NCBI RefSeq assembly: GCF_036588685.1 | Contig: NC_086375.1 | Span: 68,076,001 to 68,140,000 of the forward strand | DNA: 64,000 nucleotides | DNA from: Mytilus trossulus | Lineage: Eukaryota | Direction of reading: 5' to 3' | In this document: positions 1-64,000 of the stretch, in pieces | Layout of the letters: each line of letters begins with the position of its first letter | Position numbering within the stretch: position 1 is the first letter of the stretch | Made by a program: the position numbers and the translations under genes | The notes under the pieces: generated by a model | Database searches by the model: none | What the model was told of the DNA's origin: nothing | The model's input: only the letters and a program-made list of their open reading frames with translations

Positions 1-598
1 ATAAAGATTCTGAATTGGTGAAGAAATAACAATACCTTGTTAATTTATCATAGCACAAATAGTTTGATGAGGCTCCTGATGGGGACAGGTACATACAGAA
101 TGTGGCAGGGTAAATTATGTTTGTTATTGCAAAACCCTCCTCTAACCTGGAGCAGTGGTATAATAGTTCTACATAAGAACCAACCATAAAAAAACAGTCA
201 GAAAGTGCTTAACTCATCAGATCTATTCAACGCACATAAAAACCCTATTAAAAACACAAGACACAGGGTACAGATCTTAGAGTACTTGTTGTTACCAAAA
301 GATAGTTTAAAGTCAATAACAAATTACATGCATAAAACATCATGTGTATAAGACTAAAATATCAATCAGTTAATATCCAACATCCATTGGATTTAGTGAA
401 GGAGATTAACAAAATCATTATTTTGAATTAAACTGATAAAAACAATATTCAATATTCTAATTACAGTATTATGTGATTGGTTTTGATATAACACAATCTT
501 TATTTACACTGATAAAAACTACATTCAAAGATCTAAGAACAGTGTTTAACAACTTGAATGAATGAATTTGCAGCAATGCATTTTTTTTCTTTTTTTAG

Positions 599-704
599 GG
601 ACCAGTGTTGTGTATGAGTAGACTAGAAGAAACAGTCAATGATGCAGATTTTATATTTGAATGTGTCATTGAAGATTTAAGCATCAAAAATGAACTAATG
701 GAAA
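599..704 (+). CDS. Gene 1 exon (Rossmann domain, DADFIFECVIEDLSIK motif)
   Basis: Polypyrimidine tract and AG at 597-598; GTATGT donor at 705; open frame. Confidence 0.88.
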
Positions 705-3700
705 GTATGTTACTATTAATGTTTTTCCTCCTATTTTATATAATATGATTAATGGAGATGTGCAGTAGACATCAATTTTAAATCAAAGAAAGTTTCAGAA
801 TGAAATAAAATCTAAGAGATATTATATACGTTTTTACAAGTTGTTGTTAAATAAACACAGACTTTTTTCAGACTCATCAACACTGAATTAAAAATATAGG
901 TAGACAAAAAATTACTGAAAGGTTCTTGACTTTGGGCGATCTACCGGTACTTGTGTATTAGTATTCAACCCTGTTTAGATAACTCAATCTATAGACAAAA
1001 AACAAATAATACAGTTAAATTACACATTGGAATTAAAAATCTATAGACAAAAAACAAATAATACAGTTAAATTACACATTGAAATTAAAAATCTATAGAC
1101 AAAAAACAAATAAAACAGTTAAATTACACATTGGAATTAAAAAATCTATAGACAAAAAACAAATAAAACAGTTAAATTACACATTGGAATTAAAAATCTA
1201 TAGACAAAAAACAAATAAAACAGTTAAATTACACATTGGAATTAAAAATTTATAGACAAAAAACAAATAAAACAGTTAAATTACACATTGGAATTTAAAA
1301 ATCTAAAATAGCATATGACTATAACAGAAGACCAAATAGCAAATAGATCTTTTAGTTAATAATATCATAATTAAATTTTGGATTCAACATACCTTCTGAT
1401 TAACTGAATGTTTTTTGTCAATAAGCTCATGGGCATAATTTTGTCGTGTTACTATTATGCCTTCAGCGTTTTTTTTCTTCATGATTTACTCCTTAAAAAA
1501 ATGAAATCTAGAATTAAATGATTTAAAATGAACTATGTCTATAAAACATTCATTGATTTTTTTTTCAGGAATAACTTACTCCTGCAAACCAGAGTCAATA
1601 ATATGCACAAATTCACTGAGACTTAAAGTTGATGATGTTTTCTGTAAAGTTCAAGGCAAAGAGGTATAGAAATATGCTGTATTAATTGTTTGTAGATCTC
1701 CTAATACATGTTTTGATGCCATTCTGATATTTTATACGGTATAGAAATATATTAAAAAAAAAAATAATATTGGATTTATTTTTTTCATTTTGATTATTGA
1801 TGATCAACTATGATCCACCACACATTTGATGGGGTGGATTTTCTAACTTGACAGTTTCTTAAAATGTTTGAATTATAGATATTGCATTTTCATTTCAAAT
1901 AAGAAATGTTAAAAAATCACTTCAGCTTTTGAATTCAACCTGGTATCAAAATATTACTTCTAAAGTGATATTTTTGAATGTTTACAGAGATGTATTGGAT
2001 TAAGGTTCCTGTATCCAGTTTTTACTTCTTCTAAAGTGATATTTTTGAATGTTTACAGAGATGTATTGGATTAAGGTTCCTGTATCCAGTTTTTACTTCT
2101 TCTAAAGTGATGTTTTTGAATGTTTACAGAGATGTATTGGATTAAGGTTCCTGTATCCAGTATTTACTTCTTCTAAAGTTATATTTTTGAATGTTTACAG
2201 AGATGTATTGGATTAAGGTTCCTGTATCCAGTATTTACTTCTTTTAAAGTGATATTTTTGAATGTTTACAGAGATGTATTGGATTAAGGTTCCTGTATCC
2301 AGTATTTACTTCTTCTAAAGTGATATTTTTGAATGTTTACAGAGATGTATTGGATTAAGGTTCCTGTATCCAGTATTTACCATACCAGAAGTAGAACTTA
2401 CTCCCTGTCAACATACCTCTCAAAGAAATGTAACCAAAGGTAGTAAATTAACAGGTCATTTGTTGAGCAATGAATTAAGAAAAATGTATTTTAGGCTCCA
2501 ACAGCACCAATTGGTGATTTTATGGTAGCAAATTAAGTTTACAACAGACTTGTTAGCTAATCACCATTCTAAAAAAACTAACAGGGATCAATGTCAAATC
2601 ATACATAAAAAATATGTCACACATCATCTGCGCTTGAACTTAACTTTTCATAGCATCAACTGTTCCTTACTAAATCCACCGTCATAGGGAATAGATTATA
2701 AAATAAAGTTTACATGTTTAACCCCGCTGCAATTTTGTGCCTGTCCCAAGTCAGGAGCCACTGGCCTTTGTTAGTCTTGTGATTTTTAATTTTAGTTTCT
2801 TGGGTATAATTGGGAGTTTAGAATGACGTCCATTGTCACTGAACTAGAACTAGTATACATATTTATTAAGGGGCCATTTGAAGGACACCTCCGGGTGAGG
2901 GAGTGGAGTTTCTCGCTACATTGAAGACTCATTGGTGGCCTTCGGCTGTTGTCTGCTCTACGGTCGGGTTGTTTTCGCTTTGACACATTCCCCATTTACA
3001 TTCTCAATTTTATTATGCATTTCAAATAACAAATTTGATAAATTGTAGTGATTCAGATATATAATGTATAGGTATTTTGCAGAATTATTTATTTTTGCTG
3101 TAAAACAATTGGTTGGTTTTTTTTTTTATAGTAAGAGAAATGTTGGAAAAGATGGGTAAAGTACTATTCTTCAGATCTGGGACACAACCTTTGATTTTAT
3201 CTGACCTGCAGAGAGAAGAAAGAAAGAAAGGTATATCATCACTAACCATGCTAAATATTTAAGATGAACTAACGTTATCGTTCAATATTTCATTCAAGCC
3301 TGTTTCTAAAAAATAAAACCATTTATTGAATTACTTTGGTTATTATACAAATGAATTCAGTAGGTTCAGTAAGACCCCTTTTTGGCCCCAAAATATAGCA
3401 GTTTTACAAAATTGATAAAATGTAAACTTTGAGTTATTCATTGCACAGTAGAATGCTTCTGCTACATAAATATGGGCTGTTTTTGATAATACAATGCACA
3501 TATACCCTGTACTAGCACCATTAAGTCATTCTAAATTACTGAAATCTTCACAATTCTAGCATTTTAGTTAAATTTTAGACAGTTTTAGTGTAAAACGAAA
3601 GTGGCCGCATTTGTGTTCATCCCTAATATTGAAATGTAAGTTGTATTTGACGATAATACATAACATATATAAAGGTTGAGGATGAACACGGATGCAACCA

Positions 3701-5414
3701 CTTCCATTTTTTCAAAAAAACATCTGAAAAGTGACATTTTTCGGCATATTTGGTAGATTTTTCATATTTGTGCTTGAATTGGATCGTTTGTAATGACTAA
3801 ATCAGTTAAAATCTTTCACATTAACTAATTAATTCAAATTAAATAGACACTTTAGTGTTTAAAAAGTGGTCAAAATCTTTCGTCAGATGAACCTGAAATT
3901 AGAGGCCAAAATCGGTCCTTACCGGACCTACTCCTTTGGCATTAAATATTTATCTGCAGTCCGCATACACAAATAATTGTTGGAGCATTACTCAACTATC
4001 CTTTTTCATGGAAAGTATCATTTTGAAATGTGATTACTTGATGTAGCAATGCTCAATTCCTTCTTTTCCCAAGAAACACACCAAATAATTCAATTTTAGT
4101 AATTATTTATTTCAATTACGGGAACCTAGAACACTACCATACAAGAAGAATTACCATCTTTGACTGATAATAATAGAAATAATTCATGGAGGTTGAATTT
4201 ATTTAAGAATTGAATGCTTCTTTTTGTAAATTTATTGGGGTGTAAAAGCGTTGACCCAAGTACATTTTGTTTCGGCGCTTCATTTTAAAAATGTACGCAA
4301 GGTCAACGCTTATACAACCCTATAAAGTTACAAAAAGAAGCATTCAATACTTATAATTACATTTTTTAGCTAGGATCATGAAAACACGATCTTTATCAAG
4401 TTTTATTTAATTCACCTGTGCACTTTATTGTGGGACCTCGTGTCATCATGAATGATAAATTTTATTGTCTCATGCAATTGCTTACGGAATAACATGTGAT
4501 GTGCAGTTAGCCAATCAGAATAACGTATTATAATGAAACATACATCTAATGTAATTATTATGATTTATTATTCCAAATATTTTACCACAAGCAAAATGTG
4601 AAGCAATTTGTAACTTACAAAAATATATATGGTAAAACATGTACCAAATCAAAATTTAATGTTAAATAGTTTAATGAATAAAACCAATGAAAAATGTCTG
4701 AGTGAAGAATTATTTCTATTTCAGCTTGTTTAGAAAGAATATTAAACTCATCAGGTATGGGGTGTCTATATGAGAAAACCATTCCAAGTTTGACCTTGGA
4801 GCCAGGAGGTCATGGGGGCAGTGTTGTCACTGTCAAAGAAACCAAAAAAGGTAAATCAAGAATTACCAATAGTATTTTACAATTGAAATTTTTTTTTCAT
4901 GATTTTGTATTTAACAAAAAATAAATATTCAGACATGTTATTTCTAGTACGGTAAACTTGGGATTTCAGAATCAGATTTTTACAATATAATAATCTTGGT
5001 ATTTGGTCTTCTGAATACTTGAAATTTTTGTTATTTTAATGTGGGTCATGAATGGTTCCAACTAACTTTTTAATTGAAATGTTTAAATATTGCCATTTAC
5101 ATTTAAGTACTGCAGAATCTTAGTAAAGTATTGAACTGTTGTATATAGGAATGTAACCCATTGGCTGTATATATCAATTAAAGTAAGGCTACAACATGAG
5201 ACTTGCAAATTTAACAATCCAACTTAATCCTACTATTTTATGTTTTACAGAAGAATGTGCTATATGTATGGATAGATCAAGAAACAGTGTGATATGTCCA
5301 TGTCATCATTTAGTAGCTTGTTATGAGTGTACAAAGATGTTACTAAACAGAAAAGATGCCTGTCCTATCTGTAGAAAAGACATAACAGAAGTTATCAGAG
5401 TTTATCATTCCTAG
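599..5414 (+). CDS. 5'-partial spliced gene: 3-hydroxyacyl-CoA dehydrogenase-like NAD-binding domain fused to a C-terminal RING finger (putative E3 ligase); join(599..704,1569..1663,2343..2439,3132..3230,4725..4850,5251..5414), 228 aa in window
   Basis: All exons have AG/GT boundaries and compatible phases. Translation: GPVLCMSRLEETVNDADFIFECVIEDLSIKNELMER-ITYSCKPESIICTNSLRLKVDDVFCKVQGKE-RCIGLRFLYPVFTIPEVELTPCQHTSQRNVTK-VREMLEKMGKVLFFRSGTQPLILSDLQREERKK-ACLERILNSSGMGCLYEKTIPSLTLEPGGHGGSVVTVKETKK-EECAICMDRSRNSVICPCHHLVACYECTKMLLNRKDACPICRKDITEVIRVYHS*. It aligns by eye to the 3HCDH consensus DADLVIEAVxExLxxK...ILASNTSSL...R.IGxHFFNP....LVE....TS....GK. Confidence 0.88.
987..1305. repeat. About 51-52 bp intronic minisatellite, about 6 copies
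   Basis: Unit aatctatagacaaaaaacaaataa(t/a)acagttaaattacacattggaattaaa. Confidence 0.9.
1569..1663 (+). CDS. Gene 1 exon (IICTNSLRL, equivalent to ILASNTSSL)
   Basis: tttttcag acceptor; GAG|gtatag donor; phase 1 to 0. Confidence 0.88.
1954..2380. repeat. 71-bp tandem repeat (6 copies) spanning an intron-exon junction of gene 1
   Basis: tttacag|AGATGTATTGG recurs with exon-side starts at 1988, 2059, 2130, 2201, 2272 and 2343. Confidence 0.95.
2343..2439 (+). CDS. Gene 1 exon (IGLRFLYP, equivalent to IGxHFFNP)
   Basis: tttacag acceptor in the last copy of the 71-bp repeat; AAG|gtagta donor. Confidence 0.85.
2710..3013 (+). mobile_element. About 300-bp non-autonomous interspersed repeat; a partial, diverged copy lies at about 47735-47860
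   Basis: GC-richer island; the segment taggggcca(g/t)(c/t)tgaag...ttctc.ct..attgaaga...tttgacac is shared by the two loci. Confidence 0.65.
3132..3230 (+). CDS. Gene 1 exon (end of Rossmann domain, MGK motif, start of linker)
   Basis: Poly-T followed by tag acceptor; AAG|gtatat donor; phase 1 to 1. Confidence 0.85.
3359..3934. mobile_element. MITE with imperfect terminal inverted repeats (Kolobok-like)
   Basis: Left end agtaggttcagtaagacccctttttggcc; reverse complement of right end ggagtaggtccggtaaggaccgattttggcc. Confidence 0.7.
4203..4558. mobile_element. Non-autonomous element with a long internal hairpin (Crypton-like)
   Basis: About 50-bp inverted arms at 4206-4256 and 4301-4352. Confidence 0.6.
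4725..4850 (+). CDS. Gene 1 linker exon
   Basis: tttcag acceptor; AAG|gtaaat donor; phase 1 to 1; open frame. Confidence 0.8.
5251..5414 (+). CDS. Gene 1 terminal exon: C3HC4-type RING finger (IAP/MDM2-like)
   Basis: CAIC...PCHH..ACYEC...CPICR followed by VIRVYHS*; ttttacag acceptor at 5250. Confidence 0.93.
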
Positions 5415-6107
5415 CTAAATTTAAATGTTGTCTCTTGAAGATATGTATCTTTCCTCAACCATTTCGTTATATGGGCCCACATTATTTGTGAGAAGACAAA
5501 TAGTTTGTGTCCTGTTCATTTGTGTGTCTGACATTTTTCTAAAGTTTGCCACACAAAATGTCTCACATTTGATAAACTAGAAGCAATGGAATTAAACTTA
5601 AGAAAATGACTTCATTTTAGTTCTGCACTTCTTATTTTATTTACAATGACTTGAGAAAAACCTTACTGGTTCTCAATAGCAAATCTCATGCAATTCACAT
5701 TGGAATAGAATGAACCATGATAGAATTGCCTCAGAACATGTACAGTTGGATTTCATAGTTTTTTGTAGATTAAATGGTTTTAGGATTAACTTTCTGTTTA
5801 TGCCACCTGAACAGAGAGAATTAGGGAAACATATGAATTTATGTCAAAACAAACATTAGTTCACCAGAAAATGGCATTTATCTGTCTCACTTTGTGTTCA
5901 TAGGGTACAGGAAATGAATAAGCAGTTTTTTTTTTAAAATACCCTAAGAAAGAATATAAGTGTAACCTTAGTTATTGTTTTAAAGGTGTATATATGTTGA
6001 TTATTTTCAGAGGCATTAGCGGTTGTTGGTTGATGTGGTCTGTTGTACTGTTTCTATGATTATTTTGGTTAATTTGTTGTAAAGATCTGTTACCCTTTGT
6101 CTATGAA

Positions 6108-6266
6108 GTGCACCATACCCTTATCCAGAGGGGGGTTCGGACAATCTCCCCTTGAAATCAAATAAGCACTGTTAAATCAATAGTCTGTTCGAATTGTGAC
6201 TGTTAAAGTCGAGTTTGTGAGTCCCCCCCCCCCCCCCTTAGAAATTCCTGACTATGGGCCTGTGCA
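6108..6266. mobile_element. Small GC-rich MITE-like insert in the gene 1 3' region
   Basis: A G-run near the left end and a C-run near the right end, in an AT-rich context. Confidence 0.45.
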
Positions 6267-6788
6267 CAGTGTATTGTTTTGGTCAAATATATACAATCAT
6301 ATAGCTAAAGCAGGAACTGTACATGCATAATAGATAAATGGTGACACTTTTTTCAGTTGGTATTGTGGCTCATATGAAAATGCGATGTAATGTAGAAAAA
6401 GAATTTTTCAAAAATGAAAATTTTTAAAATGACATCTTGTAACTGTTATGTGGTATTTTATTTTATGTAACAATGTATTTTGTGTACAAAATTATCTTAC
6501 ACCAATAATTAAATACAAACTGAACTGATAAAAAAAAATGACACTTCTATAATGGCATAATATTTCATATTGAAAAAAGGAAACTGTAGTATAGTGAAGA
6601 GTATTATACTAATGTCTGTGATATAATTGTTTTAATGTCTGTGATAATATTGTTTTATATATACGCTTATATTGTTTTCTATGATTTTATAAAACAATTG
6701 ATAATCATGTTTGTTCAGCTATTATTCTTTGGTGATCTGGAATCCAGACTTCATGGTCAAATGTTTGACTTTTGGTACATTGTATTGC

Positions 6789-6794
6789 AATAAA
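6789..6794 (+). promoter_or_regulatory. Candidate polyadenylation signal for gene 1
   Basis: AATAAA about 1.4 kb after the stop, following AT-rich UTR-like sequence. Confidence 0.3.
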
Positions 6795-8147
6795 GCAAAT
6801 CATTTGAGAAAAAAAATCACTTTTACTATTACTTGTCAATTGGCTTGTTAACTTTAACAATTATCAAAAATCCCTTTGCAAGATTAAGATGTGATTACAA
6901 ACAGATATATATTTTATATTTGCAATTATGAAGGGGAACAAAAGTTATATATATTTTCTTCCTTCTGAATTATTAAATATTACGTCCCACCAATTAATCT
7001 GCCACACACTATTTCTTGAGATTAGCTCTCAGATTGTACTTCACACTATTAAATTCTGCAGTTATAAGGACAGTTATATTAGATATGTTAAAAATTTAAT
7101 TAGTCAGGTTCATATGTTTTTTAAGTATGTAGTGTAAAAATCAGGTATTTTAGATTAACATCGTTTGTACAATATAAATGTTTTATATACAGTTTTTAAA
7201 ACAAAAAACAATTAATTTTATTTTATTTTTTATTTCTTGTTGTTGTTTAGTAAATATATACTGTTGTTATTATAATTAAAAACTGATTTGAAAACAGTGT
7301 TTGATATTTTCTTCAACAGTAAATTTGACATTTTAGTTATCTTCAGGTAATAGAGGGGTTTATTCTAAGAATCTGGTTGATATTCAATAGGGTTCATTTG
7401 ACCTTCATCTCAGCTCTATTATTTAATCATAATTGAAAAATAAGCTGGTGAGACATACACTCTTGTTTTTAATTTCAAATTTTTTGTACTTCGATGATCC
7501 CATGCATGCGTTTTGTATCTAGTAGGAATAGATCACAGTGAAAATGACAAAGTATTTACATATGTTACAAAAGTAGTTCCAGCGATGTGGTATATTAAAG
7601 TTTGAACCAAGGGAAAAATTTCTAACAGACTAATCCTCAAGTCCTTTGTAGATATGCAAATCATGTAAAAACTCGAGTACAAACGTAGTATGGAACCTTT
7701 CAGTCCCTCATGGTCTAATTTTAACACATCAAGTTTTTAAAATTTTTGTAATGTTAAAAACTCATTTAAATAACCAAGTGGAGGTGAAGGTCACAGCAAA
7801 ATATCTTTTGTTTATTGTTTTATGTAATTTTGGCACATTGATATCTTTCATTCTGGGATATAACTTCCAATTTCCACTGTAGCAATGCAGCAATGAAATA
7901 ATAGTTTGTGTAAGCTGCATTCTGGACTATTGATTAATTTTTGTGGATCACATATAGATTATCTAAAAATCTGTGTCAATTATGCTGAAAACTATTAACA
8001 ACTATTGACCCATGCTATATTCTCCTCCTCTTTCTAGTCAGTTTAACCAATTAATTCATCTCAGCAGGAGATAGTGTAATGTAACACTGCATCAGAAATA
8101 TTTCTACGGACTGTTGAAATTGAAGGGTGAATTGTTATTGAATTAAA

Positions 8148-8996
8148 AAACAAGAGGCTAGCAAGAGCCTGTGTCGCTCACCTGTATTTACTGATTGCTT
8201 TGGAAATTATTTAAAATATGGTTAAAACATAATTAATAGTATTAGATATTTATAGATTATCGTTGATCATCTCAACGAGATTGATTTTCTCGCTTGAGCT
8301 GGTACAGCGAAAGTGAGAAAAGCAATCGAGTTAAGATGACCAATGATAATCTGTTTATCGCTATTTTACCTATGACAACGTTGTCAATTTCAATGTCAAT
8401 TTCGTTAGCAATGCACGTGCCTGCTTAGTTTCTAGCGATACTTTTTCCATCTCCGGCAAGAAGCATGATAGGAAAATTATCACAAAGAAAATCAAATGAA
8501 AAATGCGCAAAATAGCGATAAAAGATATTATTAGATACTGTAGGTAATGATATCTAAGATAATAACAAAAAAACTGCAAAATTTCTGTAAAAATTACTAA
8601 CCTCGGGACAGCAACCCCACTACAGGTTGTCGGATTCATCTGAAAATTTCAGGGCTAATATATCCTGACCTGATAAACAATTTTATCCTATGTCAGATTT
8701 GCTTTAAATGCTTTGGTTTCAGAGATATAAGCCCAAATCTACATTTTACCACTACATTCTATTTTTAGCCATGCTGGCCATCTTGGTTGGTTGGCCAGGT
8801 CACCAGACACATTTTTTAAACTAAATTAGTAAATACCCCAATGATGATTGTTGTCAAGTTTGGTTTAATTTGGCCCAGTATATTCAGAGGAGAAGATTTT
8901 TGTAAAAGTTAATGACAACTGACAACGATGGACTACGACGGATACCAAGTGATGAGAAAAGCTCACTTGACCTTTCATGTCAGGTGAGCTAAAAAA
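8148..8996 (+). mobile_element. Helentron-associated (HINE/DINE-like) non-autonomous element carrying an inserted hairpin element at about 8250-8525
   Basis: 5' aacaagagg...gctcacctg; 3' (gac)n-like microsatellite, hairpin agctcacttgac...gtcaggtgagct and A-run. Confidence 0.65.
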
Positions 8997-9276
8997 TAGT
9001 TCACAGGAAAAAAATCCTATTGTTATCTGTTTTTAGTCATTTCATAGATAAGGAGATGTGGTATGGTTGTTAATGAGAGAACTTTCCACCAGAGTAATTA
9101 AGTAGATAAGAGACACAGTATGACATTATACAATAAGAAAATCCATACTGTATATATAAAAAAGAAGATGTGGTATGATTGCCAATGAGACAACTGTCCA
9201 TGAGAGACCAAAATAACACAGACATTAACAACTATAGGTCACTGTACAGCCTTCAACAATGAGCAGAGCCAATACC

Positions 9277-10070
9277 CACGTCTGTCGTCGTCCAGCATTA
9301 ACTATTACAAAAATCTTTTCCTCTGAAACTACTGAGCCAAATTTAACCAAACTTAGCCACAATCATCATTGGGGTATTTAGTTTAAAAAAATGTGTCATG
9401 TGACTAAGTCCACCAACCAAGATGGCCGCCATGGCTAAAAATAGAACATAGGGGTAAAATGCAGTTTTTGGCTTATAACTCAAGAACCAAAGCATTAAGA
9501 GTAAATCTGACCGCGGGAGTAAAATTGCTTATCAGGTCAAGATGTATCTGCCCTGAAATTTTCAGATGAATCAGACAACCTGTTGTTTGGTTGCTGCCTC
9601 TGAATTGGTAATTTTAAGGAATTTTTACTGTTTTTGGTTATTATCTTGAATATTATAATAGATAGAGATAAAGTGTAAACAGCAATAATGTTCAGCAAAG
9701 TAAGATTTACATATAAGTCAAAATCACCAAAATGGTCAGTTGACCCCTATAGGAGTTATTGCCCTTTATAGTCAATTTTTAATCATTTTTTCGTAAATCT
9801 TGGTAATCTGTAACAAAAATCTTCTCCTCTGAAACTACTGGGCCAAATTTAACCAAACTTGGCCACAATCATCATTTGGGTATCTAGTTTAAAAAATATG
9901 TCAGGTGACCAAGCCAACCAACCAAGATGGCCACCATGGCTAAAAATAGAACATAGGGGTAAAATGCAGTTTTTGGCTTATAACTCAAAAACCAAAGCAT
10001 TTAGAGCAAATCTAACAGGGAGTAAAATTGTTAATCAGGTCAAGATGTATCTGCCTGAAATTTTCAGATG
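9277..10070 (-). mobile_element. Second copy of the same HINE-like family in opposite orientation, with an internal duplication of about 500 bp
   Basis: Reverse complement matches 8540-8940; the block aaaatctt..cctctgaaactactg...gaaattttcagatg occurs twice (about 9310 and 9815). Confidence 0.65.
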
Positions 10071-11620
10071 TATGACATAAGACATATCAACTTTTAAACT
10101 TATAAATGTTGAAGGCTGTACTTAAACCTATAATGGTTTACTTTTTAAATTGTTACTTGGATGGAGAGTTGTCTCATTGGCACTCACACCACTTCTTCCT
10201 ATATCTATGACATGACATATTGACCTCTAAATGTATGTCATAAGACATATTGACCTCCAGATGTATGACACATTGATAACTAGATGTTTGGCACATTGAC
10301 TTTTAGATATATGACATAAACCTTATTGAGCTCTAGATGTATGACATAAGATATATTGAGTTCTATATGTATGCCATATTGATATCTTAGTGTATGACAT
10401 AAGACATATTGACCTCTAGATGTAAGACACATTGATCTCTTGTTGTATGAAATAAAACATATTGAACTCCTGATTTCTGACAGACATATTGAGTTTAGAT
10501 GTATGACATATTAATATCTTGATGTATGACATACCATACATTGGTCTCTTGGTGTATGACATGAGACATATTGACCTCTAAATGAATGACATAAGACATA
10601 TTGATCTCTAGATATATGACAAAAGACAAATTGATGTACAAAATATCAAGTTCTAGATGTATGATAAAGGATATATTGAGTTCTAGGTATGAAATTTTTA
10701 TCTCTAGAATTATGACATATTATGTCATATTGACCTCTAAATGAATGACATATTGACCTCTTGCTGTATAACATATTGATCTCTAGATAAATGACCAGTC
10801 ACATTGACCATTAGATATATAACATATCGATCTCTTGATGTATAAAATACCAAATGTAATCCTTAAGATAAAAATCATAGATGTATGACATATTAATCTC
10901 TTGATGTATGACATACCATACATTGGTCTCTTGATGTATGACATGAGACATATTGACCTCTAAATGAATGACATAAGACATATTGACCTCTAGATGTATG
11001 ACAAAAGTCATATTGACCTTTAGATGAATGACATAAGTCATATTGACCTTGAGATGAATGACATAAGACATATTGACCTCTAGATGTATGACAAAAGTCA
11101 TATTGACCTTTAGATGAATGACATAAGTCATATTGACCTTGAGATGAATGACATAATAAGACGTATTGACCTCTAGATGTATGACATAAGTCATATTGAC
11201 CTTTAGATGAATGACTTAAGTCATATTGACCTTTAGATGAATGACATAATACATATTGGCCTCTTGATGTATGACATAAGACATATTGAACTTTAGACAA
11301 ATGTCATTAGACATATCAACCTCTAGATGTATGACATTAGACATATTGACCTCTAGATGAATGCGTAAGACAAATCGACATCTAGATGTATGACATGACA
11401 TATTGACCTCTAGATGTATGACATAGGACATATTGACCTCTACCTGTATGACATAAGACATAGTGACCTCTACATGTATGACATAAGACATTTTGACCTC
11501 TAGAAGTATGATATAAGCCATATTGATCTTTAAATGCATGACATAAGACATATTTACCACTAGATGTATGATATATGACAAATCGACCTCTAGATGTATG
11601 ACATAATACATATTAATCTT
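10067..11620. repeat. About 30-bp minisatellite (unit catattgacctctagatgtatgacataaga) with shorter variants
   Basis: Dozens of copies; explains the repetitive ORFs at 10811-11611. Confidence 0.93.
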
Positions 11621-14600
11621 ATGTAAAGCTTGTTTAACTTTACTTCATTTTTTGTTATCAAGACATAATTTTTTCTGACAAATGTTGATGGTTGGTGTGA
11701 TCTGTATTTCCCTATTTTTTGTTGTTGTGATTTTGTTATCCTTTTTATGTAAAACTATTTGTAGAATGTTTAGGATACAATGGCAATATGACAGAAGACA
11801 ACCAACCTGAGTATGTTTTATTTGTCATGATACACAAATATTGTAAATATAACATATTTATCTACATTGTCATTGCTATACACATAATAAAATTACTTAT
11901 ATTCGTTGTTTTTAAAAAAAATCTTTTTGTTTAGATTAAAAAATCCTTGCATCTGCAAAAAGGTATTAAGAAAAAAATAAACTAAATAAAAATAATTTAA
12001 TTGGGTTTGTGCCTGACATCTGCAATACAGTTATAAGATAGCCAGAAAACCAATCATACACCAAATACAATCATTCAAACTTTGTTGGCTGCAAAATAAA
12101 AAATATACGTCTGAAACTATCAAATTACTTGATATTAACTAAAATAGAATCCATGAACTATGAAATGATTGGTTCTTAATAAAAACTGTTAACCTATTTG
12201 CATCTTAATCATATGTAAAAGTATTAAGCCCTTAACAAATCGGTTATAGGCCAGTGGCTATGCAATTTTTTTTTAAGACTGAAAAGTTACAAAACCCTCT
12301 AGATTATTTGTTCAACTCTTATCAGAAACATCATAGTTAAAACTATACTTTGACTGCACTGATAGTTCTAAAATGTTTGTCCGTATCTTTCCCCAACATC
12401 CCTTTTAATAATTTTGCTGTCGAAAAATAATGAGAATCTAAATTGTATAACATCTTATTCTGACATTTATCATACAAAGGGGACAACTCGTAATATAGTC
12501 CAATAAAATTAAACATTCTTTTTTCTGGAACAGCAAAAAAAAATAATTGAATATTCATTGAAAAGGATAAACATATTACAAATAAAATCTGCAAGTAACC
12601 CTGTTTCAAAACATCAGTTCTCATAGAATTAACTCAAAACAACAAAACAATGAGCCATTCTTTCACAAATACAGCCATACAGACCAATCAAAAATATTTG
12701 CTTTAAAAGTGGAAATTATTCAACTTAAAATAACCCTGATATTGCTATTATATAGTCATGGTATACCAAAATTTAATGTTTGGTCTATATTTTCTAAATC
12801 AAATATGTAAAATAAATATCTTATAAAATGAGCAAAAATTAAGACTGGAATTAAATGAGGTTTAAAAACAGAATTAAATCACTATTTTAATAAAACTTTG
12901 GGACAAAGTTTGGAAATTAAAAAAAAATTATGTCTAACCATAAAAATATAAGTATTAAATATCATGGAATGTAATGAAAAGATTTTTTTTTAAATACCTC
13001 CATATTAGTTTTTCATTTCATTAAAATCTGTGTATTCTAAACATTTGCACAATATTGATTTAATATTTCAAATTATGTTATCCATTTCATTAAATGTGTA
13101 TATATGTATGATAAACAACTAAAACAACCTGATGTTAAAATGCAAAATATGTATATATATTGACTATAGTATTGCACTTAATATTATAAGATTATAAGAT
13201 ATACACTAATATACAAATTAATAATTAATCTACAATTTAAACAGCTATCTACAATTCATAATTACAAAAACATGAACATAATATAAATACTTAAACAAGA
13301 CAATAAAAAATAGCACTGCTGAAATGTTTTGGCATAACAAAAATATTTTAGTATACTAGCTGTAGCATACAGAGTGGTCAACCATGATAAGCTTTAATAA
13401 AATATAGAACAGGGAATAAATGTCTTAATTATTCCTATGCAGGACAAACTACCCTGTGAATTTATATATAACAAATTAAGCACCATATATATGAATATTT
13501 TTAACATTGATTAAACATGCATATGATGTCAAATTCCAAATTTTCCTTTTTATAAAATCCCATTTTGCAGTTAAAGGGAGATAATCCAGCCTTCCTTCTA
13601 CTCATGAAAAAATTGTCTACATAATAAATAGCTTTAGGTATGTAATTTTTCTTTTTGCATTATTGAAAAAATGTTTTAGTTGTTTCTTTTTATTAAGGCA
13701 TACAAATTACGTCAAACTGTATCAAATTGAATTGTATTGTGACATTGTCCATCATTGAAACATACAAAGCATACTGAAAAGCAATGCTTATAAAATTCAA
13801 GCAAAAATATAAAAAAAAACACAATGAAAAGGTAATTTAAACTAACTGATATATAACTTTAAAAAAAATCAGAATTAAAATTTAACTGCAACATATCAAT
13901 AAAAGTAAAAATCTGTGGTTTCACCTAAAAGCTTATATATACTATGACTTTTAAATTTTGCATAGATTTTAAACAGAACCCTGTTTCTGGGAGAAATAGT
14001 TCCAATAAGACCTTAAATAAATCATACATTGGATAGTTGAATATACAAAATATATATATGATAAAATTTGAGTATAAACAATTTCAAAATGTTTACTGTC
14101 ACAATCACTTGGCTAATCACCCTGACACAATTCATACTGGATAATTTTTTCTGCAAACATCTTCGAATACATTAGCTAAAAATGTTAATTTTTCCAGCTT
14201 TAGTATGTTAAAATCATTACAGAAGTGTTGTTCAACTTTAATAACCTTTGTTATGCAAATGTAAAAGAAACAAATATTTCTGTAATTAACATGACACACT
14301 TGTTTATAGGATATTATACAACACATTCTTCTGATCTTAAAAAAGTTCATCCTTTCATTTCAACTGTAATTTATTCTATGTCACATTTTAATTTGTTTAC
14401 AGAAAAACAATCACCAATAAAATTATAAATGGATGTTGAAATGAGGTAGAATTTCATGAGCATCACATTATAAGTTTAACATACATATTTACTAAAACAG
14501 ACAATGTACCATAGACACAGAATGATGGAACTTATTGTATGATGCAAGCAGATTTTCATATTCATTAATTGATAACTATATAAGTAGGTGAAATATAAAG

Positions 14601-14794
14601 GTGGGTATTTATAACGTTTTAAAACATCCAGCAGGAAAAGTCAGAAACAGACTTATAATTGTAAGTCCTATTTCAATACAGTAATATGCATATTTAGAAC
14701 AGCACCATAAGATTTTTCCAAAAATAAAAGGTTTTTACATGTATGCCCAAACTTTTTAACCAAAAATGACCAGTTCATGAGGTAATTAGTAAAA

Positions 14795-16986
14795 TCAACA
14801 GTCTGTGTCATCGTCATCATGTCCGGACGTGGAAACTGACACACGAATGTTTTCTTTATTTTCAATTTTTACCGCTGGAATAATATTATTGTCACTGTCA
14901 GTATTGAAAATTACATCTGTTAAATTATTGGGGAGTTTGATGGAATCCGGAGACAAACCGAGACCATTGTCCTTCCCGTTGGCAGTATATGGAGGTGGTG
15001 GCGTTGAACTACGACTTGATGATTCTGTCAAAGAATGTAATGACTGCAGTGATTCAGAATTGTCCGACAAATTTGCTAAATTTTCTCTTGCTCGAAAGAA
15101 ATTTGATTTTTTCATTCCTTTTTGTTCACTTTCATCTTCATTGATACTATCATTTGATGAAATGATATCTTCATTTATACTGGAATTAATGGTATCGCTA
15201 TCATCAATAACATTATGGTCTCGCCAATCTTTAACTGAATCATCCTGTGGAATATCAGAAAATGATCCTGACCTAACTAACCTTTTACCTGACCAATCTA
15301 ATGAATTGTCAGTAGAATCTTTCGTCACATTTCCTGTGAAAGAACCTGTTCTTGTCATTTGCAATGTATTTTCATACTGTTCTAAATTTCCAATTTTATC
15401 AAAACAAGACATTGTCCTCAAAACAGATGATGATTTTGAATCAACAGTAACTGTTCTCACTGATCCAGTAGTATAATCATCCCTCACTTCAAAAGCTATT
15501 CCCCTTTTTTGTGAATCCTTTTCTTGTTTTGATTTTTGGCTCATTTGAGTTTCTATATCATTTAATTCATTCATAGATATATCGTAGGACATACCACTGA
15601 TTGATTCTTTTGTATTCCTGCTAGGGTATGGTGTAGAAAACAAACTAGGGTTTGATGATGTCACATTAAAGTCAACTTCTGAGGTATTTTGTAATTTTGA
15701 TTCATTTTTTTCATCGCCAGAGCTTGAAAATGATGAACTGCTATTGGATGCTTTTATTACTGTATCATTACATACATCTGATCCTATACTTGAATTTTCA
15801 CCATTTTCGGTTGGGGAACCTTTAAATGCTATCAGATTTGATAATAACTGACCAGAAGAATCTTTCTTTGAATGCTCTGGAGTAATAAGTTCCTCATCAA
15901 CAATAGGTCTATTATCAGGAGTTGACGGTCTCAGAGTACTTTCCATATCTGATAAGCTGTAATCCACAAGTGTAAGACTACCGATATCAGGTGAGGACCT
16001 TGAGGTATCAGATTTTATAGTAATGTCCACATCACTGAATTCAATTTTGTCACTCAAGACTGAAGTATTTCTATCCTTAATTGCAGGTGTGATAATTTCC
16101 TCTGATACCTCATCTATATATACATAGGACTTTGGTTGTGATTCTGATAACTGTACGTCTGATTCGGTGAACACTTCCTGTACTTCAATATCTGGTGACT
16201 GTAATGAACTAACTCTTGGACTGATAGAAATGTCACTGGACGATACACTGCTACCACTAGACCGATTCTTTTTCCTCCTTTCTGGTTTGGTTGGAGCAGA
16301 TTTTGATTCTACAACAACTGTATCCAAGTCTAAAGAACCTACTGATTTAGGAGTTTCAGTGAAAGAAGTTTCAGCAGATGAAACAACAACTTTACTATTA
16401 TTTGAGTCATCATTTGGATCTTCATAACTTAGTCTCAACATATCTAGCTTATCTTGTTCATTCAGTTTATCAAACAAGTTTGCAGCAAAAGCTGTTGCAT
16501 TTGACGTGTCATGTTTTTCATTTCCGTCCACCATATCTACAGTGACTGATGGGATATTAGTTGGTTCCCTCTCTACTGTCACTACTGTTTCTTTGAAGAC
16601 CTCCTCACCATTTGTTAACTTTAAATCATTCTTACTTCCATTTTCTTGAATTGTCGGGAAAGCTTCCCCTTTACCAGAGAAAGATGGTGCCGCTGATGAC
16701 CTTTGATGATTTTCCTTCTTTTTTTCTGGCCTCATTTCACTAAAGCTCCTTTGAGGCATTAATGTAGAATCTTTCCTTATTTTCTTTAACGTATCCATTG
16801 ACTGACTTCTGTACAGAGGATGACTGAGAGTAGACGGAGACTCGCTGACACGACGGTCTTTACGTACAAGTTTCTCTTTTTGTAATGTGACTCTGACAGG
16901 GTAGGGTGAGGCATAACTAAGAATGGTAAGTGCATCTTCATACACCATGTTCTCAAAGGAAATGGTTACACTCAAAATACGATCCC
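14795..16986 (-). CDS. Gene 2 large terminal exon: PDZ C-terminal half plus about 690 aa acidic Ser-rich tail
   Basis: Lies within the 752-aa ORF 14795..17053; tttttcag acceptor at 16987-16989; ends HDDDDTDC*. Confidence 0.92.
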
Positions 16987-19900
16987 CTGAAAAATAAATT
17001 GTATACAAAATTAGAAATTTTATACACAAAGGAAAGAGACTCATTGAATGCAATGTTGCATGAATAACTTGATGTATATATGCTGAATTATTTCTCTATT
17101 TACAAATTATTTCCTTTGCTTTGTTTGTTTTCCTGTTAGTTAAGACAAATATGTTTATGTATCTTCTACCATCTAGGTGGTCTTGTAGAAGCCTGCATGC
17201 CTTAATAACAAGATAGTTGATGATTGGTTTGATCCCTAACCTGGTCCAACAAAAGACTTAAAACTTGGTATATGATGCTTTTTAACTAAGTATGCAACAT
17301 AAAGAATTGAGAGCCAAGACTGTTTAGCTAATTGTTAGAATAATGTGTCTTGGCAATGTAGGATGTCTTTTTGCAGACTGTTATCTTGTGAACTAACACA
17401 TTAAAATCCAAGTAAGCATTTTGCTGTTGCCTTACCAGACTCAAATTTAACACTCATAAGAAAAAAATATTAACATCATGCAGTATGGTACATTTGGATA
17501 AAGAACATAAAAATACAAAGAAGTACTGTGGATCTGTATGTGCTTATTTTAGTGTGTTTCTTAATACATCAACTAACTTTTTATCTCTTACATTTTTTTT
17601 TTTTATACTATGTAGATAACATTTGGAAAAAAATAAAACAAAATAATTAATTTCATATTCCATATCTTTCTGATAGATTTGCTCATGTAACATCAAGAGA
17701 CATACCAACTTTAAATTGTCCTGATTCTACAGCTGGTCCCCTGTTGTGAACCTGACTGACAAATATACCATCTCTCATGCTACCAGCTATATTAAATCCA
17801 AGACCTATGAAATCCTGACTCTGCAGCCATACACTGCTAACCTCTGGGTCCTGAAAATAGAAACAATACTATCTTGACCTTTTATTCTAAAATTTAGATT
17901 TTTGATGAAAACATATCTTTTCTGCATGGCCTTGTTTATCTGTGGTACCTGAAAGTATGATGATTCCATCTAGATTTATAACAAGAATGTGTCCCTAGTA
18001 CATGGAGGTATTGATTTGATACCTATAGAATTATATAGAAATGATTTACTTTTAAATGTTTTACATAATTTATTTAATAAGTGTTTTAAGGTGGTAGACC
18101 TAGGTTAAGGGTAATAACTCTTAAAATCATCAGTACGTTTGTGTCAGCCATTTTCATAAACATGTTCCAAGCTTCTAGGATACATAGATTATTTTCAATC
18201 TGTTTCAGGTAAATGCTTAAAATACATCAATAAAACTTGACTATTACAAACGCATCACTGAATTAAAGAGTTATCTCCCTGGACCAAGGTCTACCCCCTT
18301 AAATTTGGGAAAAATCCCCTTCATGTGGAGAAAAGGGATAATAACACCTATACCTAAGTGTTCTACAACAGACACTCGTGATCCTTTTTCATATCGGGGC
18401 ATTACATTGTCACCATGTAGCTATAAATTATTTTGTAGCATTTTAAATAATAGAATAGTATCTTGGTTAGAAACTAAAAATATTTTATACGATGAGCAAA
18501 ACGGATTTCGGGGGGGTAGAAGTACTATTGACCATTTGAGTACGCTAACATCGATTATTGAAACCAGAAAATTACGAAAATTATCTACGTTTACAGTGTC
18601 AGTAGATTTTAAAAAGGCATATGACACAGTTAATAGAAATTTATTGTTTAATGATCTTAATGATCTTGGTATAAGTAAACATTTTTTGTGTGTTATTAAA
18701 GCTATTAATTCTCAATTTGAATGTGCTATTAAATTAAATGGGCATATGACTGAATGGTTTAGTGTAAATTCAGGCCTAAAACAAGGCTGTGTTTTGTCGC
18801 CAATTTTATTCAATATTTTTATAAACAGCTTAGTTACAAATATTAAAGCATTAGATATTGGTATTGATATTGATGGTGAAAAAGTTGGCATTTTGTTATA
18901 TGCAGACGACATTGTACTGATTGCAGAGAATGAAAGCGATTTGCAATTACTCTTAGATGTTTTAAATATATGGTGTAAAAATAAGTTATTAAATGTTAAT
19001 CACGAGAAAACTAAAATTGTACACTTTAGAAATCCTTCTGTACAGCAGACAACAACAGTGTTTTTATTTAATGATAAGCAGATATGTATTGTACAAAGCT
19101 ATCAATATCTGGGTTTACTATTAACTGAATTTTTAAATTATGATGTAATGGCTAAAGCTGTAGCCAAATCAGCGAACAGGGCATTAAGTTTGATTATTGT
19201 AAAGAGTAAGGCCCATGGAGGTTTCCAGTACAGTACATTTAATAAATTATTTGATAGCCTGGTCTGGCCAGTAATAAGTTATGGTGCAGCCATTTGGGGC
19301 ACCAGAGATTTTTCATGTATAAATGCTGTCCAGAACAGAGCTATCTGGTCTTTTATGGGTGTGGGTAAATATACCCCAAACGATGCAATTCAAGGGGATA
19401 TGGGCTGGAGACCTCCAAGTGTTAAGCAGTGGACTTGTGTTTTTCGACACTGGGCTAGATGTAACATAATGTGCACAGATAGATTAAATTATAGAATTTT
19501 TAAATGGTGTTATAGAAATGCTCTTAATAAGAGAAGAAATTGGTGTTTTAGGATTATGTCTAAGTTTAAAGAATGTAATTTAGATTTGTATACTGATTTA
19601 AATAATGTACTGTGTAAACAAAATATTATGCAGATAGAAGAATTTTTACTTGATAAGTATATAGAAAATTTGCAAAATAGAATATTAACACAAGATGTTG
19701 GTAAAAAATTGCGGACTTATAAATTGTTTAAAGACAGTTATGGTAGTGAATTATATTTATCTAAAACATTATCTTATAGATATAGAAGTGCTTTTGCTAA
19801 ATTTAGATGCGGAGTAGTTCCGTTGAGAATTGAAACAGGGTGGAATGAAAATAAAAATGTAGACGAAAGAGTGTGTTTTATGTGTTTTATGTTTAATGAT

Positions 19901-22900
19901 AACATAGAAGACGAAAAACATGTAATACTATCATGTCCTTCATATGCACATTTGAGCTTTTGTTTATATAGCGAAGCTATGAAATATAATGTAGATTTTG
20001 ATGATTTGTCTGATGATGATAAATTTGTTTATTTATTTAAAAACATTAATTGTTATGATATGGTTGCCAAAACCTGTTTTGATATTTTAAGTAGAAGAAA
20101 TACCTTTTTATATTCTTAAAATGAAATGATTTTAATAATCGTATGTATTTTAACTAGTTTTATATAGAAATGGTTTTATAGTCTCTCATAATTCTTAATA
20201 GAATGGTACTTGTAATTTATATTTGTGTATTGTCTGTTTTATATTGTGTATATACTCTGTATGTACTGTATATTTATGTATTGCAAGTAGTGAGACTTTA
20301 ATAAAATATTGAATCTGAATCTGAATCTGGATGCCCAATCTGCACTATCATTTTCTATGTTCAGTGGACCGTGAAAATGAGGTAAAAACTCTAATTTGGC
20401 ATTAAAATTAGAAATATCATATCATAGGCAACATGTGTACTAAGTTTCAAGTTGATTGAACTTCAACTTCATCAAAAACTACCTGGACCAAAAACTTTAA
20501 CCTGAAGTGTGACAGATGGACAAATGAAAGTACAAACGAACAAACGGATGAATGAACGAAGGAACAAATGAACAGATGCACAGACCAAAAAACATAATGC
20601 CCATTAAAAGGGCATAAAAAGCATTTCATTGGCTTAAATTTCTAAATGTTTACCCCAACCAGTTAAACTATAACAAACTACTCTGATTTTTATAATCTAA
20701 TAGAACATTCAACAGCCTTCTCTATTCTACAAACAAGCAGGATACACTGCATAATGAATGAATTGGGTTTGCTGACAAATTTTCTTAAAGAAGCCATTCT
20801 TGGGAAGCCAAAGCAAGCAGATTTCTGAAACACATACCATCTGTCTCTTATCTTTGAACTTGCATTTTTTCTGTGAATAAAATATTTTTAATAAAAAAGA
20901 ACATGTTTTCCCTCTGAAGCAACAAATCTGTACATAGCTTGCCTTTTATTCCTTTATGAGAATAAATCTCATATTACAATCAAATTATCAAAAGTCAGTA
21001 TTCATTCCTAAACCTAAACACTAAGTATCTATTTAACAAACAGAGTATATTCAATTGTGACATACAGAGGAAAATATTGACAGTTGTCACCTAGGTTCTA
21101 CATTTATCAAATATGTATGAAATCAAATCGTTCATTAATTTTGAAGGCTTTCCTACTTTATTATTAGTGTTTACCCTATTTAAATTGTGAAGGACCTTTC
21201 AATACTGATAAAATTGAAGAGGTCTCCATTTATAGATGATATGTTATCAATGATTTCTTGTCTTTTTAGTAGGTAGTTGGAATTCCTGTGTGTGAATAAT
21301 CCTCTTTAAAAATTGGCCTACTGTTTGAAGTAGGTATTTAATTTGATATTTAAATAAAAGGGACATTATTCATATTGTCATATTTCATTCAAAAGATGGT
21401 TTATTCAGTAAAAGTGAACAGTGGAAATTGTAACAATAAATAGTTAGGCTGGTCCTTCAACTACTAAGGTTTAATCTAAATTTACTGCTATGCTATGCAT
21501 TAAAATCAGAATCTCTTAGCAAAATATCTATAGGTTCATTCAAGTATTAACAAATCTAGAATTACCAATATTTTCCTGAATACACTATGTTGCTAGATCT
21601 CTCAAAGGTAAACATGAGGCCTGAAAAATACTGTTATCAAGATCACTTACCACCTGGTAAAATTTTTAGGTCAGACCTGGTCTTTAAAGATCAGTAATAC
21701 TCCAAAAAATTATGTTAAGGATAATTGAATAATTTCAATGTTAGCAAAGAAAACATTTTAACTATGATCATTATGAATACAGTGATCTTAAAAGGGAGAT
21801 AACCAAAACTGATATTTGTTCCAATATATTGTAGATATCCTATAGGTATCTAAAATATTATACTAAGGCTTTTTCAATGTTACAGTCAGTACTAAAAGGT
21901 TCTACTCTGTAAACAGAACCTTAATAGTATGTTAATTAACACAAATACCATGCAAAAGGATCTGAGCTCAAAGAAAATCCTACAGTTGATTCCATGTATT
22001 ATATTTGTCAAAAACATCTCTTAGTATGCAATAGCTGTTTTATATAAATGGTCATGTATTTTTTTACCTTTTAAGTCTATAAAAATATATAAATTTCTAT
22101 AATGACCTCATAAATTAAATGTGAATTATGTTTGTTTGTTTGCATCATACGTATATATAATGACACATACTGTAGAGAGGAAGGTGTAAACAAGCTAAAT
22201 GATAAATATTGACTTAGAAACCTAATTTGTCCTGATCTATTTAATTTTTATTTGAAAATTACATAATGAGTCAATCTAACACATGAAAAACTTATATACA
22301 AATTAACTACAAGTTTATTTATTCTTTTTAAAGTCCATTGTTAACAACACTAAGAATGAGGGAATTATAATGGAAAATCTACATTTATGTACCAGCTTTA
22401 TAGGAATTACATCGTTTGAATTGCATTTTCCGTCTTTTTAAGCACTTTTTTCAATTGTCACTAACATACTTCAAAAATGCTCATCCGGATACAAAAGGCA
22501 TCAATTTAAACTGAAATATATATCCACCCTTCCTTTAAGAAAAAATATTTACATAATCAATGTAAGATCTACCTGAAAGAAGACCTTTTATGTCTGTTTA
22601 TCCTCTCTACAAAGAAAGTTGTTTTGTCTGCTTTACATATACGGTACACATATTTTTCAATACTGAAAACAGATCTGTGCATGCTTGCTTTTAGCAAGTT
22701 ATGTGTGGTGACCAGTCATGCTTTTTCATAGATTTAGCCAAAAGAAATAAGAATGAAAATGCTAATGTTAGTTATGATTAAAAGCAAATAACATGTGAAA
22801 ATTAGAAATTTGGACTGTCATTGTACTGTTTAAATCTTGTTTATTCTTAATTTTCAAACCAACTAGCAGAAACTTTTGCTAACTAGAATAAAATAATTTT

Positions 22901-25900
22901 ACATATAAAGAATGGAGTTTTCGCAATTGTTATACCTTTTTTCTCTCATTTTAACTAATGTAATGTGCTTAAATTTCAGTTGACTATTTGTATAAAATTT
23001 CTGTTATTAAAACCCCCCTTATTTTGTAATTACTTTTGAATTACTAATTCCACCATTTGTGTTCTACATGGAACAAATTAGGTTATGATTAAAATATTAA
23101 GCATGATGTTCTGTTCCAAAATAAAAGCAAAATTTAACTAAATCTAAAGAGATCTAAGTTATCCAAATTTAAAAAGGACATAACTAACGCCCAATTAGGG
23201 AATGTTCATTAATTCTATCCTCAATGTCATGTTTTACCATGACACTAATGTAGTAAAGTAGTCTACTGTTTTTTTGCAGAATTCATCATATTCTTTTGAT
23301 TTTTTTTCTTTTGTTGTGTTCATAAGCAATGTTTGTATTTCACACCTTAAGGTCATCTGATGCCAAATTAATATTTTTTAGATTGTTTCCACTATGCAAT
23401 GCCAGAAAAAAATACATTTTTGATGCAAAAGAAACCCAAGATGATGCTATCAACTCTAAAAAGACCTTTCAGAGCTGTTTGTGAGCTATTTTTTATATGA
23501 TTAATTTGTTGATGGCTGGGTGGTGCAGATTATTGCTGTGTTCAATTACTTCAATAGTGAGGTTTTTTTTTATGACCCTCCCGCTTTACAAAAATGGGAA
23601 GAAGATATTACGTTTTGCCTATACATTCCACTGTCTTTGTTATTTTGAAAAGTTTAGAATTGAGCAACAACAAATCAAAGTGGAATAATCTTTTGTCAGT
23701 TGATGTATCAAGTTGGCCAACAAAGGTCTAAATTAAGATAAAATGACCATGACCTTCATTTAATGCATGAATGACTTTGATCAAGTTATACATAATGCTG
23801 ATTCTCTATATCAAAATAAGTAATATGTTAACCAATTAATGCTTCCAATATGATGATTATCATATATAACAGGTATAAAGGGGGTTTACTATTTATCTCA
23901 ATGCTTCATTTGGTTAACATATTACATATCTTCAATGACACAAATTGCAATTTATTTATACATACACTTAAGAAGATAGGCAAATAGGCTTAAATCCTTT
24001 TTCAGATACTACATATTTTATTTTCATTTTAACTATCAAACCTTTGTCAGGATAAGTTTTAAATTTCAAGCAGAGATTTAAATCATTTGAACTTGTTAAA
24101 TTCTGACCAATGCTTTTGGGCTTTGGGCTATACATCTGTTGTTAAAATGGATAGTACCAGTACACTGGCTTATATCTAATTACAAAAGAGGTTTAAGTTC
24201 TGTATGGTATGTGCTTCCAGCGAAGATTTTAAACTCCCTCATTTATTTATCTAATTGCAAGACTTGTTTAATACTGAGGTTTTCTATTTTTGTAATTAAG
24301 TGCCTTTTTAAGGAGATAGTTGGGTTTTTTACGATGTTCAAAATTATTGGAGAAGAAAACAATGACTAGAGGCTTTGTCATAATCCTTTATTTCATCATA
24401 TTTCATTAAAGACAAGTGGTGTGTATACTACTAAATCAGATCATGAAGCCCTAAGCTGAACCAGTAAATCTTAGTACCACAGATTTAGTAAACAATATTA
24501 TGACTAATCTCTTCAGAATATCTTTTTAAGCAGATAAAGCTTTACACAATTTCTTTTGATTTTTTTGTATTTTGGACAAAAGTGAAGAAAACAGCAGCAC
24601 ATTGTTGCATTCCAGACACAACTTGACAACATTGATACTACTAACATTCAGGAAGTGTAAGAAATGTGCAACAAAAATGACCTATAATCGTATTTTTTGG
24701 GGGCATGTGTAATCTTTGTAACCATACATGAATGTTGTTGAACCCTATTCAAATATAGGCCATATTATTGAAAGTAAATCCCAGTAATCCTACAACACCA
24801 AAACTATGTATGTAGGATAAGGTATGAATTAAATATATACATATACTTAAGGCTTTCACTTAGTTTTCTGCCTCCTACATGTAAAGATATGTTTTAAAAG
24901 CTTGACTTTATGTGGTTTTCGACACTTATCTATTACGTTATTTCAAGTTTATGCATTACATGTTAAATATACTTTTGTTTTAAACTGCCTTAAAAAAATT
25001 AATTCAGCTGAATTTGAAACTTATTTACTTTTTTTCTAATATGACAGATGTCACATCCTTTCATGGAATTGTAATGCTTTTATAATATACACTAGAATGT
25101 ATAAAAGGAGACAAAAGATACCAATTTATGATTGAGAGAGAAACCCAAAAGACATAGGATTTTATTTCAAATATGATATATAAAGGCAAAGAGGTAACAA
25201 ACATTGAGTTGCATCACATTTTGTCATACCAAGGCCTCTATAGGTGACTATACAGTATGGGTTATGTAATCTCTTAAAGATTGGAAGGTGACCTATAGTT
25301 CCTTAAATCCAATCATTTGGACTCTGGTGATATTTATTTCATTGGCTCTTCTCTGGCCTGGCGTATTTTCTTCAGATAATCATGGTTTACCTACTATCCA
25401 CAGAACCATGATCACGTTGTTTGGAATAGTCCTAAATTATATGATCAAACTTATTCAATGAAAATGCATTAAAAAAATGATTTGACCTTGGAAGTTTTTA
25501 TGCTTAATAATTTGAATTACTATAAATACTGATACCAATTATTATTATCGAACTATTAATGTGACAGGACTAAAATTAAATTTTTTGACGGACCATTAAA
25601 ACACAATATACAAAATCGATCAGACATACTTAATCGCAAACCATCAATTAGAAGTAATAACAGGTTCAATATTGTCCAAAAGTTCATTGAATGAAGACTG
25701 TTTATTACCAATCCTTTAAACTATCAAATATTTAATGACAATACTGGTTTGTAGAAATCTCAGCACATTAAGTGTTTAGGTAGAAAATTTGTAAAAACAA
25801 ATTGATGGGTTACATGAGTTCAATATTACAATTGTTGATCATGCATGTAAAATCTACCATTTTATGTCTGCCTGTAAGGGGAAATTTGAAGATGTTATCG

Positions 25901-28900
25901 GAAAGTTAATTTACTTGCCATTCATAGATTATACATGAACGAGACAACAAAGATGGAATTAGAACCACTCCTTGTACAGGCTCTTCATATATGCTATTTT
26001 CACAATCAATTATAATCAATTTATCAGTTTTTATGACATTCAAAAGTTTATGAAATTTTTATTTAGAATTGTATAAAACAAAATCAGTCTTCTGAAAATT
26101 CTGTATATATAAACCCAATTATATACAATTTAGTATTAGAATATGGTTTTTGACTTGTTTAAAGATCTATCGTAAGGAAACGAATGACCATTTAATTTTT
26201 TAGTTAGGGCTTATGATTTTGATGAATCCAACAAAGTATCTTTTTTTATGCTGTGTGAAGCACACATTTTTTTTCTTCTTCAAAGTTGGGAATCATAGTG
26301 GTTTTTTTTTAGAAAATAACTATAAAGAATTACTATTTGACTCCTCAGATTTTAATAGTTGTTTCTTTAAAATTACTACTCAGATGACTTTAGCTAGTAT
26401 ACCACTACGAAGGGGTTTCACATTATCTACAGCCAAATAAGATTTACTTTATCCACCAGGATATACCTGGTTATCATTGGCAAGCTAATTTCCAAAACCT
26501 GTGAATCAGACAAGGCATTCAAAATTCCACAAACCAACACAACTATTTGCTATGAAATCAGGACTATATATGTAGGAGTTATTGGACATGTTGGAATATT
26601 TAAATGCAACATTTCAAGAATTCCCCAAATAATATTGAATTCTTTGCCTAGTTTGACCAATATGAGGAATTCCTCTTAAACATAAAAAGTGATAATGTGT
26701 AAAGATCTTATTAGATGGTGCTAGGTACAAAACAATCAACCTTATTGATTTGAATGGTGGATCCAATACATTCCAGAGGTTAAGCCTGTGTAATACGATT
26801 ATAACAACCATCACAAAGGATGAAACAAATATCAAACCATGACCTTATCAATCATCAGATCATTTCAAATCAATGTATAAATTATCAATATATGTACTTG
26901 CTACAGTACATTAAATGATTCTCGGTTGCAAGAATATTCTATGGTAAAGTTCCACTATTTTATAAGGTATGAATAGCATATAAGAGATGGGGTATACATC
27001 ACTGAAACAGCAACCAAATCTTGAGTACATCATATGGTCTTAACAATTAATCAGATGTTTATATCATATCTCAAATCCTTAATTGTACAAAATATTTAAC
27101 ATGGACAACCAAAGATGCCAATAACCATAACATTATCTAAATAACAAAAAACATTTTGGATATAACACACCACTGACAAGGTTCCTTGACTTAGGGCAAG
27201 CACAAGAACACGTAGAAGGGTTGTGTTAGTTTCTTGACATCTCAATCCCTCTCCACTCAATCTTGATTGATGGAAAATAAAAATCAGGAAAAGCACTTTT
27301 AAAACTCATGAAATAGGCATAATAGATGACATATACAACCATAACACTAACTAATGATAATTTATCAAAGAACAGTAGAAGTTACAGAATGCAAATTCAA
27401 AGTACATAACCTAATAAAACAGCTATTTATAGCTTGCTGTTGGGTGTGAGCCAAGGCTCCATGTTGGAGACCGTACTTTGACCTGTAATGGTTTACTTTT
27501 ACAAATTGTGACTTGGATGGAGAGTTGTCTCGTGCCACATTCTTTTTATATTTAATTCCTAAAAATTCGAACAGAAAAAAAATCTGTTATTATCTGTAAC
27601 TCATTTGTCTGAGTTCTTCTGAGTACAGAAAAACAACAAATGTTATGAGACAAATATTTGTGTTGTACATCCCAACCTGTTACAGTTATTTGTCTTTCTG
27701 TCACTTGTGGGACATGATTTTACAAAATAGCCTTAATATAGTACAGTATTTCCACTTGTAGAGCTATGCATATAACCGGACAATTTAACATTAGATGAAT
27801 GGGAAATGGTTTTGTGCAGGAGAAAACTATGCAATTAACCGAATTATGCTATTAAGCGGTATGCAATTAAGTGGAATCGACTGTAATGATAAATTCTTAA
27901 GAGTTGTAAAAGCCAAGTAATCTGAAAAATAAAATGTTACCAGGTGTCTTTCTTGTAAGATTTGTGAATGAAAAATGTGAAGTGCATGTTATTTTAAAAA
28001 GGAGAACTTTTCAAAACAAAGTTTATATAAAAGTTCAAGACTAAAGTCAAGTAAGAGATTTTGTCAAGGAAAAGGCACATATATGGAGCATTTAGTTTTT
28101 CCTTTCTATATACTTATACACTTGTATTTTTGTTTTTGCACATGTAGTCTGTTGTCCCACATATTTCTTTCATCTGTTTCTTACTATGGATAAGTTCTGA
28201 AACCTTGACAGCTACAATCAGAATATACAGCAGCTGGCAGAAATACAATGGACAGTTAACATTATTGTCTATTGTTTGTTATAAACTTACCACTCCAAAG
28301 AAGGTATCATCAAACGACCCAACTGATCCATTTCTCTGTATGCCTGGTGGAATGTCTGATGTTGGTAGTGATGACCAGGGCTTATGTGATGGTCCCTCAC
28401 CAATAGATGACTTTGGAGACTGGAAAACAAGATTATATATCTATACAATTACACACTTGAATATTTCAATTAAGTTCAATATGTGACACTATCAACACAT
28501 TTCAGTCATTAAAATTGCATATGAAAATCAATTTAAAGGTGACTCCTGTTATACAGATACACATTGCAGTAATTATATAAGTTAAATGCTATTGGTAACA
28601 TGGGAACTAACAGTGAAAGAAAAACTAACTTCAATCATTCAACAAAGAAAATAAGGTCGACATCAGATGTTAGACTGACATATACACCTTATAATGATTC
28701 TATAAACCTAAAATTTGACCAAACCAAGAAAAATGCTGATTGTCAATTATGAGAATTCAATTTGCTGAATAAAAAATACATGCAATATAGCATCATTGTT
28801 TTCCAAACACTTACTCAACTCGGGAACTTAAATTACGATGCCCCTAAACGCACAAATGACGTTCATTAAAACCAAAGTTTTTGACGGAAATGCATCTAAC

Positions 28901-31900
28901 TTGAAAGTGGTCTATTGACATACTGTAAAAGCATATATTTTTGGTTGCAGTTTCAATTTACCATTTTCCCAAAAGAAATTGTAACCTTCAAAAAATATTA
29001 CTTTCACATACATGTACATGCAATAAATCCATAAAAAGTTAATTCCAATGAAATCAAATTTAGAAACGATAACACTAAAATTTAATCTAATGTTTCTTCA
29101 TAATATCCGATACCCCAAATTTTTTTTCCATCATTTTACATTTTAGGCAGAAATATCATAGATAATTTCCAAAATTGCAAGAGCTCTAATGCCAAAATCT
29201 ATGTTTGTTATGAATATAAATAAAAAAGCTATCCATGTAAAATTTGAAGCTGACATAATAATTAGTTAAATCAGTTCTTAATTTCATCAGGAGGGAATAG
29301 AAATGACTGATATTAGCCCTTTAATTTCAATGTTCATACACATGTATAACCAGAAGAAGTGTTACAATCAGTCAATGCCTTAGTAACCTTTGCTGGAAAG
29401 TTAGATTCCTGGAGCTAATTATTTTACTGAACTTTTTAAACTAATACTGATATAAAAAACATCAAATATGAATACTGAATTCATTCTCAATAAGGTCACA
29501 TCTACATAATTAGGTTATTTTTATTGGTTTTTAATATTTCATAAAAGTCATGTATTAATTATTAAATGGTTCTTTGAATGAAAAATACAAAAATTCAGCC
29601 ATACTTGTAAAATAAATTTTAATTAAATCTTATGAAAATCACTACATGTCTAAAAGGCCATACTATTTTGCAATAAATAAAGAAAAAATAAACCCTACAA
29701 ATCTTATTCTACAATGTGTGAGTCTTCCAAACAAATCTTATTCTACAATGTGTGAGTCTTCCAAACAAATCGTATTCTACAATGTGTGAGTCTTCCAAAC
29801 AAATCGTATTCTACAATGTGCAAGTCTTCCAAACAAATCGTATTCTACAATGTGTGAGTCTTCCAAACAAATCGTATTCTACAATGTGCAAGTCTTCCAA
29901 ACAAATCTTATTCTACAATGTGCAAGTCTTCCAAACAAATCTTATTCTACAATGTGTGAGTCTTCCAAACAAATCTTATTCTACAATGTGCAAGTCTTCC
30001 AAACAAATCTTATTCTACAATGTGCAAGTCTTCCAAACAAATCTTATTCTACAATGTGTGAGTCTTCCAAACAAATCTTATTCTACAATGTGCAAGTCTT
30101 CCAAACAAATCTTATTCTACAATGTGTGAGTCTTCCAAAAAAAAGTTTGTGTTGTCAGTCTTGGTATTGTGAATCCTAAAAATCAACCTGATCGAAAACA
30201 TAGAATGCAGGCAGAACTTCATGTACTGTACAAGAATTTGTTCCATTCTGGATGAAATCTGCCCAACTGTATTCAAGATGTTGCAGATGAATAAAATGTG
30301 ACACAGACAATGCAGAAGTTGATGATAAATGACACAATAAGTGGTCCTTATACAACACAAAAAAGCCTGGTGTCATGCCAAACCACTTAATATTTAATTG
30401 AAATGGAGGGATGTCGATTTTTTCTAGTTAAAAAAAGTAGAATCATTATGGTGAAATACATATTTATTAAAAAGGTATTATTCTCAGGATGTTAACTTAC
30501 CAAAACAAGATAATTTGTACTTAAATAATTAAACGTGATCAATGTACAATAGATCACTTAGTTAACTTATTCTTCTCAATCAAAACACGTTTTTCTTTCT
30601 TCTCAATCAAAATACCAAAAAAACAGAATCTTTTACAAGATTTTGTGACTTCGTAAACAAATATTTAACCTTTGATGATGTGTTTATAGCACAAAGCATT
30701 ACAGATTATGACAAATTTTCACTATGTGACCACACAAATCTAGACATTAATTGCAAATTCTTGACACCTTATAAATTATACATTACATCACCAAAGAAAA
30801 TAACAAATACTGAAAATGTATTCAAATCATATTAAAAGTTTCACTTGACCAAGTTTATAACACTTAACATGCTAATGGGATAAACGCACTCTGACCTTGA
30901 GTTTCTAAATATATAACAAGTTACTTTATGTTCTGTTCATTTTCAGAACAAGAAAAAGAAATTGTCATAAAATTATTTTTATTTAAAATGATTTTAATAT
31001 ATGAAATAAAAAATTGCCCCAATTTTTATTAGGTTAGGCTTTGATGGACTTCGATGTGGAAATTTCTGGAATTTTTCCTCAAACCATTAAAAGTATGTCA
31101 ATTTGTCTGTAAAACTCTAACCTAATAGCCAATGATGATTAAAAATCAATCATAATTCAAGATCATTTTAGTTTATGGTGTACTTTAGAGGAAATTTATC
31201 ATCCCTTAATGCAAATTTGGAGTAAAGCATAAGATAAAAGAAAGAAATGTCATTTAACACTGATAATGAACATCTGTATCCTAAAATTTAAAACTTTTTT
31301 TCACTTCTAGAAATGAATATCAATAAAAAAATATATATATTAATATTATGTTGATAGTCCTTTATATAAAGCTTTATTACAATTTACATAAATTTAACAT
31401 TAACCAAAATAACTAAACATTGACCAATGAACCATGAAAATGAGGTCAAGGTCAGATAAACAATGCTAGACAAACATGTACAGCTAACAATTCTTCCATA
31501 CAACAAATATAGTTGTTAAATACTTATTGCTTAATAGTTTAAGAAAAACAGATCAAAACACAAAAACTTAATACTGAACAATGAACCTTGAAAATGAGGT
31601 CAAGGTCAAATAAAACCTGTGCAACTGACATAAAGATGATAAAATATTTCCATACACCAAATAAAGTTGACCTATGGCATAAAGTATTAGATAAAAAGAT
31701 CAAAACTCAAAAACATAACTAACTACTGAACCATGAAAATAAGATCAAGGTCAAATGACATCAGCCAGCTAAACATGTACACCTTACAATCATTCCATAC
31801 AACAAACATAGTAGACCTATTGCATAAAGTATGACATGTACACCTAACAGTCCATCTAACAGTCCTTCCAGACACCGAAAATATTCTAGACCTATTGCTT

Positions 31901-34900
31901 ATAGTATCCAAGATATGGACTTGACCACCAAAACTTAACCTTGTTCACTGATCCATGGAATGATATCCAGGTCAATTTAAATCTGTCTGACAGACATGAG
32001 GACCTTCCAAGGTAAGCACATACCAAATATGGTTATCCTCTTAGTTATAATAAGAGAGAATTTAACATTACAAAAAATCTTAACATTTTTTTCAAGTGGT
32101 CACTGAACCATACAAATGAAGTCAAAGACATTGAACATGTGAATGACGGAAACTTCATAACATGAGGCATCTATATACAAAGTATGAAGCATCCAGGTCT
32201 ACTACCCTTCTAAAATATAAAACTTTTAAAAAGTTAGCTAATGCCACTGCCACTGCTGCCAGATCACCATTCCTATGTCAGTCTTTCTGCAACTTTTGTG
32301 GCTTGACAACTAGATCAACAAAGGACATATTCCCCAACTTTGTTATTTGGTGGTTGCAATATATGATACTCCAATGTTTAAAATGTCCTTTATTCTTATT
32401 ATCAAAAATGGACATTTAGGTTGGCTAAACTTGGTTTGTAAAATCACCAAATACTGTTTTCAAACTTAAACTAAAGGCATCATTAACTTTCAGGTTCATT
32501 CCCTTCAGCAAAGTGGCTCATGTTAGTTTGTGTATAATGGACAACAATTGCAATAACTCACACTGAGTACTTATTAGTATCAAGCTACAGGAATCTTTAG
32601 AAATGGTCCATACACAAGTTTAATTACCTTTATGTTGCTAGTTTTTTTGTGTGTAAAGACTTCTACAAATTCAATATGTTAACTTTCAAACTTTAGATAT
32701 ACTCAAAAGTATATAAAATAGTTTAAAGGACCTGCTTTAGTCCTGTCTTAAACTTTTAAACCATTTATATAAAGGTTGCTATAAAGATTTTTTTATAATC
32801 TGAATAAAAGACTTTTGGGTTGATTATTTATGAGGCAGCAACCAACAAACAAACAGAAAACCAAGTTTATAACTGTAACATATTTCTAATCTTATAATTG
32901 ATGTTTTAGCACAAATTATTAAAGCAGTTATTGAAAAAATATTGAATGCTACCATTAAGCTTACTAGTTACCTAATTAAATTACCATTTCTTGTTACTTT
33001 AAATGGATGATTAGTGTTTTAAAGAATAGTTTAAATCCACAGTAGTTATTATGAATGGCGTCAAGCGATACTACTAGGCGAGAACACTGTATCGTTTTAC
33101 TGTCAGAATCTATACAAGATTGCATGTTGACATCACATTCACTGGAAGATGAGCAACCTAATACAAGCCTAAAGAAATGTTTTAATAGTCAAATATTGAC
33201 CTTTAAAAGATTTGTTTACATGCCATACATGCCTACCCTATACACCCAAGAATGCTGTGACCTAGTTTTTAATTAATCAAAACTATATAAGTTTTCAATG
33301 CCTCTTTTTAATGCTGTCCGTAAATAAAACTTAACACTCCCAATTCAAAAGCAAAAATAATACTGGGTGAACCATTTAAAAGGCTAAATTAATCTTTAAA
33401 AAGATCTACTCGACATATGAGAGACTAGACACAGTCTCTACACTCCAATATGAGGCTTTAAACAGATAAAGAATTAAAAACTGAGGTCTAGCTGTGCCTC
33501 AAATTTAGATGCCAAGCAAAACGGCTTTTCAAAAAGAAAAAAAATATACAAGTACAAATTAAATCATTTAAAAATATATATAGTTCCCTCAGCACCTAAT
33601 AAATGTAAAGTCCCCCTGGTTTTTGATGGGGTTCAGGTTGCCCAATCTTTAGTTTTCTGAGAAGTGCATTATCATACCCTATGTAAACAATTAATTTCAG
33701 TTCATTTTTGTACATTTCAGTATAAACATTCACTCTTTAAAAGTTTTAAACAAAATAAAGGCTGTTAGAATTTTATTTTTAGCTTGTTTTTTAAATGAAA
33801 AATATAATATATACATATATAAGCATTAACTTTTTAGATAAAACATGAAACTAATCAGGAATAACACTGACAACTTATATAAGCCATATATTTATATAAA
33901 ATGTTGACATTTATATTCACTATAATCCTCTTACAAAATAATAACAAGAGATAGAGTTCTTTATAATCTCTATATCATTTATCTCATCAAGTATCTAGGA
34001 ACTTAAATTCTTACAGTATCTTTAATAACATAAGAACAAAAGAACTGTGTCAAAATAACACCTTTAAAGAAATATGAGTATACAACTTCATAGGGCTCAT
34101 TGATATGGAACATTTGGCTATCACAGACTGCAGAAGTTTACACTTCGCAAACAATAGATATATTCATGATATGTCACAAGGACACTTCATAAACAAAATA
34201 ATTCAAATTAAGTCAAGGGTATGATCTACTTTTTACTCATAAAGAATGACATTCAGTAGACAGACCAGACCAGATATTGTTACAATGTAATATTTAGTGT
34301 TTAACAGTGTTACAATGTAACATTTAGTGTTTAACAGTGTTACAATGTAACATTTAGTGTTTAACAGTGTTACAATGTAACATTTAGTGTTAAACAGTGT
34401 TACAATGTAACATTTACCATTTAGTGTTTAAAAGTGTTACAATGTAATATTTAGTGTTTAAAAGTGTTACAATGTAACATTATATAAATAACACATAGCT
34501 GAGAGGGTGATAGAGCAGATTGTTAGATAACATTTTATTTTGACAGTCAAATTATAAAATCTGAGAAAGAAGGTAGAACCATTCATTGTCTCGAAATATC
34601 AATCGGGTATTTGTACTCGGCTCGAAACAGGTAGAAATGCTCGGCACAGCCTCGATTTCTACCTGTTTCTAAGCCTCGTACAAATAACATTGATATTTCG
34701 GGACAATGTAAGGTTATTCTATATTTAACAGTGTTACAATGCATTAGTGTTTTCAGTCTCCAAAAAATCCTTACTTTAGTTACAAATGTTGCCACCAAAA
34801 ATATATGTGATCAGTGATAACAAATTCATACTACACTTCTTCATTTGTATCATATATGGCAAAGCCAATGTTATAGGGTAAATTTCAGATACATTAAAGT

Positions 34901-37900
34901 GCCTTTTAAGAATGACCAAAGGAATATTATCACTTAATACAATATTTAAAAAGAAGATGTGGTATGATTACCAATGAGTCAACTCTCAATAGAGGTTGAA
35001 CTAAAATAACAAGAAAAGAGCAGTCAATTTAATACAGCAAAATATTTTTTCTGGTTTTTTTAAGGCACTGTCAGGTTTGTTTGACCTGCAAGGTTTTGTG
35101 CCTATTTTGAAATGTACCAAGAACCCATAACTTTTGAATAGCAAAAGTGAAAATCATTTATTTGAAATTGACCTAATACCAATATATCAAAGTTTGCAAA
35201 GCATTGGTTGGTCAAACTGAGACAACATATTACAGTGCAATTTTAAAATTTATCTAGGACCATTACTCTCAAACAGTATAAGTCAAAATCGTCAAAATTA
35301 AATTTCACCTGCATTTTGTTATCACTAACACAATATCAAAATTTGAAAAAAAAGCATTGTTTGAAGGGTTCATAAGTTATTGCAGGGAAACAACTAAAGT
35401 GCCGTTTTCCAATCTATAAAGGAACATATCTCCTTTTTTGCATAATTTTAAATTATTAATTGACCAGTGAATGTTTCTGTAATCAGACTGGAGTACAAGC
35501 TAGCTAATGCCATATTTGTTATCATTTATTTAACAAGGTCACATGAATATTCATTACCTTTTTCTTGGCAGGTGATGTGTATTCCTGACATTGTATGTAG
35601 CCACCAACACCTACAAAATAGTAATGATAAACATGTTTATAGTTGTGTCATGACTTTAACAATCAGTAATAAGAGATATAGTATAATAAACAGCTTTGTC
35701 TTTCCTTTCCTGCCATTAACAGGTTTTTATTAATACTGACATTAAGTGGCTGGTGCAATGCCTTATAACAGACATAACAAATTGTTTGTTGTTTTTTAGG
35801 CCTTAAAAAGCCTAAACATGCAATAAATTAAGTGCCAACAAGGGCATACGGCCACAACTTTTATACTTATTCATTTCCTGCATTTGGTTTCTCCTTGAGG
35901 ATCAACCTTCACCAATAAATTATGTGGGTGGTGTTTTCTTGCAATTATATTATTTATGTACCTAATCTTTGTATGTTCATGATTGAGAAACTAGTAAATA
36001 TATTAAATCTGAGTTACTGAATCATCCAATGTGCATCAATAATTCAATACTTGAAACATGAAGAAAAAATCAATTTTCCGCAATTTTATTCAACATGTGA
36101 AATATATTTAGTGGGCAGATAATTTCCACAGGTTTATAGGTTTTAATAACACAAATCTACTCCTACATAGTATTTCTGATATCTTTGCTTTATGGAGGGA
36201 TAAAAGTAAATGTTAATCATTTCTCTATATAATAGAAAAAACAAAGAATATGGGGTTGGCAACTTGCCATCAATTAGACAAAATTAGTGCACTCATCCAA
36301 ATAGGAAAGGAACAGTGCTTTTACCGATGTTCTTCATCTTAAAGTTACAGTGAGGCATTGACACAGGGCAAATAGAACTCTCACCACACTGCAAATTAAT
36401 AAAGATGGGCTCTAGCACCAGTTTAAGTGGCATTCTGTGCTCTAAATGTTTGCCTCAATTAAATGATGTCCAAAGTATTGTAAGCCATTAGATATTTTCC
36501 AAATATAATTTCAGGATTTATCCTATATTTACAGAATCATGCATATTGCCTAGCCTGAGTTGCTAACTTTTAATTTAATGTATCTATTGCGATCCTTTGG
36601 AACTCTTAACATTATTTTTTTGAAAAAAATTCAGCGAGTTTTCATTTCTTTTTTTTAAACTTGTAATTAGGTGATGAAATTCACATGTAATGAACAAATA
36701 CATGCAATACATCAGAAGTTTGGTGAAGTGATAACTTGTATATCAATGATACAAGGTCAGGACAGCAATAATCATGCATGATTATTTAGGTATGTAGGTC
36801 GACTCAATCTTCCTGACAGCAAAATCTTATATATGTTGTCAACTTCATTAAATATTAAAATAAATGTTAAATATATGCAGTGCTATATCACATTCAGAAT
36901 ATTTCTAATTCTTCACAAGGATAAAATATGTTACATGTTTATAACAATTCCTTGGATGTTTGTTGTTTGAATAAGATGTGGACACAGAAGTATGTCTCAC
37001 CTAACTGCACTAAAGACTGCTTAAAAGGTTGTTGGTCTTTCCATTTGTATAAAATGTACTGTATAAATCTAGAGGTATACTAATATTACTGCAACCTCAA
37101 TAAGTGCAGGTTTGGTAAGATTTGTAAAGCTTGCTTTAAGTGCTGCTTACAACTGACGAACAATTGTAATACTCTATATCAATAGATCTTCTGAAGAAGG
37201 TTTGATATGTAAATGCAAAAGCAAGTAATTCTTGAAACTAGCACAACCCTATATGGTACAAGGTTAAACTTTCTTTCTGAACCTGATAACACCCTTAAAA
37301 AGAAACCCCCCATCTATCTACTACCACCTAAGGATGGACTGCCTATGCACCTTTATTGGTTTAGCACACCACATCAATGTTTAAAATATTTGTAAACGCA
37401 ATGTTAAAGACAACGTGACCCAACAAAATGTCATTATCCTCAACAGCTGGTGTAGGTTTACAACCTAGTCATATCTCATATGTCAAACTTACTATTGATA
37501 TTTTACTGTAAAAATTGTTATGACATAATTTTAAACCAGTGTAAAATGTCTTGCATTGAGAACGGGAAAAATCATTTCTTGTTTATATCGATAATACATA
37601 AAGAATTTGGTTTTGATATTAAATGTTGACAGACTTATTCTATGTTACCTTGAGAAATGACAAGTTTTAGCAATGCAAAAAACTGCCAACAATTCTTTAA
37701 TCTTATGATTTTTAAAGGATAATTTAAAATCAAGCAAAAATAGGAAAGCATTGTTGTATGACAATAGTAAAAGGAAAAATATTTGGTACATTCTTTAATT
37801 CCTTTAAAAAAAAATAATTAAGCATTATGAAATTCCATCATATTATGTAATGCATAGCAAAATTGTTTAATGTTTCTTCCCACAAACCACAACCATAATT

Positions 37901-40900
37901 GATTGTAGGCTAATATGTAAACATGAACTGGAGTAGTAGGAATTTAGGGTAGGTAAAAGTAGTCTTTAGTAAACACATCAAACGTTAACATAATATCTTT
38001 ATAAGCTTTACCACAAAATTGTTCAATAATTGATTGAACCATTACTGCTAAAATATTCAGTGAAAAAGTGTTACAGGCATACTAAGGAAAATAATATGCT
38101 ATATAAATATACCCAGAATTGTTCTACAGCTATGTGCTGTGTCTGATTTTTAATAATCTAGCTCACAGAGTTACAATCTAAATGATGGCATGTCACCAAC
38201 ACCCTTTCTTACTTCTTCACATGTTTAGAAGAGAATCAGCAAATTATTTCATTGACTCACAAGACAACTCAGCTGCCAAGAGATTATCAATTGGGTTAAA
38301 TTTTGCAAAATATAATTCCCAATAACAATATTATTACAAATATTCAGTAAATTGAAGAAGTTGCTTGCACTGTTACACTAAGTATACACTACTAGACAAG
38401 AAAAGTCAAAGGCTTAATAGGTTTGATAAAATTTCTTAGTTACTAATGGCTTAAAGGAAAGACTTTCCAGCAGATGTGAAATCTCTTATACAGTGTAACT
38501 GAATATTATTAACTTTGCATGACCAACAAGATGGGTGCTACATGTGGAGCAGGATTTGCTTACACTTCAGGAGCACTCAAGATCACTTCCATGTTTAGAT
38601 GGGGTTTGTGTTGTTTTTGAGTCTTTAGTTTTCTGTCTTGTGTTTTGTGTACTGTTGTTGGTTTATCTTTTTCATTTTTAGCCATGGGGTTATCCATTAA
38701 TTTTCAACTTATCAGTTTTAATGTCACTTTGGTAATGTTAACCTCTCTTTCAGACTAACATCCCAAATCAGTCTTTAATAAAGAACAACAGGACCAAGGG
38801 ACAAACAAGGTGATTGCAGTATACTCTTTGAGTGGGGTACTATAATATGCATGTTGTACAATAGAAGCAAACAAAATAGCTATTGAAAAGATATGAAGGA
38901 GAAAGGACAAGAAATTATTTTTGATTCATTACATTTGTTATAAAATTCCAGTTACCAGTATACACAATTTTTCACTTTTTTCCTAAAAGTTTTGTTCAGT
39001 AGGAGGTATAAATCAGAAAGAAAGTTTATATGGTATTGATATCAAGGTATAAATCAGAAAGAAAGAAAGTTTATATGGTATTGATATCAATCATCTAAGT
39101 AAATGTTTTACTACTTTTATGTAATTGAGAACATATTGAATCAAAGATGAGACCCCCTTTAATTTTGTACTGTAATTACAGGATTAAGGATTTTCTTCTT
39201 TTTATATTGAATGGATGATATTAACACCCTTTGAATAAATGCATGTGATAAAATAGTCAGGTATTGAATAACTTATTGCATATTCAAAGTTAGACCTGAA
39301 TGTCTGCAATTAAAATCTTATGATTCATACTGTAATGTCAAAACACAATCTTAATCTTTCTGATGAGAGATGACATGCAAAATTTATCAAGGTATCAAGC
39401 ATGTCTTTTAGACATTTAGATTTTATTTTGCTTTCAACTTTTTCATCTATAATAAGGATCTATAAGACAGGCAGAAATTTTAAACTTTTAAAATTCTCAA
39501 CACTGCATGTTATTTCCCAAATTCTTAACACTGCTGGTTATTTCATGACAGCTGTAGCACTTAGTCCATTTTAGTCTCCAATGGTGATTCATAGTTTCAG
39601 ATTTATCAACTCTACATCTTAAAGATGTCAGGACTGTCTCCAACAATAAATCAGATTGAGAAAAATAGGGCTGACATACATTTTTTTCTGGAGTGGGCTT
39701 AACATTTTCTGATGATGCAAAAAAGATGAGAAACTGCATTACCAATGAAAACGGTTCCAAGCCGACAGGTAAAACCCATTCAGATCCAACCACCCCTACT
39801 GTTGCTTTATTCCCTTCTACATTGACTGCTTTATTTATTTACTTATAAGTGTAAAAGTAATTTAAAAATTGTTTTTTTGTAATGACATTTTAAAACTGTG
39901 AAGCACACTTCTATCAAATTGTTTCATTAAAATCATAAAGTGTAGTTTGATCATATTTTGAGGCAAGAACAAATGAAGTCTGACAAGTTCTGTTAAATCT
40001 AAGGAAAATACCCAATAAAATGAGTTCAGGATATATTGTCACTATCATAAATGAATGACATCCCTAACATGTAATTGTTATCAGATAGCAGTAAGACCAT
40101 ACACTAACAAGATACAGATTAGACCACTCGTTTAAACAAACATTGTAAGATATACTGAACAAACTCCACTTATTATCACAATACTGTACTCTCTTACTTA
40201 AGGGAACATTCAGTTTAGCTAGACTATTGTTGTGACCATATATTTGTATACATACTTAATATTCAGAACAAAAAAATCTTCATTTAATCTTTTTTAAATT
40301 ATACCTAACATGTTTTTCCCCAACATTTCTCTTTTAATTAAGGATAATTTTTGATATGGTTTATTTCACAATTAATGCAAAGTATTCATAAAATAACCTT
40401 AAAATAATGGTAAACTGCTTTTATGCCTATGCCCTTGACTTTAATACTGTACTTCTACCAATAACTGTCAAGATGAAAATAGCAAAAAGCACTTCCTGGT
40501 GTCCTACACGCTCCCTTGGGCGGTGTTGGGTGGGCATTGTTCTGGTGGTAGGATAAAATTGTGTAGGACACATCTCCATTAATCCTTAGGGAGTGTACAT
40601 GGATCCGCTGTACCCTTGCACTCAATCAAGGTGGCGCGTCTAAATTGGCGGAATATCAAGTCAATACATATATACTTCAAATGGACCCAAAATTGGAATA
40701 GTCGTTTCCTATGCATATTTTAATAATAATAACGATAAGTAGTTATATAGCCGTGGGTATGCACTATTTTTGCGCAAGTTTTATGCCTCTGAACTTCCTG
40801 TGTAAGACACAGATGTGAAGCCCACCTCTCTAGAAAACCAAGTTTAAGCCGATTTCAATTTTCCAAGTCCGTATTTGTGCTCAAAATGCTTCTTTTACAT

Positions 40901-43900
40901 GAGAAATGTGAATATGGATAGCCTCAGGTTGACGGAACATGCATAACTTTTAAAATAAGTATCATAAAGTGGACTTCTAAAAGTATGGAACGCCCCTGGA
41001 GCCAAATGACGGTAATTTGGGTACGCCCATCATATGACGTCACCACATGGTAAGGGTTAACATATCTGACTATTGCCTGATATTCAAAAATAAGAAAATA
41101 AAAAAATATACCAAAAGAGCAAAAGAGCAAAGATACAATTAATAGAAGGCCAGACAACACCAGTTAAGCTGTATAGATGTCATAACAGATTACAAATTTT
41201 TCACCTGCTGCTAAACGTATTGATAAATTTTATGAACTTAAACTTCACTGCTCATTTGATTGTTAAAACTCATGATAAATATTTTTAACTGTTTTAACTT
41301 TCCAATTATGAAAACCCCTGTATAACAATCTGTCAAAACCACTAAGAAATTAAAACTTACAGATACAAAAACATGGGTAAACTTGTTCATCAGTGTTTTC
41401 ACCTTACAAAACAAACATACTTGAACTTGTCTGGTAGATAAATTGATTGTTTTACTAACAGCAATAAACAGAGAGAAATGTACAGTTAACAACAGCTATT
41501 CCTTTTAAAACATTTCAGTCTCAAATGATATATACAAATTAAAGTACATGTACTAACAAATCTTCAAACATTTTCCTCCATATTAACCTTATTATATCAC
41601 TATAAAGCACATGTACATTATTTTACATTTTTATAAAGTAGATATAAATTCTTTAAAGCATATATTTCAAACCAAATAATTTAAGTTTCATAACATTTCT
41701 AACATACTTTTTAAATTTATCTTTCAACTTGACCAACTTAAATTCAATTTATCAAATAAATAACACTTTATTTTCACTTATGATAGAATGTGATGAAATA
41801 AAAAAAGTCTATTTATGTTTACTCTTTTTTTCATCATATACTATATTCTAATGCTCATTATTATGATTTATTGGAGAAAATCTAAAGTCTATTCAAAATG
41901 TTATTAACTGACTGAATGATATAAGTCATGCTTCAGAGGGTGTCATTGAGACTTTTGTTAAACTAAGAGGCAAAAAGAGGATGATCCCATCTTACATTTT
42001 GATGTTATATGCCAATAAAGTAATTTTTCAAATAAAATAAGCTTGATGTCTTCTATATTAAAACATAAGGAAGCAAACTATCAAAATTTAATTAAAAGAA
42101 TATTTATTGTTTTTGTTGCCGAAGATTCTTTAAGTATCCTTTGGTATTTGCTCATAAAGTTCTCAAATTAAAATAGTGTCAAAAAATGAAAAAGAGGAAT
42201 TTAAACAATGTCACACCTCAATGCACCATCAACTTCAATTTTCAAAATGAGTGCTTTTTATAGCTTGTTCTATGGTTTTGTACAATAATTTGCATCTGAT
42301 TAAAAAGCTTTTAAAAGAATGTTTGTTGTTGTCCAGTGTCACTTGAAACCACAACATATGTGACAAAATATCTATACTGCACTAAATTAGGAAAATCTTC
42401 AATAATATTTTCTTGAATATCTCAGTGATTTATTGCCAAATATATTTTTCTGATGTCTTTCAAATCAGCAAGCTCTTTTAAAATTGTGTCAAATCTATAC
42501 TTTAAGTATTGTTTTTGAAACTAGGTCAAACACGCTAGAAGTAGACCACAAAAAAAAGAGTCCTGGTTGATAGTAATGGTTGTTGAGAAGAGATATAATC
42601 ATTGTGTCAATGGGAATGTGATAAAAAGAGTCTTTTTGTCAAAAACTTTATTGACCGATACTACATTAAAATCTGTTGCTGACAGGTTCTTGAGACAAAT
42701 ATTAAAGTCGAGCAGGACATTTATTTATGATAAATGGTATTAAACCATCTAGGTATGGTCAGTTTTGACTAACATTTATATTATCATGTAAACCTTTGTC
42801 CATATGTAGGAGTGGTCAAGACAGGTGTTTTACTTGTCTTACAAATGTTAACGAGATCTGTACAATATTTCATATGCTGGTAGTATTTAGTTAGAGCCAG
42901 GAATTTATACATCTTATAACCATGTATACCTCTGTCACAAAAACACATTCCTTTAAAAAAAAATTGGTTTTATCACAGTTTCTAAATGTCTATATCAATC
43001 CAAGTAAAATAATATAAGCATATCGTTACTGAACTTTAAACTGCAGATTAATTAATTTTCTAGAGCTCACATTCTCCAGGATTGAGGAAATTTTTGTTCT
43101 TTGGGTCTACTTGCATTTGTGGATTTTACAAATCTGCATACAAACTTACTGAAAATTTGCATTTATTGGTCATGTAAGGTGAAAAAAGACTAAGTTGGTC
43201 CTAGACCACAATTATTTTGTAGTGCATTTCTTTTAGAACATAAATGAAAATTAAAAAAATCCCACATGCGCTTTCTCAAAGAAACTTTTACATTGATTGA
43301 TTGTTGGTTACTTTACGCTGCATTAGCACAAAAAGACAACAAGAAACTTTTACAGTGTGTTGTACTACTTTTGGGACAAATAATATCAAATTATAGAAAA
43401 CTTCATCAACTCTAACTTAAAATATGGACAATTTTATGTTTAGGGCGTCTTCTTTCCTTTAAAATTCTGGACCCAATTTTTTTTACAGTGTAATTTCACC
43501 CCTACTTGCAATTTTAGGCATTAAACATGGAAAAAAAAATTTGGAAGGAGTATAAAAATTAATGGCAAGTAACCCACTGTCAACACTAGGGACTATATTC
43601 ATGAACAAAGAAAATCAAGGGACGACAATTGTGGTCTTGGACCAGTTTCAATTTGAATTCTAATTGCAATAGCTCAATAACTTGACAGACCTTAAGTGAA
43701 CTTTAGTATTACATGATTTAAAAAAAAAATTCTAAGTAAATATTAAAATAGTTTTAAATACATTTAATGCATATACATTTTTCGGCAAAGATTTTATATT
43801 AGAAAAAAGACTTTAACATTTTCATAGAAATTTTGTTAAAAATACCTTTGTTCCCATTATGATAAGCCCATCCTATTTAATACCAATATTTAAATTCATG

Positions 43901-46900
43901 TGTTTCTGTGTTACAACTTAAATCTTACAATTTAAAATGACAAGTGAAACATGTTAACAATCTCAAACTCGGTTAAAATAATGAAAACGTTTTAAATTCC
44001 ACCAGGTGAAATGTTTTTCTAACTTTATGAACTATCTCTTGTTTGTCAATTGTCAGTTGGACCTACAAAAATAGTCCATTTACTAATGTAAACAAGATAT
44101 GTCACTTTCTCCAATTTTATCTTATGCCCCTGAAGATCTTTAGAATAGGTATTAACTTTGTATGGGGGTTTCTGGTGTAAATCAACAGAGCTTTTTACTT
44201 ATTTAATAAAAAAATTAAGATTTTTTTGACAGATTTTTATGAATTTCTATAACAAGCATCTGTAAATATTAGTTTGGCTTATTGTGCAAAGTATTCAGAC
44301 ATTTAGTGCTGCATTTTAATAAATATGACATTTTAAAGTTGTACTATTTTGACATGGTACTTTATCATTCTTCTATCATATGTTGTAAAAAGTAAAACTA
44401 CAGATTAATTTTCTGTTGCTAGAATTGGTTATGTTTTGGCACTTAAACAAAATCAAATGTTTTTAATTAAAATGTCCTGCACTGGATTCTTACATCTGAG
44501 AATAAATTGTAAATGTAATTTCTTTTACAATTAGTAAGTTTTATTTTCCTTTCAACTTCCATGGCAGGGCATACTGGTATGCATGTAGCCGAAAGGAGGA
44601 AAAGTACCAAAGTGAATTTTAATTAAAACTGTTTAATGTGGATTCATTTATTTTCTTTGGTACTAATTTTTGTGGATTGAGGAAAACTTGCATATTCCTG
44701 GATATTAAAACTTTTTTGATTTTGGCAAAGTCTGCATATGCCTTTAGAAACTGTTATTTCTTGAACATTTAAATTGTGGTTAGTAAATACTCTGTTTCCA
44801 TGAAATCCACGAAAAAATTGGTATCCAACAAATAAAAATGAATCCACAGTAAATGATTCTATTACTTTTTCAAGTTGAAAGCCCTTCACTGTATGTAAAA
44901 TGGTTTTATCTTCACACCATAAAAGCATACAAAATAATTGAATTTGGAGAAGTTGTACCAAGGAGGTTATATGAGACTCATGTAACCACCTTGGTTGAAC
45001 ATATGTTTGTGAAAATGCACTATTGCTGAAGGACATTATAAAAATTTGCAATCAGACACTTATATTTTAGCTGAAAGGGGATTTATAATGCTCTTGTAAC
45101 ATTATATTTATATAGACTATTAACTTATGTATATTATCTTTTTGAGAAGTCCCTATTATCTTCAATGACGTAAGCACTTAAAAATATAAAAATAACATTT
45201 ACATAAAAGATATACAAAAAGTATAGAATAATGCTGAATCCACAATATTAATACATTTCTTAATATCAAAATTTAGTTCTATTTTCATAGATATATCTTA
45301 ATATTTAGACACACCTAACCTTCATATGATAACATATATTAGCATGTTGGCAGAAATCAATCATATTAAAAAATACATATTTTCAATGATAAGGTTCATT
45401 TCAGTTCAACTCTTTTCAAAAAATGGTAGTTAAAGTTTGACATCTCCACAATATCTTTTAATGGAAATTCTATATATGTGTTTATACATATTTTCAAGCT
45501 AAGAGTCACCCAAATAGAATACATATAACATGTCAATTTTGGAGTTATGTTTTTGTACTTTATAACATTATAACTCACTCCTTTAAAAAAAATCAAAATA
45601 AGTAAATCAGGGAAAGTAACATACAAATTATTTCATTCATGTCCAACTTCTAAAAAGTGCATTCTTGTACCATATTAACACAATTTTTGTGTCATTTATT
45701 CAACTGATTTTGACATTCTTTCACAAAAATAGAACTTACCTTAATATATATTTACTCATATTTTTAGGATTATTCATTAAATAAACAATTTTTTTCAATG
45801 TGGTATTTCAATAAGGCTCCGTCCCAAAAGTTTTACCATTTTAAGGATTATCAAACGCATCAGTGGTTTTAATTAGTGCAAACCTTCATTTAAAATTGAC
45901 GATATTAAACAACAAAATTAAGGCATTTAAGCTTTGCAGCACAAAATGATGACAGACTGACAAACCGGACAAACATTTACATTTAAAACTATGTTGCATG
46001 AGGAATAATAAATTTATTTGCACATCTATTACATTTAACAAACAATGTACTAAAAAAAGAAAGCTTTCTTTGCTAAAATACCTTAAGATAATTCAGCTGT
46101 TTATCACATGAACAAATATGTTATTTTTATGCATCTTTCAGTATAAAAGTGAAATAATGTACAGCTAGGGGCTATGTTTTACTGAATATTTCACAAGTTA
46201 GTTAGATTAACATACGTTCCTGTGGTATTGATTGCTTGTTATTTGAATACCATAAATATACCTTACATAAATCACAATAATTGGGATAATTTGCTAATTT
46301 TTATGGGCACAGGACGTTTGCGCTTTTTTACCTGTAAAACGATAGGACATTTGCGCTTCAAATCCTATGGACATTTGCGCTTTTAATTTTGATTCACCTG
46401 TATTAAATTGACCGGACATTTGCGCTTTTTACCTATAGTCGACTACCTGTAATCATAATGAGAAGTAATCATTACGTATAAATTTAACTGAACCTAAAAA
46501 TTGGAGACCTTTCATGGAGATGTACCGTTAAAAATTGTAATGCAAGAATTCAAACGGACAATGAGACGTCTAATATTTTGAGTCAGAAAAATGATCATTA
46601 TCATCAACAATGCGAATACAAGGAATGTACAACTGAAGTGGTAAAATGGCTGAAGCACCTAAAGAACCGAGATGTTCCAAATTTGCAGACTACCTGACAG
46701 AAAATCATGTTACAGTTGAATCAAGATTTCGACCAATATTATGGGCTGAACAGCCATCTAACAGTCAGTAAGCGTACAACAAATGGTCCTGAATCATTCC
46801 ATGCTCACTACAATGTATAGTTTTACATGACTAATCCTGTCATTTTTTACATTTTTGAAGAGCATTATTGAACAACAGTCAATAAATTACATTAAGATTC

Positions 46901-49900
46901 AGTACACTGATAAACAGGCTTCCCAATCAAGAATTGAGAAGGAGAAACTCGATCATTTATTTGAGAAGTGGGCTAAGTTCCAATCTGGACAGATAACAAG
47001 AGCAAAATGTGTTCACTCATTGGGCTTCAAATATCAAGCTGAAACTGACCTGTAATTTTGATGACAGTACTTGATTTTATTTCTTAAGAATGTTTACTTG
47101 TAGCTGTACATGAACTTTTATACACATATCTAAAATGTGCTATGAAATGAATGTGCTATGAAATGAATGTGCTATAATAGATTTTTAAACTTTTAACCAT
47201 AAAGAATGAGGAGGGAAGTCATAGATATAAAAAAAAAAGCGCAAATGTCCTATGTAAAAAGCGCAAATGTCCATTTTTAAAAAGCGCAAATGTCCTATGT
47301 TTTGAAGCGCAAGTGTCCACAAAAAAAAGCGCAAATGTCCTATGAAAAAGCGCAAACGTCCCGTGCCGATTTTTATACTCTAATTCTGATCCATGGTTCC
47401 TTCATTTTTTTCATCAATTATGAAGGGTGAATATTGAGTGCTAATGGTATATGATTACCAAAAAATGTCTGCATCAACAGATTTGACAGGCTGTTCTAAC
47501 TTATTGTATTACAAAATTAACACTATTCAGTAATTTTTAAATGCCCAGATTGTGACAATCCTATGCTAACAATTTTTTTTCTTCTTGTATTTCTTCATTT
47601 TAATAGTTGACAGTAGTATATTTTTATGGACAATTTTTATGCCATGACAATTTAAGCCTCGTAACGAAAAATACTCTACCTTACTACAAAATGTAAAACC
47701 AATTTCTATTTTTTTCTTCAGAAAAAGTACTCATTATTTATTAGGGGCCAGCTGAAGCCCGCCTCTGGATTTGGGATTTTCTCACTGTATTGAAGAAACA
47801 ATAGTCCCCTTATGCTCTTTGGTCACTTTGTCTCATTGACACCTTCTCGATTTCATTCTAAGCGAACGTTGCTCTACTCTTACAATGTAAGTAAAATTTA
47901 AATATATACATGTATAACAAATCAATTTCATCTTATCCGTATCTTTTTCTTAGATTTTCAAGTATTACATCTCAGTTGACTCTTAATACTGTAATGCATG
48001 TGACATTGCCCTTCATACAAAACAGGAGATATGTAAGTAGGGTGTATATAAATTTACCTTCTTCTGCTAAACTTATATCTGCAGGAATGTCACTGTCATT
48101 GAAACCTGGATTGGTATGTCCTCCATCAGGTGATGCACTATCTCTCTCTTCTACTAATCTGTTCTTTTTTATTGGTGTAGACTGGGGCTTTAAAATATCT
48201 ATAATAACATTGATATATTTTAAATTAAAATTAGTTCATAAATAATACACCATAAATTAATGATCAGGTGTCCATTTCACAAAATAGAACAATTCAGTAT
48301 ACTTACAACTAATCTCAGTCATAAGTTTTTTGGTGAAATGGACTCAAGGTATCTGTATATAGCAGTAAATGTATGCTTAATAAGAAAATGCAATGAACAT
48401 AATGCTGCATTTCTATCATCACTGTCATGTTAATTTCTGCTACAGTAATACAACCAATGGATATACATTCCGAGTATTTGTATCTTCATGGAAAAATTGT
48501 TGATACAAAAAAAGAAGCTTTAATACACATTATTGGGAATCCTAGCTGACCAGTCTTTTGTCTTAGTCTTACTCTGATGTACTCACTCATAATCATTGCT
48601 TGGCAATGAGACAATAAACACCAAAATAAGAAATCTATGGATAATTTTGCATGTTTAATTTTAAAGCAAAAAAATAAGTCTGTGTTTCAAATTGCAATCA
48701 AAAAATTTGTTTTTAGCCAAAAATACCAGATACAATGATTGAGAAATAGTAATATTGTAAAATTTATCAATTACAATGTATTCTATTAAGCCAAAAAGAA
48801 AGATGTGATGACAAGTAAAGTTGTTTGTCCTAGAAATAATATTACTATATTAAAATTCACAAGAGAAACAACAAGGTTAATTAAAGGCCTGCAGGCAAAA
48901 TCATACTTCCACAATACCTTGTAATTTAATTAAAGTGTTGACAATTTTAGATGTAAAAGCGGAAGCTTGAGACAATATGTTTTAATTGGAGAAATAAATT
49001 GCCTGCATAGTGTCAAATGTTTTGTATGCTTAATAGTAAAGCTCTCTGTGTAGCCAACAGTATAGAATTTTTTTACAAGCAAAAAAAAATTGCTTCAAAA
49101 CAGAGCTACAATGTACAAGTTGTTACATCCTTATTATTGGTTGCATGTACAAAAAGCTGATACAAGCAAAAATCATATCAATAATGGATAAGACCAAAAC
49201 TGAGTCAGGAATATAAAAATGCAACATACTCTGATATACTACACGATTCTTTATTTCTAGAACTGATATCATTTATCTAACAATTATTTTAAAGCAGATG
49301 CTATACTGGGACAAAGTTCATAAAGAAGATATGATCAATAAATTTATGTACCAATGTAGTGTACTATACATGTACCATATTTGCATGCATTTATAGTTTT
49401 CTTTTATCTAAAAGTATAATTTTTCATATAATTTGACTACTTATTGGTTAGGGACCAATACATAGGCTATTAATAAAACCATTTATACCCAATTATACCT
49501 TTATTTACACCATAATGCCATAGCTGTAATTGAATATCCTTCATTTATTATATTTATCTTAAATTTTTAAGGTCAATTCCTTTACAATCTGAAAGGGCAA
49601 CTCTTTCCAAACTACAGAAAGAAATTATTTTGCAAAAGCCATAATGTAACTCAAATAATCTACCATCAGGCTTACATGTATATCATACACTATTTTACCA
49701 ATCCAAAATGAGTTGTATTACTCTGCAAATATGAAAATTCTTTAAAAAGAATAGGATATAAATTATAAAACGGTTAGCTTTAATTTTTAAACCATATTAT
49801 AGCAAGGTTGATTTCAAAATAATAATTATGTGAAGTGCAATATTTATTTACAAGAAAAATATGTGCCTTCCTCCCTCTCAAATGAATAAATCTACCATAC

Positions 49901-52900
49901 TGGAAATTGTCTACCACTTTATGCTCTTGAATCATTTCTGTGGAGTTAAGCATGCATACATACATACACCTGTATATATTATTCATTTGCTGGACAATTC
50001 TTATAATTATGATTTCCAGAGGTATATTTTATGGGGAAAGATACACCTTATCCCTTTCTGGTGATATTTCTCCTAAAGATCTATACAGTAAGCAGTGGAA
50101 CCCTCCGTTTTGGGACGATCAATGCATTTGAATGGGGACACTGGTGTAGTTGGAACCACCACAACCCTTTTTAAAATGGCTGGATCCGCCGCTGATAAGT
50201 TGGCAGAAAATCCTCGATCCTCGACTTACAAATATGAGACTGGGGGTTTTGCCTAATTATTCAATCAATTGGTTTTTAACGTTACTTCCCAAGTGCTCTA
50301 TTGGCTTTCCTGGTGAGTACTTCTTGTTGGCCGAGGAACCTGAAGTGCCTTGAAAGTACCTCCGACGTTAGAATAAACTGTGAAGAATGTGTTAGTCTAA
50401 ATCTTGCTACGCTGGGCGGTTTATATTAAATTATCGGGAATAATGCCCTTTCAAAAATCATGGATACGCATCTGATGCTCGAACTCTGATGTACATGAGG
50501 TGGATATTTTGCATCTCATACATGTGATGAGGTGCATATGGCATATTTTCAACAGTTTTGCATTAGTTACTGACACACATGATTGCATGTCACAAACATA
50601 GTTGTTAACGTTTCAAAATAAGTCAAATTCCTCAAGTTATTCAATGTTGGTTACCGATCAAACATTGCTCTGTAGTTTGAAATCCAAGATGAAGATGTTA
50701 TTCGAATTATTATGAATCTAAAAGCTTGTATACATTGGCTTAAGGGTGTACATTATTGAAATACAAACCTTATGAAAAGTGATATGTCATGACATTTGTG
50801 GAGACCTCATGCTTGGATCAAAGAAACCGGGGTCTACTCAATCAGATTATGCTTCGGTGATAACACCAGAGACGGTAAAGCAGCTAAGAGCGTTGTTGTC
50901 CCATATTACTTACAATGAACAGGTGTTGGTCCAGGATTGACACTCAAATCTTGTGTTTTGTACTTTTGTAAATTTATTAGGTAAATTCCAAGAATGCCAC
51001 TATAGGAACTAACCTATTGCAGATTGATAAACGCCTATGAGTTAAACTTATAGACATTTCAGGAAAACCACAGAGCTACATGTCGAAATAAGAAAATTTC
51101 AATACACCTTATATACAAAGACATGTATAGAAGGGTGTTTTCGTATACAGAGCAAAGTACACTAAAAACATTGTCAGGACTTTCTTTTCTATCCACTTTC
51201 CCCGACAAACTGGCCAATTAATTTTCCAATTCTACGAAAACAAATAAATATTTGAACATCTTGCCCCTATAATAATAATACTTTATTCAGAAGCAATACA
51301 GCTTATAGAATATACAATTTTACAATATTTTTTGAATGCATCAGTGAAATATAAATACAACAATTATACACAATACATGCATGGCGGAGAATGAGACAAA
51401 AATTCATATGATAAATAAATAATACAACTACATATTACGAATTTTTTCAATATTAAACAAAAATTTACCTAAATTATTAAGTTCTTTTACATTGTGAACT
51501 GATAACAACTGTATAAGTTTCTGCTCATACTATATGTAGAACTTTAAAGTGCGATGGTACTCTAAAGTGCGACGGTGCTCTAAAGTGCGATGGAACAGTT
51601 TTGTGGATAGTCTTAAAGAACACTGCAAAGGATACTTTGAAAGAACATTCAGATATTTGTTAATTATTCTTGCTAGAAATACATGTAGATGAAAAATTGA
51701 TCACACACAACATTATATAGTCGGCAAGAATATGAATCGACGGAATGAAAATGTTTAGTTTTTTTGTATTTATTGTCGCAATGAGCGTTTTGTTTGTAAA
51801 ATGGATAATTCATCAGTGCATACTACACATAAAACACATGATCTTTGCGAAAACAAAGAAGATTTCAGGTAAACTGACAAGTCAGTTTCGTATCTTATAA
51901 TTATGCAAAATTAAAATTATAAAATATTAGAACCTCAAAGCTCTTCAACTTAAATTGTTCTTTATTTTGGACTTTTCACTTTTTGAATGGAGCATCACTG
52001 GTGAGTATTTTGTTGGGTGTGTTAAAATGTTATTTATACTTTGTAATTCGATCTTTTTGATTATTATGAATAAACAAACATCGTTCTCTCGTACCTTATT
52101 TTTTCAGGGCATACATAAAAATGAAAAGAACAAAGGTGAAGATATTTAAAGGATATATTATGGCTTGATTCAATCGAAAGAAACTGGGAAGGAATTTTCA
52201 TCGATAGATATCAGTCACGAGTATTTATCCTTTTGGTAATACTAAGGTATACGCTGAACAATAATGTTACGGATTTTCCACACCCTAGGGGAGTTCTAGC
52301 TCTTACTTGAACAAACAATGCATGTCAAGCCAAAAACAATATTGATACATTATGTGGGAAATGTAATGAAATTACAAGGTTTTTCAGTCGAACTTAAGGT
52401 CCCTGGTTATATAATATATAAATCAGTGTTGTATTATTTAAATTAAACAATGAAAAGACATGTATCATAGAGAATTCCCATACAAATCAAATTATACTAT
52501 AATATTGACATAGCTTTTATATAATGAATGAAATCGCATGATTGTTGAATGGAGATTATAAGTGTTTTGGAAGGATAAGCCACTTAAATGTTTAATGAAA
52601 TGTGCAGAATATTTACTTATTCAGAATTTGAATGAATTTAAATTGGAGCTTTCATTCTTTGATTTCCACATTCATTTAATAGAATGGAAAGACACTTTTT
52701 AAACAATACACAGGTCACATCCATTTCTATCACTATGGTAAACCTGGTGCAAGAGATGCTATTTTACTTCTAATTTGTGCTATCTCCTTTTAAGTTACAA
52801 TTGTCTCATTTTCAGCGATTCATTTTAAGAAATTCAATATTTATATTTTTAAGATTTTATATTTTTTCGTCGACACGTGAAGCAAGAGAAAATTAAAATA

Positions 52901-54052
52901 TCTTTCGTTAAAAAACCCCGAATGGTAAGCTACATGCTTTATTAATTTAGGTCAAATTTTTTTGTACGACGTTTTAAGACGCATTGATATAAATTGTCCG
53001 GCCTTATTCGTGAAACAATATGACAGTAAAACAGGACCCATCCATCAGAAGTCACCAAACAACATTTGATGTGTCCAACACGACAGTGAAGGCCTCGTTG
53101 ATGCCATAATCCTCCTTATTTATTGCAATATTAGATAACACACAGACATGCATACATGTATACATGTACATTTAGTAGCATTGTCGGTACATGATAGGTC
53201 ATTTCAATTAAAATAAATAATGTGTGTTGGAATGGTCTTGAAATAATTACTGGTTGCTGTTATGAAACTGGCAAACCTCATTGTCTTCGTATACAACTAG
53301 AAAGGTGACAAAAATAAAGTGTATTCAAATTTCAAAGGGAACCCAAACTGATTTTTTTTTACAATTTGGTACAATCGTTTAAATATTGCGAATAAGATAG
53401 AATTAATTGTCTTCATATTTATTTAATTTGTTTACGTCGATACTATTGAGGAAAAAAGATACAATCAAAAGTTGAAACGGCCTTCCTTTTTTTTCTATTT
53501 TGAAATAACAACAAAATGATATTCATTCAAGAACGAGATTTAGAGCGCGTCGCTTGAAAAATACCAACCTGTATTCAGAATAGAAGTTATGGATATTATC
53601 GGTAATTATATATATATATAATAACGAAAATTGAGATCATTTTGCAGACTTGTTCGTCAGGTGTCAAGTATTTATCATGCAGTGTGTTGTAAAAAATCTA
53701 TGTATTTTTTTTTCTTTTTAAAAAGATCCGATACATGGTCAAGAGGGTATAAAAACCAGATTATGAAATATTATTTTCAAACTGGATTGTTTAGATGGGT
53801 TTTCATTAGTATCTTTTAACATCTCATGACACCACAGTTAATTATATTTTCTGAATAATAATTCTTACCTCTTCTCCTTTTCCACAGTATAAAGAAAATA
53901 ATTCCAAATATCAGTAAAACAACAGCTAGTGTACTAAAAACACTAGCCACAACTATAACAGCAACACTTGGTTGTCCACTACACTCCTGACACTGCACTA
54001 TTCCAAATAAAAGAATTACAACTAAAACGCATAAAATATTAAATCTCCACAT
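14795..54052 (-). CDS. Type I single-pass membrane protein with a cytoplasmic periaxin/AHNAK-family PDZ domain and long disordered tail; complement(join(14795..16986,17706..17850,28291..28419,39680..39708,48058..48198,53869..54052)), about 939 aa
   Basis: Six exons with canonical AG/GT sites whose phases chain (1,1,0,0,1) into a 2820-nt open frame. Signal peptide MWRFNILCVLVVILLFGIVQC; TM VAVIVVASVFSTLAVVLLIFGIIFFILW followed by KRRR; PDZ GLGFNIAGSMRDGIFVSQVHNRGPAVESGQFKVGDRILSVTISFENMVYEDALTILSYASPYPVRVTLQK. Confidence 0.8.
17706..17850 (-). CDS. Gene 2 exon: N-terminal half of PDZ domain (GLGF loop)
   Basis: DPEVSSVWLQSQDFIGLGFNIAGSMRDGIFVSQVHNRGPAVESGQFKVG; ttttcag acceptor and gtatgt donor. 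Confidence 0.92.
18007..20327 (+). mobile_element. 5'-truncated non-LTR retrotransposon (L2/RTEX-like) with RT ORF 18305..20119
   Basis: RT motifs YRGITL, QNGFR, DFKKAYD, GLKQGCVLSPILF, YADD, YLG; C-terminal LRIETG..C..C..EDEKH...C; AATAAA at 20300 and a (GAATCT)3 tail. Confidence 0.92.
18090..18298. mobile_element. 209-bp MITE with TTAA target-site duplication (Kolobok-like) inserted in the LINE ORF
   Basis: TTAA at 18086-18089 and 18299-18302; TIRs ggtggtagacctaggttaagggtaataactc and (reverse complement) gggggtagaccttggtccagggagataactc. Removing it restores ...LFNKCFNLGKIP... Confidence 0.88.
28291..28419 (-). CDS. Gene 2 exon (SPKSSIGEGPSHKPWSSLP...SFDDTFFGV)
   Basis: ttttccag acceptor (an alternative in-frame acceptor lies at 28440); GTG|gtaagt donor; phase 0 to 0. 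Confidence 0.8.
29698..30137. repeat. 34-bp minisatellite, about 13 copies
   Basis: Unit caaatc(t/g)tattctacaatgtg(tg/ca)agtcttccaaa. Confidence 0.95.
31330..32310 (+). mobile_element. Degenerate non-autonomous element with internal core repeats (HINE-like)
   Basis: Recurring gaaccatgaaaatgaggtcaaggtca at about 31430, 31583, 31728 and 32105; (gccact)n near the 3' end. Confidence 0.6.
34277..34481. repeat. 30-bp minisatellite with palindromic core tgttacaatgtaaca, about 7 copies
   Basis: Unit gtgttacaatgtaacatttagtgtttaaca. Confidence 0.9.
34584..34708. mobile_element. Long imperfect hairpin (Crypton-like element core)
   Basis: About 54-bp inverted arms around the loop gctcggcacagcctcg. Confidence 0.6.
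38530..38750 (+). mobile_element. Solo 3'-terminal fragment of the Penelope-like family
   Basis: Matches 60040-60250 (acatgtggagcaggat.tg.ttac...ggagcac...tctttagttttct...catttttagccatg). Confidence 0.75.
39680..39708 (-). CDS. Gene 2 putative 29-nt micro-exon (ENVKPTPEKN)
   Basis: Pyrimidine tract with catcag acceptor; gtatgt donor. It supplies exactly the phase 1-to-0 bridge needed between the flanking exons. Confidence 0.6.
43196..43644. mobile_element. MITE with TIRs, containing a 48-bp retroposed insert
   Basis: Ends tggtcctagaccacaatt and aattgtggtcttggacca. Confidence 0.7.
46305..47368 (+). mobile_element. Internally deleted Mutator-like (MULE) DNA transposon
   Basis: TIRs (g/c)ggcac.ggacgtttgcgcttttt; 8-bp TSD atttttat; subterminal ggacatttgcgctt repeats; broken coding remnants WRCTVKNCNARIQT...H (FLYWCH-like) and FADYL..W...RTTNGPESFHAHYN. 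Confidence 0.88.
48058..48198 (-). CDS. Gene 2 exon 2 (juxtamembrane; DILKPQSTPIKKNRL...HTNPGFND...AEE)
   Basis: ttattatag acceptor; AAG|gtaaat donor; phase 1 to 1; open frame. Confidence 0.78.
51268..51535 (-). mobile_element. 3' end of a 5'-truncated LINE
   Basis: Minus strand encodes KLIQLLSVHNVKELNNLGKFLFNIEK, followed by a UTR, AATAAA and a (TAT)n tail. Confidence 0.6.
51543..51598. repeat. Three 18-bp repeats (taaagtgcga.gg), probable DNA-transposon terminus
   Basis: ctaaagtgcgatggtact-like unit repeated three times, ending in ggaacag. Confidence 0.55.
53869..54052 (-). CDS. Gene 2 first coding exon: signal peptide, short ectodomain and TM helix
   Basis: ATG at 54052; two hydrophobic segments; KRRR stop-transfer; GAG|gtaaga donor. 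Confidence 0.82.
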
Positions 54053-55049
54053 TTTAAAAAATAAAATCCAAAGAAATGAGCAATTCAAAATAAAAAATGA
54101 ATTTCAACAGATAAATCTACATCATATTTCCATGAACAAAAACACCTATATCTATCTCTGTACTCCTTAGCGAGATATGATCATATGTCATTCAAAGTTG
54201 TACGGTGAAACGAGTTCTTCACGGTCCCGTGAACTGTCTTGTTTACAATCCTCGTAAGTTCATATCAACCCCTTTCTACGTAACAATTATAAGAATTTGA
54301 CCCGTGGTCATAGTCCGTTGAACAAACTAATTAACAACTAATTACAAAGTTTTTGTAGTATACAAGGTAAAAGTTTTTGGCGCTCCCGTTTTGGTTTTCG
54401 TGTCATGTTTTTATCACAAAATTTGTTCTTCTATTTGTTGATATATTATTTAAATAACTGGAATTCCTCCGGTCTCTTCACATGTAAATATTGATCTATA
54501 TGCTAAGGTAGATAAACCGCATTCCTTTGAATTTACCTGTCTACAGGTGTAAAACAAACACAAGACTTCGTATGATAGTAGACAAACGGCTTTTTCGCGA
54601 CACTACGACAGTTTGATTTCTTGAAAGAAACGCCGACTTTTATCAAGAACATATTTTATCAATTCAATAAAAACAAAGGTTTTTCGAATAGCTTACCCAA
54701 ACGAAACGGTCATCTCATATATCACTGTTGTAATTTTATAGTTAGAAAAGAACATTTCATGTACATTTGCAATAACATTATTAATACTATTGTAGTTACA
54801 ATTGTCTACACCAAAAGCTCATTTTGAAAATTGATGTAACTTCAGTACTGCTGGGGGCCAAAACGTTAAAATCTCTTGTACACCAACTATAGCTCGAAAC
54901 AATGATAAAAAAAATACAAACTGTTCTAGTAAATCGTGGATTTTGTCAATGTATTTGATATAATACCACACAACTTACTTTGAATATAAATTAAAACAAA
55001 GTGATGCTCACTTATATAAATGACATACATGAAAACATAAAAACATAGC

Positions 55050-55592
55050 CAAATTATACTATTTGCAAACGACGCGCGCTGCATTATTTACAGGCTTATT
55101 ACCTGTATGCCGAAACGATTTTATTTAGCTTCAAGAAGACATCAACGCAACTGTCAAAACGGAAAAATACTGGCTCATGTCATTTCACCCGGACAAATAT
55201 TACAATGCGTATCAACAAAGAAAACACAAAGACATTTCTATATTACAACATGCATGGTCATATCCTAAAACATGCCAAATCAGGAAAATGTCTAGGCATT
55301 ACACTTTCTTCTTATCTCAAATGGAAATGGAACAAACATATACAACATTCAACAGCAAAAGCATATCAATCATTACCATTTGTAAATCGAAAAATAAAAA
55401 TAAAGTTAAATCAGCTAGGAGATGAAAGAGCTTGTAAAAAATTAAAGTAACACCAAATTTATAGTAATGTTGCACAGTTTGGGATCCAGACACTTTAGAA
55501 AACATATACAGACTGGAGCAAGTACAAAGAAGAGCTGCACGATATACTTGCAACAGATATCACAAAACCAGCAGTGTATCTGAAATGCAGCG
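55050..55592 (+). pseudogene. Degenerate CR1/L2-group LINE reverse transcriptase fragment
   Basis: Frameshifted LFAND..LQEDI..W.MSFHPDK..KCLGITLSS.L.WNKHI...VWDP...LEQVQRRAARY. Confidence 0.8.
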
Positions 55593-56289
55593 ATCTGCAC
55601 AAAGAACTCCTGGTATAATACAATTGAATCTACCGCGAACCTAAATTTTGATTTCTCTTTTTGCCATAACTATAATGAAAATAAATTTAACTGGCAGGTT
55701 GTCTTAAAAATGCCACAAATTAGTTTTTATCAAGCATTGGGAAAGCATAAGATTCCTGGAGTCATGGTGCGCACAGCACATTATTTGTTTTTGATTTCAA
55801 ACTCGACACTGAATTTAAAATTTTGATAATATAAAACTTATACAGATTAACATTGTATAAATTTATACTAAGTCTCAGAATTGAGAAAGGTCATTTTGAA
55901 GGAGTATTTGCTAATCGAAGAAAACTGGCTGTGTTGTCTCGTCATTATAGTATATTCAAGTTTGATTACTCAACGCGGTTGAAGATGAAGCTCATTTCCT
56001 ATCAACACACCCTTTATATAATAATATTAGACTGAGGACTATTTCGCAATAAAAAAAATCATAAATTTCAAAACTTGAGGAAATTGAACAAAGATGATCT
56101 TTTGATCTGGATATAAATGTCAATTTGTGTGATGACATGTAATTTAGGTTTCAAAAGTTGTTAAGCCAAGGGTTGAGTTGGGAAATAGGCTCTTAATTCC
56201 AAGAAAATGCCCCTTTCGGCATGAGTCTCATACATCCTCTGACAAACAAAATCTAACTCCAACCTTCCCGCGTGGTTTATCCTGGTACC

Positions 56290-56460
56290 TTTGATGACTA
56301 TTATCATCTGTAAACCTGATGGAACTATTCAACTGACTGGAAATGGGGCGAAGATGAGCCTCTTGTGCCTCAAAACCTCGGGCAGATGGACTCATCAACC
56401 TTTGAGGGTCGCCCATCTAGGAGAAGAAAACTCAGAACCTCCGCTGCCTTGTGGCCAAAC
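56290..56460 (+). mobile_element. Possible RTE-clade LINE 5' region remnant
   Basis: GC-rich gcagatggactcatcaacc...tctaggagaagaaaactc...aacctccgctgccttg resembles RTE 5' UTRs (recalled similarity only). Confidence 0.4.
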
Positions 56461-58375
56461 CCTTTTGCCAGGAAAAGACTTCAGGACACAATTTCGAGTA
56501 AAATTCTGATTAGGAATTTGTATCACCCTTACAGTCCTTTCAGGATCAGAACATTTGTTCCGAAGTTAAGTGAGGTTATCCGACAGAAAACCCGGAGTGC
56601 TGAAAACGGCGGTTTTCGGGTCATACAGCGAGCTCTAACACTTTTTATGATAAGAAATCGGGGATAGGAAGATACCCAAAACCAAATGAATGTCACTTTG
56701 ACAGTAAAACTTACTGTTGCAAAAGACGAAAAGATACTAAGGGAGCAATCAAACACAATACCGGGTACGTCAGGCAACATGCACACAACACAATGACCAA
56801 ACGAATGAAAAATGAAAAAAAAACCCAGACTAAAACAGCCTACAAAAAATCCGTGACACAGATATTGAGCAATATGGACCCCACCAAAACATTGAAGGAA
56901 ATAAGATAATCCAAAAGGATCAGTATGTGTTTTTCTATTATATTTTTCTCTCATCAAAATGAGAGTTGACGGTTATTTGTTCATATTTCTTATTGTGACA
57001 AAGGAGAAAAATCACAGTACAATACACAACCCCTCTTAAAAAAATAAATGAAATTGAATGAAACTTGAAGTGATTGATTGGTATCTATAGCTATTTCTAT
57101 TAGTAAGCGCTTGAACAAAATAAAGTTTGGCATCAGCTGATCTCCAGAATCAATGTCTCTATAGATCTATTCTAACCAGAATCAGGACGATTTTAAAGAT
57201 ACGCCCAACTAATGGCACACAAGATATTACATGGACTATTTCAGACTGTATACATTGATTGACTGTTGCTTGCATTTATCTAGTGAAAAATGCACATCGA
57301 AGACGAAAACAAAGCAACAACGACCAGCATATACAAAGACCAATTTGGATTGCCAACAGCAAATACGGTATGTTCGATATGCCTTTCAACGGTGAGCCTA
57401 TTTGACACATCAGAGATGCACGGGTTTTTAACGTGCATGCACTGTGCACGGATCATAGGATTAAATGCGATCATTTCTACAGGACGTGACTGCGCATTCA
57501 TACATCCTGAACAGCCAATCAGACATCCCACTCTAGCGATGGATTACTGCAGGACGGGAGAAGTTAAAGGATGATTTGTTTTTATTTCACCTTTGGGGTC
57601 TGGGTTGTATGAAATCGTTATATATAAAAGTATTACATCGTGCTGTAAGAGTCCTTATTATTAAACATCTATACCTACTTTTTGCCATTTTATAGCTGGC
57701 TAAACCTCTCACTTGTATGACAGTCGCATCAAATTCCAATATATTGACAACGATGTGTGAACAAAACAAACAAACATAATAGGTACAAATTTCATAAAAA
57801 GGGGTACAGCAGTCAACATTGTGTTATCCTTTTAATCACTATAAAACAAACAAATATATGTACAGAGCCACGTCATATGCATCAAGAAACACAAAAATGC
57901 ATATAGTCAAAGGACATTAGCAAAAATGAAAGACAAGAATACAAAAAATATTAGAACAATAACATAATGAGGGATAAATAAGTACCGAGTCACGTCTAAT
58001 GGGTATCATAAAAACAGACTTAACATTCATAAAGGCAAATAAAAGAATAATATAACACGTTATTAAGACGATGAACAACGTCAGTAACCAGAACCTATAC
58101 TTCAAGACCATCGTGTACTATATGTGAAGTTGTTACGGAGTATTATCAGCAAGGTCTTGATAACTTCCGATAAACTTTTTTATGAAAAGGACATACCTCT
58201 GGTTCATCAACTTTATGCTCAGACACAACTAGTTAAAACATATTTAAATATATTTATGAGACTCTTGTGGATTTGTACTCAAAATTCAATTTTGTACGGA
58301 CAATGAGTTCAGTTTAACAAAATTTGTAACATACTACAAATTTAAAATTTTGTCATACAAAATTGACTTTTGTTA

Positions 58376-60250
58376 CCTAAATCCATCAATTGGAAATACA
58401 ACTTTAAAATTTTTGATGGATTCAGTCGAGGATTATGCCAGGGCTAAGCGCGAGAAGGAAGACATTGACACTCTATCCGAATGGATTAAGGCAGTGAGGT
58501 CGTTAATACAAATCAGAACTAAGAAACTGAATGGGTCCATCAACGCCCATGCTAAGTCAATCTTTAAAGACCCAAATGTTGCTAAACACCTATACGACCT
58601 CCATGATAAATATGTTGTTGTCCCCGCAGACAAAGCCCCAAATAACATCGTTTTTGTCTGTAAAAGTCATTACATTAATTGCTTGATAAACGAATTAGGT
58701 ATAGACAATTCACTTGGAAACTCAACATATACCCTCACGACACTTACCAAAGAGGAAATCCTGGATAATCATAGGTCTGTTCTGTGTTCCTTTGGTATTT
58801 CAACTAAAGATGAAGAACTGAATCTTCCATCACTGTATTGGATACCTAAACTACATAATTGTCCTTACAAACAACAGTATATTGCTGGGTCTTCCAAGTC
58901 CTCCACGAAACATCTTTCTAAATTATTAACATCTATTTTATCAGCAATAAAAGACGGACTTCAAAGTTATTGTGAAACTGCCTATTCTAGAGGTGGCGTG
59001 AATCAGATGTGGATACTTAAAAATTCCAAAGATCTTTTAGAGTACATACAATCTAACTCTCTTTCATCTTGTAACAGTATTAAAACATTTGACTTTTCTA
59101 CTCTTTACACAAGTATTCCACATTCCAAACTAAAAGACAAATTAAAAGAGTTGGTATTACTTTGCTTCATAAAAAGAATGGCCAACGGAGATACAAGTAT
59201 CTTGTCTTAGGGAGGGATAAATCCTACTTTGTAAAGAATCACTCTGATTCAAACAAAAATTTCTCTGAAACTGATATTATCAAGATGCTTGATTTCTTGA
59301 TTAACAACATATTTGTTACGTCCGGATGACGTGTTTTTCAACAGACTGTTGGCATCCCAATGGGAACAAACTGTGCCCCTCTACTTGCTGACTTGTTTCT
59401 TTATTATTATGACGCTGACTCCATGCAGAAACTTCTTAGGAAGAAAAATAAGAAGTTAGCAATATCCTTTAACTCTTCTTTCCGCTATATAGATGCCGTT
59501 CTTTCACTAAACAATTCAAAATTTGGTGACTATGTGGAACGCATCTATCTCATCGAATTGGAGATAAAGGATACTACAGATACAGTTAAGTCGGCTTCAT
59601 ATCTTGACTTACATTTAGAAATTGACAATGAGGATCGGTTGAAGACAAAACTTTACGACAAAAGAGATGATTTCAGCTTTCCAATTGCGAACTTTCCATT
59701 TCTAAGTAGCAACATTCCAGCAGCACCTGCATACGGGGTATATATCTCCCAATTGATACGATAATCCCGTGCTTGCATTTCCTATCATGATTTTCTTGAT
59801 AGAGGGTTACTGCTTACAAGGAAGCTATTACACCAAGAGTTCCAAATGGTGAAGTTGAAATCATCCCTTCGTAAATTTTACGGACGCCATCACGAGTTGG
59901 TTGACCGTTATGGAATAACCGTTTCACAAATGATATCGGATATGTTCCTTGCGTCGTAACTACAATCCCCTTCCCTTTCATGAATGTGACCTACCGAATT
60001 AGACTATTTACCGGATTTGTAATCACATAGGCAACACGACGGGTGCCACATGTGGAGCAGGATCTGTTTACCCATCCGGAGCACCTGAGATCACCCCTAG
60101 TTTTTGGTGGGGTTCGTGTTGTTTATTCTTTAGTTTTCTATGTTGTGTCATGTGTACTATTGTTTTTATGTCTGTCTTTTTCATTTTTAGCCATGACGTT
60201 GTCAGTTTGTTTTGGATTTATGAGTTTGACTGTCCCTTTGGTATCTTTCG
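58376..60250 (+). mobile_element. Penelope-like element (Naiad-type, RT at the C-terminus), 5'-truncated and inactivated
   Basis: VPADKA, LYWIPKLH, TFDFSTLYTSIPH, GIPMGTNCAPLLADLFL, RYIDA (from YIDD), LYDKRDDF, YGVYISQLIR. Frameshift near 59175, in-frame stops near 59327 and 59762. No GIY-YIG after the thumb region. Confidence 0.88.
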
Positions 60251-60255
60251 AATAA

Positions 60256-61451
60256 TGGGCGACAAAAGTCAATTTTGTATGCAAATTAGTTAATTTTGAA
60301 TTCTGTGAACTAATTTGCATACAAAATCGACTTTTGTAACACAAAATTGATTTTTGTGAGACAAATTGACGCGACAAAATTGACAAAATTCAATTTTGTC
60401 TCACAAAAGTCAATTTTGCCTATTTTGTCTGACAAAAGTAACAAAATTGAATTTTGTGAGACAAAATTGAATTTTGTGTTACAAAATTAAGACAAAATTC
60501 AATTTTGTCAATTTTGTCTCACAAAAGTCAATTTTGTCGTCACAAAAATGAATGTTATCATCACAAAATTGAATTTTGTCATCACAAAATTGAATTTTGT
60601 CTAAACAAAATTGACTTTTGTGAGACAAAATTGACTTTTGTGAGACAAAATTGACTTTTGTGAGACAAAATTGACAAAATTGAATTTTGTCTCACAAAAT
60701 TGAGACAAAATTCAATTTTGTCAATTTTGTCTCACAAAATTGAATTATGTTGTCACAAAAATGAATTTTGTCGCACAAAATTGAATTTTGTCTTCACAAA
60801 ATCGACTTTTGTCTTCACAAAATCGACTTTTGTCTTCACAAAATCGACTTTTGTGTCAATTTTAAAGTCAATTTTGTCTCACAAAAGTCAATTTTGTCTC
60901 ACAAATGTCAATTTTGTCTCACACAATTGACCTTTGTGTTTTATTTTCCATATCAGGTAACAAAAGCCAATTTGTATGCAAATAAATTTATATTTGCATA
61001 CTTTTTTGACAAAATTGACTTTTGTCATGACAAAATCGAATTCGATTTTGTCTATCGATTTTGTCTACAAAAATGAATTTTGTCATCACAAAATTGAATT
61101 TTGTCATCACAAAATTGAATTTTGTCTGAACAAAATTGAATTTTGTCGTGACAAAATTGAATTTTGTCTGAACAAAATTGACTTTTGTGAGACAAAATTG
61201 GCTTTTGTCAGACAAAATTGGCTTTTGTCAGACAAAATTGACTTTTGTCAGACAAAATTGACTTTTGTCATGACAAAATCGAATTTTGTGACAAAATCGA
61301 ATTTTGTCTACAAAAATGAATTTTGTCATCACAAAATTGAAGTTCTCATAAAACAAGTCTGTATAACATAGTTTTGTAAGACAAACATGTCTTTGTTATG
61401 ACAGAATTGAATTTTGTACAAAACCACAAGAGTCCCTTCGGCGCCCCGTAA
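60256..61451. repeat. Array of about 20-21 bp palindromic units (acaaaattgaattttgt) in both orientations; probable foldback DNA element
   Basis: Dense repeats; terminus ggcgccccgta; a matching inverted segment lies at about 58260-58375. Confidence 0.85.
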
Positions 61452-61850
61452 ATACCACTACACAAGTAAACAGCTTCTACGTATTTCTGAAGACCCTCTT
61501 TCACGTTGGACAGAATTTTAGTCAATCTAATGGACAATTCTTTAGTCGTACATGCAGATGAGCCGGCAATGTAACGTTGTTTGCACGTTATTTTGTGAAG
61601 CATGGGTATCAAAAACAAACAATGTAAGTCCTCCGATTTGTTGTTTAATTTTATGTTCATTAAAGCCATGAAGGATTTATGCTTCGCCAAAATCTCATCC
61701 TTGTTAAATGGTTTGTTTTTTGTATGTGGCATTACCTGAGTGCTCAATTATCCCTAATTCGTTTACAAGACAATCGTACGGAGAAATATACTAATACAAT
61801 ATTATTCGAAGCTTTGTCCGCATGATACTTATTACATGATATACATTTCA
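61452..61850 (-). mobile_element. Second, diverged Penelope/Naiad RT fragment
   Basis: KDEILAKHKSF...LIPMLHK..KQRYIAGSSACTTKELS..LTKILS.VKEGLQKY parallels the 58750-58990 translation. Confidence 0.8.
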
Positions 61851-62164
61851 CAGCCCGCAGTCTTTGTCTCTGAAAACAGACTTTGGTCGATCAAACACAC
61901 AGTTTTTCAACTTATGAATGCAACGTTTTCAGAGACCTGATTGTTTTGTCCCAATCTGTATAGTTAAAGTAGAATAAAGCATGAACGATAAATGTAACAC
62001 TATCTCAACATTTTATGCTATAATGTTGTATATTGACATTAGAAGTCGTAGTGTTATGCATGACATAATGCCGTTGAGTTGCTGTCTCATTGACGTATAT
62101 AACAATGACTCTTTTTATTCAATTTCAGTTAAAAAAATCATGAAGAAAATATGTGTTGTGAAAA

Positions 62165-62189
62165 TGGACGGACGGACGGACGGACGGAC
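62165..62189. repeat. (GGAC)n microsatellite, probable HINE remnant
   Basis: ggac repeated six times. Confidence 0.8.
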
Positions 62190-64000
62190 CATGATTACAA
62201 TATTCTAATAGACAAACAAACTAACAATACCAGCTATAATGCAAGTATTTCCCTCAACGCCGTTGCAGTTATTTCCCTTTGATTACTGACTAGACTTTCA
62301 TAGTGTTGTACCAACAGGTCAATTACTATTTGGACCCAAACGGATAAAGGCCTCGATACCAGTGGTTAGATAACAGCTTCTAACTATACCCATGACGATG
62401 AAAAACAAAAAATGTCTAAAACATAATTGAATTTTGGAAGAAGAAAAAATCCACTAAAACAGATTCCATTTTGTAACACGCACGAAGCTCTATGTGCAAG
62501 CACAACTTTTTTTTAAAATTAGCAAGGACGTATGTTTTACCAATACACATCCTTATGTATGGTCAAAAGAAAAACGATAGATAACTTTTAATTAGCTTGC
62601 CACAATGAAACTTAAAGATTTCTAGGACATGCTTAACGACGGACCGGTTGTAGATATTATGTGATGGCAGTATATATGGAACCTCCGTTGGAACACAGAT
62701 GCAAATGATTACTGGAGAAAGTTCAAAATATCATGCAGATACCTTTTTGGGGATCCCAATAGACAAAACTGTTGTCAACTATATATATAGAGAGAGAGAG
62801 CGTGTTTCAGTTGATTATGGCCTTTTGATACAGTCTCTAAGTTTTAATTCTACTCAGTTAAAACAACATATTCTCCGTACCTGAATAACTTTTGTATATA
62901 AATGCAATCTACCATAAATATTATTTGATTATTATTCTTGTGATAGTTATAATATGATAACACACATCGACAGTACAAGCACACTCATACACACGTGCGT
63001 TCTCAATGAACTTCAGTGCTTAACTTCAAAATGATCTTTTCAATACTGAATATTCACACAATGTTACCAGATGATTCAAAAATCATTAATTTATTCCAAT
63101 TCAAAATGGCGATATTTGCATAGCACATATTGGAATAAATATTAGATGAATTCTATAACTGCAAATACACCAAACCGTTCAGTCATTAGCGACCAATACT
63201 AATAATAAACACGCTTAGCAAAAAAATACAAACAAATATTGTACATCAGAGGATATTATTAGATATGCGTAAGTAGACTTAGAAGCAGACGATATCAAAT
63301 CTGCTAAAGATTGATCGATCCTCTGTTCAGTCAGTGGTAGCGAGATTCCTTTACTTTAAGAAGAATGGCTCTAAAAGACATAATTAGCGACCAGAACAGT
63401 GTGCGGAGTGTTCTTTGAAAATGGTCGGTATAAGTACTTTATGTTGTTTTTCTGGATGGATTAATGTACCATTTATTTTATAGTATGCTACGGGAAAACC
63501 CATGTACATATAAACAACAGCTGATTATCATTTTCTGAAGCTTTAATGAGGTCTAATTAATCTCACTGATCACCGGAAGTTATTGAATTGCAAGGATGTG
63601 ATGGAAATAAGCAGACGAGAACTTGTTCCGAGGATTTACATAATAAAAATGCAAAATCTAAACACTCTAACAAGATGAGAAAAATTAACTTTAAAGGATG
63701 TAAAATGAAGTTACAACGAAAAATATCCACAAATAATTTTTGGAAAGTTGAGTGGAATATTGTTTAGTTTACCCCTTCAGTATTATATAGTTTTTGTGAC
63801 ATATGTTTCTATGAAATGTGATTTAAAAAGAATCTTAAAAGAGTTGCGAGATCTTGGAGATATATTGCTGTATTGGCATAATGATTATTGATGTGTAGTT
63901 TAGTTCTGCATAAGGATATGGCTCTAACGCCAAGATATAAGCAAAGAACTGAATCTTTGCCTAATGCATTACATGTTATGTTCGGTAATGGCCAAATCAA

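Follow-up and report, generated by a model that had tools for sequence, protein, structure and literature searches.

Dehydrogenase-like folds have been reused for NAD(P)(H) regulation in CtBP, NmrA/HSCARG and Rex, none of which, to our knowledge, combines its fold with an E3 domain in one chain, while RNF146, CHFR and Deltex join a module for NAD-derived ligands, through WWE, PBZ or DTC folds, to a RING; we know of no characterised single-chain E3 with a dinucleotide-binding module of its own. The fold of concern here is that of 3-hydroxyacyl-CoA dehydrogenase (HAD), whose catalytic-site residues His158, Ser137 and Asn208 lie beside the nicotinamide, as described in passages of two reports (PMC10988713; PMC6333283), and whose catalytic site, according to a passage of the first, takes shape where this fold meets the dimerisation domain (PMC10988713). 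A gene in which this fold runs into a RING lies in the window, a stretch of 64,000 nucleotides of Mytilus trossulus (contig NC_086375.1, positions 68,076,001 to 68,140,000, forward strand). We tentatively read its product, giving that reading a little under an even chance, as a cytosolic RING E3 whose recognition module is an NAD(H)-binding pseudo-dehydrogenase and whose targets depend on the nucleotide; E3 activity alone we predict with high confidence.

The gene is real. Its eight coding exons, six of them in the window, encode a protein of 291 aa that matches at 100% a Mytilus model to which RefSeq gives the name '3-hydroxybutyryl-CoA dehydrogenase-like':

G000:C3:68070997-68071048, before the window: coding exon 1, ATG and GAGLLG
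G000:C3:68075706-68075842, before the window: coding exon 2, with exon 1 residues 1-63 including Asp31
599..704, plus strand: coding exon 3, residues 64-98, joint 704/1569 in contigs
1569..1663, plus strand: coding exon 4, residues 99-130
1957..2380, plus strand: 71-bp tandem repeat, 6 copies, each with the exon 5 acceptor and first codons
2343..2439, plus strand: coding exon 5, residues 131-162, GLRFLYPV motif
3132..3230, plus strand: coding exon 6, residues 163-195, Rossmann end, FFRSG-PLIL segment and start of a long helix
4725..4850, plus strand: coding exon 7, residues 196-237, helix end and low-confidence linker
5251..5414, plus strand: coding exon 8, residues 238-291, C3HC4 RING, linchpin Arg279, tail Tyr289 and stop
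5415..6213 at least, plus strand: 3' untranslated region, one contig from the 4850/5251 joint to 6213

As the original prediction held, the six window exons are phase-compatible: an AG acceptor precedes each, a GT donor follows the first five, and together they encode 228 aa (residues 64-291, ending RVYHS*) and a stop. The upstream exons, where a GxGxxG motif had been expected, were recovered with GAGLLG; the part of the Rossmann domain in the window, described beforehand as its second half, amounts to about two thirds. GT..AG joints for four of the five window junctions are present in public contigs from four runs of three studies, the RNA status of which is guessed by the tool: 704/1569 in at least two of the four runs, 2439/3132 and 3230/4725 in all four, and 4850/5251, into the RING exon, in at least three, with 1663/2343 seen in none of the contig rows listed for these runs. 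Expression rests on these spliced joints, as no run is recorded as RNA. Separate contigs cover stretches 3' of 6213 up to about 7100. The last part of the tandem repeat overlaps the start of exon 5, and its five upstream copies read into a stop. Single exons match 3HCDH_N (PF02737; E 5e-4 and 0.1) and zf-C3HC4_3 (PF13920, above cut-off; E 2e-15), and a full-length relative, P0001, has both above cut-off (PF02737 at 116.7 bits). Other 3HCDH_N loci are also present in the host.

The proposal that the dimerisation domain has been replaced is borne out. A profile search of 94 kb found no 3HCDH C-terminal exon (best E 3.1), the same profile matching 59/62 His-type enzymes as a control, and PF00725, the carrier of Asn208, occurs in 0/118 family members; a FFRSG-PLIL segment stands where HAD has its hinge. 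The nucleotide side of the mussel domain retains Glu84 (659-661), Glu88 (671-673) and Lys93 (686-688), equivalent to HAD Glu106, Glu110 and Lys115, along with Asn113. Glu148, the counterpart of HAD Glu170, which anchors the catalytic His158, is retained as well. HAD numbering was anchored on S137C and S137A mutant chains, and we take Glu110, Lys115, Asn135 and Asp45 to be NAD-side residues and Asn161 to face the substrate. The NAD-side residues are common to His-type enzymes and to 54 family representatives below 55% identity to each other: of the 47-49 representatives that have letters at GxGxxG, 100% keep the motif, and Glu106, Glu/Asp110 and Lys115 are each kept in 100% and Asn135 in 78%, while Asp45 is kept in 101/112 members; acidic residues at 47 and 54 are weakly conserved family-wide.

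The active site, however, is rebuilt, a point that the original prediction did not mention. In the mussel protein, Leu115 (1616-1618) takes the place of catalytic Ser137, Arg136 (2358-2360) that of His158, and Tyr139 that of Asn161, and the same swaps recur among the 54 representatives (His158 to Arg in 98%, Ser137 to L/M/I in 96%, Asn161 to Y/H/F in 78%). The His158 position is Arg in 132/134 RING-bearing domains and His in none of them, and a RING is absent from all 60 His-type domains. With the substrate side swapped in concert and the dinucleotide side retained, the pattern is, as judged from sequence, that of a putative nucleotide-binding pseudoenzyme, and conservation is what supports the predicted binding of NAD(H); the kept contacts would suit a structural nucleotide or ADP-ribose just as well.

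The predicted E3 function is supported by the RING itself (Cys240-Cys278), in which Ile242, Pro276, Arg279 and the aromatic tail residue Tyr289 are in place. The eight zinc ligands stand in C3HC4 order in 116/118 members, with the linchpin Arg in 114/116, a hydrophobic residue directly following the first Cys in 115/116 and the Pro276 position kept in 107/116; this conservation is partly circular, because the RING profile by which members were chosen was itself derived from the family. We assign the roles of the E2-binding hydrophobic residues, linchpin Arg and C-terminal tail from what is presumed of RINGs generally. The nearest solved RINGs are those of cIAP2, MGRN1, cIAP1, XIAP and MDM2, so the expected IAP/MDM2-like type holds for the mussel protein, but an aromatic residue (F/Y/W/H) at the Tyr289 position is found in 87/116 members and missing in 29, and tail-driven dimerisation is therefore no family-wide feature. 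The linker, put beforehand at about 60 aa, includes a strand and a 19-residue helix in AlphaFold models, with some 30 low-confidence residues. The distance from the Arg to the RING ranges from 65 to 340 aa in 119/120 members, and such variability favours recruitment over a rigid allosteric mode of RING control; neither of two AlphaFold models (pTM 0.68 and 0.76) hinted at a fixed packing of the RING against the Rossmann domain.

The fusion, for which a search across metazoans had been suggested, is found in many invertebrate phyla, in sponges and, beyond animals, in choanoflagellates, Acanthamoeba, a green alga, a haptophyte and a giant-virus-like contig, and its Rossmann domains form one clade in the tree. 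Arg at the His158 position arose twice outside this clade, in the enzymes P0237 and P0248, and kinase fusions occur among the relatives. One clade member, P0210, has a U-box in place of the RING (E 6e-11); eleven Arg-type clade domains are without a detected RING, one of them with the U-box and one with a weak RING, and several of the eleven look truncated or mispredicted, while P0151, P0161, P0178 and P0181 may be forms that lack a RING. In the Acanthamoeba member, four CCHH repeats lie between Rossmann domain and RING, and their spacing, we presume, resembles that of PBZ fingers; PBZ identity was not confirmed, PF10283 being unlisted by Pfam even at E 10. OTU and F-box genes lie immediately downstream of the giant-virus-like copy, and an octamer that we take to be a mimivirus-type promoter was not enriched in that contig, L009 (6 found, 5.45 expected). 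Exact-pattern scans, which are insensitive, confirmed as relatives 0/78 matches to three family peptides in GTDB genomes and 0/15, 0/13 and 0/8 in IMG/VR. A literature search for a 3HCDH-RING fusion found no paper on it; one match, going by an excerpt, concerned another, different CRYL1 fusion. The family is old, eukaryotic and apparently unstudied.

On the reading that we favour, the RING would bind E2~ubiquitin and NAD(H) would occupy the retained dinucleotide site, while the old substrate pocket, rebuilt from Arg136, Leu115, Leu138, Tyr139, Val141 and Glu19 and presumably unable to transfer hydride, would present a new surface for recognition next to the nicotinamide. On electrostatic reasoning, the fixed positive charge in this pocket may favour NADH over NAD+, so that substrate capture or self-ubiquitylation would track redox state. 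Through the long, variable tether, the Rossmann domain would recruit targets with the RING position unfixed. More doubtfully, though it is possible, such proteins may be an ancient eukaryotic family of single-chain E3s in which NAD(H) or ADP-ribose acts directly as the gate, by way of the rebuilt pocket. The family would extend from protists as far as amphioxus and be missing in the usual model organisms, and giant viruses would have acquired it so as to direct host ubiquitylation against the cell's redox or NAD-based defence state.

Several other explanations have to be weighed. That the fusion is an artefact of two gene models, for which one may cite a few database models (P0054, P0056) that stop short of the RING, has a negligible chance and is ruled out by the spliced joints into the RING exon, the presence of both domains in 61/70 database matches and an intronless copy; the RING exon thus belongs to the same gene, as had been proposed. 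An unlikely reading makes the Rossmann domain a constitutive protein-binding module, its nucleotide structural or absent and the E3 not gated by metabolites. In animals, the surface bears large conserved patches remote from the catalytic site (for example residues 62-79 and 173-185), which fit this, as do the variable tether and unfixed RING, but these patches are not family-wide, and structure alone explains less well a GxGxxG, Glu84 and Lys93 that are invariant despite about 25% overall identity. Rather unlikely is an E3 directed at ADP-ribose, in which the Rossmann domain would bind NAD's ADP-ribose half as carried by modified proteins or by polymers, or present NAD or ADP-ribose for ubiquitylation: the adenosine, pyrophosphate and second-ribose contacts are retained next to an altered nicotinamide pocket, 7/10 structure rows for the PBZ-like Acanthamoeba repeats are clusters carrying PF10283, and the giant-virus-like copy and kinase fusions would suit defence or signalling. 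Yet these repeats occur in one lineage only and lack a Pfam listing, all the Atlas rows fall below the tool's bar, and no WWE, macro or PARP partner was found in 29 proteins scanned, nor WWE, PBZ, macro or DTC in the mussel protein.

An enzyme still dependent on NAD, with new chemistry in which the Arg binds a carboxylate or phosphate and the E3 governs how fast the protein itself or its pathway partners are turned over, would account for the invariant Arg-Glu pair at the catalytic position beside a complete NAD site (54 representatives) and for the fold match to HBD and CRYL1 (Z 27, rmsd 2.0-2.5; for 9fbd, Z 27.1 and rmsd 2.0 over 183 residues). We consider it quite improbable, however, given a hydrophobic Ser137 position, NCBIfam enzyme models all far under their cut-offs, and loss of the domain at whose interface the HAD site is, in the passage cited, built (PMC10988713). 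The coupling first envisaged, of redox or fatty-acid oxidation state to ubiquitylation, divides here: a conserved NAD(H) site would allow the former, but a sensor of acyl-CoA or CoA is improbable. It would fit descent from the 3-hydroxyacyl-CoA dehydrogenase family, and about half of the representatives have an Arg or Lys at position 15 that could bind phosphates; against it, the substrate-facing Ser137, His158, Asn161 and Asn208 are replaced or absent, the cleft-completing domain is lost, and no peroxisomal, N-terminal, membrane or organelle targeting signal is evident. No PTS1-like end occurs among 120 members, and a presequence has no room, because in 75/106 no more than 12 residues separate GxGxxG from the start.

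If the favoured nucleotide-dependent reading is true, a single-chain E3 with its own dinucleotide module would couple the turnover of proteins directly to NAD status, and may matter for intertidal animals cycling through hypoxia. The idea is readily testable, as the protein is small, bears no targeting sign and offers clear mutants. Annotation is corrected as well: many RefSeq models of the family carry beta-oxidation enzyme names, and pathways read from invertebrate transcriptomes can be misjudged as a result.

Set against described systems, the family shares with human HAD, bacterial HBD and CRYL1 (PF02737 with PF00725) the N-terminal fold and NAD-side residues, but it has Arg for His158, a hydrophobic residue at Ser137 and mostly an aromatic one at Asn161, and a RING or U-box instead of PF00725. 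With IAP/MDM2/MGRN1-type RING E3s (PF13920) it has in common the C3HC4 spacing and the linchpin Arg, and most members also end in a 13-residue tail whose third residue from the end is aromatic, a tail not retained in many protist-like members, whereas BIR, p53-binding or other known recognition domains give way to a pseudo-dehydrogenase. CtBP, NmrA/HSCARG and Rex resemble it as dehydrogenase-like folds in regulation, but belong to other Rossmann families; and where RNF146, CHFR and Deltex use WWE, PBZ or DTC folds, this family uses a Rossmann fold, for which ADP-ribose binding is hypothetical.

The six coding exons in the window translate to 228 residues and a stop. With only the linker exon as query, a search recovered P0001, a full-length relative of 291 residues (3HCDH_N and RING), which was used to locate two further coding exons, roughly 5.0 kb and 0.3 kb upstream of the window. 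These encode the ATG and GAGLLG, the GxGxxG motif sought upstream in the original prediction. Features of the gene are:

599-704, 1569-1663, 2343-2439, 3132-3230, 4725-4850, 5251-5414 (+): coding exons 3-8, with AG/GT ends and compatible phases
986-1305: 52-bp tandem repeat, six copies, in the intron following exon 3
1957-2380: 71-bp tandem repeat, six copies of the exon-5 splice acceptor

Together the eight exons yield 291 residues, the same at 291/291 positions as RefSeq XP_063429616.1, a Mytilus protein named "3-hydroxybutyryl-CoA dehydrogenase-like", so databases already contain the gene model, labelled as an enzyme. The proposed in-phase series of Rossmann, linker and RING exons is confirmed. 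Contigs from 4 of 22 listed runs (three studies), taken as RNA by guess, cross four of the window's five junctions with GT..AG joints: the two proposed for checking, 3230/4725 and 4850/5251, are spliced in 4/4 and 3/4 runs, respectively, and the 1663/2343 joint was not found among the contig matches listed. Splicing to one of the five acceptor copies upstream would run into a stop and may give non-productive transcripts. A profile search of 94 kb found no exon for the HAD C-terminal domain, whose profile matches 0/118 members of the Rossmann-RING fusion family as against 59/62 His-type enzymes (those with the catalytic His), in keeping with the claim that the dimerisation domain has been replaced.

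Contig depth at 2641-3120, 3361-4560 and 6001-6240 (intron and 3' stretches) is hundreds to thousands of times exon depth, indicating very common interspersed repeats there. Elsewhere in the window, a 766-codon Ser-rich open frame at 14795-17095 (-), with no Pfam match, is probably a large exon of an opposite-strand neighbouring gene, a 632-codon reverse-transcriptase frame at 18221-20119 (+) (RVT_1, E 2e-36) is likely a LINE-type element, and frames at 58260-59764, also lacking Pfam matches, look like fragments of another retroelement.

Aligned to human HAD, the mussel protein has Arg136 for His158, Leu115 for Ser137, Tyr139 for Asn161, and Glu148 for Glu170. Passages of PMC10988713 describe His158 as accepting the proton and Glu170 as anchoring it, with the catalytic site at the dimerisation-domain interface and Asn208 of that domain sandwiching the ligands, and PMC6333283 puts Ser137 and His158 next to the nicotinamide. 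Across domains from 220 proteins, Arg occupies the His158 place in 132/134 RING-bearing domains with a letter there (14 others have a gap) and His in none; RING is absent from 60/60 His domains, and 27 Arg domains, many short or partial, have no detected RING. In sets thinned to <55% identity (54 family, 63 His-type), GxGxxG, Glu106, Glu110, Lys115, Asn135, Pro162 and Glu170 are common to both, whereas Gly29, Gln32, Val33, Ser137, His158, Phe160, Asn161 and position 163 are swapped in the family. That the new residues are fixed, and not drifting, points to a putative new function of the substituted pocket.

The RING is, as proposed, of IAP/MDM2 type (nearest types IAP/MDM2/MGRN1), and in a member set picked with a RING profile the zinc ligands are complete in 116/118, the linchpin Arg is present in 114/116 and the tail aromatic in 87/116. 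These three elements are taken to have their usual roles in this RING. AlphaFold models of P0001 (pLDDT 87, pTM 0.68) and of a short-tether relative (pLDDT 94, pTM 0.76) share a layout of Rossmann fold, one long helix, low-confidence loop and RING; fold searches, which barely cover the RING, match the N-terminal domain to HAD, HBD and CRYL1. The Arg-to-RING tether spans 65 to 340 residues, no PTS1-like end occurs in 120 members, and most members begin right at the first strand (extensions >30 residues in 18/106).

Both domains are present in 61/70 matches to P0001, those named being from molluscs, annelids, a brachiopod, nemerteans, hemichordates, echinoderms, a rotifer and Trichoplax. The best 150 matches of a profile search across 1.84 billion representatives include many distant fusions, and 20 looked up gave 15 named relatives, from sponges, cnidarians, a barnacle, amphioxus, a snail, an annelid, Seison, three choanoflagellates, Acanthamoeba, Cymbomonas and Emiliania; the fusion occurs in many invertebrate phyla and beyond animals. 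An automatic ESM Atlas cluster holds 152 eukaryotic members with the same domain pair. Vertebrates, insects, nematodes, fungi and land plants are absent from the named matches (two of the searches depend on words in common), which suggests, from this named minority, loss from those groups. In trees built only from the Rossmann domain (domains covering <140 positions excluded, diagnostic column retained, outgroups mostly without organism names), the family forms one side of a branch, with 129/209 rows and support 94 in FastTree, and 32/67 hand-picked rows and SH-aLRT 96 in a second tree. One member is intronless:

L009:10001-11983: P0070, immediately upstream of OTU and F-box genes

L009, a gene-dense metagenome contig with dUTPase, glycosyltransferase, RPE65-like and Rieske oxygenase genes and an RPB7/RpoE-like subunit (E 5e-8), looks giant-virus-like by gene content; P0197 is the sister of its family member (58% identical). 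Variant architectures (proteins P0210, P0188, P0206, P0138, P0111 and P0290) comprise an N-terminal protein kinase (two proteins), Rossmann-RING in tandem (twice), a PX domain at the N-terminus (perhaps a gene-model fusion), four CCHH repeats (Acanthamoeba) and, in one clade member, a U-box in place of the RING. The U-box links the pseudo-enzyme with E2 recruitment in a way that does not depend on this RING.

Judged from sequence, E3 activity as such is very probable and nucleotide binding of some kind probable. We tentatively favour a cytosolic E3 whose pseudo-dehydrogenase domain would bind NAD(H), the nucleotide and rebuilt pocket together forming a nucleotide-dependent recognition surface, a reading we hold at somewhat under even chances. 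That the Rossmann domain is instead a constitutive binding module is unlikely, and an ADP-ribose reader or NAD-ubiquitylating ligase slightly less likely again; an enzyme of changed chemistry seems improbable, and an acyl-CoA sensor a shade more so.

Full-text searches over the main texts of papers, mostly outside subscription journals, found none on a Rossmann-RING fusion, although domain-architecture tables in supplements could include it; PMC12337341 concerns a different fusion, of CRYL1. The family is real, old, mis-annotated and apparently uncharacterised, and its members are very probably E3s. Although descended from HAD enzymes, the mussel protein is outside them because three defining features fail, and it has the sequence features of a RING E3. 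It would operate in the manner of Rossmann-fold nucleotide sensors or ADP-ribose-linked E3s, but through a module that neither group is known to have.

What the first reader, a model, noticed from the sequence alone, without database searches (positions are those of the whole stretch)
1569..2439. Pseudoenzyme signature: cofactor-binding residues kept, catalytic His and Ser lost
Seen by manual alignment: ECVIEDLSIK keeps the Glu and Lys of the NAD-ribose-binding E-x4-K motif, and the Asn of SNTSS is kept. However SNTSSL becomes TNSLRL (the Ser137-equivalent of human HADH is Leu) and GxHFFNP becomes GLRFLYP (the His158-equivalent general base is Arg). The partner Glu (EVE) remains. Inference: dehydrogenase activity is lost while nucleotide binding may persist, and the new Arg could bind an anionic ligand.
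Basis: partly seen in the sequence, partly recalled or inferred. Interest (0 to 1): 0.72.

Follow-up and report, generated by a model that had tools for sequence, protein, structure and literature searches.

The report
Dead dehydrogenase fused to RING ligase
This expressed gene joins a fatty-acid-oxidation enzyme domain that has lost its catalytic residues but kept its NAD-binding ones to a RING finger, a design shared from protists to many invertebrates, and it likely acts as a ubiquitin ligase steered by NAD(H) or a related nucleotide.

Summary
The exons belong to an intact, spliced 8-exon gene (291 aa). It encodes a 3-hydroxyacyl-CoA dehydrogenase NAD-binding domain followed by a C-terminal C3HC4 RING, with no dehydrogenase C-terminal domain. 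Aligned to human HADH, His158 is Arg and Ser137 is Leu. This is not a private mutation: among 178 RING-linked domains Arg occurs in 176 and His in none, and Ser137 is never Ser. GxGxxG (131/131), Lys115 (174/174) and Asp45 (143/153) are kept. 87 of 87 full-length members have both domains and none has PF00725. The RING keeps all eight zinc ligands, the linchpin Arg and an IAP/MDM2-type tail. Named members span sponges to amphioxus, choanoflagellates, Acanthamoeba, Emiliania, green algae and a euglenid; databases label many as ordinary dehydrogenases. Four literature searches listed no paper on the family. Best reading: a pseudo-dehydrogenase RING E3 ligase, likely regulated or targeted by NAD(H) or ADP-ribose (about 0.5). 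Loss of the HADH reaction is inferred with high confidence; nucleotide binding, ligase activity and their coupling are untested.

The parts
599..704 (+). Coding exon 3 (aa 62-97): E84, E88 (human Glu110 site), K93 (human Lys115 site). Exons 1-2, with GxGxxG and D31, lie upstream of the window at L001:4997-5048 and L001:9706-9842 (G000:C3:68070997-68071048 and 68075706-68075842).
   Evidence: joint 704-1569 in 3 of 4 runs
1569..1663 (+). Coding exon 4 (aa 97-128): TNSLRL, with N113 (Asn135 site) at 1610 and L115 (Ser137 site) at 1616
   Evidence: joint to 2343 in 4 of 4 runs
1957..2380 (+). 71-bp tandem repeat, 6 copies, each with the splice acceptor and first 38 nt of exon 5; the five upstream acceptors would all give an early stop
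2343..2439 (+). Coding exon 5 (aa 129-161): GLRFLYP with R136 (His158 site) at 2358, Y139 (Asn161 site), E146, and E148 (Glu170 site) at 2394
3132..3230 (+). Coding exon 6 (aa 161-194): end of the Rossmann domain, family motif FFRSGxxPLIL, start of a long helix
4725..4850 (+). Coding exon 7 (aa 194-236): end of helix and low-confidence, variable linker
5251..5414 (+). Coding exon 8 (aa 236-291 and stop): C3HC4 RING (PF13920), linchpin R279, tail R287-x-Y289-x-x

Best explanation
The gene encodes a conserved eukaryotic fusion of a HADH-type NAD-binding domain lacking its catalytic His, Ser and C-terminal domain with a C-terminal RING finger, and it likely works as a ubiquitin ligase whose pseudo-enzyme domain binds NAD(H) or an ADP-ribose-type nucleotide to control activity or target choice. 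Shown: gene structure, splicing, domain layout, residue pattern, taxonomic spread, HADH fold of the predicted model. Inferred: (1) no hydroxyacyl-CoA dehydrogenase activity (about 0.9); (2) the RING is an active, probably dimeric IAP/MDM2-type E3 (about 0.85); (3) the Rossmann domain still binds an adenine dinucleotide (about 0.75); (4) binding gates RING dimerisation or target capture (about 0.5). The invariant Arg136, likely held by Glu148, would either grip an anion where the substrate once sat or close the site.
For: Catalytic side lost: Arg in 176 of 178 RING-linked domains, His in 0; the Ser137 site is L/I/M/V in 177, His in 1, Ser in 0, against Ser in 66 of 72 His-type controls. PF00725 is found in 0 of 87 members, though that domain completes the HAD active site and supplies Asn208 (PMC10988713, passages). 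Cofactor side kept: G8/G10/G13 131/131, 131/131, 138/138; K93 174/174; E88 Glu or Asp 174/174; D31 143/153, and 53 of 55 in a set thinned to under 60% identity against 44 of 68 in His-type controls; the Met26 site is Leu/Met in 49 of 50. RING: eight zinc ligands 180/180, Arg after the last Cys 175/180, R/K287 137/160, Y/F289 133/137, exactly 13 residues after the last Cys in 139 of 181; nearest solved RINGs are MDM2, MDM4 and cIAP1/2; the linchpin Arg and the tail Arg and Phe/Tyr are the residues that prime E2~Ub in such ligases (PMC12326332, PMC6349121, passages). Selection: 15 of 17 variable codons among the listed read differences are synonymous, against 21% expected. The genome keeps at least three His-type HAD genes, so this one does not stand in for beta-oxidation.
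Against: No binding, ligase or coupling data exist. Glycines, E84 and P140 may be kept for the fold alone. D31 is Ser in 8 of 153 members and N113 varies (140 of 176). The Asn161 site is Tyr/Phe/His in 159 of 178, so the nicotinamide end of the pocket is altered (its role is recalled, not read). The linker is low-confidence and variable in length, and pTM is 0.68-0.72, so nothing here shows that the two domains touch. His-to-Arg also occurs in RING-less proteins that keep PF00725 (P0180, P0188), so the change alone does not imply this function. Homologues were gathered with family-seeded queries and include near-duplicates.
Confidence: 0.5

Rival explanations
1. The RING is an active E3, but the Rossmann domain is a ligand-free docking module for a protein target. 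Arg136 and Glu148 form a salt bridge that plugs the old active site, and the cofactor motifs survive for the fold.
For: Arg136 and Glu148 sit at the His158/Glu170 positions, which are hydrogen-bonded in HADH; Ser137 and Asn161 sites have become bulky hydrophobic residues; the family has its own conserved patch (L138, V141, R177, G179, P182, L185); D31 is Ser in 8 members.
Against: D31, E88 and K93 are polar pocket residues, kept as well as or better than in His-type enzymes across five eukaryotic supergroups.
Confidence: 0.25
2. It is still an NAD-dependent enzyme with new chemistry: Arg136 binds a carboxylate or phosphate, or acts as the base, on a substrate other than hydroxyacyl-CoA, possibly a modification on a protein, with the lid supplied by the FFRSG motif and helix or by a partner.
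For: Arg is near-invariant rather than drifting (56 of 57 in the thinned set), Glu148 is kept in 172 of 178, and the cofactor pocket is intact. Arg as general base is known in a few enzymes such as IMP dehydrogenase (recalled).
Against: The domain that closes over substrate and nicotinamide is missing in 87 of 87 and the Ser137 hydroxyl is gone in all 178.
Confidence: 0.12
3. The bound nucleotide is the ubiquitin acceptor: the Rossmann domain holds NAD+ or a protein-linked ADP-ribose and the RING transfers ubiquitin to it, as DELTEX RING-DTC ligases do (recalled).
For: ADP-ribose half of the pocket conserved, nicotinamide and substrate half remodelled, an extra cation (Arg136), E2-priming residues intact.
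Against: DELTEX has a short rigid RING-DTC link (recalled); here the linker is long, variable and low-confidence. No direct test.
Confidence: 0.1
4. A decaying paralogue or a gene-prediction chimera of two neighbouring genes.
For: Two transposase-like ORFs lie in or before intron 1 and an exon start is tandemly repeated.
Against: Open 876-nt CDS, spliced joints linking Rossmann, linker and RING exons, 15 of 17 variable codons synonymous, the same layout in 87 of 87 aligned homologues.
Confidence: 0.01

Closest known systems
3-hydroxyacyl-CoA dehydrogenase family (human HADH/SCHAD, bacterial Hbd, lambda-crystallin CRYL1, FHMPC dehydrogenase)
   Same: NAD-binding domain PF02737 (E 1.5e-33), same fold (Z 27.0), GxGxxG, Asp45, Glu110, Lys115, Asn135 and Glu170 sites.
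   Different: His158 is Arg, Ser137 is hydrophobic, Asn161 is aromatic, and the C-terminal dimerisation domain PF00725 is replaced by a helix, a linker and a RING.
Dimeric C-terminal RING E3 ligases (cIAP1/2, XIAP, BIRC7, MDM2/MDM4, MYLIP)
   Same: Closest solved RINGs; RING at the extreme C-terminus, linchpin Arg, tail Arg-x-Phe/Tyr-x-x like cIAP1 Arg614/Phe616. In cIAP1 a ligand on the N-terminal domains licenses RING dimerisation.
   Different: The N-terminal module is a pseudo-dehydrogenase rather than BIR, p53-binding or FERM domains; no target or ligand is known.
Nucleotide-reading pseudo-enzymes (NmrA/HSCARG, GLYR1/NPAC, Rex, TrkA/KtrA RCK domains) and ADP-ribose-linked RING ligases (RNF146, DELTEX); all recalled, none tested here
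   Same: A dinucleotide-binding fold used without turnover, or a RING coupled to an NAD-derived ligand.
   Different: None of them, as recalled, has a HADH-derived domain or joins a Rossmann fold to a RING in one chain.

Membership tests
HADH/Hbd active dehydrogenases | NAD-binding domain PF02737 with HAD fold | tested here: met
HADH/Hbd active dehydrogenases | GxGxxG and cofactor residues (Asp45, Glu110, Lys115, Asn135 sites) | tested here: met
HADH/Hbd active dehydrogenases | Catalytic His158 paired with Glu170 | tested here: not met
   Arg in 176 of 178, His in 0; Glu kept in 172 of 178
HADH/Hbd active dehydrogenases | Ser137 | tested here: not met
   Ser in 0 of 178 against 66 of 72 controls
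HADH/Hbd active dehydrogenases | C-terminal dimerisation domain PF00725 | tested here: not met
   0 of 87; the space is taken by helix, linker and RING
HADH/Hbd active dehydrogenases | Dehydrogenase activity on hydroxyacyl-CoA | not testable with these tools
   needs an assay
C3HC4 RING E3 ligases, IAP/MDM2 type | Eight zinc ligands in C3HC4 spacing (PF13920) | tested here: met
   180 of 180; above Pfam cut-off
C3HC4 RING E3 ligases, IAP/MDM2 type | Linchpin Arg after the last zinc ligand | tested here: met
   175 of 180; role from PMC12326332
C3HC4 RING E3 ligases, IAP/MDM2 type | Short C-terminal tail with Phe/Tyr | tested here: met
   Y/F289 in 133 of 137 with a letter; 13-residue tail in 139 of 181, weaker in some protist members
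C3HC4 RING E3 ligases, IAP/MDM2 type | Homodimer formation | tested here: inconclusive
   see Tried and rejected
C3HC4 RING E3 ligases, IAP/MDM2 type | E2-dependent ubiquitin transfer | not testable with these tools
   needs an assay
Nucleotide-sensing pseudo-enzymes | Binds NAD(P)(H) without turnover and changes output on binding | not testable with these tools
   only the residue pattern is in hand

The most novel reading that the evidence does not exclude
An ancient, overlooked class of eukaryotic E3 ligase that reads the NAD+/NADH ratio or ADP-ribose directly through a repurposed beta-oxidation enzyme domain and turns it into ubiquitylation, present in five supergroups and possibly in the last common ancestor of eukaryotes, but missing from the usual model organisms.
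Probability: 0.35. Interest if true: 0.9.

Novelty: new variant of a known kind. Interest (0 to 1): 0.72.

Why it matters
If the nucleotide controls the ligase, this would be a one-protein link between redox or NAD state and protein turnover, found in bivalves, corals, worms and plankton. It is small, single-copy in this genome by the protein search and testable with standard binding and ubiquitylation assays. Even if the sensing idea fails, many public entries named '3-hydroxybutyryl-CoA dehydrogenase-like', 'lambda-crystallin homolog' or 'peroxisomal bifunctional enzyme-like' are likely misnamed and should not be read as fatty-acid oxidation markers in invertebrate expression studies.

Tried and rejected
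Homodimer prediction of the full-length protein with NAD: score 0.00, 'no answer', neither support nor evidence against. Prokaryote genomes: 45 pattern matches, one locus matching only residues 1-29, no family member; the patterns came from animal sequences, so this is a weak negative. Viral contigs: 11 loci, all RING only, none with the Rossmann domain. The same scans with the broader alignment A2 could not be run, as it has no conserved stretch. No RNA run was on record as RNA; the four laid runs are guessed RNA. A FastTree run with the motif columns dropped did not recover one clade (4 changes, long-branch joins flagged). A formal dN/dS was not computed, since no orthologous coding DNA was available; one search uses only the coding rows of the 40 listed differences (110 more were not shown). 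A human HADH variant His170Arg (His158 in mature numbering) is recalled as stable but enzymatically impaired (Velasco et al. 2021); the paper is not held and searches found nothing, and only its citation was seen, so it is not counted as evidence. Searches for Ser137 alongside His158 and Glu170 gave 0 papers, so the roles of Ser137, Asp45, Glu110, Lys115, Asn135 and Asn161 are recalled. Three look-ups of earlier scan findings returned nothing.

Full report
The gene. The window lies in a 1.3-Gb eukaryotic assembly; the nearest named homologues are bivalve proteins at 62-68% identity. The finding covers exons 4 and 5 of an eight-exon gene on the + strand. Exons 1 and 2 lie upstream of the window (L001:4997-5048 and 9706-9842) and exons 3-8 at 599-704, 1569-1663, 2343-2439, 3132-3230, 4725-4850 and 5251-5414. 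The spliced frame is 876 nt with a single terminal stop and differs from database protein P0001 at 10 of 291 residues. Contigs of four runs guessed to be RNA, from three studies, show all five junctions inside the window as GT..AG joints: 704-1569 and 4850-5251 in 3 of 4 runs, the other three in 4 of 4. The acceptor and first 38 nt of exon 5 are repeated six times in a 71-bp array. The five upstream acceptors would give an early stop and do not appear among the 15 listed joints; 47 weaker joints were not shown, so minor use is not excluded.

The observation. A profile of family fragments aligned to human HADH structures puts the family's 'nTlrl' on NTCSL of the S137C mutant and NTASL of the S137A mutant, and 'GlRFLyP' on GLHFFNP. 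So Leu115 is the Ser137 site, Arg136 the His158 site and Glu148 the Glu170 site. His158 takes the proton from the substrate and is anchored by Glu170; the catalytic site lies between the NAD domain and the dimerisation domain, which supplies Asn208 (PMC10988713, passages). GxGxxG is present in exon 1.

Pfam gives PF02737 at residues 3-173 and the RING family PF13920 at 237-284, both above cut-off, and no PF00725. AlphaFold2 models (mean pLDDT 86.7 and 91.9, pTM 0.68 and 0.72) show the Rossmann domain, a helix at 187-204, a low-confidence linker and a confident RING. Of 87 aligned homologues, chosen by me as near full-length hits, 87 carry both Pfam families and none carries PF00725.

The family. 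Three word-based searches and one exhaustive profile search plus cluster look-ups gave 294 proteins at the time of counting, holding 303 domains; 9 had no letter at the His site and were dropped. Among 178 domains in proteins with a RING, the His site is Arg in 176, Gln in 1, Trp in 1 and His in none. The Ser137 site is Leu 120, Ile 30, Met 25, Val 2, His 1. Among 72 His-type domains from the same searches, 66 have Ser. Counting only rows with a letter, the three glycines are 131/131, 131/131 and 138/138, Lys93 174/174, Glu/Asp88 174/174, Asp31 143/153 (Ser in 8), Asn113 140/176 and Glu148 172/178. In a set thinned to under 60% identity (57 rows), Arg136 is 56/57 and Asp31 53/55, against 44/68 in the His-type set. 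The Asn161 site is Tyr, Phe or His in 159 of 178. The sets contain near-duplicates and were gathered with family-seeded queries. Of 37 RING-less domains with Arg, most are short or truncated family fragments, two have a divergent RING, and three (P0155, P0180, P0188) look like separate cases; P0180 and P0188 keep PF00725.

Range and origin. Named members include sponges, corals and jellyfish, molluscs of several classes, annelids, nemerteans, a brachiopod, a flatworm, rotifers, a priapulid, a barnacle, a millipede, a sea spider, echinoderms, hemichordates and amphioxus, and also two Salpingoeca species, Acanthamoeba, Emiliania huxleyi, Pterosperma, Cymbomonas and Peranema. By my own knowledge of taxonomy these fall in five supergroups. 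No listed row names a vertebrate, insect, nematode, fungus or land plant, but many rows are unnamed and lists were capped, so loss is suggested, not shown. The ESM Atlas places both the window's homologue and the Cymbomonas protein nearest one all-eukaryote cluster of 152 members with an automatic two-domain name. In a 132-row tree, 66 family rows formed one clade (SH-aLRT 93) and P0180 and P0188 fell elsewhere. With motif columns removed, FastTree broke the clade. After leaving out long-branch and gappy rows and thinning to 64 rows, IQ-TREE recovered it at 80/83, in 76% of bootstrap trees. A single origin is moderately supported. The genome also holds at least three His-type HAD genes.

The RING. 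Among 181 two-domain proteins the eight zinc ligands are 180/180, the Arg after the last Cys 175/180, Arg/Lys287 137/160 and Tyr/Phe289 133/137, and the chain ends 13 residues after the last Cys in 139 of 181. The nearest solved RINGs are MDM2, MDM4 and cIAP1/2. An Arg linchpin stabilises closed E2~Ub (PMC12326332, passages). In cIAP1 the tail residues Arg614 and Phe616 act in trans within a RING dimer, and ligand binding to the N-terminal domains releases dimerisation (PMC6349121, passages). The family therefore looks like an active dimer-type E3, by inference from sequence.

Selection. Of the coding differences listed, 15 of 17 variable codons are synonymous against 21% expected (binomial p about 6e-9); one is a silent change in the Leu115 codon. 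This uses only the best-supported listed rows.

Mechanism. The half of the site that holds the dinucleotide is conserved, and the half that does chemistry has been replaced in a fixed way, together with the lid domain. The freed C-terminus carries a RING with its E2-priming residues. The most likely reading is an E3 ligase in which NAD(H) or ADP-ribose binding controls dimerisation or target capture (0.5). Rivals are a ligand-free docking domain with an Arg-Glu plug (0.25), a new NAD-dependent chemistry using Arg (0.12), and ubiquitylation of the bound nucleotide itself (0.1). Nothing here shows ligand binding, ligase activity or contact between the domains.

Novelty. Searches of the held library for 3HCDH_N with RING finger, for the enzyme name with RING domain and pseudoenzyme, and for 3-hydroxybutyryl-CoA dehydrogenase with RING finger and domain fusion each gave 0 papers. 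A looser search gave 6 papers, none on this family by title and abstract start (listing only). Subscription journals and supplementary tables were not searched, so a passing mention may exist. Databases hold the proteins under automatic names. Both parts are known kinds; their union, with this fixed residue pattern and this range, appears undescribed. Verdict: real, conserved, likely misannotated, directly testable; new variant of a known kind; interest 0.72.

Noticed in passing
window 1957-2380: Six 71-bp copies of a splice acceptor plus the first 38 nt of the exon that holds Arg136; only the last acceptor is seen among listed joints, and the others would give an early stop.
   Followed up: partly
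window 986-1305: 52-bp intronic tandem repeat, about 6 copies.
   Followed up: no
L001:6863-8365 (+), in intron 1 of the gene: 500-aa open frame with a weak MULE transposase match (E 4.7e-05, below cut-off).
   Followed up: partly
L001:2756-3430 (-), upstream of exon 1: 224-aa frame matching transposase family PF13843 (E 2.9e-28).
   Followed up: partly
window 2588-3109, 3284-3979, 4154-4675: Intronic stretches with very high summed contig depth and many loose ends, as expected of interspersed repeats.
   Followed up: no
proteins P0279, P0135, P0115: Unnamed family members with an N-terminal protein kinase domain before the pseudo-dehydrogenase and RING.
   Followed up: partly
protein P0048 (millipede): PX domain ahead of the two-domain unit; may be a true fusion or merged gene models.
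   Followed up: no
protein P0081: Tandem duplication of the whole Rossmann-RING unit in one 669-aa chain.
   Followed up: no
proteins P0007, P0009, P0012, P0015, P0016, P0021, P0023: A clam subgroup (Mercenaria, Mya, Dreissena, Mactra and unnamed relatives) has Ser in place of Asp31, which may mean a change of cofactor preference.
   Followed up: no
proteins P0180, P0188, P0155: His-to-Arg at the catalytic site in RING-less HAD-family proteins, apparently independent of this family.
   Followed up: partly

Follow-up and report, generated by a model that had tools for sequence, protein, structure and literature searches.

Periaxin, a vertebrate nerve-sheath protein, is a scaffold that, according to the accessible text of PMC7072810 and PMC6465933, forms an intertwined PDZ homodimer and is attached to the membrane via DRP2/dystroglycan and beta-4 integrin. 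Its PDZ domain is N-terminal, with a basic stretch and then a long disordered tail behind it (PMC7072810, accessible text). AHNAK and AHNAK2, as described in the accessible part of PMC10682155, have a PDZ at the N-terminus, then repeats and a domain at the C-terminus, with no transmembrane (TM) segment, and their genes have small 5' exons and one large last exon. We analysed 64,000 nucleotides of Mytilus trossulus DNA (this whole stretch is the window) and describe a gene that, with reasonable likelihood, encodes a self-anchored, dimerising membrane scaffold belonging to a protostome branch homologous to periaxin, AHNAK and AHNAK2.

The mussel protein resembles periaxin in a PDZ domain that is ~40% identical and aligns ungapped through its C-terminal half, and in the basic stretch and long disordered tail behind it. 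It differs in having a predicted signal peptide, a Cys-bearing ectodomain, a TM helix and an NPxF motif before the PDZ, in retaining the GLGF loop and, in Mytilus, in being free of repeats. The PDZ of AHNAK2 is the best PDB match of the mussel PDZ in both searches made, and the mussel gene too has small 5' exons and a large last exon. Crustacean orthologues are giant and carry AHNAK-type repeats, prawn ones being automatically named AHNAK-like; in contrast to AHNAK and AHNAK2, the mussel protein is TM-bearing and the mollusc members, of ~900-1000 aa, lack repeats. Periaxin and AHNAK are soluble proteins with an N-terminal PDZ and no TM, and in this trait the mussel protein departs from them, being a variant and not a plain member.

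Gene structure

The gene lies on the minus strand and has six coding exons, the signal-peptide/TM exon being located ~36 kb upstream of the PDZ exons:

53869..54052, minus strand, 184 nt: coding exon 1 (residues 1-61), predicted signal peptide, ectodomain, TM and basic stop-transfer sequence; orthologue matches at E 1e-10 to 1e-11
48058..48198, minus strand, 141 nt: coding exon 2 (residues 62-108), disordered linker; supported by the join and tblastn
35558..35610, minus strand, 53 nt: coding exon 3 (residues 109-126); weak tblastn matches of P0008 and Lingula P0069
28291..28419, minus strand, 129 nt: coding exon 4 (residues 127-169), conserved W-x-S-L-P and R-x-x-S-x-G-S-L-D ahead of the PDZ
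17706..17850, minus strand, 145 nt: coding exon 5 (residues 170-217), first half of the PDZ, including the GLGF loop
14795..16986, minus strand, 2192 nt: coding exon 6, the large last exon, with the C-terminal half of the PDZ, a disordered Ser/Asp/Glu-rich tail and the stop

This phase-consistent model had been proposed in the initial annotation and is confirmed here. Joined from 54052 to 14795, the exons give 2844 nt that translate into 947 aa and a single stop, and the product is identical, letter for letter, to the M. trossulus database protein LOC134712218 (P0001). All five introns are GT-AG, with phases 1, 1, 0, 0 and 1. When orthologues were compared to the window by tblastn, they matched the exons colinearly, covering all six between them: P0007 matches exons 1, 2, 4, 5 and 6 (E 1.5e-129 to 6.9e-7), the limpet orthologue P0046 the same five, and P0008 exons 1, 3, 4, 5 and 6 (E 1.4e-10 for exon 1, just 0.017 and 0.086 for exons 3 and 4). 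Because of this colinear matching the exon model is not a chance product. The large introns contain repeats and a LINE-type element, and for the splice junctions in M. trossulus the evidence is the database gene model together with orthologues; both would suit a chimeric model in which the TM exon comes from another gene 36 kb away. We consider such a chimera extremely improbable, since the same order is present on single short contigs in 26/26 whole-PDZ relatives known only from Logan, all with TM, and also across phyla. These contigs are 2.6-9.5 kb long and, given that length, presumably represent spliced mRNA. Pfam gave no domain above the cutoff for exon 6 alone or exon 1 alone. A sequencing-run search with exon 6 had no RNA run among the matches listed, which we take as evidence neither way.

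Membrane anchor and NPxF motif

The segments preceding the PDZ are as follows:

53990..54052, minus strand: predicted signal peptide, residues 1-21; hydropathy, cleavage by rule and a matching site in orthologues
53966..53989, minus strand: ectodomain Gln22-Ser29 with Cys24 (codon 53981-53983); Cys conservation
53882..53965, minus strand: TM helix Val30-Trp57 with Ser37-x-x-x-Thr41, then KRRR; hydropathy, conservation and model
48101..48118, minus strand: cytoplasmic x-x-N-P-x-F, residues 89-94; conservation, putative PTB/FERM-type sorting signal

Exon 1 encodes two hydrophobic stretches with Kyte-Doolittle maxima of 2.43 and 2.99, the latter being the TM, and then KRRR. The (-3,-1) rule and the matching orthologue site suggest signal-peptide cleavage before Gln22, which would leave ~8-11 residues outside, Cys24 among them. 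The AlphaFold2 monomer has helices at 2-19 and 30-64 and a PDZ fold at 173-253, with pLDDT <50 for 729/947 residues. Hydropathy, this model and conservation beyond mussels agree with the single-pass protein with signal peptide, tiny Cys-bearing ectodomain and disordered tail that had been read from the DNA earlier. A crude test detects a signal-peptide-like stretch in just 99/152 TM-bearing proteins; hymenopteran and some beetle records begin directly at the ectodomain.

The Cys is found 13-18 residues ahead of the TM Thr in 144/152 TM-bearing proteins, at exactly 17 in 92, and S/TxxxT is present in the TM of 131/152. Through this Cys the protein might form the disulfide-linked dimer put forward in the initial annotation. 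Thr41 is kept in 95/102 aligned TM-bearing relatives. The N-terminal half of the TM is conserved beyond the needs of a plain anchor. In the same 102 relatives Asn91 is invariant (102/102) and position 94 is Phe in 98; NPxF is therefore not phosphorylatable at its last position. NPx[FY] occurs in 114/152 TM-bearing proteins. FxNPxY/FxNPxF sorting signals are known from the LDL receptor and amnionless, and the family resembles these in having [FY]-x-N-P-x-[FY] between TM and PDZ in 97/152. The mussel protein differs from them in lacking a ligand-binding ectodomain and in having His at the first motif position. Conservation suggests functional roles for Cys24, Ser37/Thr41 and NPxF.

CD3-zeta, DAP12, KCNE and FXYD are subunits that bind a different membrane protein, and the mussel protein might likewise assist a single kind of receptor, channel or transporter as its accessory subunit: this partner would be bound through Cys24 and the polar side of the TM, and NPxF and the PDZ would serve its trafficking and anchoring. 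The tiny ectodomain, the near-fixed Cys-Thr distance and the conservation of the TM N-terminal half and of NPxF are in line with this idea. We nevertheless judge it unlikely, as the TM has no charged residue and the predicted intertwined PDZ dimer, together with tails of up to 4,400 aa, favours a general scaffold.

PDZ domain and predicted dimer

Pfam recognises PF00595 in the PDZ (27.1 bits vs cutoff 23.2), and the GLGF loop is present in 189/206 whole-PDZ proteins. The initial annotation assigned the domain to the periaxin/AHNAK type, and the PDB searches bear this out. By sequence, AHNAK2 (4cn0, E 1.2e-11) and periaxin (4cmz, E 1.4e-11) are ranks 1 and 2 of 59, the best rival single PDZ having E 6.6e-7. 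By profile, AHNAK2 is rank 1 and periaxin rank 6 of 33, with four DLG-family PDZ chains above periaxin; only 4cn0 and 4cmz align through the PDZ end (to profile positions 249 and 244), while 29 of the other 31 chains stop at 214-215 and two at 230. The spacer from G-D-x-I to E-D-A, a shortened loop ahead of the last PDZ helix, has 11 residues, without the Asn-Gly turn, in 199/206. It is ungapped against periaxin and one residue shorter than in DLG PDZ3, where the alignment with DLG4 is gapped. The PDZ sequence is DLG-like over its N-terminal half, where GLGF lies, and periaxin/AHNAK2-like over its C-terminal half:

16877..16986, minus strand: periaxin/AHNAK2-like PDZ half, residues 218-254, with strand 220-228 central to the predicted dimer

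Similarity to vertebrate periaxin/AHNAK proteins was seen in the PDZ, and none was demonstrated outside it. The model of the monomer shows a canonical PDZ fold; its 39 listed Foldseek matches are ordinary PDZ domains, periaxin and AHNAK2 being absent among them. As a lead only, residues 1-290 matched two PDZ clusters dominated by arthropods in the Atlas, at 0.89.

An intertwined PDZ homodimer is predicted. Modelled as two copies, residues 162-285 scored 0.86 (best control 0.00) with pLDDT 71-75, a prediction that may echo the solved structures 4cmz/4cn0, and the runs have at least 69% of contacts in common. Strand 220-228 would pair with itself and with the partner's 248-252. In calibration of the score on microbes, 21/30 solved pairs and 0/23 single chains passed; on eukaryotes 17/29 pairs (animals 7/16) and 0/30 single chains passed, and 1/7 pairs with no older solved relative. 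This dimer and the giant AHNAK-type crustacean orthologues go beyond what had been noted for this DNA before.

Disordered tail

Three segments of the tail stand out:

16799..16822, minus strand: post-PDZ motif HPLYRSQS, residues 273-280; His273 and Pro274 each in 101/102
15245..15301, minus strand: basic motif of R-x-x-S type, residues 780-798; nearly every column at least 60% conserved in 39 lophotrochozoan-type sequences
14798..14809, minus strand: acidic C-terminus ending in D-T-D-C; a terminal Cys occurs in 55 of the first 66 matches

The D-T-D-C end could serve as a PDZ ligand. There are 15 cytoplasmic tyrosines in the Mytilus protein, Tyr276 and Tyr685 being conserved in lophotrochozoans; the conserved tail motifs are mostly Ser/basic.

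LAT, TRIM, SIT, CD3-zeta and DAP12 have a very short Cys-bearing ectodomain, one TM and a disordered cytoplasmic part, and LAT/TRAP-type adaptors are characterised by multiple conserved tyrosine docking motifs or a juxtamembrane palmitoylation Cys pair. The mussel protein shares the short Cys-bearing ectodomain, single TM and disordered tail with all five proteins, and differs from them in its folded PDZ and in the lack of a conserved phosphotyrosine motif array. The initial annotation had suggested LAT/TRAP-like logic. Its anatomical part holds, as the layout resembles that of a transmembrane adaptor. A phosphotyrosine signalling role is improbable despite the 15 tyrosines and the two conserved ones: a Cys pair is missing from the cytoplasmic juxtamembrane region, inspection shows no evident series of conserved YxN or YxxL motifs, the motif that is conserved is NPxF with its non-phosphorylatable Phe, and the conserved tail motifs are mostly Ser/basic. 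No homology to transmembrane adaptors or dimeric signalling subunits was found.

Crustacean orthologues have 3,300-4,400 aa. Repeats were counted with motif definitions that we take to be those of AHNAK. Three Daphnia-type proteins have 28-43 repeats of K-M/I/L-P-K/T/S-hydrophobic vs at most 4 in shuffles, prawn orthologues 2-4 copies of the main motif and 5-6 of a second one, and Owenia traces. The Mytilus tail has 0 copies of the main motif.

Distribution and origin

The order of signal peptide, Cys ectodomain, TM, NPxF, PDZ and disordered tail is found in molluscs, a brachiopod, an annelid (its record without signal peptide), rotifers, chelicerates, insects and crustaceans. Hydropathy alone places a TM upstream of the PDZ in 102/130 whole-PDZ proteins. 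Overall, 158/206 have one (152 by profile and 6 by hydropathy) and 48/206 records do not; the same TM and PDZ design recurs in lophotrochozoans and arthropods, the lineages where it had been proposed to look, and in rotifers. Among the matches listed (120 of 326) there is no named deuterostome, cnidarian or dipteran member; the other listings of relatives cover the best 150 of 783 unnamed proteins and, for giant proteins, 2184-5000 aa only.

TM-less isoforms, also put forward in the initial annotation, are listed by NCBI for oysters, snail, spider, wasp, ant and prawn. The mussel window lends them no support: between residues 1 and 194 the protein contains no Met, and the open intron run-ins contain no ATG. 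To make an intact PDZ without the TM, Mytilus would need a further coding first exon yet to be discovered. We rejected the idea of a separate TM-less paralogue, as the 13 rows labelled TM-less do not group in a quick tree and most named ones adjoin TM-bearing kin. This tree has 51 chosen rows of the family only, without vertebrate or outgroup PDZ domains; long branches are flagged and the careful search is unfinished.

Fly gene identifiers that we presumed to be orthologue candidates were tried, CG31772 among them. The accessible parts of PMC4805545 and of the PMC3484668 supplement (other than its file 7) draw no link to periaxin or AHNAK, and for this reason no fly gene is claimed.

The likeness to periaxin/AHNAK might be convergent, or limited to a shuffled PDZ module in an independent protostome invention. 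The DLG-like N-terminal half with its GLGF loop and the missing named deuterostomes among the matches listed would agree with this. We give it little credence against the common C-terminal signature and one-residue deletion of the PDZ, the AHNAK-type repeats of crustacean tails and the Owenia orthologue, which in the Atlas lies nearest to clusters of chordate AHNAK and periaxin (0.86-0.88, taken as a lead only). The small 5' exons and one large last exon, described for AHNAK/AHNAK2 in the accessible part of PMC10682155, speak against it as well.

Proposed mechanism

Gene structure, domain order, conservation and PDZ kinship, as established above at the level of sequence, are the basis for the membrane scaffold that we favour. 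The signal peptide and TM would place the protein in the membrane in type I orientation, exposing hardly anything on the outside, and for that reason we regard it as an anchor rather than a ligand-binding receptor. Two PDZ domains would intertwine as in periaxin and AHNAK2, with GLGF pockets kept that can hold the C-terminal tails of channels, transporters and adhesion proteins. Cys24 and the Ser37/Thr41 helix face may tie the TM segments together. NPxF may bind PTB- or FERM-type adaptors that govern endocytosis and recycling or provide a link to the cortex. Along the long disordered tail, short conserved motifs would be spaced out as docking sites for partners in the cytoskeleton and in signalling. 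Overall, membrane proteins would be gathered into cortex-linked patches, as periaxin does through DRP2/dystroglycan and beta-4 integrin, here without a borrowed anchor.

More tentatively, and rather against the odds, the anchored form may be ancestral to periaxin/AHNAK, vertebrates having lost the TM exon, and the mussel-type protein may form a membrane lattice. Periaxin, AHNAK and AHNAK2 would then go back to its TM-less isoform, the signal-peptide/TM exon having been lost, and connections through DRP2/dystroglycan, integrin and annexin would have taken over from the vanished anchor. The ectodomain Cys/TM and the intertwined PDZ would act as separate pairing sites ~110 disordered residues apart; pairing with different neighbours would give a polymer or lattice in the membrane that organises cortex-linked patches, perhaps in wrapping glia or tight epithelia.

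If the homology holds, periaxin, the Charcot-Marie-Tooth/myelin scaffold, gains a deep invertebrate relative with a different membrane attachment, and the mussel family may show what periaxin and AHNAK evolved from. Their origin can now be tested with a rooted tree and through insect or Daphnia genetics. The intertwined PDZ dimer would extend beyond vertebrates, in a domain that keeps the GLGF pocket. Integral-membrane PDZ scaffolds are rare and make up a short list, to which a conserved example would be added. Our literature search found no published description of the TM architecture, the motifs or the predicted dimer. The surprise is limited, because homology is already implicit in the automatic names periaxin-like and AHNAK-like. 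In the accessible text of earlier reports, AHNAK-like/periaxin-like transcripts, uncharacterised there and not tied to the mussel family, receive passing mention in sea cucumber and shrimps.

Gene model and protein anatomy

The six-exon gene encodes a conserved protein that crosses the membrane once and has hardly any ectodomain, a PDZ of periaxin/AHNAK type and a disordered tail studded with motifs. We reconstructed it by splice-site scans of the window.

Exons (minus strand; splice-site scan and translation) and candidate poly(A) signals
54052-53869, minus strand, exon 1
48198-48058, minus strand, exon 2
35610-35558, minus strand, exon 3
28419-28291, minus strand, exon 4
17850-17706, minus strand, exon 5
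16986-14795, minus strand, exon 6
14375, 13694 and 11822, minus strand, AATAAA hexamers (candidate poly(A) signals), less than 4 kb past the stop codon

All five introns are GT-AG, with phases 1, 1, 0, 0 and 1, and the joined exons give 947 aa identical to the M. trossulus protein P0001 (LOC134712218 according to its source). The closest AATAAA lies about 420 bases downstream of the stop codon. The initial annotation had joined a distant exon encoding a transmembrane segment (TM) to the PDZ exons, and this link holds: the model equals P0001, six orthologues recover the exons colinearly (tblastn against the window), and TM is present in 26/26 whole-PDZ proteins among the 41 examined that are known from Logan contigs alone. 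Every exon draws a match from one or more bivalve orthologues, that to exon 3 being weak (E 0.017). The contigs bearing those 26 proteins are 2.6-9.5 kb long and, since genomes show the gene split by introns, we take them to be spliced transcripts. The M. trossulus junctions have the database gene model as their basis; that this model is chimeric is scarcely credible. In M. coruscus (P0002) the N-terminal design matches that of the M. trossulus protein.

Protein segments
Residues 1-21, putative signal peptide (rule-based call)
Residues 22-29, ectodomain with Cys24
Residues 30-57, TM, followed by KRRR
About 110 residues between TM and PDZ, disordered linker
Residues ~170-254, PDZ
690 residues C-terminal to the PDZ, Ser/Asp/Glu-rich tail

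In an AlphaFold2 model (24-sequence alignment) the TM and PDZ regions are confident, pLDDT is below 50 for 729 residues, and short helical islands appear at 380-404 and 689-705.

Family and conserved front

Protein and profile searches gave a family set of 268 proteins among the matches listed, 206 of which hold a whole PDZ. Named members are molluscs (bivalves, gastropods, a chiton), Lingula, Owenia, Bugula, bdelloid rotifers and arthropods (spiders, scorpions, ticks, horseshoe crabs, a sea spider, a millipede, insects, Daphnia and palaemonid prawns); among the matches listed there is no cnidarian and no invertebrate deuterostome. The same TM plus PDZ architecture extends across lophotrochozoans and arthropods: 152/206 whole-PDZ proteins match a TM profile, a partly circular count as the profile was built from 102 of these 152. 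Six more have a clear hydrophobic stretch and 48 have neither; an earlier count by hydropathy alone gave 102/130. The literature searched, mostly open-access, yielded no account of an invertebrate relative of periaxin/AHNAK with a TM, although a fly or worm orthologue may have been studied under another name; names given by automatic annotation already offer a hint of the homology.

Among the 152 TM-bearing proteins, a Cys lies 13-18 residues ahead of the TM Thr in 144, S/T-x-x-x-T occurs in 131, NPx[FY] in 114 and N-x-x-[FY] in 143, and the TM Thr is a median of 113.5 residues from the PDZ. By a crude test, 99/152 have a signal-peptide-like stretch. It is absent, with Cys, TM and NPxF kept, from hymenopteran records (P0108, P0124, P0149 and others) and some beetle records (P0127, P0136, P0147), so the constant part is Cys-TM-NPxF-PDZ. 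These records look like type III membrane proteins, suggesting that membrane insertion switched from type I to type III; the signal peptide is retained in other records from beetles and bugs.

The TM-less records look like isoforms or models lacking the first exon, because 20/48 keep NPxF upstream and many begin no more than a few dozen residues ahead of the PDZ. A quick tree of 51 family rows does not unite them as a clade. NCBI lists isoforms of this kind for Saccostrea, Ostrea, Physella, Parasteatoda, Belonocnema, Linepithema and Macrobrachium, which may be genuine or incomplete models. Intact TM-less isoforms from internal promoters, as initially proposed, find no support in the window, since in the Mytilus protein Met occurs ahead of position 260 only at 1, 194 and 231 and there is no ATG in the open stretches of intron leading into exons 2-5.

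Chelicerates (horseshoe crabs, spiders, scorpions) have several paralogues per species, those of horseshoe crabs being P0089, P0094, P0097, P0100, P0103, P0132, P0139 and P0155; the listed molluscs mostly have one. In the database model P0040 (Tegillarca) the second half of the family PDZ follows an unrelated N-terminal part that one source calls calmodulin-lysine methyltransferase; this model is probably mis-joined.

PDZ kinship and predicted dimer

The suggested periaxin/AHNAK kinship of the PDZ is upheld by its top two of 59 PDB matches, AHNAK2 (4cn0, E 1.2e-11) and periaxin (4cmz, E 1.4e-11). The domain is a mosaic with a DLG-like N-terminal half (GLGF in 189/206). In the profile search four DLG-family chains score above periaxin, and AHNAK2 and periaxin are the sole matches aligned as far as the PDZ end. 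In 199/206 the loop ahead of the last helix is 11 residues long and lacks an Asn-Gly turn; periaxin has the same loop length, whereas the loop of DLG4 PDZ3 is one residue longer. Presumably, periaxin also shares two introns, one directly ahead of the PDZ and the other at the same Gly of the G-D motif; introns at this Gly may be common among PDZ genes. A PDZ that merely converged on the periaxin/AHNAK type seems very unlikely to us. As a lead only, the Owenia orthologue has chordate AHNAK and periaxin as its nearest Atlas clusters (0.86-0.88).

Residues 231-240 are the least confident PDZ stretch of the monomer model (mean pLDDT 58). Two copies of residues 162-285 are predicted to form a large symmetric dimer (0.86 in three runs; controls, best of 3, 0.00) with 295-377 contacts, at least 69% common between runs, and pLDDT 71-75. 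Strand 220-228 pairs with itself and with the partner's 248-252, a predicted pattern that fits a domain swap. The dimer-tool mark is passed by 21/30 microbial pairs and 0/23 single chains, and by 17/29 eukaryotic pairs (animals 7/16) and 0/30 single chains. Since only 1/7 eukaryotic pairs without an older solved relative reach it, the pass may be memory of 4cmz and 4cn0.

Proposed function

We consider it reasonably probable that the protein is a self-anchored, dimerising scaffold. It would anchor itself by its own TM, dimerise via the PDZ and probably also via Cys24 and the polar TM face, and grip partner C-termini in intact GLGF pockets; NPxF-binding adaptors would sort it, and membrane proteins would be clustered against the cortex. 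Periaxin does a comparable job: dimeric and extended, it links DRP2/dystroglycan to beta-4 integrin (PMC6465933, PMC7072810). That the protein is instead an accessory subunit of a single membrane partner is rather unlikely, and a LAT-like phosphotyrosine adaptor, the logic favoured initially, still more so.

Tail and giant orthologues

The post-PDZ His273-Pro274 is conserved in 101/102 sequences. In 39 lophotrochozoan-type sequences, short conserved islands occur at ~384-408, 449-458, 685-692, 713-721 and 780-806. An acidic C-terminal motif with terminal Cys is shared by most members from bivalves and many from gastropods. Endings of T-x-V or S-E-A, resembling class I PDZ ligands, occur in rotifer or rotifer-like P0115, P0116, P0117 and P0235 and in the relatives P0066, P0068 and P0072. 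Judged by sequence, family tails may bind their own or other PDZ domains.

Six giant crustacean orthologues (three Daphnia-type, three prawn; 3,288-4,371 aa) all have the family PDZ and post-PDZ motif, and 5/6 the full signal peptide-Cys-TM-NPxF front. Daphnia-type tails carry 28-43 copies of K-M/I/L-P-K/T/S-hydrophobic, where 200 shuffles gave no more than 4; prawn tails carry 2-4, with 5-6 K/R-G-P-x-hydrophobic motifs. We take both motifs to be AHNAK-type, and the automatic NCBI names of the prawn proteins agree; by motif count the Mytilus protein has neither. The palaemonid prawn giants are P0176-P0178. Their shrimp group has myelin-like sheaths; since Daphnia has giants too, size by itself is no indicator of myelin.

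Other elements in the window

18221-20119, plus strand, 632-aa open frame with reverse transcriptase domain (Pfam RVT_1, E 1.6e-36)
58260-59764 (plus) and 61346-61747 (minus), broken, mutually similar open frames
986-1305, tandem array, period 52 bases
1957-2380, tandem array, period 71 bases
10212-11614, tandem array, period 30 bases
29697-30143, tandem array, period 34 bases
34278-34481, tandem array, period 30 bases
60390-61341, tandem array, period 21 bases

The RVT_1 frame is a LINE-type element, antisense in intron 4 and about 370 bases upstream of PDZ exon 5. The two broken frames have no Pfam match and look, by eye, like retroelement pieces. Spurious ORFs of repetitive sequence, at 10.8-11.6 kb, 29.7-30.2 kb and 61 kb, are explained by the tandem arrays.

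Follow-up and report, generated by a model that had tools for sequence, protein, structure and literature searches.

The locus considered here raises the question of whether a mussel genome encodes a PDZ domain of the type known from periaxin (PRX), AHNAK and AHNAK2, and in what kind of protein such a domain resides. The window, i.e. the whole stretch of 64,000 nucleotides of Mytilus trossulus DNA analysed, had been credited with one by a sequence-only reading. The presence of a PDZ domain was borne out by matches to AHNAK2 (E 1.2e-11) and periaxin (E 1.4e-11) and by a Pfam PDZ hit above cut-off, and its extent, about 17850-16874, was confirmed. Both of the sequence halves quoted for it are found on the minus strand, in exon 17850-17706 and at the start of exon 16986-14795; they are non-contiguous in the DNA, where a GT-AG intron (17705-16987) splits the Gly of 'GDRIL'. 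The periaxin motif quoted in the same reading is consistent with the periaxin chain 4cmz. The interval originally marked is a small part of a gene, LOC134712218, running on the minus strand from 54052 to 14795, whose protein is identical to the 947-aa product of the six exons reported in Table 1.

Joining the six GT-AG exons reproduces the stored protein exactly, and 730 of its codons fall in the last exon. Contigs from public runs demonstrate the splicing of exons 4, 5 and 6: the junction between exons 5 and 6 is matched exactly in 4/4 runs, three of which are of guessed RNA type and one of unknown type, none being recorded as RNA. One copy of the gene was found in the genome.

Table 1. Features of the six-exon gene. 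Positions refer to the window, residue numbers (aa) to the 947-aa protein.
Feature	Position	Strand	Residues and remarks
Coding exon 1	53869..54052	-	aa 1-61; predicted signal peptide, ectodomain, predicted TM helix and KRRR stop-transfer
Coding exon 2	48058..48198	-	aa 62-108; NPGF (NPxF/Y-like) motif at aa 91-94
Coding exon 3	35558..35610	-	aa 109-126
Coding exon 4	28291..28419	-	aa 127-169; joined to exon 5 in 3/4 runs
Coding exon 5	17706..17850	-	aa 170-218; N-terminal PDZ half with GLGF loop
Phase-1 intron, 719 nt	16987..17705	-	in Gly218 of 'GD'; codon position as in human PRX intron 5 (c.184/c.185)
C-terminal PDZ half	16874..16986	-	aa 218-255; PRX/AHNAK2-type shortened loop, FENxxYEDAL motif
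HPLYRSQS motif after PDZ	16799..16822	-	aa 273-280; conserved in 179/198 family members
Predicted disordered tail, Ser/Asp/Glu-rich	14795..16873	-	aa 256-947; same large last exon (16986-14795)

The attribution of the domain to the PRX/AHNAK type, put forward from the letters alone, is supported for PRX and AHNAK2 by sequence rank, loop length and a shared intron. For the Mytilus, nematode and Daphnia proteins alike, the two top PDB entries are AHNAK2 (4cn0), the best solved-structure match, and periaxin (4cmz); AHNAK itself has no solved chain among the matches listed, and the solved-structure comparison concerns the other two. When a broad family profile was compared with PDB chains, AHNAK2 scored 69.6 bits and periaxin 65.4, other single-domain chains reaching at most 47.5; only one multi-PDZ chain, with summed scores, stands above them. 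On the family profile, members reach 90 bits or more, and canonical PDZ domains do not exceed 39 bits per domain. None of 198 members contains a second PDZ. As a lead only, the ESM Atlas gave a score of 0.93 both to a 'Periaxin' cluster and to a generic PDZ cluster of chordates, and for the N-terminal part it pointed to arthropod clusters at 0.89. Some family members are automatically labelled 'periaxin' in databases.

The domain has a shortened loop. From the Gly of 'GD' to the alphaB Ala, 19 residues are counted, with no N-G turn, in 196/196 family members; the same span comprises 20 residues in 94 of 106 other PDZs and 19 in a single one. The PDZ domains of PRX and AHNAK2 align to the family across this loop without gaps. 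The canonical PDZs of DLG, SCRIB, MPDZ and GOPC share the fold and the GLGF loop, but they have an N/D-G turn, and their loop counts one more residue.

The intron within the domain is a further character. In family genes the Gly of 'GD' is interrupted by a phase-1 intron, at the codon position where human PRX has one; PMC12617670 places the human intron at c.184/185, i.e. in codon 62. This codon was mapped onto 4cmz with the help of R82 and the reading frame of the primers, and the intron comparison concerns PRX only. At 56 metagenome loci, donors (18/18) and acceptors (45/45) are consistent with this intron, and among Mytilus PDZ exon matches an edge lies near the intron site in only 4 of 95. 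A further PRX intron, after codon 127, is missing from the mussel gene.

In a tree based on 99 columns, 21 family members form one clade (100/100), separate from 51 other PDZ domains of 6 multi-PDZ proteins; the family PDZ does not nest among scaffold domains of the MPDZ/PATJ/DLG/SCRIB kind. Since no vertebrate sequence enters any tree, orthology is argued from rank, one indel and one intron. On this basis PRX and AHNAK are very probably the closest relatives of the mussel protein. Among the matches listed in homologue and profile searches no vertebrate, fly or moth protein is named, and among the best 120 of 440 and the best 150 of 2181 no deuterostome invertebrate or cnidarian. Besides the M. 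trossulus protein, Mytilus is represented by five records of about 947 aa (four in a cluster and a 950-aa M. coruscus protein), in part separately annotated. PDCP-1 of M. coruscus, considered as a possible member, is according to PMC7573561 a different, PDLIM-like protein.

Upstream of the PDZ, the mussel protein opens with a signal peptide, predicted at aa 1-21; an ectodomain of some 8 residues, Cys24 among them, leads to a predicted transmembrane (TM) helix at about aa 30-56. Hydropathy of the N-terminus rises to two peaks, 2.4 and 3.0, and the predicted structure contains helices at 2-19 and 30-64; on hydropathy and model together, the protein is very likely membrane-anchored. This head is found from nematodes and rotifers to insects, with C24 and N91 near-invariant. 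A TM segment was detected in 143 of the 161 family proteins with at least 100 aa upstream of the PDZ, closely preceded by a Cys in 140 of these 143 and followed by an NPxF-like motif in 116. A minimal one-Cys ectodomain and a single TM recall, by analogy only, adaptors of the CD3-zeta/DAP12 type, in which a tiny Cys-bearing ectodomain and a single TM are combined with cytoplasmic motifs. Neither the predicted signal peptide and TM helix nor the protostome-wide range of the family figured in the sequence-only reading.

Downstream of the PDZ, the tail is predicted to be disordered, pLDDT lying below 50 at 684 of the 947 residues of the whole protein; it closes with a run of acidic residues and a final Cys. 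A C-terminal alternating-hydrophobic motif occurs in 49/187 proteins against a background of 12%, a mild enrichment. The published PRX motif, scored as [KR][AGLV]P[DE] against shuffled sequences, is found 0 times in the mussel tail. Family members of Daphnia and Macrobrachium, 3,400-3,700 aa long, contain it 10 and 11 times respectively, versus shuffle means of 1.6 and 1.2. At least three KMPK-type motifs are present in only 6/246 family proteins; 500 aa of the tail in Daphnia gave no match to any solved AHNAK peptide, and no Pfam family was found for its repeat.

With periaxin the mussel protein shares the PDZ type, the presence of only one PDZ, the Gly codon that is split by an intron, and a disordered tail of great length encoded mostly by one large last exon; it differs in the NPxF motif before the PDZ, in keeping the GLGF loop and in lacking PEVK repeats. 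The giant repeat tails of AHNAK and AHNAK2 have their likeness in the crustacean members, whereas the mussel tail, about 690 aa, is non-repetitive. The vertebrate AHNAK and AHNAK2 proteins are not known to have a membrane anchor, and it is chiefly by its predicted signal peptide and TM helix that the mussel protein departs from vertebrate PRX/AHNAK. A gene layout in which small exons precede a single large one, as in the mussel gene, is of the AHNAK type, as described in PMC10682155.

In C. elegans, T19B10.5 is likely the orthologue of the mussel gene, an assignment made from cloning primers only: these translate to VGVQL and SVSDSD, in agreement with the two ends of the PDZ in the family member from C. 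brenneri. No experimental GO annotation was recorded for T19B10.5 in a 2010 table. No paper on T19B10.5 or the family was found in main texts, and PDZ surveys in subscription journals or bioRxiv supplements may mention them.

A PRX/AHNAK2-type PDZ behind a predicted signal peptide and anchor, recurring in worms, arthropods and other molluscs, marks the protein as a likely membrane-anchored invertebrate counterpart, and the mussel gene is likely a membrane-anchored variant belonging to a protostome group of PRX/AHNAK orthologues. Taken as a whole, the data are best explained, with reasonable probability, by a predicted single-pass membrane scaffold, probably orthologous to PRX/AHNAK, which would pair through its PDZ. 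The signal peptide would be cleaved after about aa 21, giving a type I topology with almost no outside part and with the PDZ and long predicted disordered tail on the cytoplasmic side. The PDZ domains of PRX and AHNAK2 are domain-swapped dimers; by analogy, swapping is somewhat favoured for the mussel PDZ, and the dimer may be aided by a disulfide between the outer Cys residues. The NPxF and short tail motifs could recruit PTB/FERM-type or cytoskeletal partners, through which, we propose, the dimer would tie the membrane directly to the cortex; a cortical scaffold role is an even chance. For vertebrate periaxin this connection is an indirect one, mediated by DRP2-dystroglycan, beta4 integrin and ezrin.

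The GLGF-type loop, retained as the sequence-only reading had claimed, occurs in 192/198 members, whereas the carboxylate-binding loop of PRX and AHNAK2 is degenerate; the PDZ may therefore act as an ordinary peptide-binding monomer. The suggestion in the same reading that the domain may resemble an ancestral, peptide-binding form is a conjecture. Under the same ancestry, the domain would then be a module of a transmembrane adaptor, swapping being confined to vertebrates and accompanied by GLGF decay. The alphaB1 position is Tyr or Phe, instead of His, in 189/195 members, and class III PDZs, for example nNOS, prefer Tyr there; because of this Tyr, captured C-terminal tails are possibly acidic, in molluscs possibly the protein's own acidic, Cys-ending tail. 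Proteins ending in [DE]C number 36 of 186, and acidic Cys-ending PDZ ligands are described for CaV2 channels in PMC7456537. Of two AlphaFold monomer models, one matches canonical PDZs with Z at most 8.5 over 60-70 of 86 residues, and the other, of the full-length protein, does so with Z up to 10.6 and rmsd of 2-3 A; 4cmz and 4cn0 are absent among the model matches listed, though there a monomeric model is set beside chains that are swapped. Against a monomer stand the shortened loop, common to the swapped PRX/AHNAK2 domains and fixed in all 196 members, the drop of model confidence in exactly that region (pLDDT 59-65), and published two-hybrid data for T19B10.5, comprising only four preys, each a single hit, three without a consensus C-terminus. 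A monomeric domain is considered unlikely, at roughly one chance in four.

Convergence, or descent from an old paralogue within a separate protostome PDZ family that has no special tie to PRX/AHNAK, is an improbable source of the likeness: the PDZ trees hold little signal in their 99 columns and no vertebrate row, the architecture differs by signal peptide and TM, and most tails have no repeats, but the best-match rank recurs from three phyla, indel and intron are shared, and two crustaceans have PRX-type repeat tails. It is more doubtful still that the anchor exon is mis-joined, or that the gene mainly yields an isoform which, like vertebrate periaxin, has no TM. The TM is missing in 18/161 scorable proteins, a 779-aa M. 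galloprovincialis model begins at the PDZ, a TM-less isoform is modelled in Macrobrachium, and one contig, weakly, joins exon 4 to near 30272; yet the six exons yield exactly the stored protein, the other Mytilus records agree in length, and in 13 Logan proteins, from contigs of 3-6 kb, a single reading frame covers both TM and PDZ.

Homology with periaxin was already implied by automatic database names; what is new is the membrane anchor, the shared intron and the repeat-tailed crustacean forms. Returning to the membrane scaffold, a single-copy family in at least eight protostome phyla would date the origin of this PDZ type before vertebrate myelin, and a natural version with intact GLGF lets one ask whether swapping and peptide binding coexist. 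Tentatively, the ancestor of PRX, AHNAK and AHNAK2 might have been a single-pass membrane protein that combined a swapping PDZ with a giant repeat tail; all three parts would persist in crustaceans, molluscs would have lost the repeats, and vertebrates the anchor, their proteins now reaching the membrane via dystroglycan, integrin and annexin complexes. The family points to an unstudied worm gene, T19B10.5, for knock-out, and if this reading of the ancestor is true, that gene would for the first time make the ancestral role accessible to genetics.

Both PDZ halves quoted in the sequence-only reading are present on the minus strand, separated by a 719-nt GT-AG intron in phase 1, located within the Gly of GDRIL. 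Their junction is spanned by contigs of all four public runs aligned, and the junction to the exon 28419-28291 by contigs of three of the four, the RNA nature of the runs being only a guess. Six GT-AG exons reproduce exactly the 947 aa of Mytilus trossulus LOC134712218. One contig joins position 28420 to about 30272, attaching to exon 4 a 40-nt stretch whose GT donor, at 30267, is weak: this is possibly an alternative 5' exon of a TM-less isoform, or a chance join. A genome search of M. trossulus, in which 17 candidates were scored, found no second copy of the gene, the next match having an E-value of 0.006.

Features of the LOC134712218 gene and protein, and neighbouring elements (nucleotide positions refer to the window)
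Feature	Position	Strand	Basis or remarks
Six-exon gene	54052 to 14795	-	
PDZ halves	17850-17706; from 16986	-	
Hydrophobic stretch, predicted signal peptide	aa 1-21		sequence
About 8 polar residues with Cys24	between aa 1-21 stretch and hydrophobic helix		sequence
Hydrophobic helix, then KRRR	about aa 30-56		sequence
NPGF motif	aa 91-94		sequence
PDZ domain	aa 170-255		sequence
HPLYRSQS	aa 273-280		sequence
Tail, ~690 aa, 72% disorder-promoting residues	after PDZ		sequence
Small predicted helices of the tail	aa 381-404; 689-708		
Tail region with mollusc motifs	~15150-15530	-	
C-terminus	14798-14842	-	
C3HC4 RING finger exon, then stop	5187-5411	+	Pfam PF13920, E 7e-16
LINE-type reverse transcriptase frame, 632 codons	18221-20119	+	PF00078, E 1.6e-36; intron 4, antisense to LOC134712218
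Two open frames, retroelement remnant-like	58260-59761	+	RY(x)DD-like stretch on visual inspection; neither frame matches Pfam
Tandem array, period 52	986-1305		
Tandem array, period 71	1957-2380		
Tandem array, period 30	10212-11614		
Tandem array, period 34	29697-30143		
Tandem array, period 21/42	60441-61341		

The RING exon is the 3' end of an E3-ligase-like neighbour gene, convergent with LOC134712218. For the latter, the full-length structure model shows helices at residues 2-19 and 30-64 and a confident PDZ, with pLDDT below 50 at 684 residues; from model and sequence layout we infer a signal peptide and a membrane topology.

A homologue search with the C-terminal PDZ half as query retained 83 of 86 candidate proteins, LOC134712218 among them. 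Named family members, i.e. invertebrate proteins sharing this type of PDZ, come from bivalves, gastropods, a chiton, a cephalopod, a brachiopod, an annelid and a rotifer, and further from a priapulid, a nematomorph, nematodes, tardigrades, chelicerates, myriapods, crustaceans and insects. No deuterostomes or cnidarians are among the matches listed (best 120 of 440; best 150 of 2181). In eight members checked, 43-71 of 86 PDZ residues are identical to the mussel ones. The stored set comprises 198 members whose PDZ is complete, counting near-duplicates; 37 of them, with fewer than 100 aa upstream of the domain, were excluded, and a TM segment is present in 143 of the 161 scored. Of these 143, 140 have a Cys shortly before the segment and 116 a loose NPxF/Y motif C-terminal to it. 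C24, N91 and the HPxYRS residues are near-invariant in a 41-sequence alignment. Mollusc tails keep W[ST]GxRLxRxxSF (39/186) and an IAFEVRDD-like motif (31/186), and their extreme C-terminus combines a short strand-like motif with an acidic run and a final Cys, possibly a PDZ ligand or a lipidation site; a DC or EC terminus occurs in 36 of 186 family proteins.

Periaxin (PRX) and AHNAK2 are the top PDB matches of the mussel, nematode and Daphnia proteins. They score 61-70 bits in the family-profile search, against at most 47.5 bits for any other single-domain chain; on summed domains, one multi-PDZ chain outranks them. The distance from the GD Gly to the alphaB Ala is 19 residues, with the N-G turn absent, in 196/196 scorable members, and PRX and AHNAK2 align gaplessly to the family across this shortened loop; among 106 scorable other PDZ domains the distance is 20 residues in 94 and 19 in one. 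The PDZ phylogeny places 21 diverse members together in a single clade (100/100), branching roughly in species-tree order, apart from 51 domains of six of 39 multi-PDZ proteins.

The intron is also shared. According to PMC12617670, intron 5 of human PRX interrupts codon 62 at c.184/c.185; together with R82, the primer frame given in that paper maps Gly62 to the GD of the solved PRX PDZ chain 4cmz, and on this mapping site and phase are identical to those of the mussel intron. At 56 metagenome loci, N-halves end in G-GT (18/18) and C-halves begin after AG-G (45/45), three loci being continuous across the site and one uninformative; no Asp follows the GD Gly in any of 80 N-half protein fragments. 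As a rough control, the site falls inside 89 of 95 Mytilus PDZ exon matches, and four have an edge nearby. The phase-1 GD-Gly intron is common to the whole family.

Top PDB matches, shortened loop and intron thus agree with the PRX/AHNAK-type PDZ first proposed, and the GLGF loop is kept, as had been read. The mussel protein has the PDZ domain, the intron and the large-exon tail of PRX/AHNAK; unlike them, it has a predicted membrane anchor, an intact GLGF loop and no tail repeats, and because of these differences the family is likely a membrane-anchored variant and orthologue group of PRX/AHNAK, not periaxin itself. Several members carry automatic names such as 'periaxin', 'Prx' or 'AHNK2-like'; literature searching found no earlier description of the family.

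Giant tails follow the same membrane-anchored head in the 3688-aa member from Daphnia sinensis and in the 3431-aa one from Macrobrachium, which NCBI names 'AHNAK-like'. The KMPK-type motif is typical of AHNAK repeats. The Daphnia protein, which has tandem units of ~95 aa, contains 54 such motifs (shuffle mean 1, maximum 6), the pattern having been picked after inspection of this sequence. The published PRX motif [KR][AGLV]P[DE], an independent pattern, occurs 10 times in Daphnia (shuffle mean 1.6) and 11 in Macrobrachium (shuffle mean 1.2), with a shuffle maximum of 6, and is absent from the mussel protein; the published pentapeptide pattern is enriched in Daphnia (35 vs 15.8) and not in Macrobrachium (8 vs 10.7). 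Since only 6/246 family proteins contain at least three KMPK-type motifs, the low-complexity crustacean repeats may reflect convergence.

PRX and AHNAK2 PDZ domains are intertwined dimers (PMC7072810 section 2.7; PMC8833689), and the periaxin tail couples membrane complexes to the cytoskeleton. By analogy, the fixed short loop suggests a domain swap; both structure models have their lowest confidence in this region. A monomeric peptide-binding adaptor is a real rival to the dimer, and the kept GLGF loop speaks for it. Caenorhabditis elegans T19B10.5, identified from primers, is likely an orthologue; its two-hybrid preys in PMC3091786, four single hits (tgt-1, col-10, rpl-9, atn-1), are too weak a guide to partners. 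On the dimeric reading, the family protein would be a membrane-anchored scaffold, whose NPxF and tail motifs would bind cortical partners.
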